DNA from: a virus
Lineage: Duplodnaviria; Caudoviricetes
Length of the DNA stretch: 64,000 nt
Virus record (IMG/VR): IMGVR_UViG_3300042477_000769
Strand: one strand, 5' to 3'
Under the pieces are notes generated by a model. It made no database searches and was not told where the DNA came from. It saw nothing but the letters and a program-made list of their open reading frames with translations. The position numbers were made by a program, and so were the translations under genes. Below, one piece after another: positions 1 to 64,000 of this stretch (positions within the stretch are counted from its first letter, which is position 1; each line of letters begins with the position of its first letter).

Positions 1-1
1 C

Positions 2-370
2 CAAAATGGAAATATCTTAAGATTAAGTCATATGGGTAATTTCATTACTACTTTTGGCCCATTGGATCAATATAGTGATGCTCATTTATCGGTGTCAGTA
101 GAAGCCGATCCGGAGTTATCATTACATGGGACAGATGTAGTTTGTACAGTTTCTATTCCATTAGTCCAGGCTATTACTGGCACTACTAAAACAGTTAGAA
201 CTATTTTAGGATCTCAAGAGGTAATGGTGCCGGCTAAATCTAAACATAAAGATGAAATCATTCTTACTAAATTAGGGGTCAATGGAGTCGGCAATCAAAA
301 GGTAGTATTACATGTAGACTATCCAGAATTCACTGATAGTATGATTCAAGCTTTACAGGAGGTTGTGTGA
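2..370 (+). CDS. dnaJ: DnaJ-like protein, C-terminal peptide-binding domain (5' end outside window)
   Basis: Frame is open from base 2 (QNGNILRLSHMG...). Contains DnaJ_C-like segments GTDVVCTVSIPLVQAITG, VMVPAKSKHKDEIILTKLG and GNQKVVLHVDYP. Confidence 0.75.
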   Translation, partial: QNGNILRLSHMGNFITTFGPLDQYSDAHLSVSVEADPELSLHGTDVVCTVSIPLVQAITGTTKTVRTILGSQEVMVPAKSKHKDEIILTKLGVNGVGNQKVVLHVDYPEFTDSMIQALQEVV

Positions 371-693
371 AAGTTTCTGCGATGTGTCCTGTGTGTCAAA
401 AAGCGCAAGAGCCTTATTTGGATCCGCGTAGTAATAAAGTATATTGTTCTTTATGCGATGCAGAAATTAAAAATATTTCACATTTTGCTAAGATTCAAAT
501 GCAAACGACTAAACAAATAAGAATTCCGACTAAGGGAATTTCTGTTAAATGCAATAAATGTAAAAATGATAGTCGGCCTCAAATAGTAGAGGCTAAAGTA
601 GTGTGTGGAACTTGTGCCGGACCCTTAGATAATTTAACTCCTATTTTTAAAGAAATGTTAAAAGAGCTCTTGAAAAAAGAAGAGAATGATTAA
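367..693 (+). CDS. Zinc-ribbon protein (four CxxC pairs)
   Basis: CPVC, CSLC, CNKC, CGTC; GTGA overlap with the upstream stop. Confidence 0.7.
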   Translation: MKVSAMCPVCQKAQEPYLDPRSNKVYCSLCDAEIKNISHFAKIQMQTTKQIRIPTKGISVKCNKCKNDSRPQIVEAKVVCGTCAGPLDNLTPIFKEMLKELLKKEEND

Positions 694-697
694 TTCT

Positions 698-1294
698 ATG
701 CAAGAAATTAAGATAGATTATTTTGGCACTAAACATTATTATTGGAATGGTCAGCGACATCGAGAAGATGGCCCTGCCGTAGAATATGCTGATGGAACTA
801 AGATGTGGTTTATTCATGGTTTGAAGCATCGAGAAGATAGACCAGCTGTAGAGCATGCTAATGGAGATAAAGAATGGTGGCTTCATGGCCAAAGACATCG
901 AGTAGGTCATCCAGCTTATGAGGGTGCTGATGGATCTAAACAATGGTGGCTTCATGGAAAACGGCATCGAGAAGATGGCCCGGCTCTAGAATGTGTTAAT
1001 GGAACTAAAGAGTGGCGGATTCATGATCAACTCCATCGAGCAGATGGCCCAGCCCATGAAGGCGCTGATGGAATGAAAAAATGGTGTCTTCATGGTCAAT
1101 TCCATCGAGAAGATGGTCCTGCATTAGAACATGCTGATGGATCCAAATTTTGGTTTATTCATGGCCAACAACATAGAGAAAATGGCCCTGCTATAGAATA
1201 CTCTAATGGAGCAAAACAATTTTGGTTACAAAATTCTTTAATTCTTTCAGAAGAAGAATATTGGAGAATACTTAAGTTGAAAGCATTATGGTGA
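698..1294 (+). CDS. HREDGPA-repeat (MORN-variant/YwqK-like) protein, 7 units
   Basis: ORF 686..1294; start placed at MQEIK (698) to match paralogs. Confidence 0.85.
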   Translation: MQEIKIDYFGTKHYYWNGQRHREDGPAVEYADGTKMWFIHGLKHREDRPAVEHANGDKEWWLHGQRHRVGHPAYEGADGSKQWWLHGKRHREDGPALECVNGTKEWRIHDQLHRADGPAHEGADGMKKWCLHGQFHREDGPALEHADGSKFWFIHGQQHRENGPAIEYSNGAKQFWLQNSLILSEEEYWRILKLKALW

Positions 1295-1297
1295 AAT

Positions 1298-1546
1298 ATG
1301 CAAGAAATTAAAAATTATAAAGATGGCACTTCCAAATATTATTGGAATGGCCGATTACATCGAGAAGATGGTCCAGCGATAGAATGGTCTCATGGCACTA
1401 AAGAATGGTATCTTCATGGAAAATGTCATCGAGAAGATGGTCCAGCAATAGAGTGGACTAATGGAGATAAATATTGGTACCTTCAAGGTAAACAATATTC
1501 GGAGCAAGAATATTGGAGACGAGTTAAACTAAAAGCTTTATGGTGA
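1298..1546 (+). CDS. HREDGPA-repeat protein, 2 units
   Basis: MQEIK...HREDGPA x2...EYWRRVKLKALW. Confidence 0.85.
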   Translation: MQEIKNYKDGTSKYYWNGRLHREDGPAIEWSHGTKEWYLHGKCHREDGPAIEWTNGDKYWYLQGKQYSEQEYWRRVKLKALW

Positions 1547-1550
1547 AGTT

Positions 1551-2003
1551 ATGCAAAAAATTAAAGAAGATCACTGGGGAAAATATTATTATTGGAATGG
1601 TCTCTTCCATCGAGAAGATGGTCCAGCAGCAGAATTCTACAATGGAGATAAAGATTGGTATTATTATGGTCAACGTCATCGAGAAAATGGACCAGCCAGA
1701 GAATTTGCTCATGGCCATAAAGAATGGTGGCTTCATGGTCAACGTCATCGGGAAGATGGTCCAGCCAGAGAATATTATGATGGGTCTAAAGAATGGTATC
1801 TTCATGGAAAATGTCATCGAGAAGATGGTCCAGCGGCAGAATATTCTAATGGAGACAAATTATGGTATTTTAAAGATCAGCTTCATCGAGAAAATGGTCC
1901 AGCTATAGAATGTGAAGATGGTGCTAAAAGCTGGTATCTTCAAGATAAAGAATATTCAGAAGAAGAATATTGGAGAGTAGTGAAATTAAAAGCTTTATGG
2001 TAA
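1551..2003 (+). CDS. HREDGPA-repeat protein, 5 units
   Basis: MQKIK...5 units...EYWRVVKLKALW. Confidence 0.85.
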   Translation: MQKIKEDHWGKYYYWNGLFHREDGPAAEFYNGDKDWYYYGQRHRENGPAREFAHGHKEWWLHGQRHREDGPAREYYDGSKEWYLHGKCHREDGPAAEYSNGDKLWYFKDQLHRENGPAIECEDGAKSWYLQDKEYSEEEYWRVVKLKALW

Positions 2004-2012
2004 ATAGTTATT

Positions 2013-2771
2013 ATGTTTAATAAAATTATTGATGCTTGCAAATATTTGCTGACTAGCTTTCCAGAAGCTCAAACTAGCAAAGAATATCTAGATTCAAGAA
2101 TCTCCGCTAGTAGTCAAGAACTATTTGATTTTGGATTTTTCCCCAATTTAGATAATTTGCCCGTATTAATTGATTTGGTCGGAGAAGCTGAACTAATTAA
2201 TAGTAATTTGCTGTATTCCAAAATTATTGAAGATTCTGGAGGGATTAGGTCTCTTAATTTTTGTTATTTTGAACATTATCCTATTATTATGCCGTTTAAA
2301 GATCCATATGGGGAAATAGTTGGTATTGTGGGTCGAACCTTATTAAGCGAATCAGAATATAAAAACTTAGGTATACCTAAATACAAGAATACTAAGAACT
2401 TTAAAAAAGGCAATTTTTTATTCGGCTTATATGAAAATAAAGAACATATTATTAAAAATAATAGCGTTTATTTGGTAGAGGGTCAATTTGATGTAATTAA
2501 AGCAAGAGAAAAAGGCTTTAATAATATGGTAGCCTTAGGGACTTCTAGTATGACAGATTATCAATTCTCTGTTTTAAGTCGTTATACCGATAATATATTT
2601 TTATTATTGGATAATGATGAGGCCGGAGAAAAGGGTCGTAAATTTATTACCCATAAATATGGCAAATATGCAAATATTCAAAACTTTTACTTGCCTGATC
2701 AGTACAAGGATGTAGATGATTATTTTTCATTATCTCAAGAAGATACCTTATCGTTTGCAGTTAAAGTGTGA
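2013..2771 (+). CDS. dnaG: DnaG-type DNA primase, catalytic/TOPRIM core without N-terminal zinc-binding domain
   Basis: IIMPFKD..GEIVGIVGR, PKYKNT, LFGL, TOPRIM motifs VYLVEGQFDV and LLLDNDEAG. Confidence 0.85.
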   Translation: MFNKIIDACKYLLTSFPEAQTSKEYLDSRISASSQELFDFGFFPNLDNLPVLIDLVGEAELINSNLLYSKIIEDSGGIRSLNFCYFEHYPIIMPFKDPYGEIVGIVGRTLLSESEYKNLGIPKYKNTKNFKKGNFLFGLYENKEHIIKNNSVYLVEGQFDVIKAREKGFNNMVALGTSSMTDYQFSVLSRYTDNIFLLLDNDEAGEKGRKFITHKYGKYANIQNFYLPDQYKDVDDYFSLSQEDTLSFAVKV

Positions 2772-2783
2772 AATGGTTAACTT

Positions 2784-3302
2784 ATGCAAAAAATATTAAA
2801 AAGAAAAGGAATTATAGAATATATTTCTTACGGCAAACGTCATCGAGAAGATGGCCCGGCAGCAATATGGTTTAATGGAGATAAATCCTGGTATCTTCAT
2901 GGTCATCTTCATCGAATAGATGGCCCGGCATTAGAATGGACTAATGGACATCAAGAATGGTGGCTTCATGATCAACGCCATCGAGACGATGGGCCTGCAA
3001 TTGAGTATTTAAATGGAGATAAAGAATGGTGGATTCATGGAAAGCGCCATCGAGAAGGCGCTCCAGCCATAGAAAGTTTCAGTGAGAAACGATGGTATCT
3101 TCATGGTCATCTTCATCGAGAAGATGGTCCAGCGATAGAGTTGCCTAATGGACGTAAAGAGTGGCATCTTCATGATCAATGCCATCGAGAAGATGGTCCG
3201 GCAATAGAAGATGCTTATGGAAATAAATGGTGGTACTTTCAAGGTAAAAATTATACAGAAAAAGAATATTGGAGAGTACTTAAATTGAAAGCTTTATGGT
3301 AA
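2784..3302 (+). CDS. HREDGPA-repeat protein, 6 units
   Basis: MQKILK...6 units...EYWRVLKLKALW. Confidence 0.85.
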   Translation: MQKILKRKGIIEYISYGKRHREDGPAAIWFNGDKSWYLHGHLHRIDGPALEWTNGHQEWWLHDQRHRDDGPAIEYLNGDKEWWIHGKRHREGAPAIESFSEKRWYLHGHLHREDGPAIELPNGRKEWHLHDQCHREDGPAIEDAYGNKWWYFQGKNYTEKEYWRVLKLKALW

Positions 3303-3305
3303 AGT

Positions 3306-3692
3306 ATGCAAGAAATTAAAAAAGAGATATGTGGCGCTAAAAAATATTATTGGAAGTATCAGCTACATCGAGAAGATGGGCCAGCCATAGAATGGCATGA
3401 TGGATCTAAAGAATGGTGGATTCATGGTCAACTTCATCGAGAAGATGGTCCGGCAGTAGAATATACTAATGGAGAGAAATTTTGGTATCTTTATGGTAAA
3501 TGCCATCGAGAAGATGGACCTGCCGTAGAATGGTTTAATGGAAATAAATATTGGTTTTTTCATGGTCAACGTCATCGAGAAGATGGCCCAGCTATAGAGC
3601 ATTCTGATGGATTGAAAGCTTTTTATCTTCAAGGAAAAGACTATTCAGAAGAAGAATATTGGCGATTAGTTAAATTAAAAGGTTTGTGGTAA
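3306..3692 (+). CDS. HREDGPA-repeat protein, 4 units
   Basis: MQEIK...EYWRLVKLKGLW. Confidence 0.85.
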   Translation: MQEIKKEICGAKKYYWKYQLHREDGPAIEWHDGSKEWWIHGQLHREDGPAVEYTNGEKFWYLYGKCHREDGPAVEWFNGNKYWFFHGQRHREDGPAIEHSDGLKAFYLQGKDYSEEEYWRLVKLKGLW

Positions 3693-3696
3693 CACA

Positions 3697-4083
3697 ATGC
3701 AAGAAATTAAGATAGATATATTTGGTACCAAAAAATATTATTGGAATGGTCGATTGCATCGAGAAGATGGGCCAGCGATAGAATATTCTGATGGAACTAC
3801 AGTGTGGTTTCTTCATAATAAGAAACATCGAGAAGATGGTCCGGCAGTAGAAACTATTGATGGAGATATGGGTTGGTATCGTTATGGAGAATTACATCGA
3901 GAAAAAGAGCCCGCCATTATATTAAATAATGGGGAGAAATCTTGGTGGCTTCATGATCAACGGCACAGAGAGGATGGGCCCGCCGTAGAATTTGCTAATG
4001 GAGAAAAAGAGTGGTTTCTTCAAGGCACAGAATATTTAGAAGAAGAATATTGGCGCTTAGTTAAACTAAAGGGTTTGTGGTAA
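3697..4083 (+). CDS. HREDGPA-repeat protein, 4 units
   Basis: MQEIK...EYWRLVKLKGLW. Confidence 0.85.
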   Translation: MQEIKIDIFGTKKYYWNGRLHREDGPAIEYSDGTTVWFLHNKKHREDGPAVETIDGDMGWYRYGELHREKEPAIILNNGEKSWWLHDQRHREDGPAVEFANGEKEWFLQGTEYLEEEYWRLVKLKGLW

Positions 4084-4087
4084 TAAT

Positions 4088-4474
4088 ATGCAAAAAATTA
4101 AGATAGATAAAGATGGTAATAAAAGATATTATTGGAATAATAAGTTACATCGAGAAGATGGTCCGGCCATAGAATGGTTTAATGGACGTAAAGATTGGTA
4201 CCTTCATGGTCAACGACATCGAGAAGCGGGACCAGCAGTAGAATATGAGAATGGAGATAAAGAATGGTTTATCCATGGAAAATATCATCGAGAAGATGGC
4301 CCAGCCAGAGAATTTTTTTGGGGAGGTAAAGAATGGTTTCTTCACGGTCAACTCCATCGAGAAGATGGACCAGCCATAGAATATGCTAGTGGAGAAAAAT
4401 ATTGGTACCTTCAAGGCAAAGAATATACAGAAGAAGAGTATTGGCGAGTGGTTAAATTAAAAGCTTTGTGGTAA
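4088..4474 (+). CDS. HREDGPA-repeat protein, 4 units
   Basis: MQKIK...EYWRVVKLKALW. Confidence 0.85.
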   Translation: MQKIKIDKDGNKRYYWNNKLHREDGPAIEWFNGRKDWYLHGQRHREAGPAVEYENGDKEWFIHGKYHREDGPAREFFWGGKEWFLHGQLHREDGPAIEYASGEKYWYLQGKEYTEEEYWRVVKLKALW

Positions 4475-4477
4475 AGT

Positions 4478-4798
4478 ATGCAAGAAATAAAAATAAATGA
4501 ACGTGGGACTAAAAGATACTATTGGAATGATGAATTACATCGAGAAGATGGTCCGGCCATAGAGAGGAGTAATGGAGATAAAGAATGGTGGATTCATGGC
4601 AAAAGACATCGAGAAAATGGTCCCGCTATAGAATATATTAATGGATATAAAGAATGGTATCTTCATGGTCAATGTCATCGAGAAGATGGTCCAGCCATAG
4701 AATATGCCGATGGTTATCAAGAATTTTGGCTAAATAACCGCTTTATTTCTTCAAAAGAAGAATATTGGCGGTTAGTTAAGTTGAAAGCTCTATGGTAA
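4478..4798 (+). CDS. HREDGPA-repeat protein, 3 units
   Basis: MQEIK...EYWRLVKLKALW. Confidence 0.85.
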   Translation: MQEIKINERGTKRYYWNDELHREDGPAIERSNGDKEWWIHGKRHRENGPAIEYINGYKEWYLHGQCHREDGPAIEYADGYQEFWLNNRFISSKEEYWRLVKLKALW

Positions 4799-4811
4799 CA
4801 TCCAAATTTCT

Positions 4812-5636
4812 ATGCTTTTTATTTACAAAATTACCAATTTAATAAATGGAAAAATTTACATTGGGCAAACTATTAATCCCTCTCGAAGATGGTCACAGCA
4901 TAAATCTAATGCTAAACTCCAAAAAGGTAAGCAAATTATTACCGCCGCCATCCGTAAATATGGGCCAGACTCCTTCTCTTTCCAAATAATTGCCACCTGC
5001 CTCTCCCAAGACCAAGCTAATTGTTCAGAAGAACTGATCATCCAACAAGAAAATAGCCGTCATCCCAATATTGGATACAATGTGGACAAAGGTGGTATGC
5101 TGCAATCTCAAGATCCAATTATTGCGGCTAAAATTAGTCACAGCCTTAAAAAATATTATCAATCTCACGATAATTGGAATAAAGGAGGCACCCTCTCTCC
5201 TGAATGGAAAGAAAAAATATCCCAATCTCATGTAGGGAAAACTGGAACCAATACTGGAAAAACACTCCCCAATAATTGGAAATTAAAAATTTCTCAATCT
5301 CAAGCCGGTCAACCTAAACTTTCCAAAAGAAAATTTCCGCCTCAAATAGAACAAGAAATCTGTCAATTATATATTAATAATAATTCTGCCTACTCATTAG
5401 CTAAACAATTCCAATGTCACCGGACTGTCATTACCGATATTTTAATTCGTCATCATATTACTTTAAGAGTTGCTTCCAATAATAAGAGAAAGAAATTATT
5501 CTCTGCAGAGCAAGAACTAGAGATATGTCAAGAGTATCAGCAAAAAATATATTCCAGAACTGACCTGGCTATCAAATATAAGTGTAGCAAAACAACTATT
5601 AGGGATATATTAATAAGACATAGTGTTCAACTGTAA
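4812..5636 (+). CDS. GIY-YIG homing endonuclease with NUMOD3-like repeats and C-terminal HTH
   Basis: IYKITNLINGKIYIGQT, conserved R and E, GYN, repeats such as EWKEKISQSHVGK. Confidence 0.9.
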   Translation: MLFIYKITNLINGKIYIGQTINPSRRWSQHKSNAKLQKGKQIITAAIRKYGPDSFSFQIIATCLSQDQANCSEELIIQQENSRHPNIGYNVDKGGMLQSQDPIIAAKISHSLKKYYQSHDNWNKGGTLSPEWKEKISQSHVGKTGTNTGKTLPNNWKLKISQSQAGQPKLSKRKFPPQIEQEICQLYINNNSAYSLAKQFQCHRTVITDILIRHHITLRVASNNKRKKLFSAEQELEICQEYQQKIYSRTDLAIKYKCSKTTIRDILIRHSVQL

Positions 5637-5644
5637 ATGAGGTG

Positions 5645-6088
5645 ATGATGGAACCGAGAAAAAACCGAAGCGATAAGTACCAATGGATACTCCTCGAAAC
5701 CGCCTGCTCCAACGAAATGCTCGAATCCTTCTGCAACGAAGACAGCATCTCGTCTCGCTTAAACCCCTTTCAATATAATGAAAATCTAATTGATTTAGAA
5801 GATCAATTGAAGAAAGAATTTTGGAGAGTGGTAGAAACTTTGTTAACTCCTCGTCAACGTCAGGTGATTCGATTGTATGCTGATGGTTATACCCAGATGG
5901 AAATTGCTAAGATGTTAAATGTTAATCAAAGTTCAATTACGAAATCGCTGAACGGTAACGTGGATTATAAGAACGGGAAAAAGATCTACGGTGGCGCGAG
6001 AAAGAAAATCCGCAAAATCATCGAAAACGACACCAAGATCAAAGAAATCTTACAGAAAATCGCCGAATGTCGAGATGAAAAATGGTAA
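5645..6088 (+). CDS. Sigma-70 region-4 / sigma-like HTH transcription factor
   Basis: LLTPRQRQVIRLYADGYTQMEIAKMLNVNQSSI; SD GAGGTG at 5639-5644. Confidence 0.7.
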   Translation: MMEPRKNRSDKYQWILLETACSNEMLESFCNEDSISSRLNPFQYNENLIDLEDQLKKEFWRVVETLLTPRQRQVIRLYADGYTQMEIAKMLNVNQSSITKSLNGNVDYKNGKKIYGGARKKIRKIIENDTKIKEILQKIAECRDEKW

Positions 6089-6094
6089 GTCACT

Positions 6095-6934
6095 GTGACA
6101 CTTTGCTCTCAATGCCAAATGCCTCAAACTCAATTTGTGCCCAAGACAAAATGGTGTGCCACCTGTCATCAAAACTATAAAAAGAGAAAATATCAAGAAA
6201 ATTTATCAGCCAGTAGATACTATACTAACCAAAGAAGAGCGGCAAGAATTCAATGGTTTCAACAACTTAAAGCCAATATTCCTTGTACGGATTGTGGAAA
6301 AATATATGATCCCGTTTGTTTAGATTATGATCACGTACCAGGTCGAGGCATTAAATATAAAAATGTGTCTCGGATGGTGTTAGATAATAGTCCGAAAGAA
6401 AAGATCTTAGAAGAAATCAAGAAATGTGAATTGGTTTGCGTGTTATGTCATAATGCGCGGACCTTTTGTCGTTTAAAAACGGCCACTGCTTATAAACCAC
6501 ATCAACAAAGAAATATTAATATAATTAATCAGTTCAAAGAACAACCGTGCGTTTACTGTGGTCAACAATACCCTAGCTATAATATGCAAATGGATCATAT
6601 CAATCCAGCACACAAGTTATCTAATATATCACAGTTGAAAAGTAGTAAAGTAGAAATTTTGCATCAAGAATTGGCTAAATGCCAGGTGTTATGTGCTGTA
6701 TGTCATCGGCTTAAATCGATTATTGAACAAAAGGCCGGAAAATATTTACTTGCCAAATCTAAAATTGCTAAAAAGAGGTTATATTTTGATGGATATGTCA
6801 AAGAGTGCGGTCGATGCCGGCAACTAAAAGAACTTAGCTGTTTTAGAAAACATCAGCACACTACTTCTGGCTATAACACTTATTGTATAAGCTGTTTTAA
6901 TGAGTACCGACGACAACGAAGAGCCAACCTGTAA
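6095..6934 (+). CDS. HNH endonuclease with two tandem HNH modules
   Basis: CTDC..LDYDHV..KCELVCVLCH and CVYC..MQMDHI..KCQVLCAVCH, plus a C-terminal Cys4 cluster. Confidence 0.8.
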   Translation: MTLCSQCQMPQTQFVPKTKWCATCHQNYKKRKYQENLSASRYYTNQRRAARIQWFQQLKANIPCTDCGKIYDPVCLDYDHVPGRGIKYKNVSRMVLDNSPKEKILEEIKKCELVCVLCHNARTFCRLKTATAYKPHQQRNINIINQFKEQPCVYCGQQYPSYNMQMDHINPAHKLSNISQLKSSKVEILHQELAKCQVLCAVCHRLKSIIEQKAGKYLLAKSKIAKKRLYFDGYVKECGRCRQLKELSCFRKHQHTTSGYNTYCISCFNEYRRQRRANL

Positions 6935-7778
6935 AATCTATTTGTTAACTAATGTAATCAATAATAAGATTTATATTGGTCAAACTTGGAATTCAGTTCA
7001 CTCTCGAATGGGTAAAAAAGGATCAAAATATAGGAACTCTCCTTATTTGTATAAGGCTATTGTCAAATATGGGGCCCAAAATTTCAAATATGAAATCTTG
7101 GTTAAGTGTTATGATCAAGAGACAGCGGATTATTTAGAAGAATATTATATTAAGCAATATCGAAGTCAAGATTCTCATATTGGTTATAATTTGAAAGAAG
7201 GCGGTCGAGGAGGTAAGCATTCGTTGGAAACCAAAGAAAAGATCTCTCAATCCGTAAAGAAACAATTGGCCAATTTAACTCCAGAAGAGTTATTAGAGAG
7301 AACGGCCAAAATATCTAGTTATTGGTCTGGAAAGCAGCGAGGCCCACAAACAGAGCAATGGAAACAAGAAAATTCTGCTAAAATTAAAGCTTGGCATGCA
7401 GAACATCCACACCCTATGTTGGGGAAGAGTCATTCAGCGGAAGCAAAAGCAAAAATTAAGCGGAGTAGTTTGGGCAGAAAGTGTTCTCCGGAAGCTATTC
7501 AAAAGCGAGTGGCAAAATTAAAGATAGATCAAGAATTAGAATTATCTATTATTATGGCGTATCAGAGTGGGGATCTTATTTCTGAAATTGAAAAAGAATA
7601 TGGGGTAAGAGTATCAACTATTTACCGAGTGCTGAAGAGGAACGCTATTCCGTTAAGGGGATGTGATCAGAGTTGGGTCGGTAAGAGTCATACTCCAGAA
7701 ACCTTGGAAAAGATGTCGAGAGCGAGGAAGAAGTATTGGGAGCGCCAACGAGTGATGGGGACAATTAATCAAGAATAA
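6900..7778 (+). CDS. GIY-YIG homing endonuclease (NUMOD3 repeats)
   Basis: KIYLLTNVINNKIYIGQT, GYNLKEGG, HSLETKEKIS, HSAEAKAKI, HTPETLEKMS. Confidence 0.9.
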   Translation: MSTDDNEEPTCKIYLLTNVINNKIYIGQTWNSVHSRMGKKGSKYRNSPYLYKAIVKYGAQNFKYEILVKCYDQETADYLEEYYIKQYRSQDSHIGYNLKEGGRGGKHSLETKEKISQSVKKQLANLTPEELLERTAKISSYWSGKQRGPQTEQWKQENSAKIKAWHAEHPHPMLGKSHSAEAKAKIKRSSLGRKCSPEAIQKRVAKLKIDQELELSIIMAYQSGDLISEIEKEYGVRVSTIYRVLKRNAIPLRGCDQSWVGKSHTPETLEKMSRARKKYWERQRVMGTINQE

Positions 7779-7818
7779 TATCAATATTTGTTTATCTATA
7801 ATAGGCGTATTTTATTTA

Positions 7819-8289
7819 ATGGGAGACGTAATGTCAAAATTTAGTATAGATTATTCAAGTTTAGAGAATAAAATTTATAAGAAAGCTTATAGATTGAGCG
7901 AAGTAAAAGATAAACTTGAAACTGTGGCCTTTGACATTGTTAGATTCAAGGAAGGCGATAAGGGCGCTGATTTATGGCAAGTCCAGAGTGCAGATGATGG
8001 CGAGTATATTGTGGCTTTATATCAACCAGAAGAGGACGTAAAAACGGCTTCTTGGGATGTGGTATTGAGTAAAACGGCAGGTACTTTACATGTTTCTTAT
8101 AACGGGGATCCGATTGTCAAGGTAGCAGCTAGTAAATTGGGGATTCCGGCAGCTGAGTTAGATAAGGTTCAAAGTTATTTGCCAAATAAATTGGCTACTA
8201 ATAAAAAATTAGTACAAGCATTATTGAATGAATTGCCAGAATCAACTAAAAAAGAGGTATTAAGTAAGTACCCAGAAATGTTAGCTTAA
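7819..8289 (+). CDS. Hypothetical phage protein (probable head-associated)
   Basis: Clean 156-aa ORF at the start of the head-region run; internal VKTA|S motif. Confidence 0.6.
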   Translation: MGDVMSKFSIDYSSLENKIYKKAYRLSEVKDKLETVAFDIVRFKEGDKGADLWQVQSADDGEYIVALYQPEEDVKTASWDVVLSKTAGTLHVSYNGDPIVKVAASKLGIPAAELDKVQSYLPNKLATNKKLVQALLNELPESTKKEVLSKYPEMLA

Positions 8290-8305
8290 CCTTACCATAT
8301 AGGCG

Positions 8306-9913
8306 TTGAAAATGAGCGTTGATAAATTACATAAATTAGTGAGTTCTCTAAATACATCATTATTTAATAATGAGAGACTTGCCACACCTGTATTAGCTAT
8401 TAAATTAGCGCAAGCTAATGCCGCTTATCCGGAAGACCAAACCATTGGGGCGATGCATCGGATTATTGGTAAAATGGTAGATAATGAGAACGTGTTTATT
8501 AGCAAGGGAGAGTTAAAAGCTCTAGCTAATAAATTATATTCTCGTAATACTAAATTTGCCGAACTTTTTCAAGAAGAATTAGGATTAACTTCTCCGATTG
8601 CCGAGCCAAAATATTTTCCACGAGATGAATCAACAGCCGAAGTTCGTTATGAGGTACAAGACCAGGTATTAGCTAGTGCGTTAGATAGTGTCTTTAATAA
8701 TGCGCCATTAAAGATGTATTCTAAGAAATTAGCTTCACAAGCCTTACATTCAGTGGCCTCTAGTTTAGATGCTTGGAATTTAACACCTACTTCTTTAATG
8801 GTCGATGAGGGTAATGAAAAGTTTTTAGTGATTAAAGCTAATTATGAGACTCCTAAAGGGATGACCAGTTTATTTATTCCGGTAGAAACAGTAAAGGATC
8901 AAGTATTAGAAGCTTCGGTATTTATGGGTAATGTTGGCCCGCAAGAGTTAAATCATAGTGCTATTAAATCATATTTAACGACTCAAGCCGGGACTAAATT
9001 AAAAATTAATGGATCTCAGATTTTATCGATTCTGACTACTGCTGCTTCAGAAAACAGAGAAATTAGCGATGCAGAAATTGCGTTAACTAAATTAACTGCC
9101 TCTCGTCAAGGAGAGTCTCAATTTTTTGATAATTCGATTGTGGGACAAAAAGTGGCCGAAGCAGGACGTAAAGATATTGAATTTGCTAAATCAGATGAAT
9201 TTATGTCATTTGAGAAGCAATTTACTACTCCTCAAGGCCAAGCTATTTGGCAATTTGGGGAAGAAAAAGTTAAAATTGCTCGAGAACATATTATTAGAGA
9301 GTTAAAGAGTTATGGTCATAAGAACCCACAAGTAGTTATTGCCAAGAGCGATAATAACTCTATTTTTTACCATGTCTCATTAGATGTGGGTCGGGTTGGA
9401 TTTACGGTTCCGGTAAAAATTGCCTCGGGTAAAATTATGAAACCATCTATTATGTTATGTAATGGGGCGGTGAAATCATTTAATCAAGAGAGTATTAACG
9501 AATTATATGTCAAAAATACCAGCGATTATCGTGCCGCTGCGGGCGCCTCAACTTTCTCTGGCTTAAAGCCCAGTGAAGTATTAGATAATTTGCGTACGGC
9601 CTTAGCTGAAACGAATTACGCTAAAGCCGAAGATGCGTTAAATGTCTTAGCTCATAGTGGAGATACCAAAGCATATGCTACTGGATTTAGCGTTTATATG
9701 AGCGCGTTAGCTAATAAAAATAATGAGCCTGTGCATAAATGCGCTCATGCCATTCACAATAAAACCAGTGAGCATCCCATTTGCAGTCAGACCGGATTAC
9801 CGACTCATAAAGTTTACCAAGACAAAGATGGAAATTGCCGACCGATGTATCGTAGGGGCATGGCTGAGACCTATGAAGGCGCAATTTTTAACAACTACAA
9901 AATTTTTGGATGA
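8306..9913 (+). CDS. Hypothetical protein, 535 aa, Cys/His cluster at C-terminus
   Basis: Long ORF; C-terminal HKCAH..HPICSQTG..NC. Confidence 0.65.
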   Translation: MKMSVDKLHKLVSSLNTSLFNNERLATPVLAIKLAQANAAYPEDQTIGAMHRIIGKMVDNENVFISKGELKALANKLYSRNTKFAELFQEELGLTSPIAEPKYFPRDESTAEVRYEVQDQVLASALDSVFNNAPLKMYSKKLASQALHSVASSLDAWNLTPTSLMVDEGNEKFLVIKANYETPKGMTSLFIPVETVKDQVLEASVFMGNVGPQELNHSAIKSYLTTQAGTKLKINGSQILSILTTAASENREISDAEIALTKLTASRQGESQFFDNSIVGQKVAEAGRKDIEFAKSDEFMSFEKQFTTPQGQAIWQFGEEKVKIAREHIIRELKSYGHKNPQVVIAKSDNNSIFYHVSLDVGRVGFTVPVKIASGKIMKPSIMLCNGAVKSFNQESINELYVKNTSDYRAAAGASTFSGLKPSEVLDNLRTALAETNYAKAEDALNVLAHSGDTKAYATGFSVYMSALANKNNEPVHKCAHAIHNKTSEHPICSQTGLPTHKVYQDKDGNCRPMYRRGMAETYEGAIFNNYKIFG

Positions 9914-10686
9914 TTATGAGAATAGTGAGACTGGCTAATTTATTAGAATTAAAGTATAATTTTACCTCTCAAGCCGGCCTTGCTGACATTATGGGGCAGG
10001 TAAAATCCGATTTAATTTCTGCCTATAATTTATATGTTAATAGTCAAACGGCGAAAGAGCCGGTCTTAGCTATGGTGGCTCAAATGGGAGAACCATTTAC
10101 GGTATCGTTTGTTCACAATATGAATAAAATGATTGCTAATTTGGATGTATTAGCAGAATCTCCGGCGTTATTATTTAATAGTATTAATAAGATGTTAGGG
10201 GCAATTCAAGAAGTAAAAGATGATAAAGACAAAACGGTACGTAATTTTATTCATGATTCTATTCGAGTCACGAAGCAATCGGAAAAAAATTATCGAGAAT
10301 TAGTTAAATCTAAATTTGAAACTATGTTATATCGTTTGTCGCATATTTTAGAAAAGCAAGCGAAGACTTTGAAAGTCTTTTTACCTAAAGAGGTAGAATT
10401 AGCTGGTGGTGGAGTGTTACCAGAAAGAAAAGAGTTAAGTAAAGATAAGTTACGAATGTTTTTAATGACTCCGGCTGCTCAAAAATATGGTTTACATTCG
10501 TTAGATATCTTAGAAAAAGTATTATCAGATCCAGAGTTAAAAGAAAAATTAACTACTTTAATCAATGCAGTTGATCGTGGGCATGTTCCAGCAGATGGTC
10601 CAGAAATTGCAGAAGCCACTCAAGAAATAATGGACTGGTTTAAAAGCAAACAAACTAATGCCAAACAATTTGAAGATGTGGAATGA
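9910..10686 (+). CDS. Hypothetical protein
   Basis: ORF coupled to upstream stop (ATGA); N-terminal RLANLLE..SQA|G. Confidence 0.6.
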   Translation: MIMRIVRLANLLELKYNFTSQAGLADIMGQVKSDLISAYNLYVNSQTAKEPVLAMVAQMGEPFTVSFVHNMNKMIANLDVLAESPALLFNSINKMLGAIQEVKDDKDKTVRNFIHDSIRVTKQSEKNYRELVKSKFETMLYRLSHILEKQAKTLKVFLPKEVELAGGGVLPERKELSKDKLRMFLMTPAAQKYGLHSLDILEKVLSDPELKEKLTTLINAVDRGHVPADGPEIAEATQEIMDWFKSKQTNAKQFEDVE

Positions 10687-10695
10687 GGAGCTATT

Positions 10696-11409
10696 ATGAG
10701 AGTTGCTGAAATATTACAGGCGATGGCGGCTTGGTTAGAGAGCCCAGATAATGAGGCATTATTATTATCTGAATATCATGAAGATAGCATGAAAATTGTG
10801 GCAGAAAATTGCATTTTGGCGGCAGCTTTGCTGAAAAATGCGGCAGAACAAGTCAATGAAATTGAGCCTCCCGCAGAATCCAAGATTACTCCAGAAGCTA
10901 TTGAGCAAACGGCCGCGTTAGCTGCTATGTTTGATGCTTCGGGCGATCCAGAATTAAAAAAACAAGCTTCAGTTTTAGATGAGTTATTATTATCTATTGC
11001 GGCTCCACCTCATGCATATGCCGAGAGAAAAGATTTACAAGACCAACGGTTAGTAGAATTAAAGAAAAAATATGAGAATCCAACTCAAGAATTAAATGAA
11101 ACCAATAAAACGGCTGATGCTGAGAAAATAATTGATAAAAGCAATATGACCAAAACTTATAAAGTGTTGGAAGCTCCCTTAAGCACTCGTTATTGCCCAG
11201 ATCATCCAGGAGTGCAAATTGCCAGAGTGGGAGAGCATATGTGGCAATGTGAGCTAGATAAAAAATCTTATAATTTTGAGACTGGATTTGAATTAACTAA
11301 TGGTGCTCAAGTTCCAGGAGGCGATGTAGCTAATCAAACTCAAGTCTTAGAAATTCCGTATCATGCCATCTTCGATAGTCGCGAAGATCGACTTGGCTAT
11401 AATAAATAA
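10696..11409 (+). CDS. Hypothetical protein with shared helical motif and CxxH..C cluster
   Basis: SD GAGGAG at 10685-10690; LAAMFDASGDPELKKQASVLD; RYCPDHPG..WQC. Confidence 0.65.
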   Translation: MRVAEILQAMAAWLESPDNEALLLSEYHEDSMKIVAENCILAAALLKNAAEQVNEIEPPAESKITPEAIEQTAALAAMFDASGDPELKKQASVLDELLLSIAAPPHAYAERKDLQDQRLVELKKKYENPTQELNETNKTADAEKIIDKSNMTKTYKVLEAPLSTRYCPDHPGVQIARVGEHMWQCELDKKSYNFETGFELTNGAQVPGGDVANQTQVLEIPYHAIFDSREDRLGYNK

Positions 11410-11432
11410 TATAATTATCATTTAAGATATAG

Positions 11433-11463
11433 ATGGTCGTGAAAACTTCACGGCCATTTTTTT
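11433..11463 (+). terminator. Intrinsic terminator
   Basis: ATGGTCGTGA-AAAC-TTCACGGCCAT stem followed by T7. Confidence 0.8.
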
Positions 11464-11501
11464 ATGTGTATAAATTTGGCGATAAAATCATATTATTCTA
11501 G

Positions 11502-12260
11502 ATGAATAAGCCGGCTTATAAAAAAATATTAGAACATCCAGATAAGGATGAAATTATTTCGAAATTGGTCATTGGTATTTCTGCCAGTGATATTCATGAA
11601 TGGTTAAAAATTAAGTATAGTGCTGTGAGTGAAGCTAAATTAGTCTTATCAGAAAAACACATTAAATCTTTTAATGATAATTATTTAGATTTTTATAATG
11701 ATATGTTGCAAGACGTTGCGGCTACTAAAACTGGTATGACTAATAAACCAGAAGATGAATTAAAATTAGCGGTCAGAAATAATCCAACTTATAAAGACGC
11801 GTTACTAAAAGTAGCTAATAATGAGTTAGATATTGAACGAATTATGGCCACGATGGCGATTAATGTAGAAACTCGAATGGCTCAAGTATTTGATGAGATG
11901 ATGGAAGATCCTCGCAATATTAATACCAAAGTGGATCGATTATTTGCAGAATACGCTGATATTTTAGGTAATTTATTAGATAAATATCATAAATGGAAAG
12001 AAAAACCAGCAGCTGATCAAGTGATTCAGCATAATGTTACTTTACAGGTTGTAGATCAGCATATTTCAGTATTTCATGATGTAATTAAAGAGGTGTTGTC
12101 TCAAATGGATTTAGAGACCTCCATGTACTTTATGGAAGTGTTTGCAGAAAAAATGGCAAAATTAAAACAACCGACCCATGAAGCTGGACCCAGTCAAGAA
12201 ATGAAATTAGCTGAAGCAAAACTATTAAATGAAACTATTAACCAAAAAGTTAATCAATGA
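11502..12260 (+). CDS. Hypothetical helical protein, possibly small terminase
   Basis: N-terminal HTH-like segment and long helices; first gene after the terminator in the packaging region. Function is only a guess. Confidence 0.35.
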   Translation: MNKPAYKKILEHPDKDEIISKLVIGISASDIHEWLKIKYSAVSEAKLVLSEKHIKSFNDNYLDFYNDMLQDVAATKTGMTNKPEDELKLAVRNNPTYKDALLKVANNELDIERIMATMAINVETRMAQVFDEMMEDPRNINTKVDRLFAEYADILGNLLDKYHKWKEKPAADQVIQHNVTLQVVDQHISVFHDVIKEVLSQMDLETSMYFMEVFAEKMAKLKQPTHEAGPSQEMKLAEAKLLNETINQKVNQ

Positions 12261-14074
12261 AAACCCTGTTATCTACCTCAACATTAGATCTTCATCCTTA
12301 CCAAGATGAAGAATTAGAGCTTTCAGACGAAATGAAAGTAAAATTAGAAAAATTAATGGAATTTTTTGATGAGTATTCTATTGATTATGATAAATTCAAG
12401 TTAGATAATATTCCTACCTTAGATTTTGGTAAGAAGGATGCTTATCCTAATAATCGAGATTATTTTAATATTCCGGGTCAACATAATACTCAGAAGTGGC
12501 TAGAAACGGTAAAAAATATTTATCGAAGTGAACAACAAGGTGAAAATAGAGTGCAAGCTATTCGTCGGGCCACCAATGGTTGGCATATTATGGAAACCTT
12601 TGATTTTCTTAATTGGGTGAAGTTTTATGAGTCTGGAGATCATATGAAGTATAAATTTGCCAAATTGTGGTATGAAAATGATGATTTGGGTCCGGGTTAT
12701 TTCTTACAAATTAAACAAGATGAATCGGTTCCTGAAAAACACACCTCCGGTCAAGATATTGATTTTGCTCGAGAAACTGCCGTTTCAGATACTCAAAAAC
12801 GACAAACAATTGAAAAACAGCGTAATAAAATAATTGGTCGATTAGATTCTGCAGAAAAATTACTACGTTCTCCAGAAGGCAATATTTTCTCTGGCAAAGA
12901 ATTCCAATCTTTATTGGAAGCCATTTATGAATTAAAGAAAAAAATTCAAATGATTAATAAGGTTAGCACCTCTACTAAATTATATGAAGATATGATTATT
13001 AGAGAAGCTAATGTGTTAAATAAACGTGGATTTTATCAAGCTGCTAATTTATTAGCCTCTTATGCTCAAACTCCGGCCGCCTCGGGAGAATCGGCGACTG
13101 GTACACCCTCCGGAACAGAGGTAGTAGCTCCAGCTTCTGCAGGAGATCCTGCTGGAGCCGGTCATCCAGGAGCCCCAGGAGGATTACCTTCTACTGGACC
13201 CGGCATGGCTCCAGGAACCAGTGCGTCTGGGACAGTAAATACACCACCAGCTATTGAAGAATTTTTATCTGGTTTAAATAATGGGCAATACGCTCCTAAA
13301 GATAAGCAATTATCAGAAGACTCTTTAGAGGTAGAAGATAATTTAGAAGTTAATGAAGAAGAGTTATTAGTCACTGAAGCTCAACTTGCTACTCCTAAAT
13401 TAGAAGTGGATGAGCCAATTACTACTTCTCCAGCCCCGGCTCCTTTGGATCCTGCTCCAGTGGCCGCGCCTACCACTCCAGAGGCAGATCCAGATAAACC
13501 AGTCACTAAAGAAGAGTTAGAAATTTCAGAAGAGGATATTGAAAGAGCTAAACATAGAAAATTAACTCCTAATTTTGACACTAAAGTTAATGAAGTATTC
13601 TCTAATATTACTATTGCTGATGTAGTAGTTAAATTAGAAGATTTAGCTAAAATCTTCAAAATTAGAGAAGTGCCTCGTCAATTAGGCATTGTAGATATGA
13701 TGTTAGATAGTTTAGGATTAGCCTCTTTCTTCCCCTCCTTATCAGAAGCTACTAATAAAGCTTTAGAATCTAATAATTATATTTCTACTCGTTTAGAAGA
13801 TATTTTATCTAAATTACATGGAGCCATGGCTACCAAAGAAATTGATTTGACGGGAGAAGAACCCCCTTCCAATCCAGAAGTAGATAAAATTAAAGAAAAA
13901 TTAAAGCAAGATGAGAATAAAGATAAAGCCAGAAAACAAATGAGAAAACAACAGGAAATGTCGGAATTAGAAAATAAATCTAAAGAAACTCCTGAAATAG
14001 AAATCGAAGAAGATTTATCGGTCCCTCCTGCTCCAGTAGCACCCGTGACACCACCACCCGCCGTCAAACCATAA
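12257..14074 (+). CDS. Hypothetical protein with Pro/Ala/Gly-rich and acidic linkers
   Basis: 605-aa ORF; shared motif EANVLNKRGFYQAANLLASYAQ. Confidence 0.65.
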   Translation: MKTLLSTSTLDLHPYQDEELELSDEMKVKLEKLMEFFDEYSIDYDKFKLDNIPTLDFGKKDAYPNNRDYFNIPGQHNTQKWLETVKNIYRSEQQGENRVQAIRRATNGWHIMETFDFLNWVKFYESGDHMKYKFAKLWYENDDLGPGYFLQIKQDESVPEKHTSGQDIDFARETAVSDTQKRQTIEKQRNKIIGRLDSAEKLLRSPEGNIFSGKEFQSLLEAIYELKKKIQMINKVSTSTKLYEDMIIREANVLNKRGFYQAANLLASYAQTPAASGESATGTPSGTEVVAPASAGDPAGAGHPGAPGGLPSTGPGMAPGTSASGTVNTPPAIEEFLSGLNNGQYAPKDKQLSEDSLEVEDNLEVNEEELLVTEAQLATPKLEVDEPITTSPAPAPLDPAPVAAPTTPEADPDKPVTKEELEISEEDIERAKHRKLTPNFDTKVNEVFSNITIADVVVKLEDLAKIFKIREVPRQLGIVDMMLDSLGLASFFPSLSEATNKALESNNYISTRLEDILSKLHGAMATKEIDLTGEEPPSNPEVDKIKEKLKQDENKDKARKQMRKQQEMSELENKSKETPEIEIEEDLSVPPAPVAPVTPPPAVKP

Positions 14075-14075
14075 C

Positions 14076-16427
14076 ATGAAATTACGTAATTTATTAGATC
14101 AAATGCAATCTATATCTAATAAAATCGGCTCGTCTCAGCCGATGATCTGTGGAGGTACGCCTCGGGATCAGTATATGGAAAGATTAGATCATATTGCTGA
14201 TCTAGATATTACTACTGGAGATAAAAAAGTACAATTTTTAGCGCAAGAATTTGGTAATGCATTAGCTAAACAATATGATGTCACGACTAAAATTCATGAA
14301 GATGGTCACGGAACTATTTATTTAGGTGATTTTAAAATTGATTTTTCTTCCAATTTTAATATTCCTAATATTGATAATATTTTGATTAAACAAGGTATTA
14401 CTAAGCCAACTAGTATGCAAAAAGAAATGTTTAGTCGAGATTTTACTTGTAATTCATTATTATTATCCTTAGATCTAAAAAATGTCATCGATCCTACTTA
14501 TCACGGATTACAAGATATTGATCAGAAAATAATTAGAACTTGTTTATCTCCAGAAATTACTTTATTAACTAATAAAAATAGAGTGGTTCGTGCTATTTAT
14601 TTGGCCTCCAAATTAGATTTTAATATTGATCCCAATATTATCAGCTATGTGGCGGCACATCCAGAGTCAGTAAAAATCTCGACTCCTAAATCTTTAACAG
14701 AAAAACTAAATTCTGCTTTTGAATTTAATCCGGAACGTGCCGCTTTTTATCTGACTCAGATGAATTTGTGGAATTATGTTCCTATTACTCCTGTTATGAG
14801 ACCATTTTTTATGAAAAAAAATACCACCGTTTCTTATATTTTATCTAAATATGCTGCCATTTCATCCGTGTCAGAAGCCAAACAATTGTTTGGTTTATTG
14901 GAAAATTTTACAGAAGAAGATGTAAAAAAGAAATATAAAGAATTAGTGGTGAAAAATTATCCCGATGTTAATCCTGTTAATGGTCATGAGAAAATGTTAG
15001 ATATTACTCAAGCTAAAGAAATACTATTAAAAAGCCTGACTACTCCAGAGCCTGTATTATTAAAGGAAGAAGAACCATGGAGACATTCTTATCATACGCC
15101 TGTCTCTGAATATATGGATGATGAAAAATGGGAATATTATACCAATCCAGAAATATTTAAACAATATCAAAAAGATTTTGAAGCTGAGCAAAATTATCAT
15201 CAATATGATGAGGATAGTTCAAGATTAAGAGAACAAGCAGAAGAAGATAGAATTTATAATCTCAGAGATAATATCGTCTCTATTTTAGAAAAAGTTAACC
15301 CGAATAAATTAGTAGAAGATTTTGGAGTGGATCTCGATGCCACTTCAATAAAAGAACTAGGTTTAGGTAATTTAGCCTCAAATCAAGATGGAATAGAATT
15401 AAGTGATTTAATTTCAGCGGCTATTCTCGAGATCATCTATTATGACCATCCTAAATATTTACCTAAATTATTAGAATTAGATTATTTTAAAAATGCAGTT
15501 CGTTCAAATAATTATATGAACAAGAACATGTCAGACTTGCTAAACAAGATAGATAATGAAAATATTAATAAATTATTTTTGACCAGTAAACTTTCTCTTA
15601 AAGATTTATCTAATTATCGAGATGAGCAGGGTATTATTGATGTGTTATTAAATAATCAAAATAAAGTAGTTACTGATTTATTGCAAGCTAAAAATCCACT
15701 AGATATGGTAGTTTGGTTTAGCGCTCCAGTGTTAAAAAATGTTTCTTACATCTTGCTAGACCAAGAACAAACTAAGCCGATAGTAAAATTATTAGATTTG
15801 GTTAAGAGACAATTAAACCAAAAAATAAAAACAGCTTATTTTCAAGGTGGGGGAGGAGTCAACGAACCCACTCCGAAAAAACGAAAATATAAAATAGATC
15901 CGGCCGAAGTAGTCCAGCCGAGATTTGAAGAGCCGTTTTATCGTAATTATGATCTATATAATGTTCCTGGTAAATATGGTCCGGGCACTAGAAAAAATCC
16001 TAAAAACTTAAAAGGCAAATATAAAGCTAAAAAAACTGCTCGAACTAAAGTCTTATCTAATCTCTTAAAAGTAGCCATTGACTTTCCTTCTGATAACCAA
16101 GTTAATCCAGAATTAATTACTGGTCAGCAAAATAACTTAATGGAATATCTTAATCCGGCCGGAGGATATTTAGATAAATATCTTCCTGATAATGATTTGG
16201 AAGATAAAGACCCCACCAAATTAAACTTTGGTCGAGATTATGCCGATCAACCCACAGGGCCTAAAATCGATAATATTGAAAAATTATTAGAACAATATTT
16301 GCCGACTGATTTGTATGGATTACCAGATGGAGTCGATGTCACAGAAGAAGAATTAGACCAACCTAATGATATTAATCCATTTTATGGTACCTTAGGCCCT
16401 AATAGTTTGATTCATCAACGCTACTAA
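14076..16427 (+). CDS. Divergent CCA/poly(A)-polymerase-family nucleotidyltransferase fused to a J-domain-like segment and a long C-terminal extension
   Basis: Motif A GGTPRD..DLD; motif B EMFSRDFT; motif D region TNKNRVVRA; J-like EAKQLFGL..EDVKKKYKELVVKNYPD..EKMLDITQAKEIL. Confidence 0.75.
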   Translation: MKLRNLLDQMQSISNKIGSSQPMICGGTPRDQYMERLDHIADLDITTGDKKVQFLAQEFGNALAKQYDVTTKIHEDGHGTIYLGDFKIDFSSNFNIPNIDNILIKQGITKPTSMQKEMFSRDFTCNSLLLSLDLKNVIDPTYHGLQDIDQKIIRTCLSPEITLLTNKNRVVRAIYLASKLDFNIDPNIISYVAAHPESVKISTPKSLTEKLNSAFEFNPERAAFYLTQMNLWNYVPITPVMRPFFMKKNTTVSYILSKYAAISSVSEAKQLFGLLENFTEEDVKKKYKELVVKNYPDVNPVNGHEKMLDITQAKEILLKSLTTPEPVLLKEEEPWRHSYHTPVSEYMDDEKWEYYTNPEIFKQYQKDFEAEQNYHQYDEDSSRLREQAEEDRIYNLRDNIVSILEKVNPNKLVEDFGVDLDATSIKELGLGNLASNQDGIELSDLISAAILEIIYYDHPKYLPKLLELDYFKNAVRSNNYMNKNMSDLLNKIDNENINKLFLTSKLSLKDLSNYRDEQGIIDVLLNNQNKVVTDLLQAKNPLDMVVWFSAPVLKNVSYILLDQEQTKPIVKLLDLVKRQLNQKIKTAYFQGGGGVNEPTPKKRKYKIDPAEVVQPRFEEPFYRNYDLYNVPGKYGPGTRKNPKNLKGKYKAKKTARTKVLSNLLKVAIDFPSDNQVNPELITGQQNNLMEYLNPAGGYLDKYLPDNDLEDKDPTKLNFGRDYADQPTGPKIDNIEKLLEQYLPTDLYGLPDGVDVTEEELDQPNDINPFYGTLGPNSLIHQRY

Positions 16428-16442
16428 TGTTATAGATCCAGG

Positions 16443-17552
16443 ATGAGTCAACGGTCCTCTTTAATGGCTTGGACTCAAGCCGCTCTCGCTAAACATCATA
16501 ATTACTATGATTATTCTGCGGCAGTGTACCGTGGCAGTGATAGTAAAATTACTATTATTTGTCCGATTCATGGTAAATTTGAACAAACTGCCGGATCACA
16601 TTTAAAAGGTCATGGTTGTTCAGTCTGCTCGTATCAACAACGAGGCCGGCAAAAATCTTTGACCTTATCTCAATTTGTAGAAAAATCTCAATTAATCCAT
16701 GGAGTTACTTATGATTATTCATTAGTAACATTTGTTAATATTTTAACAAAAGTTAAGATAATTTGTTCTATTCACGGAGAATTTGAAATTCTACCCAAAT
16801 TCCATTTAGCCGGCCATGGATGTCAGCAATGCGGAAAAATAAATAAATCTAATAAACTGCGAGCTTCTACTCAAGATTTTATTGAAAAAAGTGAGAAAAT
16901 ACATGATCATAAATATGATTATCATCAAGTAAATTATATAACTTCTAAGCATAAAGTAACTATTACTTGTCCACTTCACGGTAATTTTAATCAAGTAGCT
17001 GGAGATCATTTAGCTGGTTATGGTTGCCCGAAATGTTCCAAATTATACCGTCCGACTACTGCAGAATTTATTGCCAGCGCACAATTAATTCATCAATTCA
17101 AATATGATTATAGTTTAGTCAATTATCAATCCAGTAAAATTAAAATTCCCATTATTTGTTCCGTCCATGGGACTTTTTGGCAAACACCTCATGCTCATAT
17201 TATTGGCAAATGTGGATGCCCTAATTGTAGTAATTGGAGTTCTAAAAAAGAACAAGCTTGGATTCAATCCTTAAATAATCCGAATCTTAAACTTCAACAA
17301 ACTATCAAAATTAATAATCGAATCTTTAAGGTGGATGGGTTTGATCCTGCTACTAATACTATTTACGAATTTTACGGAGATTTTTGGCACGGCAATCCTC
17401 AAGTCTATTCAGCTGAAGCGGTAAATTCCATTAATAAAAAGAAATTTGGAGAGCTGTATTTAGCTACGTTGGAGAAAGAAAATATATTGAAAAATCATTA
17501 CCATTTAGTCCATATTTGGGAATATGATTGGGATTTGTTAACAAAAACCTGA
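16443..17552 (+). CDS. Zinc-ribbon-repeat PD-(D/E)xK-type putative homing endonuclease
   Basis: Four repeats YDYS..Y......ITIICPxHG.F.Q....HL.G.GC..C; C-terminal KVDGFDPATNTIYEFYGDFWHGNP..HIWE. Confidence 0.8.
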   Translation: MSQRSSLMAWTQAALAKHHNYYDYSAAVYRGSDSKITIICPIHGKFEQTAGSHLKGHGCSVCSYQQRGRQKSLTLSQFVEKSQLIHGVTYDYSLVTFVNILTKVKIICSIHGEFEILPKFHLAGHGCQQCGKINKSNKLRASTQDFIEKSEKIHDHKYDYHQVNYITSKHKVTITCPLHGNFNQVAGDHLAGYGCPKCSKLYRPTTAEFIASAQLIHQFKYDYSLVNYQSSKIKIPIICSVHGTFWQTPHAHIIGKCGCPNCSNWSSKKEQAWIQSLNNPNLKLQQTIKINNRIFKVDGFDPATNTIYEFYGDFWHGNPQVYSAEAVNSINKKKFGELYLATLEKENILKNHYHLVHIWEYDWDLLTKT

Positions 17553-17593
17553 ATAATTTAACATATTAAAAGATAATCAATTGAGGTACATAA

Positions 17594-18487
17594 ATGTTAA
17601 AATCTATCGCTCAAGAATTAGTAATTGTTGATCCTCCTTCGCAGGAACCGCCGTTAATGTTAGAAATGAGCGATTCCTCACCAGAAGATGGTCTGGATCC
17701 GGTAGAAGTATATGATAATTCTATAACTAATCTTCATATTGTCATGGAATTACCTGGAGCCCCACCTGGCACTCAAGACCCTGAACCAGTCTTAGAGGTC
17801 TCGGAAGAAGAACCAGAAGAAAAACTATCTGAGAAAGAATCAGATGAAAATGATGCTAAAGCAGCTAAAAATGAAAAATGGAACTGGGCTAAACATGGGC
17901 CTACGGGATTTATTGCTTGGGTCAAGGAGCGATGTGATGATGTGCCGAAACATTCGGGTTATGATTCGGCCGGTTTAGAGCGCGCTATTGCCTACCTAGA
18001 GCGGCTCGATAGCGAAGTCTCCAAAGCCATGCGCCTCGACATTGATGGAGAATTAGACGCCAATCAAGTAGAAAAAGTGAGAGCGGTCATTGATAACGGG
18101 ACAGAGCGCTTATTAGATCGTTTAGATAAAGTAAAAAAGAATAAGAAAAAGAGTCGTAAAAAGAAAGCCGATGTCACGGATAGTTTGGTGAAAGAGGCTC
18201 AAAAAATTACTGGAGTGCAAGGCGTATTTGTGACGGTACCCTTGCTAATTTCTAGAATAGCTAGAGTATGTATTAATGGTATGGTCTCTGGTGGCCATGA
18301 TATTGAAGATTTATATGAGCGACAAGTTAAGTTCTATAAATTAAATGATCGTGAACAAGCAGAAGTAATGCAACTATTATCTGATATGGGTTATGCTTTA
18401 AAGCAAGACCGTGGATTTATGCCAGAAGATGATTTACATATTGACGATAGTAGCAATATGGATTTTGCCGCTAACTATAAGGGTTAA
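17594..18487 (+). CDS. Hypothetical protein (probable head-associated)
   Basis: SD GAGG upstream; MLKSIA|Q, ENDA|K and VKEA|Q motifs. Confidence 0.65.
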   Translation: MLKSIAQELVIVDPPSQEPPLMLEMSDSSPEDGLDPVEVYDNSITNLHIVMELPGAPPGTQDPEPVLEVSEEEPEEKLSEKESDENDAKAAKNEKWNWAKHGPTGFIAWVKERCDDVPKHSGYDSAGLERAIAYLERLDSEVSKAMRLDIDGELDANQVEKVRAVIDNGTERLLDRLDKVKKNKKKSRKKKADVTDSLVKEAQKITGVQGVFVTVPLLISRIARVCINGMVSGGHDIEDLYERQVKFYKLNDREQAEVMQLLSDMGYALKQDRGFMPEDDLHIDDSSNMDFAANYKG

Positions 18488-18489
18488 TT

Positions 18490-19437
18490 ATGCCTCGCTA
18501 TACTCGACACCAATCTATCATTTCCCGCCATTCGGATGAATCAATTTCAGATGAGATGTGGTTACATAAAGTAAAGAATAATTTACAAAAGGGAGCGGTA
18601 CAACCTCGAAGCCAAGATTCCCTATTTGATCAAATTAATTCTATTATGAATGGAAATGCTAAGTCAAAATATTCTTCAGTCGAAGCGGCAGTAGAAGATA
18701 TGAAGGCTCGAAGTGGATTAACTGAGTATTTAAAGAAATCTAGCGATCACAGCAAAATCAAACAAGCCTCGGCTGAAATGGACCAATTACATAGTCAGAT
18801 CAAATCAGCTGCTGCTTCGGAAGATTGGTATCAAGTTGGTTATTTAATGGGTAAATTAGATAGTCATCAAGGACAAGTATTAACGGCCGTTGAATCGTTA
18901 AAAAACATTAAAAAGTTTGAAGACCCAGAATTGAATAAGATTCAACCTCCGATGAATAAATGGTTAGCTTATACTATGGGATATAGTACGGGGACTAATA
19001 AAAACGAAGAAGAGTTTAAGACTGACATGAAGCATACCATGTCAGTTATTAACCGTATTAATTTAAAGAAAAAAGCTTTAGATAATAATGCGGTGATGGA
19101 TAAGAATACTGATGATACACCAATAGTAATTAAAAAGTATCCGACGATCATGAATACTATTCAAAATTATATTCGTGATACCAAGGGAAATTTACCTGTA
19201 CCGGCTATTTTAGATAAAATTAGATCTATTCATCAAGCTGATTGTTCCGATGGTGCCGATTGGGAAGATGAGAAATTAATTAGATTAGTGAGTCGTCTTA
19301 ATTTAGAAGCTAAGAAGAGTAATCCTGATAATTATATGAATTATACTAATTTGGGCTCTCATGATAATAGTTCTAATTCAGAGATTGATCCGGCTAATAC
19401 TGATGCATTTTTTGGATTAAATCCCGCCAAAATGTAA
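18490..19437 (+). CDS. Hypothetical protein
   Basis: 315-aa ORF; IKQA|S, IKSA|A and KKKA|L delimit an internal segment. Confidence 0.6.
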   Translation: MPRYTRHQSIISRHSDESISDEMWLHKVKNNLQKGAVQPRSQDSLFDQINSIMNGNAKSKYSSVEAAVEDMKARSGLTEYLKKSSDHSKIKQASAEMDQLHSQIKSAAASEDWYQVGYLMGKLDSHQGQVLTAVESLKNIKKFEDPELNKIQPPMNKWLAYTMGYSTGTNKNEEEFKTDMKHTMSVINRINLKKKALDNNAVMDKNTDDTPIVIKKYPTIMNTIQNYIRDTKGNLPVPAILDKIRSIHQADCSDGADWEDEKLIRLVSRLNLEAKKSNPDNYMNYTNLGSHDNSSNSEIDPANTDAFFGLNPAKM

Positions 19438-19438
19438 C

Positions 19439-20152
19439 ATGGGCAAGCCAAAATCCAACACGGCAGAATTTATTGCTAAAAGCAATAAAAAACATCGTCA
19501 TTTTTATGATTATCAACAAGTGGATTATATTACTCAACATATTCCAGTCGTTATCAAGTGTCCTATTCACGGATTTTTTACTCAAAAACCAAAAGCACAT
19601 TTACGGTATGGATGTAATAAGTGTGCCCAAGAAGTAAGATTAAAATCAATTCGAAAAACTAGTGAAGAGATATTATCTCAGTGTTTCTTAGTGCATCAAG
19701 ATCGATATGATTATTCTAAGATGCAATTTCTTTCGACTCGCCAAAAAGTAGAAATAATTTGCAAAATCCATGGGCCGTTTTGGCAGACGATGCATGATCA
19801 TTTGGCCGGCAAAGGCTGTGCTAAATGCATTAATAAAGTATCCAAAAACGAAACTCGATGGTTAGATTTAATGAGCATCGACCCAAAATTTAGAAATTAT
19901 AAAATTAACTTAAGCAAGTCATATTATGTCGATGGATATGATCCAATGACTAAAACTATTTACGAGTTCAATGGTGATTATTGGCATGGTAATCCTAGTA
20001 AATTTTGTCCGGATAAAATTAATAATCATACTAAATGTAGTTTTGGTCAATTATATCAACAAACTTTAGCTAAAGAAGTAGAGTTTAAAAAACATGGCTA
20101 TAAAGTTATATCTATTTGGGAAGTTGATTTTGTGAATATTTATGGCCGATGA
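19439..20152 (+). CDS. Zinc-ribbon PD-(D/E)xK-type putative homing endonuclease (paralog of 16443..17552)
   Basis: IKCPIHG, IICKIHG, YVDGYDPMTKTIYEFNGDYWHGNP, SIWE. Confidence 0.8.
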   Translation: MGKPKSNTAEFIAKSNKKHRHFYDYQQVDYITQHIPVVIKCPIHGFFTQKPKAHLRYGCNKCAQEVRLKSIRKTSEEILSQCFLVHQDRYDYSKMQFLSTRQKVEIICKIHGPFWQTMHDHLAGKGCAKCINKVSKNETRWLDLMSIDPKFRNYKINLSKSYYVDGYDPMTKTIYEFNGDYWHGNPSKFCPDKINNHTKCSFGQLYQQTLAKEVEFKKHGYKVISIWEVDFVNIYGR

Positions 20153-22472
20153 TAGTTTATTTTTAAAATTAAAGAATCAATTGATGATGTTAGATCCGGT
20201 AGTCTTTGTGGAATCTAACCTGACATTAGATGGCAAGCCTTTTAGATTGCGAGGGAATGGATATCGACCCTTTGCGGAGATTTATCGGTATATTGGGATT
20301 AAGGCGTTGGAGCCAAATTCGAAGCCGATCATTATCGTGAAAGGTAGACAAGTGGGCGCCACCACCATGGCCTCCGCCCTAGAAATGTACTTCATGGGCT
20401 CCGGCATTTTTGGCACCGGCAGCAAGCCTCCGGTTCGAATTATTCATGCCTTTCCCCAATTAGAATTAGCGGCAGCCTACTCTAAAACCAAATTAAATCA
20501 AATTATTTCTTCTTCGGTCCCATTACCATCAGATCCCAATAATAAGTCATTAAAGCCCAAAGCTTATATGCAATCGTTATTGGATCAATCTACTTCCACT
20601 AATGATTCGTTACATTTTAAGCAATTTGTAGGTGGTAATCATTTATGGATTGAGTCTGTGGGTTTAGATGGTGATAGAGTAATGGGACGCAGTGCGGATA
20701 TTATCTTCTTTGATGAATGTTTTCCGTATAATCAAAAAATAGCAACTAATCAAGGTAAAAAATCTATTGGTCAATTATATGATTTATTTACCAATAATCA
20801 AAATGTTCCATTAGTTTTAACTTTTAATTTAGAAAATGAAAATTTTGAATACAAAAAAATTGTTAATGTCTTTAATCGTGGAGATAAAAAATTAGTTAAT
20901 ATTAAATTAAGTGGAAGAAAAATTTCATGTACTGATAATCATCGGTTTCTGACTGAATTTGGCTGGAAAGAAATAAAAGATATTCCTATTGGAACATTAA
21001 TTAAAAGCTACGATGATACTTATAAAAAAGTTAGTTGGTTAGTTTTAGATAGCATTGAATATTCGAATGAGACAAAAACAGTCTATGATATTGAAGTAGA
21101 AGATAATCATAATTTTATTTTGGCGCCAAATAAAAATGGAAAGCATCAAGGTGGTCCGATAGTTCATAATTGCCAGAAAACTACTAGTATTGCCATTGGA
21201 AATTCTCTTAAAACTTTAACAACAGCCAAATATGGTAAACCGTCTAAAGGAGTTCAAGTTTATTTTGGAACTCCTAGAAGAAAAGGCTCTGATTTCCATA
21301 AAATGTGGCAAACTTCTTCTCAACAATATTATTATTTAGGATGTGGAAAATGTAAAGAATATTTTCCTCTATATACTCCTGGATCAGATGATTGGAAGAA
21401 TATTTGGATTTATGGATTTATGGTTAAATGCCCACATTGTGGTCATGAGCAAAATAAATTAGAAGCGGCAGAAAGAGGTAAATGGACTGCCTTACGAGAC
21501 CCAGATGATCCGGATTGCAAAATGGTTGGGTTCCATATCAATCAATTATACATGCCTATGTTTAGTCGAGAAGATATGGATAATGAAATGCCGGGGAATC
21601 ATCCTATTAATACTGAACGTGTCTTCATGAACGAAGTTATGGGAGAATTCTTTCAAGGAGATTCTAGTCCCATTACTCCAGAAGAAATTAAAGAGAAATG
21701 TGGAGATGACCGTAAATTTAGTGCTCGTATTGCTCCTTCTCGAAATGGTACCGATCAACAAATCGTAGTCTTAGGTATCGATTATGGTGCTAGAGCAGAC
21801 GTAGAACAATTAGCCGATATTGAAAATTCTAAATCTAAAGGTCAATCCTATAGTACAGCAGTGGTGTTATCGGCTAAAGGCCCAGGATTATTACATATTG
21901 AATTTGCCACTAAATTTAAAAGAAACGATCCGGAAAGCAAAAAGGGTCTGATTGAACAAATTATTAGACAATATGGTGTGAATTTAGCGATTGGTGATAT
22001 TGGATATTCTAATGATTTTTCTCAAACGTTACATCAAATTTATGGGGACAAATATATTGTCTCTCGTGCTCATCCAAAAGTCAATAATCATATCAAATAT
22101 AGTATAGATGCTTTTCCCAAAGAATTAGTCTTTGAAAGAGATTATTATATTGGAGAATTATATGAACAATTAAAGAATGGGATGATTAAGTTTCCTTTTG
22201 GAGACTATGAAAAAATTGCTTGGTTAATTGATCATTGTTGTAGTATGGAAATTAAGCCCTCTATTTCTCGAATGGGGGCGGATCCTCAAATCCATTATGT
22301 CAAGGGCGGAACTCCCAATGACGGATTTATGGCCTTATTGAATGCCTATTTGGCATATAAATTTATCATTACTAAGGGATTTACTAATAATAATCCTATT
22401 TTGCAAAAATCTAATTTTTCTAATATGAATAAGCCATTAGTAACTGGTGGTTATATTTCTCGTAAATTCTGA
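20142..22472 (+). CDS. terL: Terminase large subunit (lambda GpA-like), intein-containing
   Basis: Walker A KGRQVGATT; Walker B IIFFDE; YFGTP; Zn clusters CGKC and CPHC; nuclease VLGIDYG..AIGDIGY..PND. Confidence 0.92.
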   Translation: MADDSLFLKLKNQLMMLDPVVFVESNLTLDGKPFRLRGNGYRPFAEIYRYIGIKALEPNSKPIIIVKGRQVGATTMASALEMYFMGSGIFGTGSKPPVRIIHAFPQLELAAAYSKTKLNQIISSSVPLPSDPNNKSLKPKAYMQSLLDQSTSTNDSLHFKQFVGGNHLWIESVGLDGDRVMGRSADIIFFDECFPYNQKIATNQGKKSIGQLYDLFTNNQNVPLVLTFNLENENFEYKKIVNVFNRGDKKLVNIKLSGRKISCTDNHRFLTEFGWKEIKDIPIGTLIKSYDDTYKKVSWLVLDSIEYSNETKTVYDIEVEDNHNFILAPNKNGKHQGGPIVHNCQKTTSIAIGNSLKTLTTAKYGKPSKGVQVYFGTPRRKGSDFHKMWQTSSQQYYYLGCGKCKEYFPLYTPGSDDWKNIWIYGFMVKCPHCGHEQNKLEAAERGKWTALRDPDDPDCKMVGFHINQLYMPMFSREDMDNEMPGNHPINTERVFMNEVMGEFFQGDSSPITPEEIKEKCGDDRKFSARIAPSRNGTDQQIVVLGIDYGARADVEQLADIENSKSKGQSYSTAVVLSAKGPGLLHIEFATKFKRNDPESKKGLIEQIIRQYGVNLAIGDIGYSNDFSQTLHQIYGDKYIVSRAHPKVNNHIKYSIDAFPKELVFERDYYIGELYEQLKNGMIKFPFGDYEKIAWLIDHCCSMEIKPSISRMGADPQIHYVKGGTPNDGFMALLNAYLAYKFIITKGFTNNNPILQKSNFSNMNKPLVTGGYISRKF
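20718..21170 (+). mobile_element. Mini-intein (Hint only, 151 aa) directly after Walker B of TerL
   Basis: Begins CFPYNQKI; block B CTDNHRF; block F VYDIEVEDNHNF; ends IVHN; +1 Cys; splicing restores FFDE-CQ. Confidence 0.92.
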
Positions 22473-22527
22473 TTATTGCTAAGAATTGATATATATCATA
22501 TTGTTGCATAGTATAAAATGAGGATAC

Positions 22528-25500
22528 ATGGCTAAAAATAAATTAACACGTTGGGATGGCCCTTCTAAATCGGAGCAATATTTAGCATCTCGATCTGATG
22601 TACCGCAAGTTAGCGCTTTGATGGCAAAATCAGTGTCACAGTTTAGACGAGATGGAATCTCAAATGAAGTCAATCAAGGATTTTTTCGTGATGGTTCGGG
22701 CCCGTCAGCCTCAGAAGATGGTAGTACGGTTAATGGAAGGGTAGTATCTTCAGTTGGTCAAAATAAATTTGCTCAAGTAGTTAGCTCTTCTGGAGGAAAC
22801 TATCGTGGTGGTAACGGAGATACTGTTAAACAATCTCCAGAAGTTTATTCTCCATTATGGTTGAATTCTAATTTAAACTTACCACGAGATAGAGCCACTA
22901 TTAATGCTTGGTGTCGCAGCTTTTATGCACTAAATCCCTTTGTCCATAATGCTATTAATTTGCATAGCACTTATCCTATTAGTAAATTAAATATTACTTG
23001 TCCCAATAAAGAAATTGAAAGATTCTTCAATGATATGATTGAAGAAATTGATTTAATGAATGTCTGCGTTCAAATTGCCCAAGAATATTGGTTATTGGGA
23101 GAGTCTTTCGTCTATTCAGAATTAGATGAAAGTCGTGGCAAATGGAGCCGGTTATTAATTCAAAATCCAGATTATATGATTGTCAAACGTACTGTAGTGG
23201 CGAATGAGCCCATCATTATGTTACGCCCGGATGAAAATTTAAAGAAAATTATCTTTTCTAATCGACCTACTGATATTGAGCAAAGAAAACAATTAAATAG
23301 TCACATTATTAATTCCGTTAAACGTGGCGAGAATATTCCTTTAGATAATTTTCATGTCTCTCATTTGGCGAGAAGAATTAGTCCGTATGAAATCCGAGGG
23401 ACGGGGTTGCCGGTGTGTATTTTCCGGCAGCTGATGTTGTTTGATAAGTTACGCGAGTGCTACTCCGCTGACACCGAAGTTCTCACCAATCAAGGTTTTA
23501 AAAAAATCACCGACCTTTTACAAGTCAATAATACAGTCAATCATAAACTAGCTCGTATTAAACTAGCCTTAGTAGATGATAATAACCAAGTTAATTATGA
23601 TTATCCTGAAAATTTATCTATTGAGCAATATTCTGGTCAAATATTTTCGGTGACTGGTAAAAAAGTAGATTTAGCAGTTTTACCAACTAGTTGGTTAGAT
23701 GTAGCTAAAACTGATAATAACTTTCAAAAGGTGATGGCCTCTTCTTTATTAGAAAAGAAATCCTATTATCAATTTAATTCTCAAGTCCAATTTAATAATA
23801 CTGACCATCCGGCCACCGTGGTAGTCAATGGCAAGCATATTCCAACCGAATTATACTTAAAAGTATTAGGCTATTTGGTCTCCGAAGGATGCATTTATGC
23901 TAATGATCAAAATAATAGACATGATGCGTCTATCTCGGTCAGTCAATTAACTTCTAGTGATTGTTATCAAGAGATGAGAGAGTCTTTTGATGTATTTGCC
24001 CAATTATTAAATAAAAAGGCTAATCATACTGTTAAAGTAATTGGTTCTGGATATTCTGCTCATACTCCCAAAGAAAAATGGCAAGTAGTGATTCATGGCA
24101 AAGATCTCGTTGACCATTTTAAAAAAGAAATTGGTACTAATCAAAATACCTTATCGGCTCATAAATGTTTGCCTCGATGGGTATTAAATTTAACTCCCGA
24201 ATTAATGAATACATTATTGCAGGCATTAGTTAAAGGAGATGGCTCAGAACGAGTAGCAAATAAGTCGACTAGTTTTAAATATTCTACCATTTCTAAGCAA
24301 TTAGCTGATGATGTATATGAATTAGTATTTAAATTAGGGTTTGCGCCGAATCTGTGTATTTCTACTGCGACTAAAACCAATAACAAATCAGTGACAGAAT
24401 ATATTGTCATGTGGTCGACTACTGAGTATGGCAATCATCCATATGTCTGTTCTTTTGATCACAAGAATAAATTTGGTGGTGCGACTATTGCTCTTAATGA
24501 GTATACTGGTAAATTATGGAATATTGCGACCAATAAAAAAGTTATTTCTAGAAGAAATGGTAAAATCACAGTCCAATATGCTAATTCTTATGATGAGCAC
24601 ACTGAAATTTTAACAGAAGAAGGCTTTAAATATTTACACCAATTAGAGAAAGATAATTACATTAATGGCATCATTGTCAATGAGGATCAATCATTATCGT
24701 TATTAACTTTGAAAGATGATATTAAAATTGCTTGTGTTAATCCTAAGACTCAAGCCATGGAATATCATACGCCTATTGAAATGCATATGTCTCACTATGA
24801 TGGAGATATGATTCATTTTCAAGGTAAAAAAGTAGATTGCTTAGTTACTCCCAATCACAAAATGTGGGTCAATCCAATTATTAACAATCAAGAAATGGGA
24901 TATGCTAAAATTCCAGCTCGAGAATTATCCGTTGGACATTCTTATAAATTTAATAATGTTATTGATTGGGCCGGTAATAATGTAGAGTCGGTAACAGTCA
25001 TTGATAAACAAGTTCCGATTGAGGTATATTTAAAATTTATTGGCAATGTGATTAGTGAGGGTTGTGTTGATAGTAGTTTGAATAAAAAAACCAATCAACA
25101 TAGAAATAGGGTGGTAGTTACTCAATTAACGCAATCTTTATATTATCGCAATATGAGAGAGAATATTGAAAATTTTGCTCAGATTTTCGATAAAAAAGTA
25201 TCTACCTCCATTAAAGTTAAAGGCGGAGGCTTCTCGGCTCATTGTCCCAAAGAACAATGGAGCGGAACTATTTATTATAATTTGCTCAATAAGTACTTAA
25301 TTGAGACTATTGGGATCGATGGTAAGTGTGATTCTAAAAACAAACGAATTCCTAGATTTGTTTTAGATTTATCTCCAGATAAATTGCAAATTATTTTAGA
25401 CGCTTTATTGGATGGTGATGGTTCTAGAAAGAAATTAAATAACTCGCAATCGTCTTATAAGTATTCTACTGCCTCTAAACAATTAGCAGATGATGTTTAT

Positions 25501-26601
25501 GAGTTAGTTTATAAATTAGGATATGTGCCTATTTTACAAGCTTTCAAGAGAAAGACTTGTACTGAATATGTAATTCGATGGTCTGATACTAATAAAGGGT
25601 TAACACCTAAAATTAATGGTAGCGGTAAAAATCAAAAAGGCGCTTCTTTTAACAAAGTAAATTATCATGGTTTGGTGTGGTGTTTTGAGGTACCGACGGG
25701 ATTGTTTGTGACGAGAAGAAATGGGAAGGTGACGGTGCAGGGGAATTCGAAGTACGCCCAGGCGGATAATATGGTAAACCCCCTCACCCTGGTCAAAATC
25801 GGCACCGACGCTGCCGACGGCCTTCACCCCACCTTTGCCGACCTAGAAGCCTGGCGCAATGTCTTTGAGCAAGCTCAATATGATAAGGATTTTAAGATTT
25901 TTACTCATTCTGGCGTAGCGGTAGAACGAGTGGGTTATGGTCAAGGCATTTATGACATTTCTGGAGATATTACCCAAATTATTAAAGAGATTTATGTTGG
26001 GTTACAAGTACCGCCGGTATTAATGGATGGTGGCGCGGATACCACTTATGCTAATGGTAGTGTGGCCTTGGATGTATTAAAGCAACGCTATATGCAATTC
26101 CGAAACATGCTATCTACTTGGTTAAAGAGAAAAATCTTCGCTCCTATTTCTAAGATCCAGGGATTTTATGATTATTCTCATGGAGAAAAGCAATTAATTG
26201 TGCCCGAAGTAGATTGGAATCATATGGCATTATTTGATGCTGGTGATTATATTAATACTTTGTTAACCTTAACGCAAGGCGAAGGAGACGCTAAACGTGC
26301 GTCATTGCATACGCTGTATCGTTCTTTGGGTCTAGAGTTTGAAGATGAAATTAGAAAGATGAGAAAAGAATCGATTCAAAGTGCGATCGCTGTAAAAGAG
26401 AAAGAGTCTTTAGCGGCTATGGATTTGAATGCCTTACGAGCCTTGGATGAAGAGGATGAAATTCCAGAAATAGAAAAAGATCCTAATGAGGCTGGTGGTA
26501 GTGAGGGAGCTTTACCAGGACAAGATGCTGGTGGAGGACTTCCTGGATTAGAGAAGGGTTCGGGAGAAGAACCTCCAGTCCCACCTCCACCTGGAGCGTA
26601 A
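22528..26601 (+). CDS. Portal protein containing two tandem inteins (about 594 aa after splicing)
   Basis: Position after terL; portal-like segments NPFVHNAINLHS, QEYWLLGESFV..QNPDYM, SPYEIRGTGL, LQVPPVLMDGG..YANGSVAL; SD AGGA upstream. Confidence 0.85.
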   Translation: MAKNKLTRWDGPSKSEQYLASRSDVPQVSALMAKSVSQFRRDGISNEVNQGFFRDGSGPSASEDGSTVNGRVVSSVGQNKFAQVVSSSGGNYRGGNGDTVKQSPEVYSPLWLNSNLNLPRDRATINAWCRSFYALNPFVHNAINLHSTYPISKLNITCPNKEIERFFNDMIEEIDLMNVCVQIAQEYWLLGESFVYSELDESRGKWSRLLIQNPDYMIVKRTVVANEPIIMLRPDENLKKIIFSNRPTDIEQRKQLNSHIINSVKRGENIPLDNFHVSHLARRISPYEIRGTGLPVCIFRQLMLFDKLRECYSADTEVLTNQGFKKITDLLQVNNTVNHKLARIKLALVDDNNQVNYDYPENLSIEQYSGQIFSVTGKKVDLAVLPTSWLDVAKTDNNFQKVMASSLLEKKSYYQFNSQVQFNNTDHPATVVVNGKHIPTELYLKVLGYLVSEGCIYANDQNNRHDASISVSQLTSSDCYQEMRESFDVFAQLLNKKANHTVKVIGSGYSAHTPKEKWQVVIHGKDLVDHFKKEIGTNQNTLSAHKCLPRWVLNLTPELMNTLLQALVKGDGSERVANKSTSFKYSTISKQLADDVYELVFKLGFAPNLCISTATKTNNKSVTEYIVMWSTTEYGNHPYVCSFDHKNKFGGATIALNEYTGKLWNIATNKKVISRRNGKITVQYANSYDEHTEILTEEGFKYLHQLEKDNYINGIIVNEDQSLSLLTLKDDIKIACVNPKTQAMEYHTPIEMHMSHYDGDMIHFQGKKVDCLVTPNHKMWVNPIINNQEMGYAKIPARELSVGHSYKFNNVIDWAGNNVESVTVIDKQVPIEVYLKFIGNVISEGCVDSSLNKKTNQHRNRVVVTQLTQSLYYRNMRENIENFAQIFDKKVSTSIKVKGGGFSAHCPKEQWSGTIYYNLLNKYLIETIGIDGKCDSKNKRIPRFVLDLSPDKLQIILDALLDGDGSRKKLNNSQSSYKYSTASKQLADDVYELVYKLGYVPILQAFKRKTCTEYVIRWSDTNKGLTPKINGSGKNQKGASFNKVNYHGLVWCFEVPTGLFVTRRNGKVTVQGNSKYAQADNMVNPLTLVKIGTDAADGLHPTFADLEAWRNVFEQAQYDKDFKIFTHSGVAVERVGYGQGIYDISGDITQIIKEIYVGLQVPPVLMDGGADTTYANGSVALDVLKQRYMQFRNMLSTWLKRKIFAPISKIQGFYDYSHGEKQLIVPEVDWNHMALFDAGDYINTLLTLTQGEGDAKRASLHTLYRSLGLEFEDEIRKMRKESIQSAIAVKEKESLAAMDLNALRALDEEDEIPEIEKDPNEAGGSEGALPGQDAGGGLPGLEKGSGEEPPVPPPPGA
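23458..24585 (+). mobile_element. Portal intein 1 (376 aa) with LAGLIDADG domain; splicing motifs degenerate
   Basis: Starts CYSADTEVLT; LGYLVSEG and QALVKGDG; ends KITVQYAN; block B reads VLPTSW with no TxxH. Confidence 0.8.
24586..25746 (+). mobile_element. Portal intein 2 (387 aa) with LAGLIDADG domain
   Basis: Starts SYDEHTEILT; block B VTPNH; IGNVISEG and DALLDGDG; block F VWCFEVPTGLFV; ends TVQGN; +1 Ser. Confidence 0.88.
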
Positions 26602-26662
26602 TCCTAGCAATATTTGGATATAAAGGTGCATTCTATAAATCAGATGCCGCTAAAGGATTATT

Positions 26663-27901
26663 ATGGAAAAAATTGCTCAAAAAAGAAGCATTTTAAATAA
26701 AATAAGAGAAAAAACCAATCTTAGTGGGATTGCGACAGAAAATTTCTTTAATCCAGAATTTAAAAAAGTAATGGATAGTTTACGATTAAAGGATGATACC
26801 ATTCGTTCTATTGTAGCGGGCGAAGTAATTGGTGATGGAGACGCTGGAGAAGATTCGGTGGCTCTTAAAACTTTAATTAAATCCATGAATTCTAATATTA
26901 AAAAACGCGAATATATGTCCGCTATCGCTGATTTAGGTAGATTTCATAAAAAGTCCGCTAAAATAATAGACATTATTAATGAATTAAATTTGGATGTCAG
27001 TGCGGTTCATCAAGAATTCTTGTTTAAAGAATTAGGAGATGAGCAAAAAAAATATTTGCAAGAAATTAAAAATCGTTTTGCTAGTACTAATATGACTAGT
27101 ATTAAAACAGCTGGTTTTTTTGATTTATTTTTTGGAACCGAACGAGATCGAGCTTTAGCTGCGTGGGAAAAAAGATATCCTAAACAAATAGGAAAATTGA
27201 AAAAAGATACTGCTGCGATGACAGATAAGTCTGAAACTTTATTAGATTCTATGCTTTCTGCTCTTAAAGTAATGGCCTCTGCCAGGTCGGTGAGAGATAT
27301 TGATAATTATCTCAAAGGAACAGATAAAATAGTAAAAGCATTTAATAATTATGATAAATCTTTTAGAGATTTTTATTTGGCTAATGTCAAAGGATTTTTG
27401 GATAAAGTAGATTTATCTATTCCGGTTCCGCCCACCAAAGTTAAAGAATTAGAGCAACAACCCGTGCCAGCAGAAGCGATGCCTTCTTTAGTTGATAAGC
27501 CTGCTACTATTCCGGCTAAACCTTCTCCTACTGCTTTTGACAATACAGATACCGTGGAAAATAAATCTACAGTAACTACTACTTTGCCAATGAAAGCTGA
27601 AGAGTCGCCGTTATCTACTTGGCAATCTCCAGTAAATTCAGAAGCTGATACTATGCAAGCTCCACCGCCATCTTTTTCTTTAGAAGAAGATGAAGATCCA
27701 GAGTTTAAAAGCGATCAAATAGCTAAAGAACTATGGGGTAAAACCTCTCATCAAAAATTTCTTCATTGCTTAGAAGCCTTAGCTAATGAAGACCCGATGA
27801 TTGTCAAATCCTATATTAAGAAATATGCGACTTTAATACAAAAAACTCAGCCTACTCTTGCTAGCAATTTATTTAAATTAGCTAATACTTCTCGGAGATA
27901 A
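26663..27901 (+). CDS. Hypothetical protein (probable head-associated)
   Basis: MEKIA|Q, NRFA|S and IKTA|G motifs; Pro-rich linker. Confidence 0.65.
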   Translation: MEKIAQKRSILNKIREKTNLSGIATENFFNPEFKKVMDSLRLKDDTIRSIVAGEVIGDGDAGEDSVALKTLIKSMNSNIKKREYMSAIADLGRFHKKSAKIIDIINELNLDVSAVHQEFLFKELGDEQKKYLQEIKNRFASTNMTSIKTAGFFDLFFGTERDRALAAWEKRYPKQIGKLKKDTAAMTDKSETLLDSMLSALKVMASARSVRDIDNYLKGTDKIVKAFNNYDKSFRDFYLANVKGFLDKVDLSIPVPPTKVKELEQQPVPAEAMPSLVDKPATIPAKPSPTAFDNTDTVENKSTVTTTLPMKAEESPLSTWQSPVNSEADTMQAPPPSFSLEEDEDPEFKSDQIAKELWGKTSHQKFLHCLEALANEDPMIVKSYIKKYATLIQKTQPTLASNLFKLANTSRR

Positions 27902-27903
27902 TT

Positions 27904-28899
27904 ATGGGTCAAAGAGTAAAAAGAGTTAGAACTACTGTGTCTGATTCTGAATTAGCTAATACCATGGTAAAAGCGTGGGAAGAACTTTTTAGAACAACTC
28001 CTTCTAAAGAGCAAATTAACATGCTTATGGCTCATAATGCTTTAGAAACGGGTCACCGTAAAAGCATGTGGAATTATAATATTGGAAATATTACTACGGA
28101 TGGTAAGGGTAGTTTTAATTATTTTGATGATTTAACCACTGATGAACAAATTAAACCCGGAAAATGGGAAAAAAGAAATCTTAAATATCGAGCTTATCCT
28201 AATTTATTAGAAGGAGTTAAAGATTATTTAAAATTATTAAGCAATGCTAAATATGCTAATGCCTGGAAACATATTCTGAATCCAGATATTGCTGCCTTTT
28301 CTAAAGGATTAAAAGAATCTAGATATTATACTGCTAATGAAGCTCCCTATACTAAATATTTAACGACTATTTATAATCAATTAGCTAAAAAAGATTTACC
28401 TCTTGAAACATCCACTAAGAATGTATCTAATAAAGATTTTCAATATTATGAAGATGAATTATCCTCTGTCTTAAATCAATATCTGCAAATGGTGGCGGCG
28501 AGCGAAAAAAGCAATAAACAATTATATAAGAAATATTTGCCGCACCATAATTTTTCTATAAAAATAACTTCTAATAATATTTGTGACTCCTCCGAGTATG
28601 CTAGAGTATTATCGGCCGTTTTAGAAGAAGAATTATTAGCTTCAACTGCGATTTATCATCAAGATAATCAGGTAGAGGTAGAGTGTAAAATAATGGGACC
28701 GAAACCTCAATGTTTTCAAGCGGTGGCTCAAATAAATGAATTATTAACTGATACTTTTAAACAAGCTACCCAAAAAATTGGGTCTCCGTATATTTCAGCT
28801 CAAGTAATTAACAAACGTGCTGCGCATCAGCTATTAGATCCCGCTGTAGCTTATGAGTATCACTTGCAATTTTTATCAAAATTTAAGGAATATCCATGA
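27904..28899 (+). CDS. GH73/FlgJ-like glucosaminidase or lysozyme-fold hydrolase with C-terminal domain
   Basis: AHNALETG (candidate catalytic Glu), WNYNIGNI, YRAYPNLLEGVKDY, GLKESRYYTA. Confidence 0.6.
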   Translation: MGQRVKRVRTTVSDSELANTMVKAWEELFRTTPSKEQINMLMAHNALETGHRKSMWNYNIGNITTDGKGSFNYFDDLTTDEQIKPGKWEKRNLKYRAYPNLLEGVKDYLKLLSNAKYANAWKHILNPDIAAFSKGLKESRYYTANEAPYTKYLTTIYNQLAKKDLPLETSTKNVSNKDFQYYEDELSSVLNQYLQMVAASEKSNKQLYKKYLPHHNFSIKITSNNICDSSEYARVLSAVLEEELLASTAIYHQDNQVEVECKIMGPKPQCFQAVAQINELLTDTFKQATQKIGSPYISAQVINKRAAHQLLDPAVAYEYHLQFLSKFKEYP

Positions 28900-29315
28900 T
28901 TACTGAAGAATTGGTTCTTGAAACTATAGCCGAATGTAGCAAGGATAAATCCAAAACTATGGCAGAATTTATTGCCACTTTGTTTAAGGACCAATTTGTG
29001 GAAATTTATTTGGGCGATTCTTATGAAGAAGTCAGCACTGAACAAATTTCTACAGCTTATCCGGCAGTATTTTGTGGAAAAGTAGTGGCTGCTTATAGAG
29101 AATGTTTAGTATTAAGTTCTGTATATACTAATAAATCAACTAAATCTTTAGAGTTAGGTAATTTGGTTTTTATTAGTGAGCGAGCTATTCGTGGTTTAAA
29201 TGCCATTGATGGTAAAGGCGTGATGGAAGATATGTTTTTACGAAGTAGTGAATCTTTAGATATCAAGTCTCAATTTATTGATGGTTTGCCACGACCTGTT
29301 AAAAGTAAAAAATAA
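28896..29315 (+). CDS. Hypothetical small beta-barrel protein (possibly Sm/LSm-like)
   Basis: QFVEIYL..FCGKVVAAYRECLVL..LVFISERAIRGL resembles the Sm1/Sm2 strand pattern; weak. Confidence 0.35.
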   Translation: MITEELVLETIAECSKDKSKTMAEFIATLFKDQFVEIYLGDSYEEVSTEQISTAYPAVFCGKVVAAYRECLVLSSVYTNKSTKSLELGNLVFISERAIRGLNAIDGKGVMEDMFLRSSESLDIKSQFIDGLPRPVKSKK

Positions 29316-30043
29316 TGTCTACTGTTAAACAGCTCTTATCTTTGGCCTCTGACTATGCAGACCACTGCCAATGGATAGCTACGGCTAAAATAAAAAAACT
29401 ACCCAATGGTCAATATCGAGTATTATCAGAAAAAGGTAAAAATTTAGGAACCAGTGACACCAAAGAGAAAGCAGAAAAAAGATTACGTCAAATAGAGTTT
29501 TTTAAACATCAAGACCAACATCATGCTGAATCCATGATTGATTTAACCCAAGCTACTGATTTTTCTTTCTCTGCTATTATGAGAGAGTTAAGACAACATG
29601 GTTCAGCTGAACAAGTTAATTATTTTTTAAAATTATTTCATCAAGAGTTTAATCAAGCCTATCGAAAAGAATTGCAACAACCAGAAAAGGTGGCGCTACA
29701 AAACTCATTAACTAAATTTAATAAAAAACATAAAATTAAGGTTAAAGGTAAATTAGTTAAAGCGGCAGCGGTGAGTGAGTTAGGAGACCCGGCTAAAGTA
29801 GGTAAATATTTATCTGATATTGTTAAATTCACTATTAACAAAATACCTCCAGATAAAAGATCTAAAGCTTTAGATAGTTTACGAAAGAAATTTTATGGAT
29901 TAAATGCTAATGAAATAGCGCAAAAGAATCTACCACCTACTTCAGGAATTGGGCAATCTATTACTTTCGTCAAACACGTCTTATTTAATCATAATCCTCA
30001 TTATATTCGTGAAGTTCTCAATAATTTAGTGAGAAACTTATGA
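29315..30043 (+). CDS. Hypothetical protein
   Basis: KIKKLPNGQYRVLSEKGKNLG..AEKRLRQIEFFK; QHHA|E and VKAA|A motifs. Confidence 0.6.
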   Translation: MSTVKQLLSLASDYADHCQWIATAKIKKLPNGQYRVLSEKGKNLGTSDTKEKAEKRLRQIEFFKHQDQHHAESMIDLTQATDFSFSAIMRELRQHGSAEQVNYFLKLFHQEFNQAYRKELQQPEKVALQNSLTKFNKKHKIKVKGKLVKAAAVSELGDPAKVGKYLSDIVKFTINKIPPDKRSKALDSLRKKFYGLNANEIAQKNLPPTSGIGQSITFVKHVLFNHNPHYIREVLNNLVRNL

Positions 30044-30795
30044 TTCAAAGATTTAAACAAGTCACTCCTCAGTTATTTCGAGGCAGCGCGCCCCATCCTT
30101 TAGAAGTAATTGAATTAAAAAACAAATTTGATATTAACAAAATTGTTAGTTTGGATCGTAAATCGGGTGAAAAAATTGCTCATATTACTAATAAACTGGG
30201 TATTGACCACATTATCTTACCATTAGAATTAGATAATTTTTTACCTAGTTTATTAAATTTTTTACGATATGATTTAAAAGAATTATTATTAACTAATGGG
30301 CCCACTTTTGTTCATTGTTATGCAGGTAAAGATCGTACGGGATTAGCGGTAGCGTTAGTAGAATGTAAATATTTAGGTAAAAAACCAGAACAAGCATTAG
30401 CTGAGGCTAAAAAATTAGATTTTGGCAAAAATGTTGATCCTAAAGTGATTAAAATATTTGAAAAATTAATTACTTCTTGTCGACCTGTCTCTGATATCAA
30501 TGAGGCAGATATTGTGTCTAATCAAAGAGAATACATAGGTGATTCTAAAGATTCTTTCTTAGATCAAGCTCACCAAGGTTCTTTTGCCCCTCATATTGTG
30601 GATACGAGACAACAGCCAATTGATCCGGTTTATAATTTTATTATGGATCAACCACAAACCCGTCAAAATTATCATCAACCAGTTATTCCTGGTACTTCTA
30701 ATAATGTGATTCCTCAAGTCGGAGTTTATAATAATGATGCTGGAATGCGTGGAGCAGGACCGACAGATAACAATGGTGGATTCATCTACGACTAA
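30040..30795 (+). CDS. Cys-based (dual-specificity/tyrosine) phosphatase
   Basis: P-loop FVHCYAGKDRTG (HCx5R); N-terminal LFRGSAP; C-terminal low-complexity tail after DINEA|D. Confidence 0.85.
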   Translation: MIQRFKQVTPQLFRGSAPHPLEVIELKNKFDINKIVSLDRKSGEKIAHITNKLGIDHIILPLELDNFLPSLLNFLRYDLKELLLTNGPTFVHCYAGKDRTGLAVALVECKYLGKKPEQALAEAKKLDFGKNVDPKVIKIFEKLITSCRPVSDINEADIVSNQREYIGDSKDSFLDQAHQGSFAPHIVDTRQQPIDPVYNFIMDQPQTRQNYHQPVIPGTSNNVIPQVGVYNNDAGMRGAGPTDNNGGFIYD

Positions 30796-30831
30796 ATTAG
30801 GCATAAATCAAGATATATAATAACGGAAATT

Positions 30832-31479
30832 ATGAAAATAACTAAAGCTTATGCAGTATCTATGACTTATGAAGTCTCTGATGAAGAAAAGCATCAGGCA
30901 GAGAAAGCTTTAATATTTTTTAACCATGCTATTAAAGTATTAGAGATTGCTAAAGATCATTTAAATATTATGAAGACTCCGTTCAAAGATAATCCCGAAA
31001 TAGAGTCGACAGAAATAATGAAAGTTCGAGCTGCGATGCGAAGATTTAGAGATAAATCTATTGAAAATTTTAATGATTTCAAACGAGAAGGCTTTAAATG
31101 TGTTAATATCATGCAATCTTTTGAATCAGATACTCAGATTGTTAAATTAATTAAATCTTTTATTGCTTCTGTAGATGAATTAGAAGATAAAGTAAATAAA
31201 TTTTCTGGATTATTTGATGATTTAGAGTCTAAATCTTTTTCTAAAGATGTGGTGGGTGCAATTGAAGCGGTGCAAGATAAATGTGAAGAGATTGAAGAAA
31301 TAATTGATGATCGAATCAAAACTCATATTCAAACTAATATTTTAGCTACTAGCTGGATTGATAGTGTGAGTAACAATTATGAGTTAAAAATTGAAAAGAA
31401 AACTCCATTAATTATGGAGCTGTTCAATAAAAGACAAGATCAATTAAATGACGCAATTGTTAACAAAAGAATAAATTGA
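30832..31479 (+). CDS. Hypothetical coiled-coil protein
   Basis: 215-aa helical ORF; N-terminal ITKA|Y. Confidence 0.6.
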   Translation: MKITKAYAVSMTYEVSDEEKHQAEKALIFFNHAIKVLEIAKDHLNIMKTPFKDNPEIESTEIMKVRAAMRRFRDKSIENFNDFKREGFKCVNIMQSFESDTQIVKLIKSFIASVDELEDKVNKFSGLFDDLESKSFSKDVVGAIEAVQDKCEEIEEIIDDRIKTHIQTNILATSWIDSVSNNYELKIEKKTPLIMELFNKRQDQLNDAIVNKRIN

Positions 31480-31519
31480 TAGTAATATTGCTATATTGTA
31501 GTAAATAAGTGGAGTAACA

Positions 31520-31666
31520 ATGGGTTTTATTAAACGTGGCGATGGCAAAATACTTTCTGTAGTAGAGCCAGAAGCTGTACCAGAAGAACAAAAAAAAGTG
31601 GCTCAAGATTTAGTTAAAAAAGAAAAAGAGACTAAAGAATCCACTACTAAAAAAATAGAACAGTGA
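31520..31666 (+). CDS. Small 48-aa protein not in the ORF track
   Basis: SD GGAG at 31511-31514; MGFIKRGDGKILSVVEPEAVPEEQKKVAQDLVKKEKETKESTTKKIEQ*. Confidence 0.6.
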   Translation: MGFIKRGDGKILSVVEPEAVPEEQKKVAQDLVKKEKETKESTTKKIEQ

Positions 31667-31669
31667 GAT

Positions 31670-32332
31670 ATGCTGAAGACTTGTTGTATGTGTAAAATAG
31701 CTCAAGACACTGATAATTTTTGTCAACACAAAAATAGACCAGATAATTTATCTGATCAGTGCCGACACTGTGCTAAATTATATCGACAACAACATCAAGC
31801 AGATAAAAAGAAATATCCTTCTTCTTCTCTGGAGTATAAAAAAGAATATCGCCATCAAAATAAAGAACGCGCCAACTATTTGCGTCGCTTAAATAGAAAA
31901 AATAATCCAGAGAAACATCGACAATTAGCCAAGTTAAGATATCAAAAAAATAAGCAAAGTATTAGAGAACATCAGAAAAAATATTATTTATCTCATAAAA
32001 ACTATTTTCAATCTAAGAATAAGAATTATCGATTAGCTAACCGAGAGTATATTTTGTTAAAAAATAGAAAGCGAAAAAGATTACTTTCGGGATCAAATAT
32101 CTCACAATTAGAAATTAAACAACTACTAATCAAACATAATAATAGTTGTTATTATTGCAAATGTAGTGTAAATTCTGGTTTTAATCTGCATTTAGATCAT
32201 AAAATACCTTTAGTTCGTGGTGGGCAACATAACATACATAATTTAGTTCCGGCATGTGCTACATGCAATTTAAGAAAAGGCACTAAAACAGATATTGAAT
32301 TCCAAGAAATGAGTATCAGCAATGGAAGCTAG
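31670..32332 (+). CDS. HNH endonuclease
   Basis: N-terminal CCMC..CRHC; C-terminal CYYC..LHLDHKIPLVRGGQHNIHNLVPACATCNLRK. Confidence 0.9.
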   Translation: MLKTCCMCKIAQDTDNFCQHKNRPDNLSDQCRHCAKLYRQQHQADKKKYPSSSLEYKKEYRHQNKERANYLRRLNRKNNPEKHRQLAKLRYQKNKQSIREHQKKYYLSHKNYFQSKNKNYRLANREYILLKNRKRKRLLSGSNISQLEIKQLLIKHNNSCYYCKCSVNSGFNLHLDHKIPLVRGGQHNIHNLVPACATCNLRKGTKTDIEFQEMSISNGS

Positions 32333-32364
32333 AATCCTTAAATATCTAGACCAGGAGATTTTGA

Positions 32365-35300
32365 ATGTTTCTTAAAATAGGTGAAGCTATAGAAATTAAT
32401 GGAGTAGAGAGCACTGAGTCTTGTCTACCCGCTGTCAATCCCGAAATTTTAGAAAATTTCAAAAAAATCGCCTCTAATTTAAAAAAGATTGCCCCCAAGG
32501 CCGAGGACTTTCTCTACTTCTCTGCCGTAATGATGCATGCCGCAGAGGCAGCCGCTCTCAACGATGACGGCACCCGCAAACTCAATGCCAAAGGCCAACC
32601 AGTCGAAGTAGGTTGGGATAAACGAGGAAACACTTGGAGATGGACTTCTAATGACCCCAATGTGAGACCTTATAAAAATGCGAATGGCGATATTTTTCCA
32701 GAAGAAGAATTAGTTAAAGCCTATAAAAAATGGGTAGGAAAACCTCTGTGCATTGATCATAAATCCAGTTCCGTCGATCATGTCAGAGGTTTTATCGTTG
32801 ATACTTACTATGATCGTAATTTAAAACGAGTGATTGCTTTATGCGCTTTAGATAAGGCTGGTTACCCTCAATTAGCTAGACAAGTAGCTACTGGAGTTTC
32901 TAATTGTGTATCCATGGGTACGGCGGTAGGAAAAGCTATTTGTTCTGATTGTGCCACCGTAGCTAGAACAGAACATGATTTTTGTGATCATATGAGACGC
33001 AAATCATGTTATGGAGAAATTAATTTAGATTTAAATCCTATAGAATTATCGATAGTAGTAAATGGTGCAGATCCTAAAGCTAGCATTAAGCATATTATTG
33101 CGGCGGCTAACACTTTAAATTCTTATGTAGAAAGCAAACAACAAGAAATAAATAAGTTTGCGGATAATTTTAGCGCTCGTTTGAGTTTTAATGTTGGGGA
33201 TCAAAGAGATAATGCTTCGGTCACTGATATTGAAGTTAATTCTAGTGATTTAGAAAATTTCAAAAAAGATGTTGAAAAAGCTATTGCAGATTTCCAGGAA
33301 CTGCAATCTTCATTAAATGAAGAAGAAAAAATGCAAGAACATACTAATGAAACTGCATTTGATCAATTGCCAGAAGAGATTAACTCTTCGGCTGATTCTG
33401 GATTGGCTCCCCCACATGCAAGATTTGCATCCGCTAAAGTAGGGGTGGACCCTATTGCTGAGCTTCAAGAGGTCACTAAAGGTATTGAGGCCAAGTTAAG
33501 CCAAATGAAACACAGCTTAGATAAGTTAGTAAACACTTCTACACATACACAAGAGGAAACTATGTCAGGTACAAACAATATGAATAAGAAAGGTTATTAC
33601 CAAGGCGCTGGTGGAGTTAATGAACCTACTCCAGGACAAGCTAAATATCCTAAAGATCCGTTAAACGAGCAATTACGTGAACGGGAAGATAAACAAATGG
33701 TTGGTCAATCAGGATTCCCTGGTGTTGGACCCGTGGATGGAATGCATCCCAGCCCAGATTCGGCAGAACCTGCTAATGAATTAGAGCGCAAAAAAATGTT
33801 AGCTCGGGCAGAATCCGAAGAGCGCGCAGTTCGCCGACAAGCCATTATTAATTTAGCTAAATCAGCCTTAGAGAATAAGCAAGCTTATTTCCAAGGTGGT
33901 GGCGGCGTGAATGAGCCCACTCCTGGTAAAACCAAATATCCTGCTGACAAGTTAAATGAACAAGCTCGTGATAAAGAAGATAAGCAAATGGTTGGCCAAA
34001 AACCTTTCCCTGGTGTAGGCCCGGTCGATGGATTACACCCTAGTCCTAGTTCGGCTGATATGGCAGACGAATTAAAGCGTAAAGAAATGTTACGCCGAGC
34101 CTCTACCCTGAGTGCTAAATTTGCTTATGCTAGCAATAATGACGGTTCGATTAATAAAGGTGATTGTGCGTGGGAAGTTTATCGTGGCGACAAATTAATT
34201 TTGAGCGCTTCAGTTAATGAATTATCTGGTGGAAAACCAAATAAATTATATGCCAACATTGCTACCAAACCATTTGGAGCTAAACTATTAGAAAAAGTAA
34301 AAGCTCATGGAGTAGATAAAGTTCGTGCCTTAGTTAAAAGCGCTCAAGTTGCTCCTGAAATGACCCAAGAAATGGCGCCTCCTGCTGAAGCAGCTCCGGC
34401 TCCGGCTCCTGCTCCTGCTCCAGCTGGATTAGATCCAGTAGAAGACGCAGGTAAATCTGGCGATGTCAAAGAGTCTGCTTCTGAGTTAGCTGAAAAAGTT
34501 AGAGATTTAAGCTCTGATTTAGTAGAAACAGTTCGCGCGTTAGAAGGCGAAAAAGCTGAAATGGGCGAAGTAGATGGCGCCGGTGGCGAGATGGCCGCTG
34601 CAGCTTCCTTTAGTACCAAAACATTAAATTCTTTTAGAAAAGAATTAAATGGAATGTTAACAGAAGCGATGAAAGAAGCGGTAGCTAGTTTAGATGGTCA
34701 TGCGGAAGAATTAGATCTTATTAGTGGATTATATGATAAGGGAGTGGTATCCACAGCCAATCAAGAATTAGTAAATAACATTGCAGAAGATGCCTTAACA
34801 GAAGCTAAGACTGCAGTGGCTGATGGATTCAAATTAATGTCTGCTTTCGTGAAGTATGCTCGTGGCACTCAAGCTATTGTCAAACGTGCAGAAATTGAAG
34901 CTGAACTTGAAGCATTAGCTGAAGGAGAAAATATGGATGGCGTACATAGCAGTAACGATGGCGATGATGATTTAATGGCCATGATTTCTGACACTAATTC
35001 TGAATTAGAAGATGTCAAATCTTTAATGGAAGAAGATAAAGACATGGAAGATGAACATGAAAAATCATTATTTGAAACTGTCGTAGAAGAAGGCGAAGTG
35101 GAAGCTGACGCTTTAGCTGATGATCATAAAGATGATGACAATGATCTCAAGGCTGGAGATTTGAAGCCAGAAACTCAACTCAAGCCAGAAATGTTATCTC
35201 AAGCCTTTAATAGCAAAGCTGGTCGCGCTGCCTTAAGAGCCAAATTAGCTGCTGATGCCTTAGGTAAACAAGATGATGGTCAAGTTCAAGATATGTCGCG

Positions 35301-35964
35301 GGCTCATTTTAGCGATATGTTAGATGAGGCTAATGATTTAGCTGATGGTCAAACAGAATTAGATGTAAAGCCTTCTAATAACTTAGGTTATGTAGAAACC
35401 TTATCGGAAGTTAACAAATCCATGATGGATTTGGCTAAAGCTCCACCTAAGGTTCGTAAAGAGGCTGAAGCTATTCACAAATTAGTCTCGGAAGGCAAAT
35501 TAGATCCATCAGATTTAGATGAATTAGTCTCTGAAGGATTAGATAAAGATGCCGTAGCTTACTACCGCAAATACTGGGGTCAAGTAGATGGTGGCTCTGA
35601 ATTTGCTAATGAATTAGCTAAAGAGCATGTGAAAGCTAAGATGGAAGAAGAGCTAAATAACTATAAAGTTAAAATTGCTAGAGCTTATGAATTAGCTTAT
35701 GATATGGTGGAACGTGGTTTGTGCGCTTCCGATCGTATTCATGTGACAGCTCAAGTAGAAGAAATTATGAAGTTTAATGATGAGTCATTTGAATCTTTAA
35801 AGAGAGTCGTCGCTCAACATAACCCAATGTTACAAAAGTCTGCTCATCGTATGCCGCAAGTAGGGTTTATTGGTGCGGGCGAAACTCATAGTGCAACATC
35901 CGCAGATGATGATTGGTCTCAATTATCGGCAGCATTTGCTAAGACTAACAAAAGATTATTCTGA
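32365..35964 (+). CDS. Prohead (capsid maturation) protease fused to a long acidic scaffold region
   Basis: NGDIFPEEEL..GKPLCIDH..VRGFIVD..VSMGT..IELSIVVNGADPKA (assemblin-type His/Ser pattern), then an acidic coiled-coil region; lies between portal and MCP. Confidence 0.8.
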   Translation: MFLKIGEAIEINGVESTESCLPAVNPEILENFKKIASNLKKIAPKAEDFLYFSAVMMHAAEAAALNDDGTRKLNAKGQPVEVGWDKRGNTWRWTSNDPNVRPYKNANGDIFPEEELVKAYKKWVGKPLCIDHKSSSVDHVRGFIVDTYYDRNLKRVIALCALDKAGYPQLARQVATGVSNCVSMGTAVGKAICSDCATVARTEHDFCDHMRRKSCYGEINLDLNPIELSIVVNGADPKASIKHIIAAANTLNSYVESKQQEINKFADNFSARLSFNVGDQRDNASVTDIEVNSSDLENFKKDVEKAIADFQELQSSLNEEEKMQEHTNETAFDQLPEEINSSADSGLAPPHARFASAKVGVDPIAELQEVTKGIEAKLSQMKHSLDKLVNTSTHTQEETMSGTNNMNKKGYYQGAGGVNEPTPGQAKYPKDPLNEQLREREDKQMVGQSGFPGVGPVDGMHPSPDSAEPANELERKKMLARAESEERAVRRQAIINLAKSALENKQAYFQGGGGVNEPTPGKTKYPADKLNEQARDKEDKQMVGQKPFPGVGPVDGLHPSPSSADMADELKRKEMLRRASTLSAKFAYASNNDGSINKGDCAWEVYRGDKLILSASVNELSGGKPNKLYANIATKPFGAKLLEKVKAHGVDKVRALVKSAQVAPEMTQEMAPPAEAAPAPAPAPAPAGLDPVEDAGKSGDVKESASELAEKVRDLSSDLVETVRALEGEKAEMGEVDGAGGEMAAAASFSTKTLNSFRKELNGMLTEAMKEAVASLDGHAEELDLISGLYDKGVVSTANQELVNNIAEDALTEAKTAVADGFKLMSAFVKYARGTQAIVKRAEIEAELEALAEGENMDGVHSSNDGDDDLMAMISDTNSELEDVKSLMEEDKDMEDEHEKSLFETVVEEGEVEADALADDHKDDDNDLKAGDLKPETQLKPEMLSQAFNSKAGRAALRAKLAADALGKQDDGQVQDMSRAHFSDMLDEANDLADGQTELDVKPSNNLGYVETLSEVNKSMMDLAKAPPKVRKEAEAIHKLVSEGKLDPSDLDELVSEGLDKDAVAYYRKYWGQVDGGSEFANELAKEHVKAKMEEELNNYKVKIARAYELAYDMVERGLCASDRIHVTAQVEEIMKFNDESFESLKRVVAQHNPMLQKSAHRMPQVGFIGAGETHSATSADDDWSQLSAAFAKTNKRLF

Positions 35965-35994
35965 GCAAAATCAACAAACTGAATAGAGGATATT

Positions 35995-36606
35995 ATGTCT
36001 AAAAATAGTGTATCAGATTTTGTCGCTGCTAGTATGGATGCAGCCTTAAAAAGCCCCGAGTATAAAACTTTGTTCAATACTCAATATAAATATGCTGAAG
36101 AAAAAGAAAAAGATGATTGCGATACGGATGATTGCAATGATACTTCTCATGCTCATGATACCTCTGCCGCTGATGTCGGGGAAGCTTGGGATAAAGATGA
36201 GAAAGATGCCAAAGATGATGACATGAAAGCTGATGCTGCTTTTGATGTTGCGATCGATAGCTTACTCACTGCTTCGGCCGCTTTAGATGCAGTTGGTATG
36301 GAAAAAACTGCTACATTTAGCTTAAAATTAGCCTCCTTAGTAGTAGAGGCCAAAAAGAAAGAAAAAGATAAGGCTAAGGATAAAAAGAAAGAAAAAGCTG
36401 ATATGAATGACGCTAAAGCTAAAGCCAAAGCCAAAGAAAAAATGGCTAAAGAAAAAGCCAAAGAAAAAGAAAAGAAAGATATGCAGATGGCTAAAGATAA
36501 AGCTGCTAAAGAAAAAGAAAAATTAGCCAAAGAAAAAGCCGCTAAAGATAAGATGGCTAAAGAAAAGGCTGAGAAAGAAAAAGCCTCTCAAAAAAAAAGT
36601 AAGTAA
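35995..36606 (+). CDS. Hypothetical protein with Lys/Glu/Ala-rich C-terminal repeat tail
   Basis: SD GAGG upstream; tail AKEKAKEKEKK..AKEKAAKDK. Confidence 0.7.
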   Translation: MSKNSVSDFVAASMDAALKSPEYKTLFNTQYKYAEEKEKDDCDTDDCNDTSHAHDTSAADVGEAWDKDEKDAKDDDMKADAAFDVAIDSLLTASAALDAVGMEKTATFSLKLASLVVEAKKKEKDKAKDKKKEKADMNDAKAKAKAKEKMAKEKAKEKEKKDMQMAKDKAAKEKEKLAKEKAAKDKMAKEKAEKEKASQKKSK

Positions 36607-36851
36607 AGCGTCTTGGAACGATCAGGAATAATTTGTAGAAATTAAGGACAAAAATGATAATGTAGTAGCTCGTGTACATAAATCATTATCAAAAAATGTT
36701 TTAGATAGTTTACCTGCAGATTTAGGCGCTCATGTGCCAGGATTAGGAGAAGATGATTATCCTGGCTATGAACCTTTGTCTGCTGAAGTAAAATATTATG
36801 ATGGCTATGAAGATGAAGATTTAGACTACGAAGATTGGACTCAATAGTTAA

Positions 36852-37070
36852 ATGTTTAAAAATACTAATGTAACAGAAGAAATTTATCGTTCAATGGAAA
36901 AACAATTAGTTTCTCATCAAGTAGAAACTAGGTTTGGATTTAAACGATTAGCTCAAGCCGCTGATTATTTGCAAGCGGCGGCTGAGATCTTTGATCAAGC
37001 TGGAATGTTACAACAAGCTGACGAAATAACAGAAGTCTTGCAAGATTTAGCTCAAGAAATGGCTAAATAG
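36852..37070 (+). CDS. Small helical protein (paralog of the N-terminus of 37079..37603)
   Basis: RLAQAADYLQAAAEIFDQAGMLQQADEITEVL aligns with NLVKAAEYLNSAMEILEDAGLTAKADRVLRIL. Confidence 0.7.
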   Translation: MFKNTNVTEEIYRSMEKQLVSHQVETRFGFKRLAQAADYLQAAAEIFDQAGMLQQADEITEVLQDLAQEMAK

Positions 37071-37078
37071 GAGTAACG

Positions 37079-37603
37079 ATGGCAAAACCCAGCATAGAAC
37101 ACGAATTAGTCTTAGGAATGCAACAAGAATTGCAACCTTATGAAAAAAAGCAAGCAATGACCAATTTGGTCAAAGCGGCAGAATATCTTAATTCTGCTAT
37201 GGAAATATTGGAAGATGCTGGGTTAACCGCTAAAGCAGATCGAGTATTAAGAATCTTAGCTAAAATTGCTCAAGAACAAGATATTAATCAGGCTAAACTG
37301 TCTTCAGATGAAGAATTTTATCAAAAAATAATGAAGTGGTTAGATGATCCAAAAACTCCAGTAGACCCAGAACATCCACAACCCGGAGAAGAATTATCAT
37401 TTAACAGTCTATTAACCGAGCCAGCCAAAGATGAATTAACTTTTCAAAGTTTATTAACGCAAAAAAATGATCCTAAACCCTCCAATGATGACTTATTATT
37501 TAAAAGTATCGCCATGGAATTAGATGAAGATGATGAGTTAGTAAATTTACAAGATGAAGATCAAGAAAGCGATGAAGACGATTTATTTGAAGATGCAGAT
37601 TAA
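37079..37603 (+). CDS. Helical-motif protein with acidic tail
   Basis: SD GGAG upstream; shared motif followed by AKIA|Q and DINQA|K. Confidence 0.7.
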   Translation: MAKPSIEHELVLGMQQELQPYEKKQAMTNLVKAAEYLNSAMEILEDAGLTAKADRVLRILAKIAQEQDINQAKLSSDEEFYQKIMKWLDDPKTPVDPEHPQPGEELSFNSLLTEPAKDELTFQSLLTQKNDPKPSNDDLLFKSIAMELDEDDELVNLQDEDQESDEDDLFEDAD

Positions 37604-38460
37604 CTAATTAATTCTAAATATTTAGAATATTTCCTAGGTAAATATATAGTAGCCTCCTGATACATCCAAGATAATAACTTCTTAACTTGCAAATTGCCAC
37701 CCACCGAAAGTGTGGTGGTAATTGTATTTTTACCGCTTAAATGCAAACTCGGCGTAATATTTAAGTGTTGTTGGATAATATTTTTAACACCTTGGCAAAA
37801 ATCATGAGTTGATGTTATTTGCCAGCCCCAATTGATATAGCCCGTGGGTGTTGGCTGTTTCTGGTATAAACAACCATCTCCATCAAAATATCCACGAATA
37901 AAATGTTGTTGCATCTCAACTGAGGTTAACCAAGAAGGGAAAGTTAAGGTTAAACTTTTATTAGGCGTACAGCCTAAGTTAGTTAATTGCTGAGAGATAG
38001 TTTTATTATTTATTTTTAATAGGCAAGCTGGATAAGGAGGATTATCTATTTCTTTAATGATGCTGGTCGGAGAAATAATATCTCTAATTGTTTCTAGATG
38101 AGATTTGTCTAATGCCTGTAATTTGCAGCTAATTTCGTAATGATGTGGTGGCTTAATATAATTATTGCCGTCAGCATATAAAAATCCTAAAATATAAGCT
38201 TTTTCTTGAGAATCAATAACTTGAAAAAAATTTTCATCAGCTAAATATTTGGTAGTATATTGGGTCGTGGAACGAATTGGAATATTATTCCGACGTAAAG
38301 AATTAAGAACAAAAGTAGCCGAACAATTAAATTGGTGTGCTATTTGTGAACTAGTGGATCCAGATTGATATAGATCAATTATCTGGGAAATAACAGTAGA
38401 ATTATATTTTTTTCTTACCATGGTTGGATAACAAGATATATATCTGTAAGGAAAAACCAT
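37600..38460 (-). CDS. Free-standing LAGLIDADG homing endonuclease with N-terminal HTH
   Basis: KAYILGFLYADG and HFIRGYFDGDG. Confidence 0.88.
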   Translation of the reverse strand: MVFPYRYISCYPTMVRKKYNSTVISQIIDLYQSGSTSSQIAHQFNCSATFVLNSLRRNNIPIRSTTQYTTKYLADENFFQVIDSQEKAYILGFLYADGNNYIKPPHHYEISCKLQALDKSHLETIRDIISPTSIIKEIDNPPYPACLLKINNKTISQQLTNLGCTPNKSLTLTFPSWLTSVEMQQHFIRGYFDGDGCLYQKQPTPTGYINWGWQITSTHDFCQGVKNIIQQHLNITPSLHLSGKNTITTTLSVGGNLQVKKLLSWMYQEATIYLPRKYSKYLELIS

Positions 38461-38496
38461 GCAATATTGTAAAGAGATTAAAGTCTGGAGGACACC

Positions 38497-39186
38497 ATTC
38501 TTAGGCTAGTTCAAACCGGCAATGCGTTGCCGATGTCGTTTATTGTGGATCCGTCGGCTGAGTTCCAACCGGGGCAAATAGCGGAGCTGACCGTCATCGG
38601 CAACCAAGTCATGGCCACTGTCAGCAACGGCACCGCTCCTATTGGCATTATTGATGATATCAAGACTCGTGCTTTTACCAACGTATCGTGGAATGAGGTA
38701 GTGGTCGTACCTGCAGTTGGGGTACCAGGACCTAATGGAACTACCGTTACTCCGATTGATATTAAGGCAGAATTAAGAAAACCGAATATTGTGCCGTCTA
38801 GTTTTACTTCTACTATTGATGTGGTGTTAAATGCGGAAAATGGAGTTATTAAATTTGTGGCGGGCACTCCGTTAAATTTTGATTTAACTGGCACGGGCAC
38901 ACCGAATGCGATTCGAACCATAGTTAATTATACTTATTATGTGGCTAATATTCCGGGAGATGATAGTACTCAAGGATCAGGTCGAGTAACGGTCTGGTTT
39001 GATAGAATCTTTTTTCAGACTGATCAATATGAGACGAATCAACAATATCCAGTGAGAGCTAATTTGTATGTGAGTGAAATTGGAATGTTAACTACCCGAA
39101 GACCTAGCAATATTCATCCGGCAGTCGGGATGGTGACTGCGCCACCGTCACCCACCTTACCATTTATTGAAGTTTTATGGTACTAA
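38497..39186 (+). CDS. Capsid decoration-like beta-rich protein; probable ATT start
   Basis: The frame of ORF 38527 extends to ATT 38497, 5 nt after GGAGG; (M)LRLVQTGNALP parallels MALKLLQPGTQP of 45830; both carry GSG(K/R)VTxW. Confidence 0.55.
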   Translation: MLRLVQTGNALPMSFIVDPSAEFQPGQIAELTVIGNQVMATVSNGTAPIGIIDDIKTRAFTNVSWNEVVVVPAVGVPGPNGTTVTPIDIKAELRKPNIVPSSFTSTIDVVLNAENGVIKFVAGTPLNFDLTGTGTPNAIRTIVNYTYYVANIPGDDSTQGSGRVTVWFDRIFFQTDQYETNQQYPVRANLYVSEIGMLTTRRPSNIHPAVGMVTAPPSPTLPFIEVLWY

Positions 39187-39275
39187 TATTGTAGAGAGTA
39201 ACAAAAACTATCTTTTATGAGTGAAACTTTCTATATTGTGGCATTATATAGAATAAATAATTTTATTGAGGCCAT

Positions 39276-40550
39276 ATGACTTTTAAACACATTAAGTTTG
39301 AAGATTCTGCCATCATGCGTTCATTAGAGAAATTAGCGTTTGATAAGGGATTAGTAAAGCCAGAAACTTTAAACAAAACAGCATCAGTTAAAAGCCCGGA
39401 GCCCACTTCTGGTAGTTTGGTGGAGCAGGTTATTTACTTATGTGCGGAGATGAAGAAATCTGGCTTAGAAAAAGAGGCTCGAGATTTAGAGCATAAATTA
39501 CTTAATTATAAAAGAGCTAATACTTTGTATCAAACTTCTCAAGAAACGGGAGAAGATTTGGTTGATCAAGCTCATCCTAAGGGAAGTTATCACATGCCGG
39601 GATTAGGGGAGCTAGGGATCATTGAAACGGTTATTGATCAACAATTAAAAAGTTTAAAAATGGTGGAGAAGAAGCCAACGGGTAAATTAGCTAATAGAGA
39701 GATTATTGACGCAGTGAAAGTTATTTTAGCTGAAGAAAATAAAACATTAGAAGAAGTAAAAAAAGAATTAGGCTCTTTAGTAGCCTCTATTAAAGAGCGA
39801 ATAGAAAAAGTTGGTAACATAGCTTCACAATATACGACTGAACACCTATCTTCACAAATTGAGAAAGCGCCGCTGATGTTAGCTGGTCCCCTGGGACTAG
39901 GCGCGCTCTGGCTTGACGAACCAACAAAAAAAATTTCTAATTTTGTTTCTATTATTAGAAATAATTTAAGCGTATATAATGCTAATAATTTTAAAAAAGC
40001 TAAAAATGTTTATCATAATTTTTATGATTTCTTGAAGCCTGGGTTCCAGAAAGGAATTTCGGAAGATGGTTGGAGCATAGTAGAACCAATAATGAATCCA
40101 ATTGGCTCTGATTTAACTAAAGCGATAGAGTTAGTGAATAAAATAAATTTATTAGAATCAAAGGAGGCGCCAGAAGAAAAAAAACCAGAAAACGAAGAAA
40201 AAGTAAAAGTTTTTACAAACCAGCAAAAAAAGCACAATATCTGGATTGAATTTTTAGGCGAATACAGTAAAATGCTTAGTAAAATGGATAAGATCCATAA
40301 AGAATTAGGAGATACGCCCGAGGTGAAAAACACAAAACTTTGGATTAAACAAAAAATAGAAAAAATGCAGATGAAAGCTTCTGCTTGTTTGGAAAACATA
40401 AAGAACAATGAAATAACAGAAGATCAATTTCAAGATCAAATTCATGAATTTGAAAAGTTTTTAAATCATATTGACACTGAGCTTAAAAAACTACCTGTAT
40501 ACTCTAAGGTTAATTCTAACTTGCTACAACAAATAAAAAACTGGTTTTGA
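39276..40550 (+). CDS. Hypothetical protein (probable internal head protein)
   Basis: SD GAGG; NKTA|S and YKRA|N; N-terminus weakly similar to 44505..45722. Confidence 0.6.
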   Translation: MTFKHIKFEDSAIMRSLEKLAFDKGLVKPETLNKTASVKSPEPTSGSLVEQVIYLCAEMKKSGLEKEARDLEHKLLNYKRANTLYQTSQETGEDLVDQAHPKGSYHMPGLGELGIIETVIDQQLKSLKMVEKKPTGKLANREIIDAVKVILAEENKTLEEVKKELGSLVASIKERIEKVGNIASQYTTEHLSSQIEKAPLMLAGPLGLGALWLDEPTKKISNFVSIIRNNLSVYNANNFKKAKNVYHNFYDFLKPGFQKGISEDGWSIVEPIMNPIGSDLTKAIELVNKINLLESKEAPEEKKPENEEKVKVFTNQQKKHNIWIEFLGEYSKMLSKMDKIHKELGDTPEVKNTKLWIKQKIEKMQMKASACLENIKNNEITEDQFQDQIHEFEKFLNHIDTELKKLPVYSKVNSNLLQQIKNWF

Positions 40551-40554
40551 TAAT

Positions 40555-41685
40555 ATGTTGAAACGTAATATTATACAAGAAATAAACAAAATAGCCCAAG
40601 AATATGACTCGATTCCTCTTCCTTCTACTCAAAAGAGCAGTCCTAGCGTGTCATCTAAACCTACTGGCTATGTAGCTAATAATGATATTAGTCGCATGCA
40701 AAAAGCTATTCAAAATTTTGCAGCAGCAGCGGTTAAATATAAAACAGTACCTGTCAATAAAAACGGTAAACTAGTAAAAGAAGTTGATAAAAACGATACC
40801 AGAAGAGACTTTAATGATTTTTTGGTAGAACAATTTGCTAATAATGCTGAATTACGAGGCGATGAATACTCTCCAGATCCGGGAGATACGACCCTGTCAT
40901 CTAAACAACCTACAGATCTAATTCAATTAGATAATGTTATTGATCAATTACGTAGAACAGGATCTCAAATAAATGAAAAATTACCAGATGGTAGCTGGGA
41001 AACTCGCACTAATAATGCAGTTCGTAATGTGTATGCTTTAGCTGTAGCATTAGTAGAAGCTAATGAAGCATTGGGTGGAACTTCAATTAATGATCGCCGA
41101 GTATTTACCAGATCAGATTTAGCTGCATTTAAAGCAGCTATTCCTCCTTATAAAGATCCTGTAGCAGAAGGCGGTTTAACTAAAGAAAATCTCTCTCAAA
41201 GAGCAGTGACTATTACTAAATTAGTTAATAAACTAACTGAGTTTTATGATTTTTATTCTAAAACTATTTTAGATCATCCGGCCTATAAAAGCTATATAGA
41301 CCAGACAAAAGCTTTATTGACAGTAGAACCCGGCAAAGATCCGACTATGTTAAATGAAGCAGATCAAAAGCGTTTAGAACAATCAAAAGATATTCGTTTA
41401 CCATTTTTACGAGTCTTAGATAAAGATAATCGTCCCATTAATATTGATGGTAATGTAGCATTAGACTATTTACAAAGTAAACAAGGATTACAAAAATTAA
41501 TGGTAGATTTTTTAAAATATCAACCTAATGAAGTTAATAGCTTTCCTGCTATGAGAAAAACGGTTAATAATTTAATTGATCGTATTAATAAAATAATTGC
41601 TACTAATCGTCAATCATTAAATCCAATAATTGATAAAAATCAAATAAAAGAAATATCATTCGATCCAAACTCTAATATAGCCTAA
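40555..41685 (+). CDS. Hypothetical protein
   Basis: N-terminal INKIA|Q. Confidence 0.6.
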   Translation: MLKRNIIQEINKIAQEYDSIPLPSTQKSSPSVSSKPTGYVANNDISRMQKAIQNFAAAAVKYKTVPVNKNGKLVKEVDKNDTRRDFNDFLVEQFANNAELRGDEYSPDPGDTTLSSKQPTDLIQLDNVIDQLRRTGSQINEKLPDGSWETRTNNAVRNVYALAVALVEANEALGGTSINDRRVFTRSDLAAFKAAIPPYKDPVAEGGLTKENLSQRAVTITKLVNKLTEFYDFYSKTILDHPAYKSYIDQTKALLTVEPGKDPTMLNEADQKRLEQSKDIRLPFLRVLDKDNRPINIDGNVALDYLQSKQGLQKLMVDFLKYQPNEVNSFPAMRKTVNNLIDRINKIIATNRQSLNPIIDKNQIKEISFDPNSNIA

Positions 41686-41696
41686 AGGTAAACTCC

Positions 41697-43385
41697 ATGT
41701 CTTTTATTTATGAAAATAAACTGTTATTACAAGCTTTATTAGAGGCGGGCGGAGCTTTGGAAAAAAAAGCTCAAGATAATGAACAATCTAAACAAAATAT
41801 TTTAGAAAATTTTCGAGACTTTAATCAAAATCAAGAAATAGTAAAGGCTTTACCTGATTATGATTTGGCATTAAAATTATTGTATAATTTACAACGAGAA
41901 TTAAAAGATCCTAAAGCTCCCCCGGCAGGAATTCCAATTGGAACTCAAAGCGGTAGTACTCAAATAGAAGCTAATACCGCTAATTTTAGAACTTTAGGAG
42001 ATTTTTTAAACTGGGCGGCAGCTAACAAATTAACTTGGAAAAATCAAAGATTTGCTTGGACTAAAGAAGAAGCTGATAAAGATCGTTCGATTATTAATAA
42101 TAATTGGACTTTTACCTCTTTACCATTTGATAGAAATGATCGATCTTTAGATCGTCAACCAATAAGAACCATAGCTTATGCAAATAAAGATGCACTAATA
42201 GAATATTTAGCTGCTTTAAGAGATAGTCCAGAAACTCAAAAAAATAATGTATTAAAATTTATGTTAGCCAGTTTAATTGGAGAAGCAAACGGTTTTCTTA
42301 GAATACAAGGTGAGAAACCCATTGAAACAAAAACTAGTCCCAAACCGGCAGATAATTTAGATCCTAATTTAATTGTAGATATCTTACCCGCTATTTTAGG
42401 CAATGATACTATCAATGAGAATTTAAATAATGCACCGTTTAATTTATTCAAAGCCGACAATGTTAATGCTTTAACTGTTGAAGATTTAAAAAGTAAATCA
42501 AATTTTACTAATTGGCTGAGTAATCGACAAATAAAAGTCAACTTAGGAGGTAAAAATCCAACTACTAAAGTTGTCAAAGTATTTGACCCAGAATCTGGAG
42601 ATCCTTGTTTAGCTGTTCATATTTTATATAAACGTGCATTACATTTAAGAAATGCCGCTGAAGGACATGATCAATTTGTTACTAATTATAGTAAAGCTAT
42701 TAATTTATATATTAATGCTGTAACTGCTTTTGGTCGAGAATTTACAGATAAAAATGGTCATCCCTGCACCGTATTATCTCCTACTTCGGATACTAATGCC
42801 AGAGTTTATCCTGGTGGTAGTGGCTCTCCTGCTGGAGGAGCTGGACCTGCAACTACTACTGGACTCGTCCCTAGTAATCCTCAAGTCAAATCTCAAATGT
42901 TAAAAAATCTAGTGCAATATATGCCGCTTAATTTGCACACTATTAATTTAGATGACATACTATCATTTTTTAATGCTTATGTCAACTTTTTAGAAAAAAC
43001 TTCTGGAGCGGAAGAGGAATTTGTTAAAACAGCACAGGCCAGTGTAATCTCTATTATTCAAGAAATTAAAAAAGTAACAGTCTTGCCACAATTAGTATTC
43101 CCATTAAATGGTGGGTCTGAAACTGTAGTGAAGTGGATTAGAAATCCATTATTTAGTTACACGCCATTTATCCAAAACTTATCAGAAATATTAGTTACTA
43201 CTTTTAGTGTAATTCAAAAATTTTATGATACCTATGGTAGAGTTCGATCGTCAGAAGATAGAGCAGAGTTTAATTCTGAACAACAAAATATTGTTAAAGG
43301 TCAAACGCCTATCTATAACTCTAATATGCGAGTTATTAATCGTTGGCTCAATGAGGCGGGAAGAGTTCAAGGATTTAAAAAATGA
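41697..43385 (+). CDS. Hypothetical protein
   Basis: N-terminal LEKKA|Q. Confidence 0.6.
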   Translation: MSFIYENKLLLQALLEAGGALEKKAQDNEQSKQNILENFRDFNQNQEIVKALPDYDLALKLLYNLQRELKDPKAPPAGIPIGTQSGSTQIEANTANFRTLGDFLNWAAANKLTWKNQRFAWTKEEADKDRSIINNNWTFTSLPFDRNDRSLDRQPIRTIAYANKDALIEYLAALRDSPETQKNNVLKFMLASLIGEANGFLRIQGEKPIETKTSPKPADNLDPNLIVDILPAILGNDTINENLNNAPFNLFKADNVNALTVEDLKSKSNFTNWLSNRQIKVNLGGKNPTTKVVKVFDPESGDPCLAVHILYKRALHLRNAAEGHDQFVTNYSKAINLYINAVTAFGREFTDKNGHPCTVLSPTSDTNARVYPGGSGSPAGGAGPATTTGLVPSNPQVKSQMLKNLVQYMPLNLHTINLDDILSFFNAYVNFLEKTSGAEEEFVKTAQASVISIIQEIKKVTVLPQLVFPLNGGSETVVKWIRNPLFSYTPFIQNLSEILVTTFSVIQKFYDTYGRVRSSEDRAEFNSEQQNIVKGQTPIYNSNMRVINRWLNEAGRVQGFKK

Positions 43386-44446
43386 ATCAGCAAGAAATTA
43401 GCTTCTATACTGATTGCTTTATTGTAGAATCTTTGCTACAAAATCATTCTCTAATTAAAATAGCCCAAGAAGGCGGACCGTTAACAGAATTGATTAATAA
43501 AGTAAAAGATTATTTCGGTCAACATATTGATCCGAATGATCCTGTCAGCAGCTTATTAGGAATATTAACTCCAGGATTAATTTTTAGCTTTTTAGGTTAT
43601 GGCTGGTTAGGCGGATTAATTGGCTTAGCCATCAACGTATTTCATGTAGATGTCAAAGGTATTATTTCCTCTATTATTAATAAAATTAAAGGATTAATTA
43701 CTGGTAATAAACCAACTAATTCTGAAAAAGTTGATGAAATTGTGGCTAGCTCAGTTCAAGAATTTGATAAACCTATTAGTGAAACTAGTAATGATACGAG
43801 TGTCATGGAAGACACTTTAAATAAGTTATTAAAGTCTACTTCTACTGTTCAGTTATCTAAAGATATTAGATTAGTTAAATTAGCTATTGTACAACCTATT
43901 AAAACTGCTAAATGGGGCGGCGGATTAGCAGCTCGACAAAAAACCACCATGACTTTATTAGCAAAAGTATTAGGTTGGATTTTTAAAGTTATTTTAGCTT
44001 CGGCTGGCTTATTGGTAGCTGGAGATGTAGTGAATAAATTTGTCGGCCGCCCTAACGCTTTTGATGGCGGCTTAAAAGATGGCAAGCCAATTGCTGCCAC
44101 TCCAGTACCCTTAGTAACTTCCAAACAAACTAAATTTCCAAAGCAATCTAATTATATAGAAGAACAATTTAATTCCGGAGATACTAATTGGGTGGAAAGC
44201 GTCGCTAACAATGATCCTTCTATTACGGCGATGTTAATCCAATTTGCTAAAGACGTGTATAACGGATTAGAGGGTTACGAAAATATTATTCGCACTTCTC
44301 CTGCGTTTGAAATTATTAAAAATAGAATAATTACCTACAATAGAACCACTCCCGGACAAACGATGGTCTTTATTCCTAAATATTTTAAGTCTAAAAAGAA
44401 AATTGTAGATTTGTTTATTGATGATGTAGCAGAAAAAGCTACTTAA
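43382..44446 (+). CDS. Hypothetical protein with two hydrophobic segments (possible membrane-inserting ejection protein)
   Basis: IKIA|Q; LLGILTPGLIFSFLGYGWLGGLIGLAINVF and LLAKVLGWIFKVILASAGLLVAG. Confidence 0.55.
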   Translation: MNQQEISFYTDCFIVESLLQNHSLIKIAQEGGPLTELINKVKDYFGQHIDPNDPVSSLLGILTPGLIFSFLGYGWLGGLIGLAINVFHVDVKGIISSIINKIKGLITGNKPTNSEKVDEIVASSVQEFDKPISETSNDTSVMEDTLNKLLKSTSTVQLSKDIRLVKLAIVQPIKTAKWGGGLAARQKTTMTLLAKVLGWIFKVILASAGLLVAGDVVNKFVGRPNAFDGGLKDGKPIAATPVPLVTSKQTKFPKQSNYIEEQFNSGDTNWVESVANNDPSITAMLIQFAKDVYNGLEGYENIIRTSPAFEIIKNRIITYNRTTPGQTMVFIPKYFKSKKKIVDLFIDDVAEKAT

Positions 44447-44504
44447 TTAAGGCATAGCTCGACATATTATTGATTACATTGTGTAACTTTTAATTTCTAG
44501 ATGG

Positions 44505-45722
44505 ATGAGTATAACTATGACCAGAAGCCAAATTTTTGATAATTTTATAAAAATTTCACAAGAAAAAGGTCTAATTGCTAATGATTCTTCTGAGGCCAAA
44601 AAGAAATTAGAAGAAACTAAACGAGCCGATTCTTTAGATGCTAAAGCAATCAGTCAATTATATGGGGTAAAAAATCCCGCTCCTAAAGATATGGAGTATC
44701 AACAAAATATTATTGAAATTGCTCATAAAAAACCAGTTATTATTGGTCCCTCTTATGATAAATTAAATGCCTTAGTAGAAAATAATCAAGAGCGTCAAAA
44801 TATCTTATTGAGAATTGTTAACAAAACTCCGGATGGATTATCTACTCAACGTAAATATGCAGAGCAAGAATTAACTTTAACCTTAGTTCAATTAGCTAAT
44901 AATTTTGATAATACTGATCAAGATAAATTAAGAAAACTAGCCGATTCTTGTTTATTAAAATTATCGTCTCAACAAACGAAAAAGTCTTTGCAGAAAAAAG
45001 CTGCAATATTGATACCTATTGCTATTGCAGCTGCCACTATTGGTGCTATTTATGCTCATCAACATATTGCAGATGCAGATGAAGGATTAGAAGAAAATTA
45101 TAAAAATTTAGTCAAACAATTAGATGATTTCTTAGATGACAATAACTCTGGTTTAGGTATTACCGGTCATGAATATAGTCAAGAAATGTTATCAGATATT
45201 AGAGAATTTAAAGATAGACTAGCTGATTTTATGCAATTATACCGATCTTTAAATGAAGTTATTAGAGAATTAGAAAAGCCCAGAGACGCTAAAGAATTAA
45301 TGGAATTATCTAAACAACCAAAAACTCATACCGTAATCAATGCCGTTAAAAAATTAAGAGAATTAGCAACTAATATGAGTACCTTTATGGATACTATTTA
45401 TAAGAACTTTAGCTCCAGTATGTATAAAAATCGACATACTAAAAGTAAAGGTGTAGTCGATAAATTATTAGAAACTAGTATTTTAGGTGTGAGCTTAAAA
45501 GGCGGTCAGACCGGATTAATAGCTGATGATTTTCAAGATGTTATTAATGCGATGAATACTTTTAGAACTAGCATTGCTGAATTATTAAAAGTTATGGAGG
45601 CGGCAGGGTCTATTGAAGAAGACAGTTTAGATAAATTATCGGCATCTTTAGATAAAGCAAAAGAAGATTTTGGCTCTCCGTTAGATTTAAGTGGACCCCC
45701 TAAACTTTTGTCGACAGATTAA
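44505..45722 (+). CDS. Hypothetical protein with a hydrophobic segment after a KxA motif
   Basis: QKKA|AILIPIAIAAATIGAIYAH followed by coiled coil. Confidence 0.6.
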   Translation: MSITMTRSQIFDNFIKISQEKGLIANDSSEAKKKLEETKRADSLDAKAISQLYGVKNPAPKDMEYQQNIIEIAHKKPVIIGPSYDKLNALVENNQERQNILLRIVNKTPDGLSTQRKYAEQELTLTLVQLANNFDNTDQDKLRKLADSCLLKLSSQQTKKSLQKKAAILIPIAIAAATIGAIYAHQHIADADEGLEENYKNLVKQLDDFLDDNNSGLGITGHEYSQEMLSDIREFKDRLADFMQLYRSLNEVIRELEKPRDAKELMELSKQPKTHTVINAVKKLRELATNMSTFMDTIYKNFSSSMYKNRHTKSKGVVDKLLETSILGVSLKGGQTGLIADDFQDVINAMNTFRTSIAELLKVMEAAGSIEEDSLDKLSASLDKAKEDFGSPLDLSGPPKLLSTD

Positions 45723-45829
45723 AATAATTTTCATAAAATCTGGCAATAAACAAATATGTAATTAAATTTTGTAAGTAAGGTGTAAGTTTCTATCGAATAA
45801 ATCGATATGTAAAAATTTAGGAAAATAAC

Positions 45830-46534
45830 ATGGCATTAAAATTATTACAACCTGGTACTCAACCATTAGGCCAATTTGACGGCTTAGACTCTGAAGTATT
45901 AACCTTAAAAGGTGGAGAAGTTGTTACGTTAGTAGCAACTGCCGTTCCTCCTGGTGATAAAGCTGCTTCTGATTCTTTTGACGGTTATGTTAACACTGGT
46001 TCGTCTGCTAGACGCCCAGTGGTCACCAAAACCTTAGACGCTTATTCGCGTCCTTTAATGTTAGCTGACGATGGTATCTCTGGTTACGGAACCTTATTCG
46101 GTTCGGTAGTTGGTGGAACTGTTGGACAAAATACCACGGGCGCTGTATTAGGCCCTCACACTGCTAGCGGTTCTGGCAAAGTTACTTGCTGGGATAAACC
46201 CGGTTTATATGCCGTGTCGTTAGATGCTTGTGATCCTAACGCTTCCACTGGTTTACAACCCACCAATACCACAGTCGCTGTGGGTTCTCCCTTATTCTAT
46301 ACTACGGCTGGTTTATTAACTCCTACGGCAGCTTCTGCTCCTACGGGTAGCACGGCTGATGGTAGCACTGGTAAAACAGTGTGTGGTCGCTTCGTTGACT
46401 TCGAGACCAACGGTTCTTTAGTCAATACGCCTAACAGATTAGTAGCCGCTTTGAACAGTCCTTCGGGTAGCTCCGTTGGTCCTCGTACCTTTGCTTTCGC
46501 TACATTCTTCTTTGGTGAATTATCTAAGGTCTGA
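45830..46534 (+). CDS. Capsid decoration / minor capsid protein (putative)
   Basis: SD AGGA; Gly/Thr/Ser-rich beta protein immediately upstream of MCP; C-ending codons enriched as in MCP. Confidence 0.55.
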   Translation: MALKLLQPGTQPLGQFDGLDSEVLTLKGGEVVTLVATAVPPGDKAASDSFDGYVNTGSSARRPVVTKTLDAYSRPLMLADDGISGYGTLFGSVVGGTVGQNTTGAVLGPHTASGSGKVTCWDKPGLYAVSLDACDPNASTGLQPTNTTVAVGSPLFYTTAGLLTPTAASAPTGSTADGSTGKTVCGRFVDFETNGSLVNTPNRLVAALNSPSGSSVGPRTFAFATFFFGELSKV

Positions 46535-46555
46535 TCTTAGTTAATTAAGAGTATC

Positions 46556-46585
46556 AAAAAAGCCGAGTTTATTCTCGGCTTTTTT
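46556..46585. terminator. Bidirectional intrinsic terminator
   Basis: AAAAAAGCCGAG-TTTATT-CTCGGCTTTTTT. Confidence 0.85.
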
Positions 46586-46701
46586 ATTTTATCGAAAAAT
46601 ATTTTCTATCTTTATAGCAATAATTACTTATAACAATATCACACAATAATTGTGTGGCTGATTTAGTTCGGCAAACAATTCTTTTATACTTTGGAGAAAA
46701 C

Positions 46702-47715
46702 ATGAATATGTTTAATAACAAGGGCGAATTGAACGCAAGTTCTTTAAAAGACGCTCTACAATCACTGGCTAAATATGCTTCAGTGTTGGAAGAAAATCAA
46801 CCCTCAAACATGGGTTTCGCAGGTCAACCATCTTTAAGCGATGACAAACGTGATGAATTAATTTCTCGCGCTATTAATACTCAAGATGGTAAAGTGGCCT
46901 TAGCTCAAGCTATGGCGAATCCGATTCGCCGAAATTTGGACTACCACGGCATTGCTCGTCGAGCATTAGTGGTAGACCCACTTCCTATGGGAGCCATGCC
47001 CACTTATGACCGAGATATTGATGTGGCTGCTGTTGTTATTTCTAGCAATGGTACCGGACCAGAGTCTCGTGTTTTCGGTGACCGCGTAGTTGTTCCAGAG
47101 TTTGAAATTTTCGCCAACCCCACCGTTAGAATTGCCGAAGTTAAAAGACGCCGATTCAATGTTATTGATCGTGCAGTTCAAAAAGCTCGTCAAGAAATCA
47201 TGGCTCAAGAAGACGCCAACGTGTTTGCCGCATTAGATGCTGCTGCTAGCGTTGAAAACTCTTTAGTCGATGTCGCTGATGCCGGCTTATTAAAGAGAGA
47301 CCTCGTTGAAATTAAACAACAAATCGATCGTTGGGACTTAGTCACCACCAAATACTTCATGAATATCAATGAATTCACTGATATTCTCAAGTGGGGTAGC
47401 GGTGGTGGTCAAGGTGTCGGTGGTGGTGACTTCGATCCTGTAACCATGAGAGAAGTTCTACAAACCGGCTTGTATGCCCATATTTGGGGTACGGATATTA
47501 TGGTGTCGAAGATTGTCCCCCCGGGCACGATCTACGGCGCTGCCGATCCCGAGTTCGTTGGTGTAATGCCAATTCGCCAAGACATCGAAGTGTTGCCGGC
47601 TGACGAACCGAAGCAATTAAAGCTAGGCTGGGTAGTTTCCGAAATCATCGGTATCGCCATCGTCAACCCTCGTGGTTGTGCGGCTGGGCGCAAGAGCGTA
47701 GTTATCGGAGCCTGA
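46702..47715 (+). CDS. Major capsid protein (HK97 fold), 337 aa
   Basis: SD GGAG 5 nt before ATG 46702; E-loop/spine-helix pattern VVVPEFEIFANPTV..RFNVIDRAVQKARQEIMAQEDANVF; P-domain FMN..HIWGTDIMVSKIVPPGTIY; followed by a terminator. Confidence 0.88.
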   Translation: MNMFNNKGELNASSLKDALQSLAKYASVLEENQPSNMGFAGQPSLSDDKRDELISRAINTQDGKVALAQAMANPIRRNLDYHGIARRALVVDPLPMGAMPTYDRDIDVAAVVISSNGTGPESRVFGDRVVVPEFEIFANPTVRIAEVKRRRFNVIDRAVQKARQEIMAQEDANVFAALDAAASVENSLVDVADAGLLKRDLVEIKQQIDRWDLVTTKYFMNINEFTDILKWGSGGGQGVGGGDFDPVTMREVLQTGLYAHIWGTDIMVSKIVPPGTIYGAADPEFVGVMPIRQDIEVLPADEPKQLKLGWVVSEIIGIAIVNPRGCAAGRKSVVIGA

Positions 47716-47744
47716 TAACTACGGCTAATTAGCCAAATAGTCTT

Positions 47745-47770
47745 CAAAAGCCACCTTACGGTGGCTTTTG
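47745..47770. terminator. Intrinsic terminator after MCP
   Basis: CAAAAGCCACC-TTAC-GGTGGCTTTTG. Confidence 0.85.
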
Positions 47771-47787
47771 TCGTTATATCAATTCAT

Positions 47788-48354
47788 ATGAAAAAATTAA
47801 ATTTAATTGGATTAACTTTTCACCGATTAACTGTGATGGCGGAAGCTCCGGACATTAATCATCGTTCGGCCTGGGTATGTCAATGTGAATGTGGAACCAT
47901 TAAGAATATCAAAACGGAAGAATTACGATCGGGAGGCACTAAATCTTGTGGTTGTTGGAATGTCGAGCAACGCGCCAAACGAGTAAAGAACATGTATTCT
48001 AAATGCATTAAATATAGCCCAGAAATAGCATCAGCGAGAAAAATTTGGAAAACTAGATATCCAGAAATAAATTTTGACGATTTCTATCATATCTCTCAGC
48101 AAAATTGTTATTATTGTAATTCTGCTCCCGCTAATTCACAAAATGTTGCCACTAAAAAATCTTCTCAAGAAATGAAAGATAAAGGTCATTTTATTTATAA
48201 TGGATTAGATCGTTTAGATAATAACAAACAACATTCAAAAGATAATTGTGTCGCTTGTTGCAAATATTGTAATTATGCTAAAAGAGAAAGAACTGAACAA
48301 GAATTCAAAGATTGGATCATTAAAGTTTATCATTTTTATCTTCAACCAAAATAA
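47788..48354 (+). CDS. HNH-like phage endonuclease
   Basis: IGLTFHRLTV..WVCQCECG..LRSGGTKSCGC; CYYC..NGLDRLDN..NCVACCKYCNYAK; start placed at ATG 47788, downstream of the terminator. Confidence 0.8.
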   Translation: MKKLNLIGLTFHRLTVMAEAPDINHRSAWVCQCECGTIKNIKTEELRSGGTKSCGCWNVEQRAKRVKNMYSKCIKYSPEIASARKIWKTRYPEINFDDFYHISQQNCYYCNSAPANSQNVATKKSSQEMKDKGHFIYNGLDRLDNNKQHSKDNCVACCKYCNYAKRERTEQEFKDWIIKVYHFYLQPK

Positions 48355-48676
48355 TTAACCTCTTGACTGTCAATAGCCAGATCCAACCTCTCGGTTAGGT
48401 TAACCTATAATTTTCATTTTATAGGTTTGTCCTATAATTTATACATTAAGTCTTGGTTAAAATTGACCATGGGTGAGGCGCAGGTAATTTACAATTTAGC
48501 AAACTATTTATAAGTTTAAAACAAATAAATGGGTTAAATGAAAATAAAATATGGAACTGAGTCTCGACAAATGAATGGGGTATTTAATAGGGGAAGTAGA
48601 TTAGTACTACTTAACCTATTTTTTGAAATATTTAGTAAAGGTAGAGGGTATATCCTAGGATTAGGTAGTAAACAAT

Positions 48677-49810
48677 ATGATCGAAGTAAAAGAGATGATA
48701 GCTAATGGTTTTGCTATTAAGAAGATAGCAGAAAAATTACATTTACCAGAAGTAGCAGTTAAACAAATAATAGCAGACAATCAATTATCTTTAGTCAAAG
48801 AAACATTTAGCGAACAACATATAGTTACAATTATTCAATTGTATCAAGAAGGAGTATCCATTAAGGCATTAGCAGAAAAGTTTTCCATTGATAAACGAAG
48901 AATAATCAAATGGTTAACTGAGCATCAAATAACGATTCGAACTAGTTCTCAAGCCATTAGAACCACTAATTTTCAAGAAAGTTATTTTGATATCATTGAT
49001 GATGCTAATAAAGCTTATTGGTTAGGATTTTGTTATGCCGATGCTTATAATTGTGATACTAATAACACTTTCATTCTAACGTTGAAGGGAGAAGATTATT
49101 CTCATTTGGTTAAATTAGCAGAATTATTACACTTACCAAGCAGTAAAATTAAAACTAGTAATTTATCGGTCAACCATAAGATTTATCCAATTGCTTCCTT
49201 AAAATTATATAGTAAACATATTTGCCAGCAGATGAGTTCTTTAGGCTGTCCTCGAGCCAAAAGTTTTACTATAACTTTTCCTACTTGGTTAAGAAAAGAG
49301 CTACAAGTAGATTTTATTCGAGGATTATTTGATGGAGATGGGTCTTTGTGCAAAAGAAAATTAAATAATGAATGGAAATGGTCATTAACTACCACTCAAG
49401 AATGTGGAGAAGTAATTAAGAACATAATAATGGAAGAACTAGGATTAACATTAACCCTATATAATATTTCTGAAACTGGAAATAATACTTTTAATTTAGA
49501 GGCGAGTGGTAATAAAAAAGTTTTAACATTAGCTCATTGGTTATATTCGCCATCATCTGACAGCAATAGATTAACTAGAAAATATGACAAATATTTAGAG
49601 TTAAAGAAACAACAATTAAGTCGAACTTTTAGTCGAGATAGTTATAGAGTTTCTCAGACTTCCATTAATAACATTATTAAAGATTTAGAGTTTTTGACTA
49701 TTATGGATATTTCTCACAAATATCGATTGCATCCTCGAACTATTTTAAAAATACAGCGAAAATATGGAGCAGCGATGAAAATTGCTGATAAAAAGCTATC
49801 GGTTATATAG
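48677..49810 (+). CDS. Free-standing LAGLIDADG homing endonuclease with HTH domains
   Basis: KAYWLGFCYAD and DFIRGLFDGDG; paralog of 37600..38460. Confidence 0.88.
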   Translation: MIEVKEMIANGFAIKKIAEKLHLPEVAVKQIIADNQLSLVKETFSEQHIVTIIQLYQEGVSIKALAEKFSIDKRRIIKWLTEHQITIRTSSQAIRTTNFQESYFDIIDDANKAYWLGFCYADAYNCDTNNTFILTLKGEDYSHLVKLAELLHLPSSKIKTSNLSVNHKIYPIASLKLYSKHICQQMSSLGCPRAKSFTITFPTWLRKELQVDFIRGLFDGDGSLCKRKLNNEWKWSLTTTQECGEVIKNIIMEELGLTLTLYNISETGNNTFNLEASGNKKVLTLAHWLYSPSSDSNRLTRKYDKYLELKKQQLSRTFSRDSYRVSQTSINNIIKDLEFLTIMDISHKYRLHPRTILKIQRKYGAAMKIADKKLSVI

Positions 49811-49832
49811 AGGGTAAGAAAAATGAGGATCT

Positions 49833-51218
49833 ATGTGTGGTATTGTATTAAGTAATTTTCTGTCCCTAGAGGAAGTGTCGGATAAATTATCGATTATTTT
49901 GCATCGGGGACCGGATGGTCATCGGGTGGAGACAATTAATAATTTTACTGTTGGACATTGTCGATTGGCCATTCAAGGCAGATCCTCGTCTTATGATCAG
50001 CCGTTTACTAAAAACGGATTAACTATTGCTTATAATGGAGAATTATGGAATAATAGCGTTAATAGTTTATCCCAAGAATTAGGAATTACCGAGGAGGGCA
50101 TTTCAGATACCGAATTATTTTTATTAGGATTTGAGAAATATGGCCCGGCCATTTTTCAGCAGGTAGACGGCGTATTTGGAGTGGCTATTATTTCTGGAGA
50201 CACAGTGTTCGTGGCTCGTGATTATATTGGAGAAATTCCAATTTATTATTATTGGGAAGACCAAAAGTTATTAGTAGCCAGCGAATTAAAGGTATTTGCT
50301 GGATTACCCTTATCCAAAGTCCAGTTATTACTGCCGGGGCATTATTTAAAGATAAATTCTACTCTAGAAGTAGTTAAATACTATTCCTTACCGATGACTG
50401 AAGTGTCAGATTCTAAAGAAGAAATAATCTCTAAATTTAGAGATTATGTAGTACAAGGTGTGCAAAAGAGAATTCCAAAGGAAGTAGATTACACGGTATT
50501 ATTATCTGGAGGAATAGATTCGACTATTATTGCAGCGTGCTTAAAGCAAGTCAATGCTAATTTAGAAGCATTTACCATTCATTTGGATGTTAATAAAGAC
50601 AAAAAAGTAAAGAATAATGATTTATATTTTGCTAGATTAGCGGCGCAGCATTTAGGAATTAAGTTACATGAGGTGATTATTACTGAGGAACAGGTCCTCT
50701 ATTATTTAGAGGAGACCATTAGAGTGATTGAGGATAAGTCATGGACTCAAGTATCTTCTGGATTACCTCATTTATTATTGGGAAAAGCGATTAAGAACAC
50801 TAATTTTAAGGTAGTATTTTCTGGATCTGGGAGTGATGAAATTTTTGGTTCCTATCCGGCGCAAAAAAGATGGCAATGGCAAGATAATCAATATGACAAA
50901 GCCAGGAAAAATTTAGTCTTAAATGTTCATAAAAACAATACTATTAGAGAAAATAAATGTTTAATGGCCTCATCTCTAGAGATTAGGAGTCCCTTTTTGG
51001 ACCAAAAATTTTTAGAATATGCGGTTAATATTCCAATTCAGTATCGATTTGACAATAAAAAAATGAAACCTATGTTGAGATATGCTTTTCAAGACCTCTT
51101 GACTCCGGAGTTAGCCTGGCGAGAAAAAATTTGCGAAGGCGATGGAGTGGGAATCGAAAACATTATTAAAGCTAAAAAAGACGAAATCAAGAGAATTTAT
51201 GACAAAATTTTTATTTAA
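49833..51218 (+). CDS. asnB: AsnB-like Ntn glutamine amidotransferase / ATP pyrophosphatase
   Basis: MCGIV (Cys2), HRGPD, GHCRLAI, YNGE, LLSGGIDS, SGSGSDEIFGSY, RSPFLD, KPMLR; SD GAGG. Confidence 0.85.
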   Translation: MCGIVLSNFLSLEEVSDKLSIILHRGPDGHRVETINNFTVGHCRLAIQGRSSSYDQPFTKNGLTIAYNGELWNNSVNSLSQELGITEEGISDTELFLLGFEKYGPAIFQQVDGVFGVAIISGDTVFVARDYIGEIPIYYYWEDQKLLVASELKVFAGLPLSKVQLLLPGHYLKINSTLEVVKYYSLPMTEVSDSKEEIISKFRDYVVQGVQKRIPKEVDYTVLLSGGIDSTIIAACLKQVNANLEAFTIHLDVNKDKKVKNNDLYFARLAAQHLGIKLHEVIITEEQVLYYLEETIRVIEDKSWTQVSSGLPHLLLGKAIKNTNFKVVFSGSGSDEIFGSYPAQKRWQWQDNQYDKARKNLVLNVHKNNTIRENKCLMASSLEIRSPFLDQKFLEYAVNIPIQYRFDNKKMKPMLRYAFQDLLTPELAWREKICEGDGVGIENIIKAKKDEIKRIYDKIFI

Positions 51219-52473
51219 AGAAGTAAAATTACCAGTCTCTAAGGAGAGACCAGGAAATAAATTAATTGGATTTGATAAATCTTTCTGTGTGAATAGAGAA
51301 TCAGATTATCTTCCCAAGATAGATGTTAAATCCGAGTTATCTAAATTAACCAACATTTTTGATGATCAGGGTTGTTTTATCGAATCCTTGAATCTCAGAA
51401 TTGATTTTAGATTTGGTCAATTTCATAATTTTACGGCTTACAACAGTAAAGATAAATTTCATCAACATTGTGTCAATCAATTAATTTTACAGAATAATGA
51501 GCCCATGTTAGAGCAATGGGTAATTCAAGACCCGGCTCGTAGGCGAAAAATGTGTAAGAATTCTAATTACTTAGAATTATTTGAAGTAGAATCGGTAGAG
51601 GATTTACAGACGCAAATTCGTCGGGCTGTTGAAGGGTTAGAATATATTTATGATGATGACCAGATTCGGGCCGAGTTAAAGACATTAACTACGAATCCTG
51701 GAGCATTTGATAAAAATACCGCCCATAATAAATGTGTATTAACTTATCAGCCTCATTTTTATCGTCGAGAAAATGCTCTGTATAAATCAGATCCGGAATG
51801 GAGAAGACGATTAATTGACAATTGCAAGGCTTTCTTATATAAGAAAGAGCATCAATTAAATGATAAAGAGATGTTACGTCAAATTAAAATAGCAGGTTTA
51901 CATCAAGGTTTTTCTCATCATTCTTCTTTTTGGATTAAAGCCTTCATTGAAAAATATCAAATTACTTCGATTGGGGATCCCTGTTCTGGTTGGGGTCAAA
52001 GATTAATTGGTGCCTCAGGAATTAAATATATCTCTAATGATATTGATCCTGAAACTATTGCCGGACAACAAAAGATTCAATCTTTATTAGGCAGTGATGT
52101 AACTTTTTATTGTCAAGATGCGGCTACTTTTATCCCCGCAGAAGAATATGAGGCGGTATTTACTTGTCCGCCCTATTTTACTACTGAGATATATTTTGGA
52201 GATCATACCTCTACTGCTAAATATCCTAAATTAGAAGATTGGGTGAATCAATGGTGGGGTCAGGTGATTGATCATTGGTGGAAGCCGACCACTAAATACT
52301 TTGCTTTTGTCATTAATAATGAATATAAAGAACAATTGAAGAAAGTGTGTCAAAATAAACACATGAAATTATTAGAAGAGATACCGGTAGGTAAGCCTAA
52401 TAATTTAAACCACTTTCAGCGCACGGCCAAGAACTCATTTAAAGGTGAGTGGTGTGTTATTTTTTCTCGTTGA
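51199..52473 (+). CDS. SAM-dependent amino (N6-adenine/N4-cytosine-type) methyltransferase
   Basis: Motif I IGDPCSGWGQR, SNDID, motif IV FTCPPYF; start placed at ATG 51199 (track ORF starts 51142). Confidence 0.75.
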   Translation: MTKFLFKEVKLPVSKERPGNKLIGFDKSFCVNRESDYLPKIDVKSELSKLTNIFDDQGCFIESLNLRIDFRFGQFHNFTAYNSKDKFHQHCVNQLILQNNEPMLEQWVIQDPARRRKMCKNSNYLELFEVESVEDLQTQIRRAVEGLEYIYDDDQIRAELKTLTTNPGAFDKNTAHNKCVLTYQPHFYRRENALYKSDPEWRRRLIDNCKAFLYKKEHQLNDKEMLRQIKIAGLHQGFSHHSSFWIKAFIEKYQITSIGDPCSGWGQRLIGASGIKYISNDIDPETIAGQQKIQSLLGSDVTFYCQDAATFIPAEEYEAVFTCPPYFTTEIYFGDHTSTAKYPKLEDWVNQWWGQVIDHWWKPTTKYFAFVINNEYKEQLKKVCQNKHMKLLEEIPVGKPNNLNHFQRTAKNSFKGEWCVIFSR

Positions 52474-53689
52474 AATATTGAGAGCTCCAACTTAATAAAT
52501 AGTCTTTATTATTATGTTCTGGATTTTTTAATATTTCTAAATAACATAACTCTAATATTTTTTTGATTATTGGGCCAGGAGGAAGACCAATGTTGATTAA
52601 ATCATCTCCATTAATCAACATTTGTTTTTTAGAAAAAACAGTATTAGAATAGCGATTTAATATGACAGTAGAAATATTCAATGCATTGGTAAATATCAAA
52701 AACTGATTTAAAGTTGATTGATAATCATCAATGGCATGATTTTTTATGCTGGCGATAAAACTGGTATATAAAGATTTGCTGGGTAATTGTGATAAATTTT
52801 TAAATTTTTCTAATAAATTCAACAGAAACACAATTTTCTTTACTTGTTTATTGGAAAATTTTAATCTAATTAATTCAGAATATACTGTGGAACTGGGCGA
52901 CTGATGAAATAATAAAGCTAATTTAGTTTCTAATTCCCCATAACATTGGTCAATATTGATGTTTAGGATTTTATCCTCTGATAACAGAGGAGAGATGAGT
53001 GGTAAAATTTGAGCTTCTAATAAACACTGCAATCCAATACTAGGAGAAGGGGAAACTAATAATTTAGTTAATTCTTGATTTATTCTTTCTATAGAAAGAG
53101 TTGATAACTTATCTCTCATATATTGCATTGAGAGTAGTGTATCTAAATCAATTTCAAAATTAAGTTGAGCGGATAATCTAGCGGCTCGTAAAATTCTTAA
53201 GGCATCTTCATTGAATCTAGTATTAGGATTACCTACACATTTAATTATTTTTCTATCTAAATCCTCTATTCCTTGGAATGGGTCCACTAAATGATTGGTC
53301 AATGGGTCATAGGCGATGGCATTAATAGTAAAATCTCGTCTTCCTAAATCTTGCTCTATTTTTTGCACAAAGAAGACTTGTTCCGGAAATCTATTATTCT
53401 TATATTGACCATCAATTCTAAAAGTGGTTACTTCTAATGATTCTTTTCCAATTAACACAGTCACAGTACCATGTTTAATGCCAGTAGGAATAGTTTTGTC
53501 AAATAACCTAATAATTTGATTAGGCAATGCATCAGTAGCTAAATCCCAATCTTTAGGGGTTAGACCTAATAATAAATCGCGTACACAGCCTCCGACGATG
53601 AAGGCTTGAAATCCGGCCTGGTTTAATTTTTGACATACTTGGATGGCGGCCGGATTTATTAAATTAGGGGAAAATTTTTTATTTAGCAT
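52457..53689 (-). CDS. cca: Class II CCA tRNA nucleotidyltransferase
   Basis: VGGCVRDLLLG..KDWDLAT; EVTTFR; EQDLGRRDFTINA; FNEDALRILRAAR; no HD domain. Confidence 0.92.
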   Translation of the reverse strand: MLNKKFSPNLINPAAIQVCQKLNQAGFQAFIVGGCVRDLLLGLTPKDWDLATDALPNQIIRLFDKTIPTGIKHGTVTVLIGKESLEVTTFRIDGQYKNNRFPEQVFFVQKIEQDLGRRDFTINAIAYDPLTNHLVDPFQGIEDLDRKIIKCVGNPNTRFNEDALRILRAARLSAQLNFEIDLDTLLSMQYMRDKLSTLSIERINQELTKLLVSPSPSIGLQCLLEAQILPLISPLLSEDKILNINIDQCYGELETKLALLFHQSPSSTVYSELIRLKFSNKQVKKIVFLLNLLEKFKNLSQLPSKSLYTSFIASIKNHAIDDYQSTLNQFLIFTNALNISTVILNRYSNTVFSKKQMLINGDDLINIGLPPGPIIKKILELCYLEILKNPEHNNKDYLLSWSSQYFNEKK

Positions 53690-53695
53690 CTGTTA

Positions 53696-53723
53696 ATAAT
53701 AGATATTTTAAAATTATTGTCAA
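53696..53723 (-). promoter_or_regulatory. Sigma-70-type promoter of cca, predicted leaderless
   Basis: Minus strand TTGACA (53723-53718), 16 nt, TATTAT (53701-53696), 6 nt, ATG (53689). Confidence 0.65.
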
Positions 53724-53799
53724 GGCACGGTAAAATAATGAGTCAATATTATCTGATAGATAGATAATATTTGTGCATAAGATAGGTATAGGAATCATC

Positions 53800-54555
53800 A
53801 TGGAATTAAAAACACTATCTGAAATCTATCAGCTTATTTCTAAAGCGATGGAGAAAAACTCCGTTAGAAATAATACAATGATACTGAGAAAGAGAAGTTT
53901 AATTGCTTCATTCGCGGAGACCGCTCCAACTTTGAAAAAAGTTGCTTTTGATACTCGTCGAGTAGATCAAGAAAATACCTATATTTCTAGACGTGGATTA
54001 CAAAATTACCATCGTAGTGAAAAGTTTATTTCAGATAAATTATCTCAACAAATTGAAGCTTTTACCAAATTATCTAAAATTTTAGACACTTTAAAACAAC
54101 AATATAGTAAAAATTACGAATGGAATGATAGCTATACTCGTATCCTACATTCTGCTACTCATAAAGCTTTAAGAACTTTAGAAAAAGATGATGATTTTAG
54201 TGATGCTCAGCCTTCGGTTGGTAATTTAACGTATTTAGAAGAATTAATGTATTTAAGATATCGTTTAACTATTGATGATTTATTAAATATGAGTGATGAG
54301 AATCTAAAAAAGGCTATTTTAGATAAAGATGAGTTTTTGACTAGAAACTTTACTCCCGAAGAAGTAACTATTACTCCGACTGATATAAATAACAATAATT
54401 ACCAAGACATGTTTAATAAAATGATGGCTTTAATGACTCAAGCCTTTCAACAACAGCAACAACAAAGCTTAAAAATTGAAGGAGTGGAGAAAAAATTGGA
54501 AGTCAAACATGGTAATAGCGAAGAAAAAGTAATTAATATTACTATTAAGGTGTAA
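53800..54555 (+). CDS. Hypothetical protein
   Basis: SD AGGA before ATG 53800; LKKVA|F motif. Confidence 0.6.
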   Translation: MELKTLSEIYQLISKAMEKNSVRNNTMILRKRSLIASFAETAPTLKKVAFDTRRVDQENTYISRRGLQNYHRSEKFISDKLSQQIEAFTKLSKILDTLKQQYSKNYEWNDSYTRILHSATHKALRTLEKDDDFSDAQPSVGNLTYLEELMYLRYRLTIDDLLNMSDENLKKAILDKDEFLTRNFTPEEVTITPTDINNNNYQDMFNKMMALMTQAFQQQQQQSLKIEGVEKKLEVKHGNSEEKVINITIKV

Positions 54556-54560
54556 TTTTA

Positions 54561-55157
54561 ATGGATCAGTTTGCCCCGTTCTTAAAAAGAAATGGTTCTT
54601 TTGTGGTCAGAAATATTACTCCTGATCGTCAAAAGACTATTAAAATTTTTAATTATCCTATTTTATTTAATCAAACTAGAGATTTATTACAAATTCCAGG
54701 AGTTTCCGAACAAGATTTAAGAGCTTCCTTATTAAAAGGAGAATTACGTCATAAAATTTTAGCTCAAGATATTGTGGTAGTTGCTAGTGACATTGATTTA
54801 TTACAATTTAATGATGACCAAAAACAATTTTTACGTGATGCTGGCATTATCAATGGTTTACAAGTTGGGGTGCCACAAATTAATTTCTTACGTCAAGAAG
54901 ATGTTCAATTAATTGGAGCAGTTAATAATATTAATACCGTTTATACTATTCCGACAGGTAAGTTTATCCAAGATGCTACTTTTAAGATTATTGTTTATAA
55001 GAACGGTGTGAAGCAGGTGTTTTTAGATGATTATTTTATTGCTGAAAGTGGTGGGCCAGGTACTGGATATGATACTGTAATTTTTACTATTGCTCCAACT
55101 ACTATCCCTGCTCCAGATGATATTTTAACAGCCGATTATTATATAGTAAACGAATAA
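54561..55157 (+). CDS. Hypothetical virion structural protein with beta-sandwich C-terminus
   Basis: NTVYTIPTG..IIVYKNGVKQ..DDYFIAES..VIFTIAP..LTADY. Confidence 0.5.
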   Translation: MDQFAPFLKRNGSFVVRNITPDRQKTIKIFNYPILFNQTRDLLQIPGVSEQDLRASLLKGELRHKILAQDIVVVASDIDLLQFNDDQKQFLRDAGIINGLQVGVPQINFLRQEDVQLIGAVNNINTVYTIPTGKFIQDATFKIIVYKNGVKQVFLDDYFIAESGGPGTGYDTVIFTIAPTTIPAPDDILTADYYIVNE

Positions 55158-56128
55158 TGCTAGCAGACAACGCTTCCCCAGTATCCGAATTTTCGGCAGT
55201 TATCTCTACGCCTCGTAGATTAACGCTAGAGAACGTCTCTCAAAAATTAAAAATTAAACAAATTTCATTAGTGGATTCTATTTTTTTAGGTTTAAAAGTT
55301 AAACATAATTTTCAATGTTTAGCCTGTCACTATCAGTGGACTACTCGTCTGGATGAGGTTTTATACAAATCAGGCTGCCTGAAATGTAGCGGATCGATGC
55401 GAAAAACTCAAGATGAAATAAATGATATTTTAAAGCCTAGGTTTATTGTTGCATTAGAGCAGCACAAAAACAATCAAGATAAAATTAATTTCCAATGTAT
55501 CAAAGAAAATTGTGGGTTTGTTTGGAAATCTTGTGTTGATAAAATTGTCAATGCCAAACATGGTTGTCATAAATGTGCTAATCATCTCAATAGGACTAAA
55601 GAAGAAATTAACGAATTATTGCAATCTAGATCCATTGAATTAATAGATAATCATCAAAAAACGAATGAGCGTCGTTGGTTTAAATGTCATCAATGTCAAC
55701 ATGTCTGGAAAACATTAGTAGCCAATGTTTTGTTTAAAACTGGTTGCCCAGCATGTAAAAATAAAAACGAAAAGTTGTTTAAACAAGAATTATGTCAAAA
55801 TAATTTTAATTTTTATTATCAAGTTAAGCTATCAGATTTAGATACCAGCATTGATAAAAAATATGTAGTAGATTTTTATTTACCAGAATTTAAGACTATT
55901 ATTGAATATAATGGTAAGCAACACTATCAGCCCGTTAAGTTTAATAACATTTCTGACGAACTAGCTATGAAAAATTTTCAACAACAACAAATAAGGGATG
56001 AGTTTGTTAAAAGCTGGTGTAACAATAATAATATCAAATTAATTCAAGTAGATGGTCGTTATATATTCAATAATAAAATAAAAGAATATGTAGCTAAGTT
56101 AGGTAATCAGTTGAGCGGTAATGAGTAA
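55157..56128 (+). CDS. Zinc-ribbon-repeat endonuclease (DUF559/PD-(D/E)xK-like C-terminus)
   Basis: Three FxC..CxxxW......GC..C repeats; [31 protein letters not shown]. Confidence 0.75.
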
Positions 56129-59100
56129 AATAAATGCCAATCAAATAAAGGGCGTCCCTACTGGCTCCGGAGGCGGAGGAGGCACCGGTCCAACCGGCCC
56201 CCAAGGGCCTCAAGGATCTCCTGGCGCTACTGGACCTCAAGGATTACAAGGTTCTCCCGGTGTTACAGGACCAATTGGGCCTATTGGACCTACTGGCCCT
56301 GCCGGAGGACCTATTGGTCCAACAGGCCCCCAAGGCCCTCAAGGTTCTCCTGGCGTTACTGGACCACAAGGAGCTAATGGTGCTCCAGGAGCTACTGGCC
56401 CTCAAGGTGCGACTGGATTACCTGGACCCACAGGTCCAGCAGGCGCAGCTGGTCAGCCTGGCGCAACAGGTCCTGCAGGAGCCACGGGCCCACAAGGACC
56501 AACTGGAACAATTGGCCCACAAGGACCAACTGGTCCTCAAGGAGCTAATGGTGCTCCGGGCGCTACAGGGCCTCAAGGTGCGACTGGTTTACCAGGGCCT
56601 ACAGGAGCGACTGGCCCAGCTGGAGCCACAGGCCCTCAAGGTGCTACTGGAAGTATTGGTCCACAAGGCCCCACCGGAAGTATTGGATCAACGGGACCTA
56701 CAGGCCCAGCAGGAGCCACTGGTCCAGCCGGAGCTACTGGTCCTCAAGGAGCGACTGGTGTACCAGGACCTACCGGTGCCACAGGACCAGCTGGAGCTAT
56801 AGGTCCACAAGGTCCTACTGGAAGTATTGGCCCACAAGGTCCAACTGGATTACCAGGAACTACTGGAGCGACAGGTCCAGCCGGAGCCACTGGTCCGGCC
56901 GGAGCTACTGGACCTCAAGGCCCAACTGGCTTACCAGGGACTACCGGTGCCACAGGCCCTGCAGGAGCCACTGGCCCACAAGGACCAACAGGATCAATTG
57001 GTCCACAAGGACCGACAGGTAGTATTGGATCAACAGGACCTACTGGTCCAGCTGGAGCGACTGGTGCACCAGGCCCAACTGGTAGTATTGGACCTCAAGG
57101 CCCAACAGGCAGTATTGGACCTCAAGGAGCGACTGGACCACAAGGAGCTACTGGACCACAAGGTATACCAGGTCCTACTGGAGCTACAGGTCCTGCCGGA
57201 GCAATAGGTCCACAAGGACCAACTGGCAGCGTTGGGCCACAAGGACCGACAGGATCTATTGGTTCTACTGGACCAACTGGACCTCAAGGTTCTACAGGAA
57301 GTATTGGGCCTCAAGGCGCAACTGGAAGTATTGGACCACAAGGTCCAACGGGTAGTATTGGAACGACTGGCCCAACTGGACCTCAAGGCCCAACTGGACA
57401 AAGAGGTGCGACTGGTTTACCAGGACCCACAGGAGCTACTGGTCCTGCAGGAGCAGCAGGTCCACAAGGACCTACCGGAAGTATTGGTCCACAAGGCCCA
57501 ACTGGAAGTGTTGGCCCAACTGGATCAATAGGACCTCAAGGACCCACAGGCAGTATTGGACCACAAGGCCCAACGGGCAGTATTGGCCCACAAGGGCCAA
57601 CTGGTCCACAAGGAGCTACAGGATCAATTGGACCACAAGGCCCAACTGGAAGTGTTGGTCCAACTGGATCAATAGGCCCTCAAGGACCTACTGGAAGTAT
57701 TGGACCGCAAGGTCCAACTGGAAGTATTGGTTCTACGGGTCCAACCGGACCACAAGGACCACAAGGGTCACAAGGAGCAACAGGACTACAAGGACCTACC
57801 GGAAGTATTGGACCACAAGGTCCAACTGGTAGTATTGGAACTACAGGGCCAACAGGACCTCAAGGACCAACTGGACAAAGAGGTGCGACTGGATTACCAG
57901 GAACTACTGGTGCAACTGGCCCTGCAGGAGCCACGGGACCACAAGGACCTACTGGAAGTATTGGTCCACAAGGACCGACAGGTAGTATTGGTTCAACTGG
58001 ATCAATAGGTCCACAAGGGCCTACCGGAAGTATTGGTCCACAAGGTCCTACCGGAAGTATTGGTCCACAAGGCCCAACTGGCCCTCAAGGAGCTACAGGA
58101 CAACAAGGAGTAACAGGATTACCAGGACCGACCGGAGCAATTGGTCCTGCAGGAGCCACTGGACCACAAGGATCCACAGGTAGTATAGGCCCACAAGGAC
58201 CTACCGGATCTATTGGTTCAACAGGAGCTACAGGACCACAAGGAGCTACAGGTAGTATTGGGCCTCAAGGACCGACAGGATCAATTGGATCAACTGGACC
58301 TACTGGGCCTCAAGGGCTTCAAGGGGCTACCGGTCCACAAGGATCTACCGGATCAATTGGGCCTCAAGGTCCAACTGGAAGCATTGGTTCTACAGGACCT
58401 CAAGGATCAACTGGACCTCAAGGATCGATCGGGCCTGCAGGAGCTACTGGACCTCAAGGGCCAACAGGATCAATTGGACCACAAGGACCAACAGGCAGCA
58501 TTGGATCGACTGGACCTACTGGTCCACAAGGAGTTCAAGGTGCTACTGGACCAATTGGACCTCAAGGAACTACAGGTCCTCAAGGAGCTACAGGCCCTAT
58601 TGGCCCACAAGGACCAACAGGAGCTATTGGTCCACAAGGGCCTACTGGAAGTATTGGAACTACCGGACCAACTGGGCCTCAAGGACCAACTGGACAAAGA
58701 GGCGCAACTGGTTTGCCTGGCGCTACTGGCCCACAAGGCCCAACAGGCAGTATTGGTTCCACTGGACCAACAGGCCCTCAAGGACCACAAGGTATTCAAG
58801 GCGCTACAGGATCAATTGGACCTCAAGGATCTACTGGTCCTCAAGGCTCTACAGGAAGTATTGGACCACAAGGCCCAACAGGACCTCAAGGCTCTACTGG
58901 AAGTATTGGTCCACAAGGACCGACAGGTAGTATTGGATCTACTGGGCCAACAGGACCGCAAGGGCCTCAAGGCGTTCAAGGACCTACGGGTAGTATTGGT
59001 CCTCAAGGCCCAACAGGCAGTATCGGATCTACAGGCCCAACAGGACCTCAAGGACCACAAGGACCTACAGGCAGTATTGGCCCACAAGGGCCGACAGGTA

Positions 59101-62100
59101 GTATTGGTTCTACTGGACCAACAGGACCTCAAGGGCCAACAGGTCCTCAAGGACCACAAGGAATTCAAGGCGCTACTGGGCCTCAAGGCTCTACTGGCAG
59201 TATTGGCCCACAAGGACCGACAGGTAGTATTGGCTCTACTGGACCGACAGGCCCACAAGGACCGCAAGGTATTCAAGGAGCTACTGGACCTCAAGGCTCT
59301 ACTGGAAGCATTGGTCCACAAGGCCCAACAGGTAGTATTGGATCAACAGGACCGACAGGACCACAAGGCCAACAAGGTGTTCAAGGCGCAACTGGACCTC
59401 AAGGATCTACAGGATCAATAGGTCCACAAGGACCCACAGGCAGTATTGGTTCTACTGGACCAACAGGACCTCAAGGACCCCAAGGAATTCAGGGACCCAC
59501 TGGACCTCAAGGTTCTACAGGATCAATTGGACCACAAGGCCCAACAGGACCAACAGGACCTCAAGGACCACAAGGTATTCAGGGACCTACAGGTAGTATT
59601 GGGCCACAAGGTCCAACTGGCAGTATTGGTCCACAAGGTGTTCAAGGACCCACAGGAAGTATTGGATCTACTGGACCGACAGGACCTCAAGGGCCACAAG
59701 GCGCTACTGGACCTCAAGGTTCTACAGGATCAATTGGACCACAAGGCCCACAAGGACCCACAGGAAGTATCGGATCTACTGGACCTGCAGGAGCTACTGG
59801 CTCACAAGGACCTCAGGGAATTCAAGGAGCAACTGGTCCTCAAGGTTCTACTGGAAGTATAGGATCTACTGGACCAACCGGACCTCAAGGACCACAAGGT
59901 ATTCAAGGGCCCACTGGAAGTATTGGTCCACAAGGTCCAACAGGCAGTATTGGACCACAAGGTATTCAAGGACCAACAGGTAGTATTGGCTCTACCGGAC
60001 CGACAGGACCGCAAGGACCACAAGGTGTTCAAGGTCCTACAGGAAGCATTGGACCACAAGGACCAACAGGAAGTATTGGCCCACAAGGACCAACAGGAAG
60101 TATTGGCTCTACCGGACCGACAGGTCCACAAGGACCACAAGGTGTTCAAGGCCCAACAGGCAGTATTGGATCTACTGGTCCTCAAGGCCCGACAGGTCAA
60201 ATAGGGGCTACTGGTTTGCCTGGCGCTACCGGATCAATTGGTCCACAAGGACCTACCGGAAGTATTGGACCTCAAGGACCAACTGGAAGTATTGGTTCTA
60301 CTGGAGCGACCGGACCCCAAGGCGCCACTGGTCCTCAAGGTGCAACTGGTCCTCAAGGAGCCACTGGTATTCAAGGACCAACAGGACAAAGAGGAGCTAC
60401 TGGAGCCCAAGGAAGTCCAGGCGTAACTGGGCCTGCAGGACCTCCAGGCGCTGGTGGATTTGTTCCAACATATGTACAAGGAGTTGTTTCTGTAACTCCG
60501 CAAGACCAACAACTTGGCCATTTATTTCAAAAATTAAGTGTTAATTCTGGTTTATCAATGCAAATTGCAACAGGTTTACAGCCTACTGCAATTATGAGAT
60601 ATTTAATTAATGAAGCAGCTTCTGGGCAAGGACCAGCAGCCATTATTGATTATGGTATTTCTTCTGGTATGCAGTTAAATATTACGTATGATGGAAGTAA
60701 TCCATCATTCGAAGATACTGTTTATGGTAGAGGAATTCGCTGGAATTCTGCGGTTAATAATGGTATTGCTGATTCAGTATTATTAACTGGAACAAAAATA
60801 GCTTCACAATTAGAAGGAACTCAAAAATTAACAGTTGAAATATTATTAGATAATCAAATTGATACGCCAGACTATAATTTTATTTGCGGATTTACTAATT
60901 CTGATGGAACTACAGATGATTTTAGTATGTATTGCTTCCCATCATTCGCATTACGTGTTGGTTGGAACGGTTCAGATTTTGCCGAATATACTTTGCCTAC
61001 AGGAATTTCTTTATTACAATTAGTCGTTGATTCTACAGAATCTATAGCTAATAATAGATGGCAATTATATATCAATGGAAAATTAGCAGTACCTAATACT
61101 ATTTTAACTCCACCTTCATTAAATCAAACATTAACTTTTAGTCCGACTACTCAATCGTTCCATATTGGTAATTTACCGGCTGGTGCACATGCTTTTGGTG
61201 GAGCCATTTATTATGTTTCAGTATATGGGTATGCTTTAAATAAAGAAGAATTAGATAATAATCTAGTTGGAGTATTTAATAGCAGTGATAAATCACCCAC
61301 AGGTACACGAGAATTCTTAAAAATTGGTGGTGTCTTAGCTACAGCTTCTGGGGCTGGATTATTATCTGTTCAAGATAAAATAAAATTAGATGCCTTACCT
61401 ACAGGCGGCGCTCCGGGAGCTACAGGTCCAACGGGACCCGCTGGACCACAAGGGCCTCAAGGAGTAACTGGTCCAGCTGGTGGTGGAGGATCTGGATCAA
61501 TTGGACCTACCGGACCAACAGGGCCAGCAGGGCCTACTGGACCAGCAGGACCTACTGGATCAATTGGACCAACTGGACCGGCAGGACCCACTATTGTATG
61601 GGGAGAGACAGAAGACTGGGCTACTTTAGAAAGTAAATTAGCAGCAGTTAATTTTAATGCCACTGTTATTGTTAAAGCTGACGGTGGTGGTGGACGAAAT
61701 ATTACTAGTGCCGCCATGAATTGGCGAGGATTAAGATGGGTGAGTAATGAGCCAGAAGGTTCATTAATTAATATCCAAGCAGGAGCTGGTTGGGTATCTA
61801 ATGGTTGCGCTATTATATCAGAAAATATTTTTTGGAGATTTTTCTCCAATACTCAGGTTGCAACGGGCAATTTAACTATTGACGTATATAATGGAGCATT
61901 TAATCTTTCAAATATTAGCACTGTTTCACCATTTGATCTTACTAGCACTGCTGTAGTTAGAATATTTTTTAATAATTGCGATGTAGAAGTTGTATTTAAT
62001 ACTGTTGCACCATTTGCATTAACTGGAGCTAATCCTTCACATGTTATTAATATGTTTAACTCTCGTGTGATTGGTGGAAACTGGTTGTTTTCTATTCCAA

Positions 62101-63050
62101 CAAATGGTCGAGTAAATTTTGTTCATGATTCTAGTTCACGAGTAAGAACTGCCTTAGCTACTGGCGTTGGAACACTAATTAGATATGCTCCCACAGCAAT
62201 GATATCTTGGGCAGATTCAGTTTATTATAATGATCAAACTGTTTCACCTCCTATTATTAGCGGTATTAGTTCAGGACCCTCAGTTCAAGCCGCTATTGAT
62301 CAGCTAAAAAATAGATTTATTACCGGCCCCACTGGACCTGCCGGAGCCACGGGTCCCCAAGGAGCCACGGGTCCCCAAGGAGCTACAGGACCAACTGGAG
62401 CAATTGGTCCACAAGGCGCCACTGGAGTACCTGGAGTGGCCGGAGCCTCTGCGGTTTGGATTTTAGAAGAAGGCGCCACTATTGGATTATTTAATACTAT
62501 TAATTTAGGTGGTGGATTACACGCCTCTACCGGACCAGCAGTAAATACCGTTACTATTAATCCATTGCATGATTTTGCCATTCTCGGCAGAACGGGCTCT
62601 CCCTATATTACTAGCGGGGTAGCTTCAGGAGCTATGATTCAATGGAATTATCAGATAATAGGACCCACTGGTGGTGATTTTAGTCATACGACTATTGCTA
62701 CCGCAGCTGGATGGATTACCTTCCAAAAAGGCGGTTGGTATGAAATTGATTACTCTTTAAACTTTACTGGCCCAGTACAAGCTGCAGGCGGCTTGATGTC
62801 TAGTTGTTTTATTGGAGCTACTGGAGGGAATGGTCGATTTGGATTTGGTTCGGGAACTATTATTCCACAATCGGTGGCAATTGGTGTGGTACCCTCAGGT
62901 TGGTTAAGTCAAAGCTTTATGACCTATATTCCTTCTGGTAGGAGTATGCAAACTTACATTCAACGATATCCTACCGTATTAATTTCCGGAATCAGCGGCA
63001 TTGCTATTTCACCTACAGGCACTAAATTATCTATTAAAAGAATCGGATAA
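56121..63050 (+). CDS. Collagen-like virion fibre with LamG/ConA-like domain and C1q/BclA-like C-terminal domain
   Basis: About 470 Gly-X-Y triplets; LamG-like [33 protein letters not shown]; C-terminal [18 protein letters not shown]. Confidence 0.85.
56181..60452 (+). repeat. Collagen Gly-X-Y repeat region ([18 protein letters not shown])
   Basis: 9-nt periodicity across about 4.27 kb. Confidence 0.95.
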
Positions 63051-63083
63051 TTTAAATCTCCTTGCTATATAAGTAAGGAGTAT

Positions 63084-63114
63084 AATTGACTGCCTTGGGA
63101 AGTCAATTTAATAA
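63084..63114 (+). promoter_or_regulatory. Candidate sigma-70 promoter overlapped by a perfect inverted repeat
   Basis: TTGACT (63086) -17 nt- TAATAA (63109); AATTGACT-N9-AGTCAATT. Confidence 0.4.
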
Positions 63115-63125
63115 ATGGAAGTGCC

Positions 63126-64000
63126 ATGGAAAAAGCAAGTATTAGTTTATGTTTAATTGTTAAAAATGAACCATTTCTAGAAAAATGTTTATTATCAATT
63201 AAAGATTATGTCTCAGAAATTGTTATTGTTGATACTGGTTCAACTGATAATACTCCTGAAATTGCCAAAAAATATGCTGATAAGTTTGAAGTATATACTG
63301 AGTGCAATGATCCTGTTACCGGATTAATTGAAGATTTTTCTAAAGCCCGCAATTATTCATTTTCTTTAGCTACTCAACCCTGGATTTTGTGGTGTGATGG
63401 TGATGATATTATTGAAGGCGGACAGTATTTTAATACCTTTTTAAAAGAATTTGAAGTCAATAAATTACACTTACAAAGTAAAAATCAAACATTAGATGGG
63501 GTTGCTTTTCTATTTCCTTATGAATATGCTTATAATGACAATGGTCAATGTATTTTAAGACATTATCGAGAACGATTAATTTCAAATAAAGAGTATTTTA
63601 CTTGGGTTAATCCAGTACATGAAGTTCTTATTCCTAAAGATAATTATCAATTATCTATGATTCCTAAAGATGAAGTTGTTTTTAAGCATCAAAGACAATT
63701 TACTGGTAAACACATTGAATCTGGAAGAAACTTAAGAATACTTAAAAAATATTATGAGCAAGTCGGAGATTCAGATGCTCGACAATTATATTATTTAGGA
63801 TTAGAATATTGCAATTCAGGATTTATTGAAGAGTCAATTGCTTCTTTAAAAAAGTATATTTCTTTATCTGGATGGGAAGATGAAAAGGTCATGGCCTGTC
63901 TTAAATTGATTGAAATTTATTTCAATCAACAAAAATATGACGAAGCATTAGTATGGGCTTTTAAAGCTATAGAAATTAAAGAAAATTGGTGTGAAGGTTA
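63126..64000 (+). CDS. GT2-family glycosyltransferase with TPR repeats (3' end outside window)
   Basis: Open from ATG 63126 to the window end: ISLCLIVKNE..LEKCL..IVIVDTGSTD..FSKARN..WILWCDGDD..VHE..RQLYYLGLEY (TPR). Confidence 0.9.
   Translation, partial: MEKASISLCLIVKNEPFLEKCLLSIKDYVSEIVIVDTGSTDNTPEIAKKYADKFEVYTECNDPVTGLIEDFSKARNYSFSLATQPWILWCDGDDIIEGGQYFNTFLKEFEVNKLHLQSKNQTLDGVAFLFPYEYAYNDNGQCILRHYRERLISNKEYFTWVNPVHEVLIPKDNYQLSMIPKDEVVFKHQRQFTGKHIESGRNLRILKKYYEQVGDSDARQLYYLGLEYCNSGFIEESIASLKKYISLSGWEDEKVMACLKLIEIYFNQQKYDEALVWAFKAIEIKENWCEG

Follow-up and report, generated by a model that had tools for sequence, protein, structure and literature searches.

An old eight-gene array of HRxDGPA-repeat proteins in a very large lake-water phage as a possible repertoire of intracellular binders

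Why a phage should keep eight sister genes built from one short repeat in unequal numbers, and what their proteins would do in the infected cell, is the question raised by a locus of a very large lake-water phage (IMGVR_UViG_3300042477_000769). The locus occupies positions 698-4798 on the + strand of a window of 64,000 nt, that is, the whole stretch of DNA analysed here. The original prediction had seen in it an accordion-like array, a recombination-shuffled library of binding surfaces.

Layout of the array and its repeat unit

The eight intact family genes and the one gene that interrupts them are as follows:

698-1294, + strand: gene 1, 198 aa, cap, 7 units and tail helix
1298-1546, + strand: gene 2, 82 aa, cap, 2 units and tail
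1551-2003, + strand: gene 3, 150 aa, 5 units
2013-2771, + strand: DnaG-type primase core, not a family member, 252 aa, with DNAG_N and Toprim and lacking the zinc-binding domain
2784-3302, + strand: gene 4, 172 aa, 6 units (the fourth of 22 aa), divergent cap MQKILKRK
3306-3692, + strand: gene 5, 128 aa, 4 units, the protein used for fold prediction
3697-4083, + strand: gene 6, 128 aa, 4 units
4088-4474, + strand: gene 7, 128 aa, 4 units
4478-4798, + strand: gene 8, 106 aa, 3 units

The open reading frames and unit counts bear out most of the layout first proposed, namely eight genes with a common cap and tail and 2-7 units each, 35 in total (7+2+5+6+4+4+4+3 for genes 1-8), in a modular build on a fixed scaffold. 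What did not stand is contiguity, since the primase gene, unmentioned before, lies between genes 3 and 4 and divides the array into blocks of three and five genes. Within each block the genes are indeed only 3-4 nt apart, and gene 2 is in frame with gene 1, the two being separated by a stop and one codon. The EEYWRxxKLK(A/G)LW tail is present in 8/8 genes, and the MQ(E/K)IK start, once ascribed to all of them, in seven, gene 4 being the exception. The repeat period is exactly 23 aa, the short fourth unit of gene 4 being the sole deviation. The copies are 47-67% identical in protein, and a search of the rest of the window found no further family copy.

Per-position counts over the 34 full-length units separate a frame from a small number of free positions. 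H1, R2, P6, A7 and G13 are invariant (34/34), and E3 (30/34), D4 (27/34), G5 (31/34), K15 (30/34) and W17 (31/34) are nearly so, which gives the unit motif HRxDGPA-x-E-x3-G-x-K-x-W; the HR(E)DGPA, G-x-K and W previously called fixed are thus strictly fixed only in part. Conservation by residue class is found at position 10 (aromatic in 25/34), position 18 (aromatic in 31/34) and position 8 (aliphatic in 29/34). Hypervariability had been claimed more widely, and it holds for the four truly free positions 11, 14, 16 and 23 (entropy 2.9-3.3 bits) and fails for the class-conserved 8, 10 and 18.

The units also share a stretch of DNA. Within each genome, nearly all units use one arginine codon in the HR motif, and together with biased flanking codons this forms a 14-nt core, conserved at silent sites too, which in the window reads CATCGAGAAGATGG and recurs every 69 nt. 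Antisense reading frames across the repeats were set aside as a consequence of the codons used, since the lineages do not share one L19 codon. The conservation of silent sites at particular positions poses a puzzle of its own, and bears on the stability or renewal of repeat arrays.

Around the array lie a DnaJ-like (DnaJ_C) gene, a Zn-ribbon gene, the primase, homing endonuclease genes (GIY-YIG, which starts 13 nt 3' of gene 8, and HNH) and a sigma-region-4 gene. Sigma-70 promoter and terminator scans inside the array gave fewer sites than shuffled sequence, and no tRNA was found in the window or in relatives L001-L003. Co-transcription of the array with the replication genes beside it is probable, and the short spacers probably lead to translation by termination-reinitiation. 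The homologues of the cultured Celeribacter phage P12053L are placed between ThyX and the primase/helicase. At the DNA level, 12 kb queried by megablast found no match among cultured phages.

Predicted fold and its relatives

The AF2 model of gene 5 (pLDDT 93.5, pTM 0.82) consists of beta-hairpin repeats with a helix at 115-127. All of its top Foldseek matches in the PDB were MORN proteins (MORN1, MORN4-Myo3a, junctophilin and RSP1; probability 1.0), BFVD gave a match to a 130-aa Harvfovirus "MORN repeat-containing protein" (TM 0.93), and the Atlas fold search led to a MORN_2-bearing cluster under the name YwqK-family antitoxin (TM 0.82). The predicted fold is of the MORN type, a beta-sheet of a single layer with a helix at the C-terminal end. 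The MORN/YwqK-variant resemblance first proposed therefore holds at the fold level, and the sequence models do not match: neither Pfam MORN (PF02493, signature GxG...G10...YEGEW) nor, for five window proteins, MORN_2 (PF07661) or YwqK in Pfam and NCBIfam gave a match at E up to 10. PF07661 is carried by a minority of homologues and by neighbouring Atlas clusters. Membership of DUF6745 (PF20530) was rejected, the best score of 26.2 bits lying below the 27-bit gathering score and the partial match covering one repeat-like stretch (profile positions 63-88 of about 206). A PDB sequence search with the array proteins returned nothing meaningful. The score of a homodimer prediction for gene 5 was 0.09, a value that gives no verdict.

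With the MORN proteins (TbMORN1/TgMORN1/PfMORN1, MORN4 and junctophilins; PDB 6t68, 6t69, 6t4d, 6jle, 7rxe) the array shares the 23-residue period, kept by 34 of its 35 units, and, in the model, the single hairpin per unit, the elongated single-layer antiparallel sheet and the aromatic ladder (Sajko et al. 2020, PMC7725318), as well as the C-terminal helix of MORN4 and junctophilin. MORN proteins are platforms that bind proteins or peptides, which the array proteins may be too. In contrast, the GxG...G...YEGEW signature and the loop lengths of MORN proteins differ from the HRxDGPA-x-E-x3-G-x-K-x-W of the array. Each member of the array is, moreover, a very small protein in its own right that has its own cap and tail, and the genes stand in tandem in mobile elements.

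In the proposed architecture, an N-terminal cap hairpin would be followed by 2-7 MORN-like 23-residue hairpins and an amphipathic C-terminal helix, the hairpins stacking into one elongated single-layer sheet. The frame would comprise H1 R2 (E3) D4 G5 P6 A7, E9, N/D12 G13, K15 and W17, together with a hydrophobic residue at each of 8 and 19 and an aromatic one at each of 10 and 18, and the four free positions per unit would give each paralogue a surface and a length of its own. Because free and fixed residues alternate along the strands, the sequence pattern suggests that the free positions lie on one face of the sheet. The proteins are hydrophilic by GRAVY (-1.0 to -1.5), visual inspection of the sequences showed neither a signal peptide nor a membrane segment, and they are probably soluble and cytoplasmic; the range of their pI (5.4-8.7) spoke against an acidic DNA mimic.

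The fold match raises the question of whether the array encodes YwqK-type immunity proteins, each paralogue neutralising a particular toxin, either one from a host abortive-infection or toxin-antitoxin system or a polymorphic toxin. YwqK of B. subtilis binds YwqJ, an LXG deaminase toxin, and forms a complex with its toxin domain (bioRxiv 10.64898/2026.09.29.755374); with the Atlas match and the PF07661 of some homologues, this speaks for such a function. YwqK is a small soluble protein that neutralises its partner by binding it, a role that is putative for the array proteins. However, likeness of fold shows no function, the window proteins lack the sequence-model membership, and no toxin gene adjoins either the window array or the related array L002, the neighbours here being the replication, endonuclease and other genes named above instead of a cognate LXG or deaminase toxin. 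The array further differs in being phage-borne and multi-copy. We therefore regard immunity to particular toxins as an unlikely function.

Age and stability of the array

Active expansion and contraction, with unit shuffling that varies between phages of one population, was the reading originally put forward. It would agree with the unequal unit numbers among the paralogues and with the 14-nt core around the HR motif, a possible microhomology. We nevertheless find it highly improbable for this locus, which holds no near-identical units: unit-to-unit DNA identity is about 70% (maximum 87%), equal within and between genes, and the longest paralogous stretches reach 75-78%. Exact-match contigs from four lake metagenomes span the junctions 1/2, 3/primase/4 and 5/6/7, and for five other arrays a comparison with their IMG/VR sisters from other samples gave 99.96-100% identity and not one indel the size of a unit.

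Shuffling does happen, on long time scales, since gene and unit numbers differ among more distant relatives (8 genes here, 13 in L002) and the younger array L008 holds one identical non-colinear unit, which also speaks for an active library. The closest relative of gene 7 is copy 10 of L002 (72.7% aa identity). Unit colinearity among genes 5-7 is weak (0.73 vs 0.69), and points neither to a clean duplication of whole genes nor to clear shuffling.

Several other signs and drivers of rearrangement were considered and set aside. The many contig "joints" were rejected as rearrangements, their sides being only 22-49 nt long at a likeness setting of 88% in a paralogue-rich metagenome. An array-side homing endonuclease is no general driver of shuffling, as only the window and its closest relative L001-3 carry one. 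A search for the template/variable pair of a diversity-generating retroelement found no near-identical repeats, the best paralogous stretch being 78%, and no reverse transcriptase was found among the window ORFs scanned against Pfam and PHROGs. In poxviruses, a "gene accordion" was reportedly described by Elde and colleagues in 2012 for K3L amplification. The likeness is that of tandem copies of a host-interaction gene; the poxvirus copies are recent, near-identical and variable in the population, whereas the window array is old, diverged and fixed, and a gene accordion in this sense was rejected on the protein identity of its copies and on the exact junction contigs from four samples.

Selection, distribution and possible function

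Frame positions evolve with a dN/dS of about 0.18-0.22, under purifying selection, and the array genes therefore encode working proteins. At positions 11, 14, 16 and 23 of the window array dN/dS is 1.35, at or above the neutral rate, and among eight other arrays the same positions give 1.1-3.1 in six cases and 0.98 and 0.57 in the remaining two. These values are crude, as NG86 was applied to paralogous units of 69 nt, the pairs are not independent and synonymous rates are uneven. Values near 1 can also reflect a plain lack of constraint.

A general scaffold or sponge, such as self-assembling sheets with a crowding or chaperone-like role, in which the variable positions are unconstrained and copy number counts for more than sequence, would fit the values near 1 in several arrays, the tail-to-tail self-assembly of MORN1 proteins (PMC7725318) and the very high copy numbers in relatives. 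Against it, the paralogues have long been kept distinct and not homogenised, repeat number varies between copies, and the younger arrays reach 1.9-3.1 at the free positions; we hold a scaffold to be distinctly unlikely.

The family comprises 27,559 clusters at 50% identity. Many phage contigs carry arrays of 7-18 genes, and several of these contigs come from records of 200-400 kb; the closest relative has 107 matching stretches in one 128-kb fragment, and one 402-kb phage has 86 matches. Structural homologues are found in giant viruses (Harvfovirus, Hyperionvirus, megaviruses, Marseillevirus and Pandoravirus, in the BFVD search). In Janthinobacterium and Duganella (Oxalobacteraceae), arrays of 6-7 genes lie in integrase-bearing mobilisable islands, between NikA/MobC and the relaxase. 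Several bacteria have single-copy homologues in ordinary chromosomal contexts, and plasmids were rejected as carriers (5/72,556 plasmid records). A survey of 224 jumbo phages (PMC7824862) does not mention the family, and a full-text literature search for the motif and for DUF6745 returned no paper.

This distribution also bears on whether the proteins are virion-associated, either packaged or ejected along with the DNA or forming a decoration of the particle, instead of free factors in the cytoplasm. The islands make no virion and have the same array design; in the window, the genes adjoin the primase, with the head genes further downstream from near 20 kb, no leader precedes the cap, and the T4-type late promoter motif (TATAAATA) is not enriched. 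We hold a place in the virion to be distinctly improbable.

We tentatively favour, at a little below even confidence, the reading of the locus as an old, stable eight-gene tandem family that forms a repertoire of soluble intracellular binders in element-host conflict. The family is common to phages, giant viruses and islands, which points to such conflict. The binders would be made in the infected cell, where each would most likely hold or block a different partner; the partners would most plausibly be host proteins, either defence proteins or targets of takeover. The role first proposed, that of decoy antitoxins or inhibitors of defence proteins, is putative and would suit a family restricted to mobile elements. 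Points against the binder reading are the single-copy chromosomal homologues, the rarity on plasmids, the place of the island arrays in the mob operon and the searches of PADLOC and NCBIfam, which gave no match to the array and none to a toxin, defence or anti-defence family.

Two known systems offer parallels. The repeat families of giant viruses (ankyrin, FNIP and MORN; Shukla et al. 2018, PMC5753266) are likewise large, lineage-specific expansions of small repeat-domain binders in viruses with very large genomes, and differ in that the carrier here is a bacteriophage. The anti-defence clusters in the leading region of plasmids (Samuel et al. 2024, PMC11541004) also consist of small function-unassigned genes on invading elements, and the Oxalobacteraceae islands carry the array beside transfer genes. 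The island arrays differ from those clusters in sitting within the mob operon rather than demonstrably in a leading region, and plasmids seldom carry the family; an anti-defence role of the array is putative. A wider idea, which we consider unlikely, is that huge phages, giant viruses and some mobilisable islands share "innate antibody-like" arrays of capped HRxDGPA-repeat proteins. The four free positions of every hairpin and the varying number of hairpins would direct each copy at another host defence or takeover protein, and unit-level recombination at a DNA core that would be identical within a lineage even at silent sites (CATCGAGAAGATGG in this phage) would renew the repertoire over evolutionary time.

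The family ranks among the largest protein families without a tested member, with dozens of copies in some huge phages. Should each copy bind a target of its own, the family would represent a major unexplored layer of phage-host conflict, and the engineering of binders would gain a beta-sheet scaffold that is modular by nature.

Structure and conservation of the array

The array occupies 698-4798 on the + strand of the window and consists of eight intact genes of one family; no family copies beyond these eight were found in the rest of the window. The unit, a 23-aa HRxDGPA repeat predicted to form a beta-hairpin, keeps a period of exactly 23 aa with a single exception, one 22-aa unit. The tail EEYWRxxKLK(A/G)LW is present in all eight genes and the MQ(E/K)IK start in seven. 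The original prediction described eight modular genes with a common cap and tail, two to seven units each and spacers of 3-4 nt. This description stands, and the short spacers are seen inside both gene blocks, but the primase gene dividing the array had been missed.

Features of the array and its surroundings (window coordinates)
2-370: phage DnaJ C-terminal domain protein, upstream of the array
367-693: 108-aa double Zn-ribbon ORF
698-4798, + strand: repeat genes 1-8, of 198, 82, 150, 172, 128, 128, 128 and 106 aa, with 7, 2, 5, 6, 4, 4, 4 and 3 units, respectively
1292-1300, 3300-3308 and 4472-4480, + strand: in-frame junctions of gene pairs 1/2, 4/5 and 7/8, respectively
2013-2771, + strand: DnaG-type primase core, 252 aa, between genes 1-3 and genes 4-8
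647-967, 1524-1817, 3363-3632 and 4145-4414, - strand: open antisense frames, codon-aligned
4812-7778: GIY-YIG, sigma-70 region 4, HNH and GIY-YIG gene cluster, directly downstream of the array

Genes 1/2, 4/5 and 7/8 share a frame, with a stop and one codon between them (TGA AAT, TAA AGT and TAA AGT, respectively), so that read-through would join them; fused relatives as long as about 1,900 aa are known. Over the repeat part of the genes the codon-aligned antisense frame (reading ...IFSM...) is open, probably as a by-product, and CTT in place of TTA at Leu19 helps to keep it so.

Among the 34 full units, H1, R2, P6, A7 and G13 are invariant, and E3, D4, G5, E9, K15 and W17 nearly so. Position 8 is aliphatic in 29/34 and position 19 hydrophobic in 32/34, while an aromatic residue occupies position 10 in 25 and position 18 in 31 of them. 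Truly free are only positions 11, 14, 16 and 23, with an entropy of 2.9-3.3 bits; the other sites originally listed as hypervariable are class-conserved ladder residues.

Selection was estimated from nearest-neighbour unit pairs by Nei-Gojobori counting. At frame positions, dN/dS was 0.18-0.22 in the window array and 0.07-0.46 in the others, and these low values indicate purifying selection on the proteins. The free positions gave 1.35 in the window array, a circular value since they were picked on that array; in eight independent arrays we obtained 1.49, 1.22, 1.10, 3.07, 1.92, 1.24, 0.57 and 0.98, the highest values belonging to the youngest arrays. Given a crude method, non-independent pairs and uneven silent rates, we take these results as suggestive, not as proof, of diversifying selection at the free positions. 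That such proteins form a scaffold or sponge without specificity appears rather improbable.

Silent sites in the units were fixed on set codons, against the preference of the genome.

Codons fixed within units
Arg2: CGA in 31/34 (background 0.23)
Ile8: ATA in 14/16 (background 0.16)
Val8: GTA in 7/7
Gly13: GGA in 28/34 (background 0.41)
Leu19: CTT in 20/22 (background 0.05; TTA background 0.64)

As a consequence, an identical 14-nt core, CATCGAGAAGATGG, recurs every 69 nt in the array (698-4798). At the fourfold sites of G5, P6, A7 and G21 all or most codons are in use, and the tail Arg of the array genes is encoded in four different ways. Other lineages have fixed the Arg2 codon differently, as AGA, CGT or CGC. 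The core could serve as a microhomology anchor in unit-level recombination, could supply programmed slow codons for folding, or could reflect another constraint at the DNA or RNA level.

Fold and family assignment

The AlphaFold2 model of gene 5, with 15 relatives in the alignment, reached a pLDDT of 93.5 and a pTM of 0.82, and comprises a cap hairpin, hairpin repeats with short strands, and a C-terminal helix at 115-127. Against the PDB, Foldseek placed MORN1 of Toxoplasma, Trypanosoma and Plasmodium first, followed by MORN4-Myo3a, junctophilins and radial-spoke MORN proteins; the probability of these matches was 1.0, yet TM was only 0.38-0.48. Predicted structures matched much more closely, with TM 0.97 to a viral "DUF6745/MORN repeat variant" cluster, 0.93 in BFVD to a 130-aa Harvfovirus "MORN repeat-containing protein", and 0.82 to a bacterial cluster named YwqK-family antitoxin. 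Further BFVD matches came from Hyperionvirus, megaviruses, Marseillevirus, Pandoravirus, Atu_ph07 and Celeribacter phage P12053L. The MORN/YwqK-variant likeness suggested in the original prediction was thus borne out at the level of the predicted fold.

By sequence comparison, the window proteins fall outside every curated family: DUF6745 gave only a sub-threshold match to one repeat-length stretch, and NCBIfam, PADLOC and PDB sequence searches returned nothing. Because the unit has the length of MORN but lacks its signature (PMC7725318), we file it, on the modelled fold, as a MORN-like variant outside MORN, MORN_2 and YwqK. Those fold relatives whose structures have been solved act as platforms for a bound partner: Myo3a on MORN4, STIL on the CPAP G-box and CaV1.1 on junctophilin. 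YwqK, too, acts by binding its toxin (bioRxiv 10.64898/2026.09.29.755374). That the window proteins are themselves toxin-neutralising immunity proteins is, in our estimate, unlikely.

Carriers and distribution of the family

The window belongs to the very large genome of a lake-water phage. Its genes include a terminase, an intein-bearing portal, a head protease, homing endonucleases and a DnaJ-like protein; the stretch is present in many lake-water metagenome runs, and megablast of 12 kb found no close DNA match among cultured phages. The array lies within one long + strand gene run, adjoining replication genes, and scans of this run detected neither a promoter nor a terminator signal within it. 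The cultured podophage P12053L has its homologues in the left arm, with ThyX on one side and primase/helicase on the other. We consider it quite improbable that the repeat proteins are virion-associated. The primase consists of the DNAG_N and Toprim core only, without a zinc-binding domain, and three repeat genes stand between it and the upstream Zn-ribbon ORF; the two may be one primase split by insertion of genes 1-3, and the ORF did not match zf-CHC2 in Pfam.

Clustered at 50% identity, the matches of an exhaustive search form 27,559 clusters at an E-value limit of 0.001 and 14,299 at a limit of 1e-10. Homologues measure about 70 to 1,900 aa and almost never carry a second domain. IMG/VR repeatedly shows tandem arrays of 7-18 genes, and several of these belong to phages of 200-400 kb. 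The record of contig L002 (a 128-kb fragment of a huge phage, CheckV completeness 28%) has 107 matching stretches at 2-121 kb, a 402-kb phage has 86 family matches inside 23 kb (87-110 kb), and a 321-kb phage has 31; the terminase of the last is 54-56% identical to that of the window, which makes it a true relative.

Species-representative bacterial genomes hold relatives in many phyla; on plasmids the family is rare. In three Burkholderiales isolates (L062:3465-12182, L089:3430-11701, L112:1387-2832) it sits in a mobilisation module. The arrays of Janthinobacterium sp. RB2P8 (seven genes) and Duganella qianjiadongensis (six genes) have a NikA/MobC gene on one side and a relaxase-like gene on the other, then an AAA_13 protein, and stop and start codons overlap between their genes. 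In Janthinobacterium a tyrosine integrase lies about 15 kb from the array on the same contig, and in Acidovorax one or two copies stand upstream of a relaxase-like gene belonging to the same locus. The island loci have a GC of about 44%. Island proteins carry their own conserved cap, MKNGRYEE, and a helix plus basic tail; in the Janthinobacterium and Duganella arrays this basic end, ...KPKPTQKRSKI, is conserved in every copy and recalls type IV secretion signals.

Turnover of the arrays and a proposed role

An accordion-like, recombination-shuffled library had been proposed for the window array. For this array the proposal was not borne out. Unit DNA identity averages 69-70%, whether units of one gene or of different genes are compared, and never exceeds 87%; the longest paralogous stretches reach 75-78%, and in the three 4-unit genes same-ordinal units are barely closer (0.73) than others (0.69). 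Logan contigs from four lake metagenomes showed zero differences over 780-1426, 1805-3138 and 3652-4156, spanning junctions 1/2, 3/primase/4 and 5/6/7 exactly, although rare variants may stay hidden in contigs. Five other arrays, each in several samples, were 99.96-100% identical over 10-16 kb, with no unit-sized indels. An accordion active at present is therefore very improbable.

Change in the family becomes visible over longer time scales. The closest relative (IMG/VR contigs L001-3), the only other to share the window cap and tail, has 13 genes versus 8, and one-to-one pairs are weak (window gene 7 with L002 copy L10, 72.7%; gene 1 with L6, 62%; gene 4 with L1, 57%). Other arrays are mostly lineage-specific expansions, each with its own cap and tail. 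At L008:8523-10404, in a younger array, unit 3 of one gene equals unit 1 of another at 100% DNA identity, compared with 93-94% for the colinear units, which marks a recent transfer at the level of the unit.

Within the closest relative, the copy at L002:8001-8387 carries an in-frame TAG codon at a position that encodes Gln in its sister copies (YYWNG-TAG-LHREDGPA versus YYWNGQLHREDGPA). Three contigs agree on this TAG, which points to a nonsense mutation of recent date or else to amber read-through; no tRNA was found in the 12 kb of this relative that was scanned. A 382-aa ORF inside its array (L002:6182-7330) resembles by eye a TnpB/IS605 OrfB transposase. A GIY-YIG endonuclease gene adjoins the end of the array (L002:9551-10216; window counterpart 4812-5636), and such a gene adjoins only these two arrays.

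Expanded MORN-type repeat families are already known from giant viruses (PMC5753266), and given the clear fold resemblance ours is not a new kind. Iyer et al. 2021, in their broad survey of jumbo phages, make no mention of MORN, and full-text literature searches for the HRxDGPA motif and DUF6745 returned no paper. The HRxDGPA variant with its capped mini-protein form is new, or at any rate undescribed, and so are its occurrence in tandem arrays, both in phages and in mobilisable islands, and the silent-site pattern. The window proteins are hydrophilic, near-neutral and aromatic-rich, and no export signals were seen in them by eye. Collectively, the fixed frame with few free positions, the variable length, the long-term retention of distinct copies, the very high copy numbers and the restriction mainly to invading elements lead us to favour, tentatively, the view that the family may be a repertoire of intracellular protein binders directed at host proteins.

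Follow-up and report, generated by a model that had tools for sequence, protein, structure and literature searches.

The window, a stretch of 64,000 nucleotides from an AT-rich lake megaphage, encodes ten free-standing endonucleases, together with a tandem pair of inteins in the portal gene. The elements referred to in the following are listed with the matches on which their assignment is based.

4812-5636, + strand: free-standing GIY-YIG and HTH homing endonuclease gene (Pfam GIY-YIG, 6e-11)
6095-6934, + strand: free-standing HNH endonuclease gene (phrog_2255, 3.6e-38)
6900-7778, + strand: free-standing GIY-YIG and NUMOD3 endonuclease gene (Pfam)
16443-17552, + strand: DUF723/zinc-finger endonuclease-like gene (Pfam; phrog_559, 1e-64; synteny)
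19439-20152, + strand: second DUF723 endonuclease-like gene, preceded by gene 18490 and followed by terL (Pfam, PHROGs)
20718-21170, + strand: terL mini-intein of 151 aa without endonuclease domain (Pfam Intein_splicing)
23458-25746, + strand: tandem LAGLIDADG inteins of the portal, A of 376 aa and B of 387 aa, the latter from 24586 (Pfam LAGLIDADG_3)
31670-32332, + strand: free-standing HNH endonuclease gene (Pfam HNH, 5.7e-10)
37600-38460, - strand: free-standing LAGLIDADG and HTH endonuclease gene (Pfam)
47761-48354, + strand: free-standing HNH/EndoVII-like endonuclease gene (phrog_1035, 1.9e-18; phrog_374, 1.9e-17)
48677-49810, + strand: gene with HTH and weak LAGLIDADG matches (Pfam)

The first DUF723 gene is missing at the same position in relatives and is thus mobile, and the presence of the second varies among relatives as judged from synteny.

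In short stretches of essential genes, silent codon positions of this DNA carry G up to a certain point and C beyond it. We have quantified this property by a score S, which sums the excess of G3 over C3 in the k codons to the left of a point and the excess of C3 over G3 in the k codons to its right, with k=20. The scan identifies five switches with S between 18 and 24, with peaks at 25776 (S=24; 34 at k=30), 38589 (S=23), 23457 (S=21), 5689 (S=19) and 20354 (S=18), which place the strong switches at about 25773, at 38589/90 and 23457/8, at about 5683-5689 and at about 20328-20355. Weaker switches are found at 7761 (S=14), 17980 (S=13; 18 at k=30) and 5983 (S=12; 18 at k=30), with further peaks at 47529 and 4940 (both S=12), while those at 9496 and 56150 (both S=13) are probably noise. 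For comparison, S does not exceed 16 in the approximately 625,000 codons of 193 AT-rich related loci, whose peaks of at least 13 comprise 31 in the G-to-C and 38 in the C-to-G sense, and it ranges from a minimum of -15 to a maximum of 13 in bases 1-50000 of phage T4, which hold six endonuclease genes at a GC3 of 0.24. The C-to-G extremes of the window are merely the outer flanks of the G-to-C patches themselves. The pattern, whose existence had been proposed in an initial annotation of the sequence, is thus confirmed as a genuine and extreme outlier with respect to both relatives and T4.

A chance event or an artefact of assembly or sequencing has a negligible probability in light of this empirical null. 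The changes are strictly synonymous and the amino acid sequence of the patches is 95-100% conserved in relatives. Moreover, the patch DNA at the N-terminal junction of the portal inteins is identical in contigs of independent lake metagenomes from 2020 and 2024, which together with the conserved protein excludes sequencing error. These metagenomes yielded a single clonal strain (at least 99.6% identical) and no polymorphic intermediates.

Read on the + strand, G3 is found to the left and C3 to the right of each centre, and we refer to the two sides as arms. The following units and lone arms were delimited, the latter from strings of third bases.

4941-5012: lone C3-rich arm within the GIY-YIG and HTH gene
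5642-5773, + strand: sigma-gene unit 1, G-arm 5642-5683, C-arm 5684-5773
5897-6069, + strand: sigma-gene unit 2, C-arm 5986-6069, preceded by a weaker G-arm 5897-5985
7626-7766: lone G3-rich arm at the 3' end of the GIY-YIG and NUMOD3 gene, with the peak at 7761
17888-18040, + strand: unit within gene 17594-18487, changing from G-arm to C-arm at 17980/17981
20268-20426, + strand: terL unit covering Walker A, with G-arm 20268-20327, C-arm 20355-20426 and a mixed zone 20328-20354 between them
23398-23517, + strand: portal N-junction unit, G-arm 23398-23457 in the N-extein, C-arm 23458-23517
25672-25845, + strand: portal C-junction unit, G-arm 25672-25773, C-arm 25774-25845 in the C-extein
32485-32604, + strand: lone C3-rich arm in gene 32365-35964
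37650-37715: lone arm in the LAGLIDADG and HTH gene, C on the + strand
38527-38634, + strand: unit opening gene 38527-39186, G-arm 38527-38589, C-arm 38590-38634
47490-47670, + strand: two weak units at the 3' end of the MCP gene (identified by phrog_2522), centred at about 47514-47529 and 47634

The strongest units flank the inteins of the portal. At the N-junction, the flip coincides exactly with the splice junction, as previously noted, and the C-arm covers codons 1-20 of intein A. The counterpart at the C-junction is found not at about 25750, where it had initially been placed, but at 25773-6. Splicing actually takes place at 25746/7 (VQGN/S), so that the switch follows 27-30 nt downstream, with a G-arm formed by the last 25 intein codons and nine codons of the extein. 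All four portal arms have the polarity expected for a 3' tail and a newly primed strand, respectively. The internal junction between inteins A and B carries no patch and neither does the terL mini-intein lacking an endonuclease, whose third-base strings at both junctions served as negative control. Both observations fit the homing of whole active units.

The unit in terL is located, as proposed, at about 20355. In the relative L068, a 142-aa intein-like insert (ending in THN and followed by TT) is found after residue 73, corresponding to nucleotide 20360, which brings the switch within two codons of the Walker A position filled by this insert. By this comparison the terL unit represents an empty intein homing site, and its proximity to a position that is occupied in L068 supports the view that centres mark target sites.

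The remaining units are found in genes next to free-standing endonucleases. In the sigma gene, the centre of unit 1 is located 47-53 nt to the right of the GIY-YIG gene 4812-5636, and that of unit 2 110 nt to the left of the HNH gene 6095-6934; of the two switches suggested in this gene at about 5680 and 5990, the former is strong and the latter weaker. The switch described at about 17975 is weaker as well, with its centre at 17980 located 428 nt to the right of the DUF723 gene 16443-17552. The unit at 38527-38634, with its switch at the predicted 38589/90, is centred 129 nt from the LAGLIDADG gene, and the non-coding stretch next to it (38461-38526) is free of skew. It was found in none of 67 distinct relatives, irrespective of whether these carry the LAGLIDADG endonuclease gene. 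The C-rich stretch assigned to the vicinity of 32420 is indeed one-sided, as no G partner is recognizable in the third-base strings, but its actual location is 32485-32604, 150-270 nt to the right of the HNH gene 31670-32332. In the MCP gene, the two described switches cannot be separated from noise by their score (S=12), but they are 130-250 nt to the left of the HNH gene 47761-48354, which had initially been overlooked. The weak switch claimed near 49960 is at noise level, with S reaching a maximum of 10 within 500 nt.

The relation to mobile elements is also evident in the statistics, where the permutation proposed in the initial annotation places 10 of 12 peaks no more than 450 nt from the boundary of an endonuclease gene or intein compared to 23% of coding positions (P = 2e-5), and all five peaks with S of at least 18 within 202 nt, with the DUF723 and two PHROG-only HNH genes having been assigned as endonucleases after the peaks were known.

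A comparison with relatives defines the direction of the change. In relatives with empty sites, the patch codons end on A or T, thus indicating that the patch state is derived, as had been anticipated, with ancestral states being approximate due to the saturation of synonymous sites between lineages. The same codons also end on A or T in relatives carrying homologous inteins or the LAGLIDADG gene. This property bears on the possibility that the patches are ordinary co-conversion tracts that were imported with the elements from a GC-richer donor phage. Co-conversion of flanks is usual in homing (PMC2988022), and of the two features of the classical case we find the proximity to endonucleases and inteins but not the sequence of a donor allele. 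A GC-rich donor would introduce G and C on both sides instead of G on one and C on the other, none of the relatives is similar to the patches, not even the GC-richest (GC3 0.54-0.57), and exact searches of IMG/VR for patch DNA remained without match. We thus consider such import as very unlikely. In 16 relatives with homologous portal inteins, there is a weak excess of G in the N-extein arm (4.25 compared to 1.18, P = 6e-6) and no excess in the remaining portal arms. Since neither these, nor 60 homologous endonuclease genes in relatives, nor T4 show strong patches, homing alone is insufficient and a lineage factor is needed. The effect, initially thought of as a footprint of repeated homing repair, is according to these comparisons specific to this phage lineage and does not mark homing in general.

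The composition of the arms constrains the underlying process. At four-fold degenerate sites, G accounts for 59% in left arms compared to 12% in the background and C for 63% in right arms compared to 16%, which from these frequencies implies an approximately 14-fold shift in equilibrium odds. In NNR codons, G is found in 52% in left and 18% in right arms and in NNY codons C in 73% in right and 24% in left arms. With C at 9.9% of third positions in left and G at 9.7% in right arms, both near background, the pattern reflects a gain of G in place of A or T (W-to-G) on one strand and not a general enrichment of GC, although W-to-S enrichment is locally pronounced, with a GC3 of about 0.55-0.65 in arms compared to 0.23 in the background. 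As had been deduced from the initial inspection, the strand that accumulates G is on both sides the one whose 3' end faces the centre.

The initial annotation had equated this geometry with A-to-G changes on the 3'-ended strand, resulting from adenine deamination in single strands or from tolerance of G:T mispairs. This proposal agrees with the polarity and with two-fold degenerate codons, where about 70% of left-arm NNR sites with mostly A in relatives read G and about 64% of right-arm NNY sites with T in relatives read C, while NNT codons on the left and NNA codons on the right were described as unchanged. In addition, the mutation classes with strand asymmetry at human hotspots include A>G (PMC7615360). 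The constancy of T and A is confined to two-fold codons. At four-fold sites, T decreases from 41% to 14% in left arms, as strongly as A, and the purine fraction increases from 0.42 to 0.74, whereas A decreases from 30% to 8% in right arms. Pressure from A to G by itself would not shift the ratio of purines to pyrimidines in this way. Similarly, polarised rates in left arms are equivalent for T-to-G (0.68) and A-to-G (0.67). The four-fold sites contradict A-to-G as the sole cause and adenine deamination is not the driver, which leaves this chemistry highly improbable. The equal replacement of A and T would be unusual for any simple polymerase or deamination spectrum.

We have also considered effects at the level of translation or RNA, where a change from slow NNG to fast NNC codons would pace folding or where G- and C-arms would pair in the mRNA. 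The left halves of patches indeed use rare NNG codons, NNC is preferred in the highly expressed MCP, two units are located at extein-intein boundaries and two are close to gene starts. However, the minimum free energy of folding is within 1.2 standard deviations of arm-wise codon-shuffled controls at all seven sites (z -0.7 to +1.2), thus offering no indication of hairpins or cruciforms, and units are also found in the middle of genes (terL codon 70, gene 17594 codon 129). The patch-free A/B junction and terL mini-intein, and about 100 relatives whose homologous proteins do without such codons, also speak against this proposal, to which we assign little probability. Expression-linked codon bias, named in the initial annotation as potential refutation, fails to account for the patches, which form islands of 120-200 nt in genes with a GC3 of 0.2-0.3; a contribution is conceivable solely in the MCP (GC3 0.40). 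In summary, the initial interpretation is partly supported.

For the origin of the units, we assign about an even chance to the reading that they are the cumulative, strand-polar footprint of breakage and repair at target sites of homing endonucleases in this lineage, in which over about 60-100 nt per side the strand pointing with its 3' end to the centre has gained G nearly wherever the protein permits. We infer that centres are cleavage points and that a repair bias is the driver. Free-standing endonucleases would then cleave inside a neighbouring conserved gene, 50-430 nt from their own, whereas the intein pair would have the halves of its cut site at the two outer junctions, its arms being the invading tails of the exteins together with the intein DNA that is copied first from these tails. 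Nicking enzymes would be a fitting source of lone arms. A candidate for the driver is a mismatch correction that retains G in a polar heteroduplex, as strand-specific form of GC-biased gene conversion; alternatively, error-prone resynthesis beside 3' ends might be responsible. In either case, a phage- or host-derived factor peculiar to the lineage would have to set the strength of the bias. A heteroduplex with intein-less recipients cannot yield arms inside the intein, and a single mechanism for all four portal arms is not obvious. The unskewed non-coding DNA beside the unit at 38527-38634 and the equal replacement of A and T also count against this reading.

A competing proposal, which we regard as rather unlikely, interprets the patches as selected cis-acting features instead of scars of repair. 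These could protect from cleavage, extend heterology so that a resistant site and its element are inherited together, or provide G-rich 3' or C-rich 5' strands at break ends that favour the loading of recombinase or resist exonucleases. Chi-like G-rich sequences act at breaks in one orientation, in conjunction with RecBCD or AddAB, and the patches share this orientation. The fairly sharp edges of arms and their near-saturation, with about 70% of synonymous opportunities used, could equally result from a selected element. The equivalent replacement of A and T is expected if G itself is preferred, and as a consequence of the recoding about every third base differs from the alleles of relatives. 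Conversely, resistance at a recognition site of 14-40 bp requires neither 150-200 nt nor polarity, immunity already exists at an occupied intein site, which nevertheless shows the strongest patches, and relatives with the same elements manage without them. The arms also do not share oligomers beyond what composition provides, as the counts of top k-mers equal the arm-wise codon-shuffled null and GTTGCCG is not significant. 

A further reading, which is less likely than not, is a version of the repair footprint in which an undescribed activity of the phage lineage or its host would deterministically rewrite about 60-100 nt behind 3' ends at endonuclease breaks towards G, thereby hardening targets against renewed cleavage and leaving a readable map of cuts and nicks, with paired arms denoting double-strand cuts and lone arms nicks.

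The described organization is reminiscent of intronless homing in the T4 Seg and Mob systems and in the cyanophage enzyme F-CphI, where endonuclease genes reside between conserved genes, the target is in a neighbouring gene off the insertion point, flanks are rewritten by repair and a free-standing enzyme may share the target of an intein or intron, as at the Walker A site of terL (PMC2988022). Free-standing phage endonucleases are known to cleave away from their own gene, and HNH enzymes nick one strand (Edgell, Gibb and Belfort, 2010, PMC2988022). In contrast to the units described here, known co-conversion tracts copy donor sequence without G-to-C polarity, T4 itself lacks such units, and in our case also the alleles of element-bearing relatives are free of patches. 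A mirrored asymmetry of mutation types across the break was found at human meiotic double-strand-break hotspots and ascribed to resection and resynthesis that act in a strand-specific manner (Hinch et al., 2023, PMC7615360). It corresponds to W-to-G on the left and W-to-C on the right in the phage. However, the human footprint extends over 1-2 kb and comprises C>N and A>N classes among rare variants, whereas the phage arms of 60-100 nt show exclusively W-to-G gain, filtered by synonymous sites and fixed near saturation. GC-biased gene conversion shares the strong local W-to-S shift at sites where recombination starts, which in the phage are putative, but as described it favours both G and C irrespective of the side, and not only G on the 3'-ended strand. 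Finally, Chi sites and GT-rich islands of preferred pairing, which act with RecBCD/AddAB and RecA, resemble the patches in that the strand with its 3' end at the break is the G-rich one, mirrored between the two sides, but differ since the patches lack a recurrent motif and are enriched in composition at silent positions only. A published description of strand-mirrored G-to-C recoding at endonuclease sites was not found.

If centres are cleavage points, the targets of endonucleases would be readable straight from the genome of an uncultured phage, and even cutting and nicking might be distinguishable in this way. To our knowledge, the strand that is processed during homing repair in phages has so far only been inferred from T4 genetics, and the polarity of the units would constitute a natural record of it. 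The approximately 14-fold bias on one strand would represent viral biased gene conversion resolved to the level of single strands, which bears on the mechanism of GC-biased conversion and on the reshaping of essential genes by selfish elements, and its absence in relatives and T4 points to a lineage-specific factor worth finding.

Every codon boundary of the window (~35% GC, GC3 ~0.24, genes nearly all on the + strand) was assigned a score S, defined as G3 minus C3 in the k codons to its left plus C3 minus G3 in the k codons to its right. At k=20, strong peaks are found at 25776 (S=24), 38589 (S=23), 23457 (S=21), 5689 (S=19) and 20354 (S=18), and weaker ones at 7761 (S=14), 17980 (S=13), 5983, 47529 and 4940 (all S=12), with the peak at 5983 reaching S=18 at k=30. 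As empirical null we used 193 AT-rich related loci with ~625,000 codons, in which S has a maximum of 16 and peaks of at least 13 are divided into 31 G-to-C and 38 C-to-G switches. The switch between G- and C-ending codons proposed in the initial annotation is thus real, as are its assignments to the portal N-junction at 23457/8, to 38589/90 and to about 20355 in terL. Extremes in the C-to-G direction arise in the window only at the outer edges of these G-to-C patches. In the first 50 kb of T4, which has the GC3 of the window and six endonuclease genes, S reaches 13 and –15. The top T4 peak (L253 ~16642, S=13), at noise level, is located inside gene 56, which we take to be the target of SegF, and adjoins segF.

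The patches consist of a G-rich left and a C-rich right arm that meet at a central flip point. At four-fold degenerate sites, left arms carry G at 59% of positions compared to a background of 12% and right arms carry C at 63% compared to 16%, frequencies from which a ~14-fold shift in equilibrium odds is derived. Among NNR codons the share ending in G is 52% in left and 18% in right arms, and among NNY codons the share ending in C is 73% in right and 24% in left arms. Since the shift is found within each of these codon classes, amino acid content is not its source, and the protein sequence within patches is 95–100% conserved. In right arms leucine codons change from TTA to CTN, indicating that synonymous first positions are also involved. 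The opposite base (C in left arms, G in right arms) remains close to its background frequency, and the pressure is thus directed from A or T to G on one strand. Polarised against the majority of relatives, four-fold sites show A-to-G at 0.67 and T-to-G at 0.68 in left arms and A-to-C at 0.88 and T-to-C at 0.69 in right arms, values that are weakened by saturated synonymous sites, with a retention outside patches of only 35–48%. Due to this saturation between lineages, composition provides the safer argument. At four-fold sites of left arms, purines increase from 0.42 to 0.74 and T decreases from 41% to 14%, which A-to-G changes alone cannot yield. As a sole cause, this part of the initial annotation is thus not supported, and adenine deamination, the chemistry it had invoked, is improbable. 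We also assign a low probability to translational or RNA effects; because a G-to-C unit is its own reverse complement, gene orientation does not separate causes at the level of DNA from those at the level of the transcript.

Endonuclease-related genes (identified with Pfam and PHROGs) and lone arms in the window
4812-5636, GIY-YIG gene
4941-5012, lone C-arm
6095-6934, HNH gene
6900-7778, GIY-YIG gene
7626-7766, lone G-arm
16443-17552, DUF723 endonuclease-like gene
19439-20152, DUF723 endonuclease-like gene
31670-32332, HNH gene
32485-32604, lone C-arm
37600-38460, - strand, LAGLIDADG gene
37650-37715, lone C-arm
47761-48354, HNH gene
48677-49810, LAGLIDADG gene

The proposed proximity of switches to such elements holds, as 10 of the 12 peaks scoring at least 12 are no more than 450 nt away from the edge of an endonuclease gene or intein, compared to 23% of coding positions (P = 2e-5, with some endonuclease calls postdating knowledge of the peaks). 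The five strongest peaks are at most 202 nt away from such an edge, and the two exceptions, at 9496 and 56150, are at the level predicted by the null. Synteny with relatives identifies the DUF723 genes as insertions. A one-sided C-rich stretch, previously placed near 32420, exists as a lone arm but at 32485-32604.

The portal insert at 23458-25746 comprises two tandem paralogous LAGLIDADG inteins with a boundary at 24585/6, intein A of 376 residues (CYSADTEVLT...VQYAN) and intein B of 387 residues (SYDEHTEILT...VQGN). In many relatives the sole portal intein is a B-like element of ~1.2 kb, and the related loci L003 and L058 contain a 2.3-kb insert. Patches are present only at the outer ends of this composite insert, and none is found at the internal junction between A and B. 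At the N-junction the flip coincides exactly with the splice point (GAG/TGC). The switch noted at the C-junction, at about 25750, is present, but its G-arm spans the last 25 intein and 9 extein codons and the flip is located at 25773. A second portal intein site is used in the related loci L052, L058, L061, L075 and L079, in the C-extein ~126 nt downstream of the first, at about residue 42 past it; both sites are occupied in L058, and the equivalent position in the window is just past the C-arm.

In terL, a G-arm (20268-20327) and a C-arm (20355-20426) flank the Walker A sequence KGRQVGATT. The terL of the related locus L068 carries in this loop, after residue 73 (equivalent to window nucleotide 20360), an intein-like insert of 142 residues (L068:6724-7149, GRQVGK/...THN/TT), and the window protein reads GRQVGATT, with an alanine at the expected position of the P-loop lysine. 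This empty homing site is ~200 nt away from a DUF723 gene, a layout resembling that of free-standing endonucleases with targets at the sites of introns or inteins. No patch is found at the terL mini-intein (20718-21170, 151 residues), which lacks an endonuclease domain. Contigs of several runs diverge from the window within this mini-intein at 21080-21116, where the relatives L002-L004 carry an additional insert of ~585 nt, and also at the 3' end of an HNH gene (32319-32351), which suggests allelic variation at the borders of mobile elements.

The window appears to cover part of the structural and packaging genes of a phage. For its portal N-extein, IMG/VR and JGI metagenomes contain over 100 relatives (63–91% identity), located on contigs reaching 480–498 kb. 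Among GenBank phages, the portal of Bacillus phage G is the only match, distant and at protein level, and no relatives were found at DNA level. Elsewhere, three successive 128-residue ORFs (3306-3692, 3697-4083, 4088-4474), two of them paired with matching antisense ORFs of 89 residues, look like a tandem triplicated gene, the - strand (52457-53689) encodes a nucleotidyltransferase of the CCA-adding/poly(A) polymerase family (PolyA_pol head domain, 6e-41), and 56121-63050 contains a repetitive 2309-residue ORF with many overlapping alternative-frame ORFs and 54–55% GC between 56 and 60 kb.

The strain recurs at ≥99.6% DNA identity in many metagenomes of lake water (2020 and 2024). Across the N-junction patch, independent assemblies are identical at every base, which renders an artefact improbable. 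Contigs from four lake runs, giving fragmentary cover, showed neither an intein-removing joint nor patch variants. Contigs of two lake runs (X6, X11) skip 258 nt (37905-38164) inside the - strand LAGLIDADG gene, and a shortened allele may circulate in the population. Exact-pattern scans of IMG/VR detected no closer relatives or intein-less alleles, members of 90%-identity protein clusters all originate from this strain, and the best match in a metagenome scan shares ~91% amino acid identity.

The 94 distinct empty-site portal alleles carry A or T at the patch codons. Where this site is occupied by homologous inteins (16 relatives), the N-extein arm shows a weak excess of G (4.25 vs 1.18, P = 6e-6) and the other three arms essentially none. 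The patch of gene 38527 is found in none of 67 distinct relatives, about 16 of which contain a homologous upstream LAGLIDADG gene, and around 60 distinct homologous endonuclease genes of relatives S has a maximum of 14 and a median of 9. Judged against these relatives, the patches are derived and lineage-specific; the presence of an element is thus insufficient and some trait of the lineage is needed. Import from a GC-rich donor is improbable, as the patches are unlike the sequences of those relatives that are richest in GC. We regard a selected cis-feature as unlikely, though less so than the alternatives graded low. Units of 150 nt fold with energies equal to those of arm-wise codon-shuffled controls, arguing against a hairpin or cruciform, and with respect to a Chi-like word or common motif, GTTGCCG and KTGCCGRT were not significant and no k-mer exceeded the shuffled null.

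The polarity of the arms, with G on the left and C on the right, is as proposed initially for the strand carrying the 3' end at a central break, the + strand on the left and the - strand on the right, and centres would correspond to putative cut sites. Free-standing endonucleases are known to cleave away from their own gene and HNH enzymes to nick (PMC2988022), which fits centres at distances of 50–430 nt and lone arms. The four portal arms might represent both extein tails that invade and the initial DNA primed by these tails, a scheme presuming that the composite intein unit homes into empty sites. G could be gained, whatever the starting base, either by mismatch glycosylases that always retain G where it is mispaired with T or A in a heteroduplex of fixed polarity, or by error-prone resynthesis beside 3' ends; neither fits every arm without extra assumptions, nor the lineage specificity. 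Similarly, recurrent breaks at human meiotic hotspots are flanked by a strand-specific footprint of mutations that is mirrored between the two sides (PMC7615360), and we give an even chance to the proposal that the patches are the footprint of break repair.

What the first reader, a model, noticed from the sequence alone, without database searches (positions are those of the whole stretch)
5645..49990. Strand-symmetric G3-to-C3 codon switch at intein junctions and next to homing endonuclease genes
Seen: in an A/T-ending codon background, patches of about 100-200 nt have G-ending codons left of a point and C-ending codons right of it, while NNT (left) and NNA (right) codons stay unchanged. At the portal intein N-junction the switch falls at 23457/8 (ggg acg ggg ttg ccg gtg..cag ctg..gag | tgc tac tcc gct gac acc). 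It recurs at the C-junction (about 25750), at 38589/90 beside the LAGLIDADG gene, about 20355 in terL, about 17975, about 5680 and 5990 in the sigma gene, about 47515 and 47625 in MCP, C-side only near 32420, and weakly near 49960. Inference: this equals A-to-G on the strand carrying the 3' end at a double-strand break on both sides, i.e. a footprint of repeated homing repair (G:T-tolerant heteroduplex or ssDNA deamination). It would map cut sites from sequence alone. I do not recall this being described.
Basis: partly seen in the sequence, partly recalled or inferred. Interest (0 to 1): 0.75.

Follow-up and report, generated by a model that had tools for sequence, protein, structure and literature searches.

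The report
Strand-switching synonymous recoding at homing sites
In this giant-phage genome, short stretches beside intein junctions and homing-endonuclease genes have nearly every silent codon position changed to G on one side of a point and to C on the other.

Summary
The core observation is real. A codon third-position scan finds five two-sided G|C switches: 17971, 20351, 23454, 25779 and 38589. Synonymous-codon shuffles give 0.023 per shuffle.

The patches are 70-135 nt, almost purely synonymous and specific to this lineage. Relatives carry A/T at the same conserved codons.

All patches lie 4-419 nt from an intein junction or endonuclease gene boundary (p=3e-4). The terL switch falls on a Walker-A site that holds a probable mini-intein in relative L068. 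The endonuclease-less terL mini-intein and the internal junction of the tandem portal intein show no pattern.

At four-fold sites T falls from 43% to 9% on the G side and A from 27% to 6% on the C side. Leu TTA becomes CTC only on the C side. NNT and NNA "stay" only because the genetic code forbids the change.

The MCP sites reflect family-wide codon bias, and 49960 is not significant.

Best reading: a footprint of recurrent endonuclease-induced break repair. The strand ending 3' at the cut is driven to G, and its partner to C, by a selection-like force. The molecular cause is unresolved.

The parts
20255..20354 (+). G-rich synonymous patch in terL, left of the switch at codon 71/72 (Walker A, GRQVGATT)
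   Evidence: 8 G3 and 0 C3 in codons 46-60, against 1.4 and 2.4 in 80 relatives
20355..20444 (+). C-rich synonymous patch in terL, right of the switch. The switch lies 6 nt from the point where L068 carries a 426-nt in-frame insertion (probable mini-intein)
23361..23457 (+). G-rich patch at the end of the portal N-extein
   Evidence: 14 G3 in the last 25 codons; relatives carry A/T codons for the same amino acids
23458..23526 (+). C-rich patch in the first ~23 codons of intein A
   Evidence: 11 C3 and 0 G3 in 25 codons
25659..25746 (+). G-rich patch in the last ~29 codons of intein B
   Evidence: 16 G3 and 0 C3 in 25 codons
25747..25881 (+). Start of the portal C-extein. The first ~6-10 codons are mixed or G-ending, followed by a C-rich block that ends at the second portal intein site (C-extein residue 41/42)
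38527..38589 (+). G-rich patch in the first 21 codons of g38527
   Evidence: 9 G3 in 15 codons, against 1.9 in 31 relatives
38590..38670 (+). C-rich patch in g38527
17898..18064 (+). Weaker G|C switch at 17971 in g17594, 419 nt downstream of a DUF723 endonuclease gene
   Evidence: S=16, +8/-8
5656..5785 (+). One-sided C-rich patch at the start of the sigma-like gene, directly after the GIY-YIG gene
5968..6067 (+). C-rich patch near the 3' end of the sigma-like gene (borderline two-sided, S=14)
4931..5042 (+). One-sided C-rich patch inside the GIY-YIG endonuclease gene
7667..7833 (+). One-sided G-rich patch at the 3' end of the GIY-YIG/NUMOD3 gene
32490..32613 (+). One-sided C-rich patch in g32365, 158 nt downstream of an HNH endonuclease gene
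23458..24591 (+). Intein A of a tandem portal intein (starts Cys, ends ..VQYAN; LAGLIDADG domain)
24592..25746 (+). Intein B (starts Ser, ends ..VQGN followed by Ser; LAGLIDADG domain). No G|C pattern at the A|B junction
20718..21170 (+). terL mini-intein without an endonuclease domain. No G|C pattern at either junction
4812..5636 (+). GIY-YIG homing endonuclease gene
6900..7778 (+). GIY-YIG + NUMOD3 homing endonuclease gene
16443..17552 (+). DUF723/DUF4379 endonuclease-like gene. Relatives carry no homologue at this position
19439..20152 (+). DUF723 endonuclease-like gene inserted between g18490 and terL (absent there in relatives)
31670..32332 (+). HNH endonuclease gene
37600..38460 (-). Free-standing LAGLIDADG endonuclease gene, 129 nt from the 38589 switch
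48677..49810 (+). LAGLIDADG + HTH endonuclease gene

Best explanation
The G|C switches mark places where DNA of this phage lineage is repeatedly cut by homing endonucleases and repaired by recombination. These places are intein insertion sites (occupied or empty) and target sites of neighbouring free-standing endonuclease genes.

On each side of such a point, the strand whose 3' end points at the cut has been driven to G at every position where the protein allows it. Its partner strand has been driven to C. This is shown directly by the sequence.

The driving force behaves like selection or biased transmission acting on synonymous sites, not like a raw mutation spectrum. This is inferred.

My preferred version concerns pairing between the invading 3' tail of a cut genome and the uncut donor. 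A donor strand carrying C opposite the A/T-rich tails of relatives makes the least stable mismatches. The tail end then cannot pair next to the cut and is trimmed, so the donor flank is always co-converted. Such alleles ratchet up in the flanks that travel with an element or with a cleavage-resistant site.

The intein-end patches would then mean that the two outer junctions of the tandem intein are themselves cut sites in allelic, intein-bearing genomes. This last step is speculative.
For: Statistics and location.
- Five two-sided G|C switches against 0.023 expected per shuffle.
- They lie 4-419 nt from endonuclease gene or intein boundaries, p=3e-4. All 12 patches give p<=1e-5.
- Two switches sit on the intein-extein junctions.
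- The terL switch is 6 nt from an in-frame insertion site used in L068.
- There is no pattern at the endonuclease-less mini-intein or at the internal junction of the tandem intein.

Derived state.
- 54 relatives with an empty portal site carry A/T codons there.
- Intein-bearing portal alleles have a flank skew index of +2.5 (n=40) against -0.5 for empty alleles (n=54), p=4e-4.
- L193 (index 17) and L190 (index 12) are further strong cases in other contigs.

Selection-like character.
- 72-74% of four-fold sites are converted, with sharp block edges.
- Transitions and transversions are used alike, including the double changes TTA>CTC and AGA>CGC.
- The opposite base is avoided. C3 is 6% on the G side and G3 is 7% on the C side.
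- There is no excess and no direction in amino-acid changes: 3 in 111 and 5 in 132 codons inside patches, against 39 in 1052 outside.
- In yeast, donor mismatches enter the product in a polar way near the invading 3' end (PMC9477423).
Against: - Relatives carrying the homologous LAGLIDADG gene beside g38527 show no pattern.
- 2.1 Mb of relatives contain almost no strong switches. A lineage-specific factor is therefore needed and has not been identified.
- The intein-end pattern occurs only in the window. Relatives average +0.8, which is not significant.
- In yeast, chew-back of the invading 3' end did not depend on mismatches (PMC9477423). That undercuts the trimming step of my preferred version.
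- Recoded flanks should lower homing efficiency.
- All five switches lie in + strand genes, so a feature oriented along the mRNA cannot be formally separated from a strand-symmetric DNA feature.
- No cleavage site has been mapped.
- The nearest relatives are only about 80% identical in DNA, so individual substitutions cannot be ordered.
Confidence: 0.45

Rival explanations
1. Strand-specific mutagenesis during break repair, which is the reader's idea with the chemistry corrected. Each repair event would introduce N>G changes on the 3'-ending single strand. Equivalently, dCMP would be misinserted in the strand synthesised away from the cut. Purifying selection would then keep only the silent changes.
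For: - It has the same geometry and the same association with endonuclease sites.
- Many sites in one genome carry the pattern while relatives lack it. That suits a lineage-specific enzyme or nucleotide-pool factor.
- C-biased synthesis starting from a 3' end at the junction would also explain the C-rich 5' end and G-rich 3' end of the intein.
Against: - No known bacterial or phage polymerase or lesion gives T>G and A>G (or A>C and T>C) at similar rates.
- Deamination is excluded.
- Near-saturation with sharp edges is unlike a distance-decaying error tract.
- There is no excess or directional bias of amino-acid changes inside patches.
- In relatives the extein flanks show the skew but the intein ends do not. 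Start-of-synthesis errors predict the opposite.
Confidence: 0.2
2. Selection on this phage's own broken ends. Where its DNA is cut by foreign or its own endonucleases, G-rich, C-poor 3' tails would survive or recombine better. Possible reasons are Chi-like attenuation of host RecBCD/AddAB, recombinase loading, protection by a base modification, or fewer microhomology deletions.
For: - The G-rich strand has the polarity of an active Chi site relative to the break (established knowledge of RecBCD and AddAB).
- The empty terL site carries a full-strength pattern.
- All switch points are continuous DNA in this genome.
Against: - The patches share no oligomer beyond what composition gives.
- G4Hunter scores are unremarkable.
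- Empty portal alleles in relatives are the ones that actually get cut, yet they lack the skew, while intein-bearing alleles have it.
- The host and its Chi sequence are unknown.
Confidence: 0.15
3. A translation or mRNA-level feature. Runs of G-ending (slow) codons followed by C-ending codons would tune ribosome speed at domain or intein boundaries, unrelated to DNA breaks.
For: All five switches are in + strand genes and read G-then-C along the mRNA. Two sit at intein boundaries, where folding could matter.
Against: - The C-side codon choice does not match the preferred codons of the MCP (four-fold T, Leu TTA).
- There is no pattern at the mini-intein or at the tandem-intein internal boundary.
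- There is no RNA structure beyond composition, z about 0.
- Relatives encode the same conserved peptides without the pattern.
- Proximity to endonuclease genes would be unexplained.
Confidence: 0.07
4. Tracts imported by co-conversion from a GC-rich donor genome, or ordinary expression-linked codon bias.
For: Co-conversion of flanks is normal for homing. The MCP sites do reflect family-wide C3 enrichment.
Against: - A GC-rich donor would give NNC for two-fold pyrimidine codons on both sides. Here NNY stays T (92%) on the G side and NNR stays A (74%) on the C side.
- No matching sequence exists in IMG/VR.
- MCP codon preferences differ from the patches.
Confidence: 0.03

Closest known systems
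Co-conversion of flanking exon/extein sequence during homing in T4-like phages (review PMC2988022; found, not read)
   Same: Short tracts next to an endonuclease cleavage or insertion site that are inherited together with the mobile element. The scale is tens to hundreds of nucleotides.
   Different: Known co-conversion tracts simply carry whatever polymorphisms the donor had. No rule of G on one side and C on the other, and no near-saturation of silent sites, has been reported to my knowledge.
Strand-coordinated mutation clusters in resected single-stranded DNA at double-strand breaks (yeast, cancer kataegis; own knowledge)
   Same: The sign of the change flips at the break, because the 3'-ending strand differs on the two sides.
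   Different: Those clusters are sparse C>T/G>A changes (or alkylation-type changes) from a single event, and they hit coding positions indiscriminately. Here any base changes to G, the silent sites are saturated, and the protein is untouched.
GC-biased gene conversion at recombination hotspots (own knowledge)
   Same: A transmission bias that mimics selection and enriches G/C at silent sites in narrow regions around recombination initiation sites.
   Different: gBGC favours G and C alike on both strands. Here C is avoided on the G side and G on the C side.
Polar incorporation of donor mismatches near the invading 3' end by polymerase proofreading (PMC9477423)
   Same: A mechanism that replaces the last tens of nucleotides of the invading strand with donor sequence, on the same length scale as the patches.
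   Different: It was shown in yeast break-induced replication and reported to be independent of mismatches. No base preference is known.
Replication-associated GC skew that flips at origins and termini (own knowledge)
   Same: A strand compositional skew that changes sign at a defined point.
   Different: It acts over kilobases to megabases and is weak. The sign here is that of a terminus, it spans 100 nt, and it reaches about 70% of four-fold sites.

Membership tests
   At four-fold sites T falls from 43% to 9% on the G side and A from 27% to 6% on the C side. CCT>CCG, ACT>ACG, CCA>CCC and AGA>CGC changes are seen against 69 relatives.
   Five two-sided switches.
GC-biased gene conversion | A/T to G/C enrichment regardless of strand (both G and C rise on both sides) | tested here: not met
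   NNY codons stay T (92%) on the G side and NNR stay A (74%) on the C side. Leu CTN is 20% on the left against 78% on the right.
Homing endonuclease target or intein insertion site | Coincides with an element junction, or with an insertion polymorphism in relatives | tested here: met
   23457/8 and 25746/7 are intein junctions, and the site is empty in 54 relatives. The terL switch is 6 nt from the L068 insertion. No insertion polymorphism was found at 38589 or 17971.
Homing endonuclease target or intein insertion site | Demonstrated cleavage at the point | not testable with these tools
   Needs enzyme assays.
Intein (HINT splicing domain with LAGLIDADG endonuclease) | In-frame insertion absent from orthologues; N-terminal Cys/Ser; C-terminal Asn followed by Ser/Thr/Cys; LAGLIDADG domain | tested here: met
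   There are two units in tandem: Cys...YAN|Ser...GN|Ser.
Co-conversion tract from a GC-rich donor | Codon choice of a GC-rich genome (NNC and NNG according to codon family on both sides); donor-like sequence exists elsewhere | tested here: not met
   No exact matches in IMG/VR.
Expression-linked codon bias | Patch codons match those preferred in the most highly expressed gene, and relatives share them | tested here: not met
   The MCP prefers four-fold T and Leu TTA, and relatives lack the patches. The feature is met only for the MCP sites.
Chi-like hotspot cluster | A specific oriented oligomer over-represented on the 3'-ending strands | tested here: inconclusive
   No shared motif beyond composition. 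The host Chi sequence is unknown.
Hairpin or G-quadruplex element | Folding energy beyond composition; G4Hunter score above threshold | tested here: not met
   Against arm-shuffled controls, z ranges from -0.6 to +1.2. Only the C-junction patches reach |1.2-1.3|.

The most novel reading that the evidence does not exclude
Homing elements, or the cleavage-resistant alleles that compete with them, may evolve 'anti-pairing' flanks. Every silent position of the donor strand that faces the invading 3' tail would be set to C, the base that forms the weakest mismatches. The tail then cannot pair beside the cut, the whole flank is co-converted, and the element stays locked to its flanks. The resulting G|C switch would pinpoint endonuclease cleavage sites to within a few nucleotides from sequence alone, including empty sites and the junctions where tandem inteins form.
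Probability: 0.2. Interest if true: 0.85.

Novelty: new variant of a known kind. Interest (0 to 1): 0.72.

Why it matters
If the switch marks cleavage sites, homing-endonuclease targets could be read directly from genome sequence. That includes sites that are currently empty or resistant.

The pattern also shows a strong, strand-specific, selection-like force on silent sites that is linked to break repair in a virus. That bears on three things: how selfish elements and their host genomes shape recombination, how silent-site composition is interpreted, and how homology arms might be designed for phage engineering.

It also gives a concrete, testable case of footprints at tandem-intein junctions.

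Tried and rejected
- Hairpin across the switch. The folding energy equals that of arm-shuffled controls.
- Shared motif or Chi-like word in the G-rich strands. None was found beyond composition.
- G-quadruplex potential. It is unremarkable.
- Import from a GC-rich donor. The two-fold codon pattern rejects it.
- Expression-linked codon bias. It is rejected for the main sites and accepted for the MCP sites.
- Raw, non-codon G-C skew scan. It is too noisy because amino-acid composition dominates.
- Search for close relatives to order single substitutions:
  - megablast against phage records found nothing;
  - exact patch sequences are absent from IMG/VR;
  - the intein query against JGI metagenome contigs returned nothing;
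  - the best protein relative of the intein-bearing portal is 59% identical;
  - the nearest DNA relatives are about 80% identical. Polarisation therefore rests on the consensus of relatives.
- No whole genome is held for the window.
- Rfam found no group I introns and ARAGORN found no tRNAs.
- A literature search for a prior description found nothing relevant.


Full report
**Context.** The window is part of a very large phage genome with almost all genes on the + strand. Its major capsid protein is 53% identical to that of Bacillus phage G. Hundreds of IMG/VR contigs of 200-480 kb encode portal and capsid proteins that are 75-96% identical. No whole genome is held for the window.

The region is packed with homing elements:
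- two GIY-YIG genes (4812-5636 and 6900-7778);
- DUF723/DUF4379 endonuclease-like genes (16443-17552, 19439-20152 and 55157-56128);
- an HNH gene (31670-32332);
- two free-standing LAGLIDADG genes (37600-38460 on the minus strand, and 48677-49810);
- two weak HNH-like ORFs (6095-6934 and 47761-48354);
- a mini-intein in terL (20718-21170);
- a 763-residue insertion in the portal gene (23458-25746).

I used S = (G3-C3) left minus (G3-C3) right, with 25 codons on each side. Five points are two-sided, with at least +8 on the left and at most -8 on the right:

| Position | S |
|---|---|
| 17971 | 16 |
| 20351 | 22 |
| 23454 | 22 |
| 25779 | 30 |
| 38589 | 23 |

Shuffling synonymous codons within genes 1000 times gave 0.023 such switches per shuffle, and S never exceeded 19. 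The single reverse case (5803, -9/+8) is the gap between two C patches.

Other sites fall into two groups.
- One-sided but real patches: 5656-5785, 5968-6067, 4931-5042 and 32490-32613 are C-rich, and 7667-7833 is G-rich.
- Not supported: the two MCP sites are not distinctive, because 66 relatives have the same C3 level along the whole gene. The site at 49960 is within the null range.

**What exactly changes.**

| Codon class | Background | G side (left) | C side (right) |
|---|---|---|---|
| Four-fold, G | 14% | 74% | 7% |
| Four-fold, C | 17% | 6% | 72% |
| Four-fold, T | 43% | 9% | 15% |
| Four-fold, A | 27% | 11% | 6% |
| NNY | 17% C | 92% T | 55% C |
| NNR | 18% G | 71% G | 74% A |

- Synonymous first positions follow the same rule. 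Leu is CTN in 78% of C-side codons (CTC is the commonest) but in 20% on the G side, against 18% background.
- For the portal, comparison with 69 relatives shows the ancestral codons were mostly T- or A-ending. Examples are CCT>CCG, ACT>ACG, GAA>GAG, CCA>CCC, ATT>ATC, AGA>CGC and TTA>CTC.
- The rule is therefore "any silent site to G" on one side and "any silent site to C" on the other. NNT and NNA persist only where the code forbids the change.
- This refutes an A>G-only process such as adenine deamination or tolerance of G:T pairs.
- Lineage-specific amino-acid changes are no more frequent inside patches (3 in 111 and 5 in 132 codons) than outside (39 in 1052). They also show no direction.

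**Where the switches lie.**
- The portal insertion is a tandem of two paralogous LAGLIDADG inteins. Intein A runs from Cys to YAN and intein B from Ser to GN, followed by Ser. Their shared junction has no pattern.
- The two outer junctions carry the strongest switches, and the pattern includes the intein's own ends. Its 5' end is C-rich and its 3' end is G-rich.
- The C block in the C-extein ends at a second portal intein site that relatives use.
- The terL switch lies between codons 71 and 72 of the Walker A motif. That is 6 nt from where L068 has a 426-nt in-frame insertion ending in His-Asn followed by Thr, with weak Hint-domain hits. It is also 199 nt downstream of a DUF723 gene that relatives lack at that position.
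- The switches at 38589 and 17971 are 129 nt and 419 nt from free-standing endonuclease genes. They sit in the locally most conserved protein segments.
- The terL mini-intein has no endonuclease domain and shows nothing.
- Random placement gives distances this small with p=3e-4 for the five switches and p<=1e-5 for all 12 patches.

**Relatives.**
- At the portal site, 54 distinct empty alleles have a flank skew index of -0.5 (sd 3.8). Forty intein-bearing alleles average +2.5 (p=4e-4, not corrected for phylogeny). The window scores 20.
- L193 (17) and L190 (12) are further strong cases in other contigs, for the exteins only.
- The closest relatives with the same tandem intein, L161 and L003, show weak enrichment in the same direction.
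- At the second portal site the difference is marginal (p=0.06).
- Intein-end skew in relatives is not significant.
- Relatives that carry the homologous LAGLIDADG gene beside g38527 lack the pattern.
- 2.1 Mb of relatives contain only marginal switches: 12 G|C against 9 C|G.
- The phenomenon is therefore linked to homing sites. It is weakly recurrent at occupied intein sites and extreme in this lineage. Something lineage-specific is involved.

**Excluded explanations.**
- No hairpin exists beyond composition.
- There is no common motif and no notable G-quadruplex potential.
- There are no introns or tRNAs nearby.
- A GC-rich donor is ruled out by the behaviour of two-fold codons.
- Codon optimisation is ruled out because the MCP prefers different codons.

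**Mechanism.**
- The geometry is that of four (or two) DNA ends at the switch point, with the 3'-ending strand G-rich. Three features point to a selection-like force: saturation with sharp edges, equal use of transversions, and untouched protein sequence.
- My preferred version is inference. C on the donor strand facing the invading tail gives the least stable mismatches against A/T-rich relatives. This would force trimming and obligatory co-conversion of the flank, and act as a ratchet.
- It accounts for which silent changes occur and which do not, and for the skew being found in intein-bearing alleles rather than empty ones.
- It does not explain why flanks that hinder pairing would be tolerated. 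In yeast, chew-back of the 3' end did not depend on mismatches.
- The intein-end patches need cuts at the outer junctions of intein-bearing alleles. The many tandem inteins in this family make that plausible, but it is not shown.
- Three alternatives remain open: strand-specific repair mutagenesis, selection on the phage's own broken ends, and, less likely, a translation-level feature. All five switches are in + strand genes, so the mRNA orientation could not be excluded formally.

**Novelty.** My literature searches found no description of such a footprint. The nearest concepts are homing co-conversion tracts, strand-coordinated mutation clusters at breaks, GC-biased gene conversion, and polar donor-mismatch incorporation near an invading 3' end.

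Noticed in passing
window 23458-25746: The portal insertion is two paralogous LAGLIDADG inteins in direct tandem, with no extein residue between them (..VQYAN|SYDEHTE..). In relatives L161 and L003 the second unit starts with Ala. The pair may therefore splice only as one unit. Many portal proteins of 1340 residues or more in the protein collection suggest that tandems are common in this phage group.
   Followed up: partly
window 20718-21170; L002-L004: The terL intein here is a 151-residue mini-intein. At the same site, L002-L004 carry a version of about 338 residues with an extra central region, presumably the endonuclease domain that has been lost here.
   Followed up: partly
L068:6724-7149: A 142-residue in-frame insertion in the Walker A motif of terL. 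It ends in His-Asn followed by Thr but begins without Cys or Ser (..GRQVGK|DLAIDTP..). It may be a class 3-like mini-intein. Pfam Hint hits are only sub-threshold.
   Followed up: partly
window 25747-25881: The C-rich block in the portal C-extein fills exactly the 41 codons between two alternative intein insertion sites. It ends at the second one.
   Followed up: partly
window 56121-63050: A 2309-residue ORF with at least 10 collagen triple-helix repeat regions and a concanavalin/laminin-G-like domain. It accounts for the 55% GC and strong AT skew of 56-60 kb and is probably a collagen-like fibre protein.
   Followed up: partly
window 3306-4798: Four adjacent small ORFs of 106-128 residues. 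The two I read (4088-4474 and 4478-4798) are paralogues built of repeated 'HREDGPAxE' units.
   Followed up: no
window 14076-16427 and 52457-53689 (-): Two nucleotidyltransferase (poly(A) polymerase / CCA-adding type) genes. The first is fused to a DnaJ domain. A DnaJ C-terminal domain ORF lies at 32-370.
   Followed up: no
window 49833-51218: An asparagine synthase-like amidotransferase (glutamine amidotransferase plus Asn_synthase domains) directly after a LAGLIDADG gene. Its first ~37 codons are mildly G3-rich (S=10, not significant).
   Followed up: no
window 4812-56128: Very high density of homing elements: at least 9 free-standing endonuclease-type genes and 3 inteins in about 51 kb, most placed directly upstream of conserved genes.
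   Followed up: partly
L193:566-640 and 1874-2008: A more distant relative with an intein at the same portal site. Its left extein flank is G/T-rich (13 G3 in 25 codons) and its right flank is A/C-rich, but its intein ends are ordinary.
   Followed up: partly

Follow-up and report, generated by a model that had tools for sequence, protein, structure and literature searches.

A conserved hydrophobic-x-Lys-x-Ala motif as candidate prohead-protease processing signal in the head module of a Caudoviricetes phage

Herpesvirus assemblin cleaves its R and M sites at (V/L/I)-x-A|S, and in HK97 gp4, which also adopts the assemblin fold, the final cut follows a Lys. The prohead protease of T4 reads I/L-x-E (PMC12991175) and that of SPN3US reads A-x-E (PMC10052503), and both codes have the P3-x-P1 form. 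In phiKZ and SPN3US, gp175 and gp245 trim numerous head and ejection proteins, the portal among them, at one short motif, which has served to predict propeptides (PMC10052503, PMC5694885). The head modules of megaphages consist mostly of orphan genes. Here, we analysed a window of 64,000 nucleotides (IMG/VR record IMGVR_UViG_3300042477_000769), for which a sequence-only reading had proposed that a maturation protease cuts head-region proteins (7819-47715) after Ala at a recurrent [K/N]-x-A|[Q/S/A] motif. We favor a sharper signal, hydrophobic-x-Lys-x-Ala/Gly/Ser, and consider it probable that the prohead protease reads it as a processing signal, in many cases together with a capsid-targeting leader comparable to the T4 CTS. 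All features described below are located on the plus strand.

The putative protease is the N-terminal domain of a 1199-aa protease-scaffold polyprotein (32365..35964) that matches the PHROG head maturation protease and shares 33% identity with phage G gp19. Its core comprises approximately aa 45-246. The best VIA-align match of the AF2 model of this domain (pLDDT 74) is T4 gp21 (5jbl, Z 8.6, 129 residues aligned), followed by the VZV protease with Z 7.9; for the herpes proteases of VZV, HCMV and KSHV, Z ranges from 5.5 to 7.9. In Foldseek, the best three matches are all T4 gp21, and they are weak (E 0.02). Based on the model, the fold of the domain is that of T4 gp21 and herpes assemblin, and the presence of a prohead protease, as read from the letters before, is supported. 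Residues H132, S134 and S183 are invariant in the orthologues, and H132 and S183 (V-S-M-G), 51 residues apart, are the candidate catalytic residues. The Ser motif is followed by a Cys/His insert, and the domain is fused to ~950 aa of scaffold-like sequence. The head-module order of portal (22528), protease (32365) and MCP (46702) is the same as in phage G with portal gp14, protease gp19 and MCP gp27.

All 23 strings cited in the sequence-only reading are found in the proteins named there. As a code, the loose form [KN].A[QSA] is weakly enriched, with 40 occurrences observed versus 28.1 expected from within-protein shuffles (P=0.02), whereas its K-x-A core is both enriched and conserved. In the same type of shuffles, K-x-A-Q is observed 13 times versus 3.6 expected and K-I-A-Q five times versus 0.2. 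For the refined form [LIVMFY].K.[AG], 65 sites are found in the head region versus 42.4 expected (P<0.0005), and 10 of the 33 proteins carry such a site within their first 30 aa versus 3.1 expected (P=0.001). In contrast to the head region, no enrichment of the motif is seen in the 24 genes outside 7819-47715, which contain no K-x-A-Q. The enrichment of the sharper core hydrophobic-x-K-x-(A/G/S) in the head region and at N-termini is real. In a logo of sites that were anchored on Lys and Ala, and that is therefore partly circular, Lys fills the proposed P3 in 98% of sites and the proposed P1 is Ala in 88%, Gly in 8% and Ser in 4%. P1' is variable (Gln 32%, Ser 15%). Two positions before the Lys, L/F/I/M occupy ~90% of sites, and Arg rarely substitutes for the Lys.

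Comparison with orthologues from ~130 related IMG/VR loci shows that 13 of the cited K-x-A sites, located in 11 proteins, are retained in 86-100% of orthologues. Lys and Ala are almost invariant, although the overall family identity is 26-45%, and K-x-A is by far the commonest conserved spaced pair. In a control on 15 divergent families, conserved K-x-[A/G] accounts for 15 N-terminal sites in 10 families, while the next first residue accounts for 5; for K-x-Y, Ala as Y gives 11 sites and the runner-up residue 5. The conserved block stops at Ala, where linkers of variable length start. The motif is N-terminal, enriched and conserved in homologues, so that the earlier proposal withstands its own refutation test on these points. 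Its N-x-A half is not supported: of the four strings, DINEAD is part of a conserved phosphatase domain, and those outside this domain are not conserved in orthologues. Further strings are not conserved as code sites either: LRRA|S has no conserved P3 in its orthologues, orthologues of MLKSIA|Q retain A-Q, not Lys, and IKQA|S and IKSA|A are not retained in the four available orthologues. For VKTA|S, K-T-A/S is retained in its four orthologues, which are all that are available. Conserved sites that had been missed are found in g53773 (outside the range read before), g12257, g36852 and g44505 (aa 18), and six more in the protease polyprotein.

These comparisons also bear on the reading that the motif is due to chance, composition or common descent and lacks any function of its own. 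The carrier proteins are Lys- and Ala-rich, the loose form is barely enriched and several cited sites fail the conservation test, as this reading would have it. It is already contradicted by the shuffle tests of the refined core, by the preference for K-x-[A/G] in the 15 families, by the independent recurrence of the motif in phage G and by the main carriers, which show no BLAST-detectable paralogy except for the small proteins at 36852 and 37079. We give it hardly any weight.

Leaders of 5-36 residues that end in the motif are present on at least 8 non-paralogous proteins. The minimal leaders span just five residues, and their start Met takes the hydrophobic position: M-Q-K-T-A and, in relatives, M-N-K-K-S. 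Such a leader, M-E-K-I-A|Q (26663..26677), opens a 412-aa orphan protein (26663-27901), where Met again serves as the hydrophobic residue; the site is present in 30/30 orthologues, mostly as M-Q-K-T-A-Q, at a mean identity of 44%. A 424-aa orphan (39276-40550) carries tandem sites within 39324..39383, L-E-K-L-A|F at aa 17-21 followed by L-N-K-T-A|S at aa 32-36, each found in 26/26 orthologues at 31% mean identity. In a 376-aa orphan (40555-41685), I-N-K-I-A|Q (aa 10-14, 40582..40596) is the sole conserved feature of the N-terminal region, retained in 36/42 orthologues at 26% mean identity; a linker rich in Pro and Gly, which varies in length, comes next. The site L-E-K-K-A|Q (aa 21-25, 41757..41771) of a 562-aa orphan (41697-43385) is present in 30/32 orthologues with Ala or Gly as P1, also at 26% mean identity. 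All 50 orthologues of a 354-aa protein with hydrophobic segments (43382-44446) retain L-I-K-I-A|Q (aa 24-28, 43451..43465), and K26 is among just 11 invariant columns in an alignment of 35 sequences. The 405-aa orphan g44505 (44505-45722) has two sites within 44544..45002. The first, F-I-K-I-S|Q (aa 14-18), reads K-I-A in 49/51 orthologues; the second, L-Q-K-K-A|A (aa 162-166), is immediately ahead of a hydrophobic segment and may simply be the basic residues that border a membrane-like stretch.

Two small paralogous proteins (36852-37070 and 37079-37603) carry sites within 36939..37270, F-K-R-L-A|Q (aa 30-34) in the first, retained in 35/36 orthologues, and L-A-K-I-A|Q (aa 60-64) in the second, retained in 16/17. 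In a 297-aa acidic protein (17594-18487), the internal site L-V-K-E-A|Q (aa 198-202, 18185..18199) follows a Lys-rich stretch and is retained in 15/15 orthologues. Downstream of the MCP, the 260-aa protein g53773 (53773-54555) contains L-K-K-V-A|F (aa 54-58, 53932..53946), which separates a variable N-terminal part from a strongly conserved body; its K-x-A is present in 54/54 orthologues at a mean identity of 43%. The 605-aa orphan g12257 (12257-14074) has L-N-K-R-G|F-Y-Q (aa 254-258, 13016..13030), basic-x-small in 14/15 orthologues. In a nucleotidyltransferase-DnaJ protein (14076-16427), the site K-I-K-T-A|Y (15822..15836) is followed by a YFQGGGGVNEPTP module that is shared with the protease polyprotein.

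The major capsid protein (46702..47715; PHROG major head protein, E 1e-76) most likely starts at ATG 46702, which is preceded by GGAG at a spacing of 5 nt. Its motif L-A-K-Y-A (46765-46779) closes a 26-aa N-terminal extension and is retained in 63/63 orthologues. The MCP shares 53% identity with phage G gp27 from ORF residue 61 onward, and the phage G MCP lacks the entire motif-bearing extension. In the portal protein (22528-26601), which contains two inteins, Q-N-K-F-A|Q (aa 78-82, 22759..22773) is located in the N-terminal part, ahead of the sequence that is homologous to the phage G portal, and K-x-(A/G/S)-Q is retained in all orthologues shown. The missing extension of the phage G MCP fits a dispensable, removable propeptide. 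It speaks against the view that the motif forms the center of an amphipathic helix which stays uncut, anchors head proteins to scaffold, protease or inner capsid wall and serves for targeting or assembly only. A helix of this kind would agree with the hydrophobic periodicity at P8, P5 and P1, with the numerous sites along the helical, scaffold-like portion of the polyprotein and with two families in which residues beyond the motif are conserved as well (K-I-A-Q-E-K-G-L and K-V-A-K-E-K-G-L). Leaders of five residues in this clade or eight in phage G are too short for it, however, and the variable linkers start immediately after Ala. We regard this reading as unlikely.

Within the polyprotein, nine sites are conserved, with P1 at aa 6, 36 and 43 (32368-32382, 32458-32472 and 32479-32493), at aa 266, 410 and 507 (33148-33162, 33580-33594 and 33871-33885) and at aa 660, 832 and 842 (34330-34344, 34846-34860 and 34876-34890); they are retained in 25-28 of 26-28 orthologues. 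The sites at aa 36 and 43 are located just before the protease core and that at aa 266 just after, while aa 410 and 507 are at repeated modules. An in-frame internal start (33562..33594; GAGG, 5 nt, ATG) predicts a nested product with an 11-residue leader that ends in N-K-K-G, immediately upstream of a YYQGAGGVNEPTP module; its Met and K-x-G are invariant in orthologues. At aa 43, the Ala is directly followed by an invariant Pro (aa 43-44). Bonds before Pro are seldom cleaved by serine proteases, which counts against the proposed cut after Ala.

The Pro is no longer a problem if the same protease signal is cut after Lys, as hydrophobic(P3)-x-Lys(P1)|x-Ala(P2'), with Ala as a prime-side requirement. 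In form, hydrophobic-x-Lys| matches the motif equally well as a cut after Ala. The final cut of HK97 gp4 offers a precedent, and a hydrophobic P3 also occurs in the herpes assemblin sites. The hydrophobic residue two positions before Lys likewise mirrors P3 of the T4 code I/L-x-E (PMC12991175). Against this, the conserved block terminates at Ala and not at Lys, and it would be unusual for P2' to be a small residue with hardly any variation. Moreover, Arg seldom replaces Lys, although basic S1 pockets usually accept both. Taken together, a scissile bond after Lys appears improbable to us, to the same degree as the uncleaved helix.

For the preferred cut after the small residue, we propose that hydrophobic(P5)-x-Lys(P3)-x-Ala/Gly/Ser(P1) would be read by the phage's own assemblin-fold protease. 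The signal would end short N-terminal leaders of 5 to ~80 residues, often amphipathic helices, on the MCP, the portal and a dozen orphans of the head module, and would also mark segment boundaries within the protease-scaffold polyprotein. As the procapsid matures, the protease would trim the leaders and cut the polyprotein into pieces, much like T4 gp21 at L/I-x-E and phiKZ gp175 at S/A/G-x-E, and the leaders would probably also aid recruitment of proteins into the procapsid. The motif is carried by MCP, portal, protease-scaffold polyprotein and many orphans, similar to the substrates of the T4 and phiKZ proteases. We infer cleavage, its attribution to this protease, the bond after the small residue and the packaging of tagged proteins.

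In phage G, 15 unrelated ORFs have an 8-residue leader that begins with M-[K/R]-R-L-x-[K/R]-K versus 0.1 expected, and in 13 of the 15 the next residue is A, S or G. Leaders of a similar kind are present on phage G gp20, gp21, portal and protease. The host of phage G is a Firmicute, and two MAG-labelled relatives of the protease are named Cytophagaceae and Flammeovirgaceae, so the hosts are probably from different phyla. As the motif is common to phages of these hosts, this points to a phage-encoded rather than a host reader. It also argues against the signal being read by another enzyme, be it a protease or peptidase of the host or a further protease or lysine-modifying enzyme of the phage. 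Co-occurrence is the sole link between motif and prohead protease, and ClpP/ClpX as well as other proteases are reported for phage G in its genome paper (PMC12484599); the motif is nevertheless concentrated on MCP, portal, scaffold and the protease itself, which are classical substrates of prohead proteases, and we consider another enzyme very unlikely. More distant relatives with a homologous protease count against the proposed code, which is present in traces only in Rctr197k and not clearly visible in mycobacteriophage Alice. Our literature search found no paper describing the hydrophobic-x-Lys-x-Ala motif. We tentatively suggest that hydrophobic-x-Lys-x-Ala| is the prohead-protease code of a phage G-like megaphage clade, undescribed for any phage, and that in phage G it is reduced to the 8-residue leader M-K-R-L-I-K-K-A/S as a universal address label.

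If validated, the code would place about a dozen orphans here and ~25 in phage G in the capsid interior or among ejected cargo, and would set mature protein boundaries for structural work. The specificity of assemblin-fold proteases would widen from Glu (T4, phiKZ) toward a herpes-like small P1, or toward Lys. If true, the full arsenal of packaged and injected proteins of ~0.5-Mb phages would be readable from sequence alone, and adding the tag could load foreign proteins into these capsids. The prediction is quickly testable, because phage G can be grown and LC-MS/MS data already exist for it.

In comparison with known systems, the predicted clan SH fold and the gene position between portal and MCP are those of assemblin-fold prohead proteases. 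T4 gp21 (MEROPS S77) is the best structural match. Both systems have short N-terminal leaders with a P3-x-P1 end on MCP, scaffold and unrelated cargo, and a protease that carries its own sites. The T4 signal is aliphatic-x-Glu, whereas the one described here is basic-x-small and has a further hydrophobic residue two positions upstream; different from T4, the predicted protease also has the scaffold-like fusion and the Cys/His insert. phiKZ gp175 and SPN3US gp245 (A/S/G-x-E|) are also from giant phages in which many head proteins share one short motif, but they have Glu at P1 and the small residue at P3, whereas the small residue is at the proposed P1 here, and they show no sequence relationship to the present protease beyond fold class. 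The gene order with the protease between portal and MCP is shared with HK97 gp4 (MEROPS S78) and relatives such as mycobacteriophage Alice gp90, a polyprotein of 1511 aa whose protease domain is homologous, and the MCPs fall into one broad family; in Alice, however, no clear K-x-A code is seen. Herpesvirus assemblin (MEROPS S21) shares the fold class, the fusion of protease to scaffold and nested in-frame scaffold starts; if the cut follows the small residue, Ala would be at P1 here as well. The herpes-type aliphatic P3 and Ser P1' are replaced by a putative Lys P3 and a variable P1', and dozens of substrates here compare with two sites there.

The window contains the head module of a phage G-like megaphage that is uncultured and of low GC content (~35%), in which we find a large terminase with one intein (20142-22472), a portal with two inteins (22528-26601), a 1199-residue protease-scaffold polyprotein (32365-35964, + strand) and the major capsid protein (MCP, listed as an ORF at 46654-47715). 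For the latter, orthologues and a GGAG-5nt-ATG site indicate that the real start is most likely the ATG at 46702 and not the GTG at 46654. Bacillus phage G is the closest cultured relative, with identities of 53% to MCP gp27, 33% to protease gp19 and 39% to the portal. As orthologue set, we used about 130 related loci from four IMG/VR scans, within which identity reaches 87-96% for the MCP and 20-56% for orphan head proteins. The motif-bearing orphan proteins have no match in Pfam or PHROGs. At 686-4798 lies an array of about nine small paralogous genes composed of Y-Y-W-N-G-x-x-H-R-E-D-G-P-A-type repeats that may be MORN-like.

The sequence-only reading had proposed a code [K/N]-x-A|(Q/S/A) in 7819-47715, cut after Ala by the prohead protease, and all 23 strings that it cited are present in the window. 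Compared with within-protein shuffles, the code in its original form shows only slight enrichment in this region (40 observed versus 28.1 expected, P~0.02), while its core is strongly enriched: K.AQ occurs 13 times versus 3.6 expected and KIAQ 5 times versus 0.2, and K.AQ is absent from all 24 window genes outside 7819-47715. The refined pattern [LIVMFY]-x-K-x-[AG], derived from orthologue alignments, is found 65 times in the head region versus 42.4 expected (P<0.0005). In 10 of the 33 head-region proteins it falls among the N-terminal 30 residues, versus 3.1 expected (P=0.001), and it is not enriched in the window's other genes.

In the orthologue alignments, a Lys and a small residue two positions on are near-invariant in divergent head-protein families. 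Naming proteins by the start coordinate of their gene and the proposed small residue P1, we find the motif kept in all orthologues for g26663 (P1 at aa 5, 30/30), g39276 (aa 21 and 36, each 26/26), g43382 (aa 28, 50/50), g17594 (aa 202, 15/15), g53773 (aa 58, 54/54) and the MCP (ORF aa 42, 63/63), and in every orthologue shown for the portal (aa 82). It is kept in 50 of 51 and 51 of 53 orthologues at aa 18 and aa 166 of g44505, in 35/36 for g36852 (aa 34), 16/17 for g37079 (aa 64), 30/32 for g41697 (aa 25, Ala or Gly) and 36/42 for g40555 (aa 14), the last at a mean identity of 26%. The alignment of g43382 has only 11 invariant columns, and K26 is among them. The main carriers show no detectable paralogy with one another, g36852 and g37079 being the sole paralogous pair. 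In a control count of conserved spaced pairs over 15 divergent families (first 90 residues), K-x-[A/G] came out with 15 sites, spread over 10 families, against 5 for the runner-up first residue; with K fixed and any second residue allowed, Ala gave 11 and the runner-up 5. Two of the tagged proteins, encoded at 43382-44446 and 44505-45722, have long hydrophobic, membrane-like segments, as one would expect of ejection proteins inserting into the host envelope.

Not all cited strings share this conservation. The N-x-A half of the proposed code does not belong to the motif: DINEA|D is part of a conserved phosphatase domain, and DINQA|K, DMNDA|K and ENDA|K are not conserved in orthologues. In LRRA|S, P3 is not conserved; orthologues of MLKSIA|Q retain A-Q but not the Lys; and both IKQA|S and IKSA|A are missing from the few orthologues that could be compared.

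The position two before the Lys is L/F/I/M in ~90% of sites, although it was not used for site selection. The conserved block stops at the Ala, and the stretch downstream is variable, often also in length, with Pro/Gly-rich linkers. A cut after Ala, the candidate bond of the sequence-only reading, would give a P1 Ala like that of herpes assemblin, whose P3 is aliphatic. Alternatively, with the cut after Lys, the motif reads hydrophobic(P3)-x-Lys(P1)|, and its P3 would then match the aliphatic one found in T4 and herpes. The hydrophobic spacing P8/P5/P1 would also fit an uncleaved docking helix. We also considered Gln or Glu after the Ala as the true P1 (A-Q-E|, Y-F-Q|G; the latter type is that of 3C or TEV protease sites). 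As a general rule this was rejected: Ala is followed by Gln in only 32% of sites, then by Ser (15%), Ala, Lys, Pro, Gly and Asp, and many sites have no Gln/Glu nearby.

Directly downstream of several internal K-x-(A/G/S) sites we find a module that is strongly conserved, Y-(Y/F)-Q-G-G-G-G-V-N-E-P-T-P-x3-K-Y, with copies in the polyprotein (33595-33640 and 33886-33930) and in the nucleotidyltransferase-DnaJ protein g14076 (15837-15880). In relatives (ORFs of L105, L106, L116 and L117), it stands directly behind five-residue N-terminal leaders of other proteins. Across related loci, 49 of 103 occurrences of aromatic-aromatic-Q-[G/A] have K-x-small in front.

Residues ~45-246 of the polyprotein adopt the T4 gp21/herpesvirus protease fold in an AF2 model (pLDDT 74). 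We base this assignment on VIA-align, which matched 5jbl (T4 gp21) with Z 8.6 and the VZV protease with Z 7.9, the HCMV and KSHV proteases also being among the matches. In a Foldseek search of the PDB, gp21 was matched only weakly. H132, S134 and S183 (V-S-M-G) are invariant. Right after V-S-M-G follows a Cys/His-rich insert (aa ~190-215; C193, C196, C207 and His), invariant in 30 relatives, that may be a metal site. Conserved motif sites lie at aa 6, 36, 43 (just before the core), 266 (at the end of the post-core helix), 410, 507, 660, 832 and 842. At 33562, an internal start in the same frame, preceded by a Shine-Dalgarno sequence, predicts a nested product with an 11-residue leader ending in N-K-K-G. 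At the pre-core site (32479-32496), L-K-K-I-A-P-K-A-E-D-F-L-Y-F corresponds to V-V-K-I-A-P-K-E-D-D-F-L-Y in phage G gp19, and the invariant Pro at aa 44 directly follows the Ala. Instead of being cut, K-K-I-A-P might here serve as a pseudo-substrate resistant to cleavage; a cut after Lys would avoid cleavage before this Pro. A modelled complex of the protease core (aa 40-250) with the first 45 residues of g43382 scored 0.02 and gives no verdict either way.

In phage G (NC_023719, 497 kb), 15 scattered ORFs begin with M-[K/R]-R-L-x-[K/R]-K versus 0.1 expected from shuffles, for example those at 11937, 16055, 28218, 73330, 147654, 245994, 254652 and 446709 (among our comparison loci L001 and L082-L104). 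The leader is followed by Ser in 6, Ala in 6 and Gly in 1 of the ORFs (13/15). The ORFs are otherwise unrelated, and several have a common (F/Y)-H-G-T stretch shortly downstream of the leader; an ADP-ribosyltransferase-like assignment of five M-K-R-L leader proteins from the H-G-T stretch is unsupported, as their Pfam search gave no match. Phage G L-I-K-K-A conforms to hydrophobic-x-K-x-small, and related sites are R-L-K-K-T-A in gp20, R-K-K-L-A in gp21, A-K-Q-A and R-K-M-A just ahead of the conserved body of the portal, and three V-K-x-A in the protease. Phage G appears to use the same leader logic in a more compact form. The 26-residue N-terminal MCP extension that bears the motif site is absent from the phage G MCP, which is consistent with a dispensable propeptide. 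Among more distant relatives with a homologous protease, Rctr197k has only traces of the K-x-A code and mycobacteriophage Alice no clear comparable one. Alice gp90 (L157, 42678-47213, annotated as hypothetical) is a 1511-residue polyprotein with a domain homologous to the window protease, and its gene lies directly upstream of the MCP. Because phage G grows on a Firmicute and two MAG-labelled relatives of the protease are named Cytophagaceae and Flammeovirgaceae, it is more parsimonious to assume a reader encoded by the phage than one supplied by the host.

The shortest leaders consist of exactly five residues, the start Met taking the hydrophobic position (M-Q-K-T-A; in relatives M-N-K-K-S or M-D-K-R-S), which suggests that nothing further upstream is needed. 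With moderate confidence, we interpret the motif as a prohead-protease processing signal that probably doubles as part of a packaging leader, a reading directly testable in phage G, which is cultivable. Our literature search found no paper on the motif or the 'MKRLIKK' phage G leader, an earlier description in the 2020 JMB phage G structure/proteomics paper being possible, and no report of cleavage after Ala by a phage prohead protease. No cleavage motif is mentioned in the main text of the 2025 phage G paper, and the PaBG paper reports only an MCP mass loss of ~20%. On this reading, the system would combine prohead protease and leader in an already known way, with a different code.

The prohead-protease reading is favoured because the pattern matches that established for T4, phiKZ and SPN3US. 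The MCP, the portal, the scaffold, numerous unrelated orphan proteins and the protease all carry one short signal, it is placed at the end of N-terminal leaders with specificity on the upstream side, and an assemblin-fold protease is encoded in the same module. T4 likewise has one short signal on unrelated head proteins together with an assemblin-fold protease; there the code is I/L-x-E and is accompanied by capsid-targeting leaders (PMC12991175, PMC9026906). In phiKZ and SPN3US, one signal is likewise found on many head proteins, with A-x-E as the code (PMC10052503, PMC5694885).
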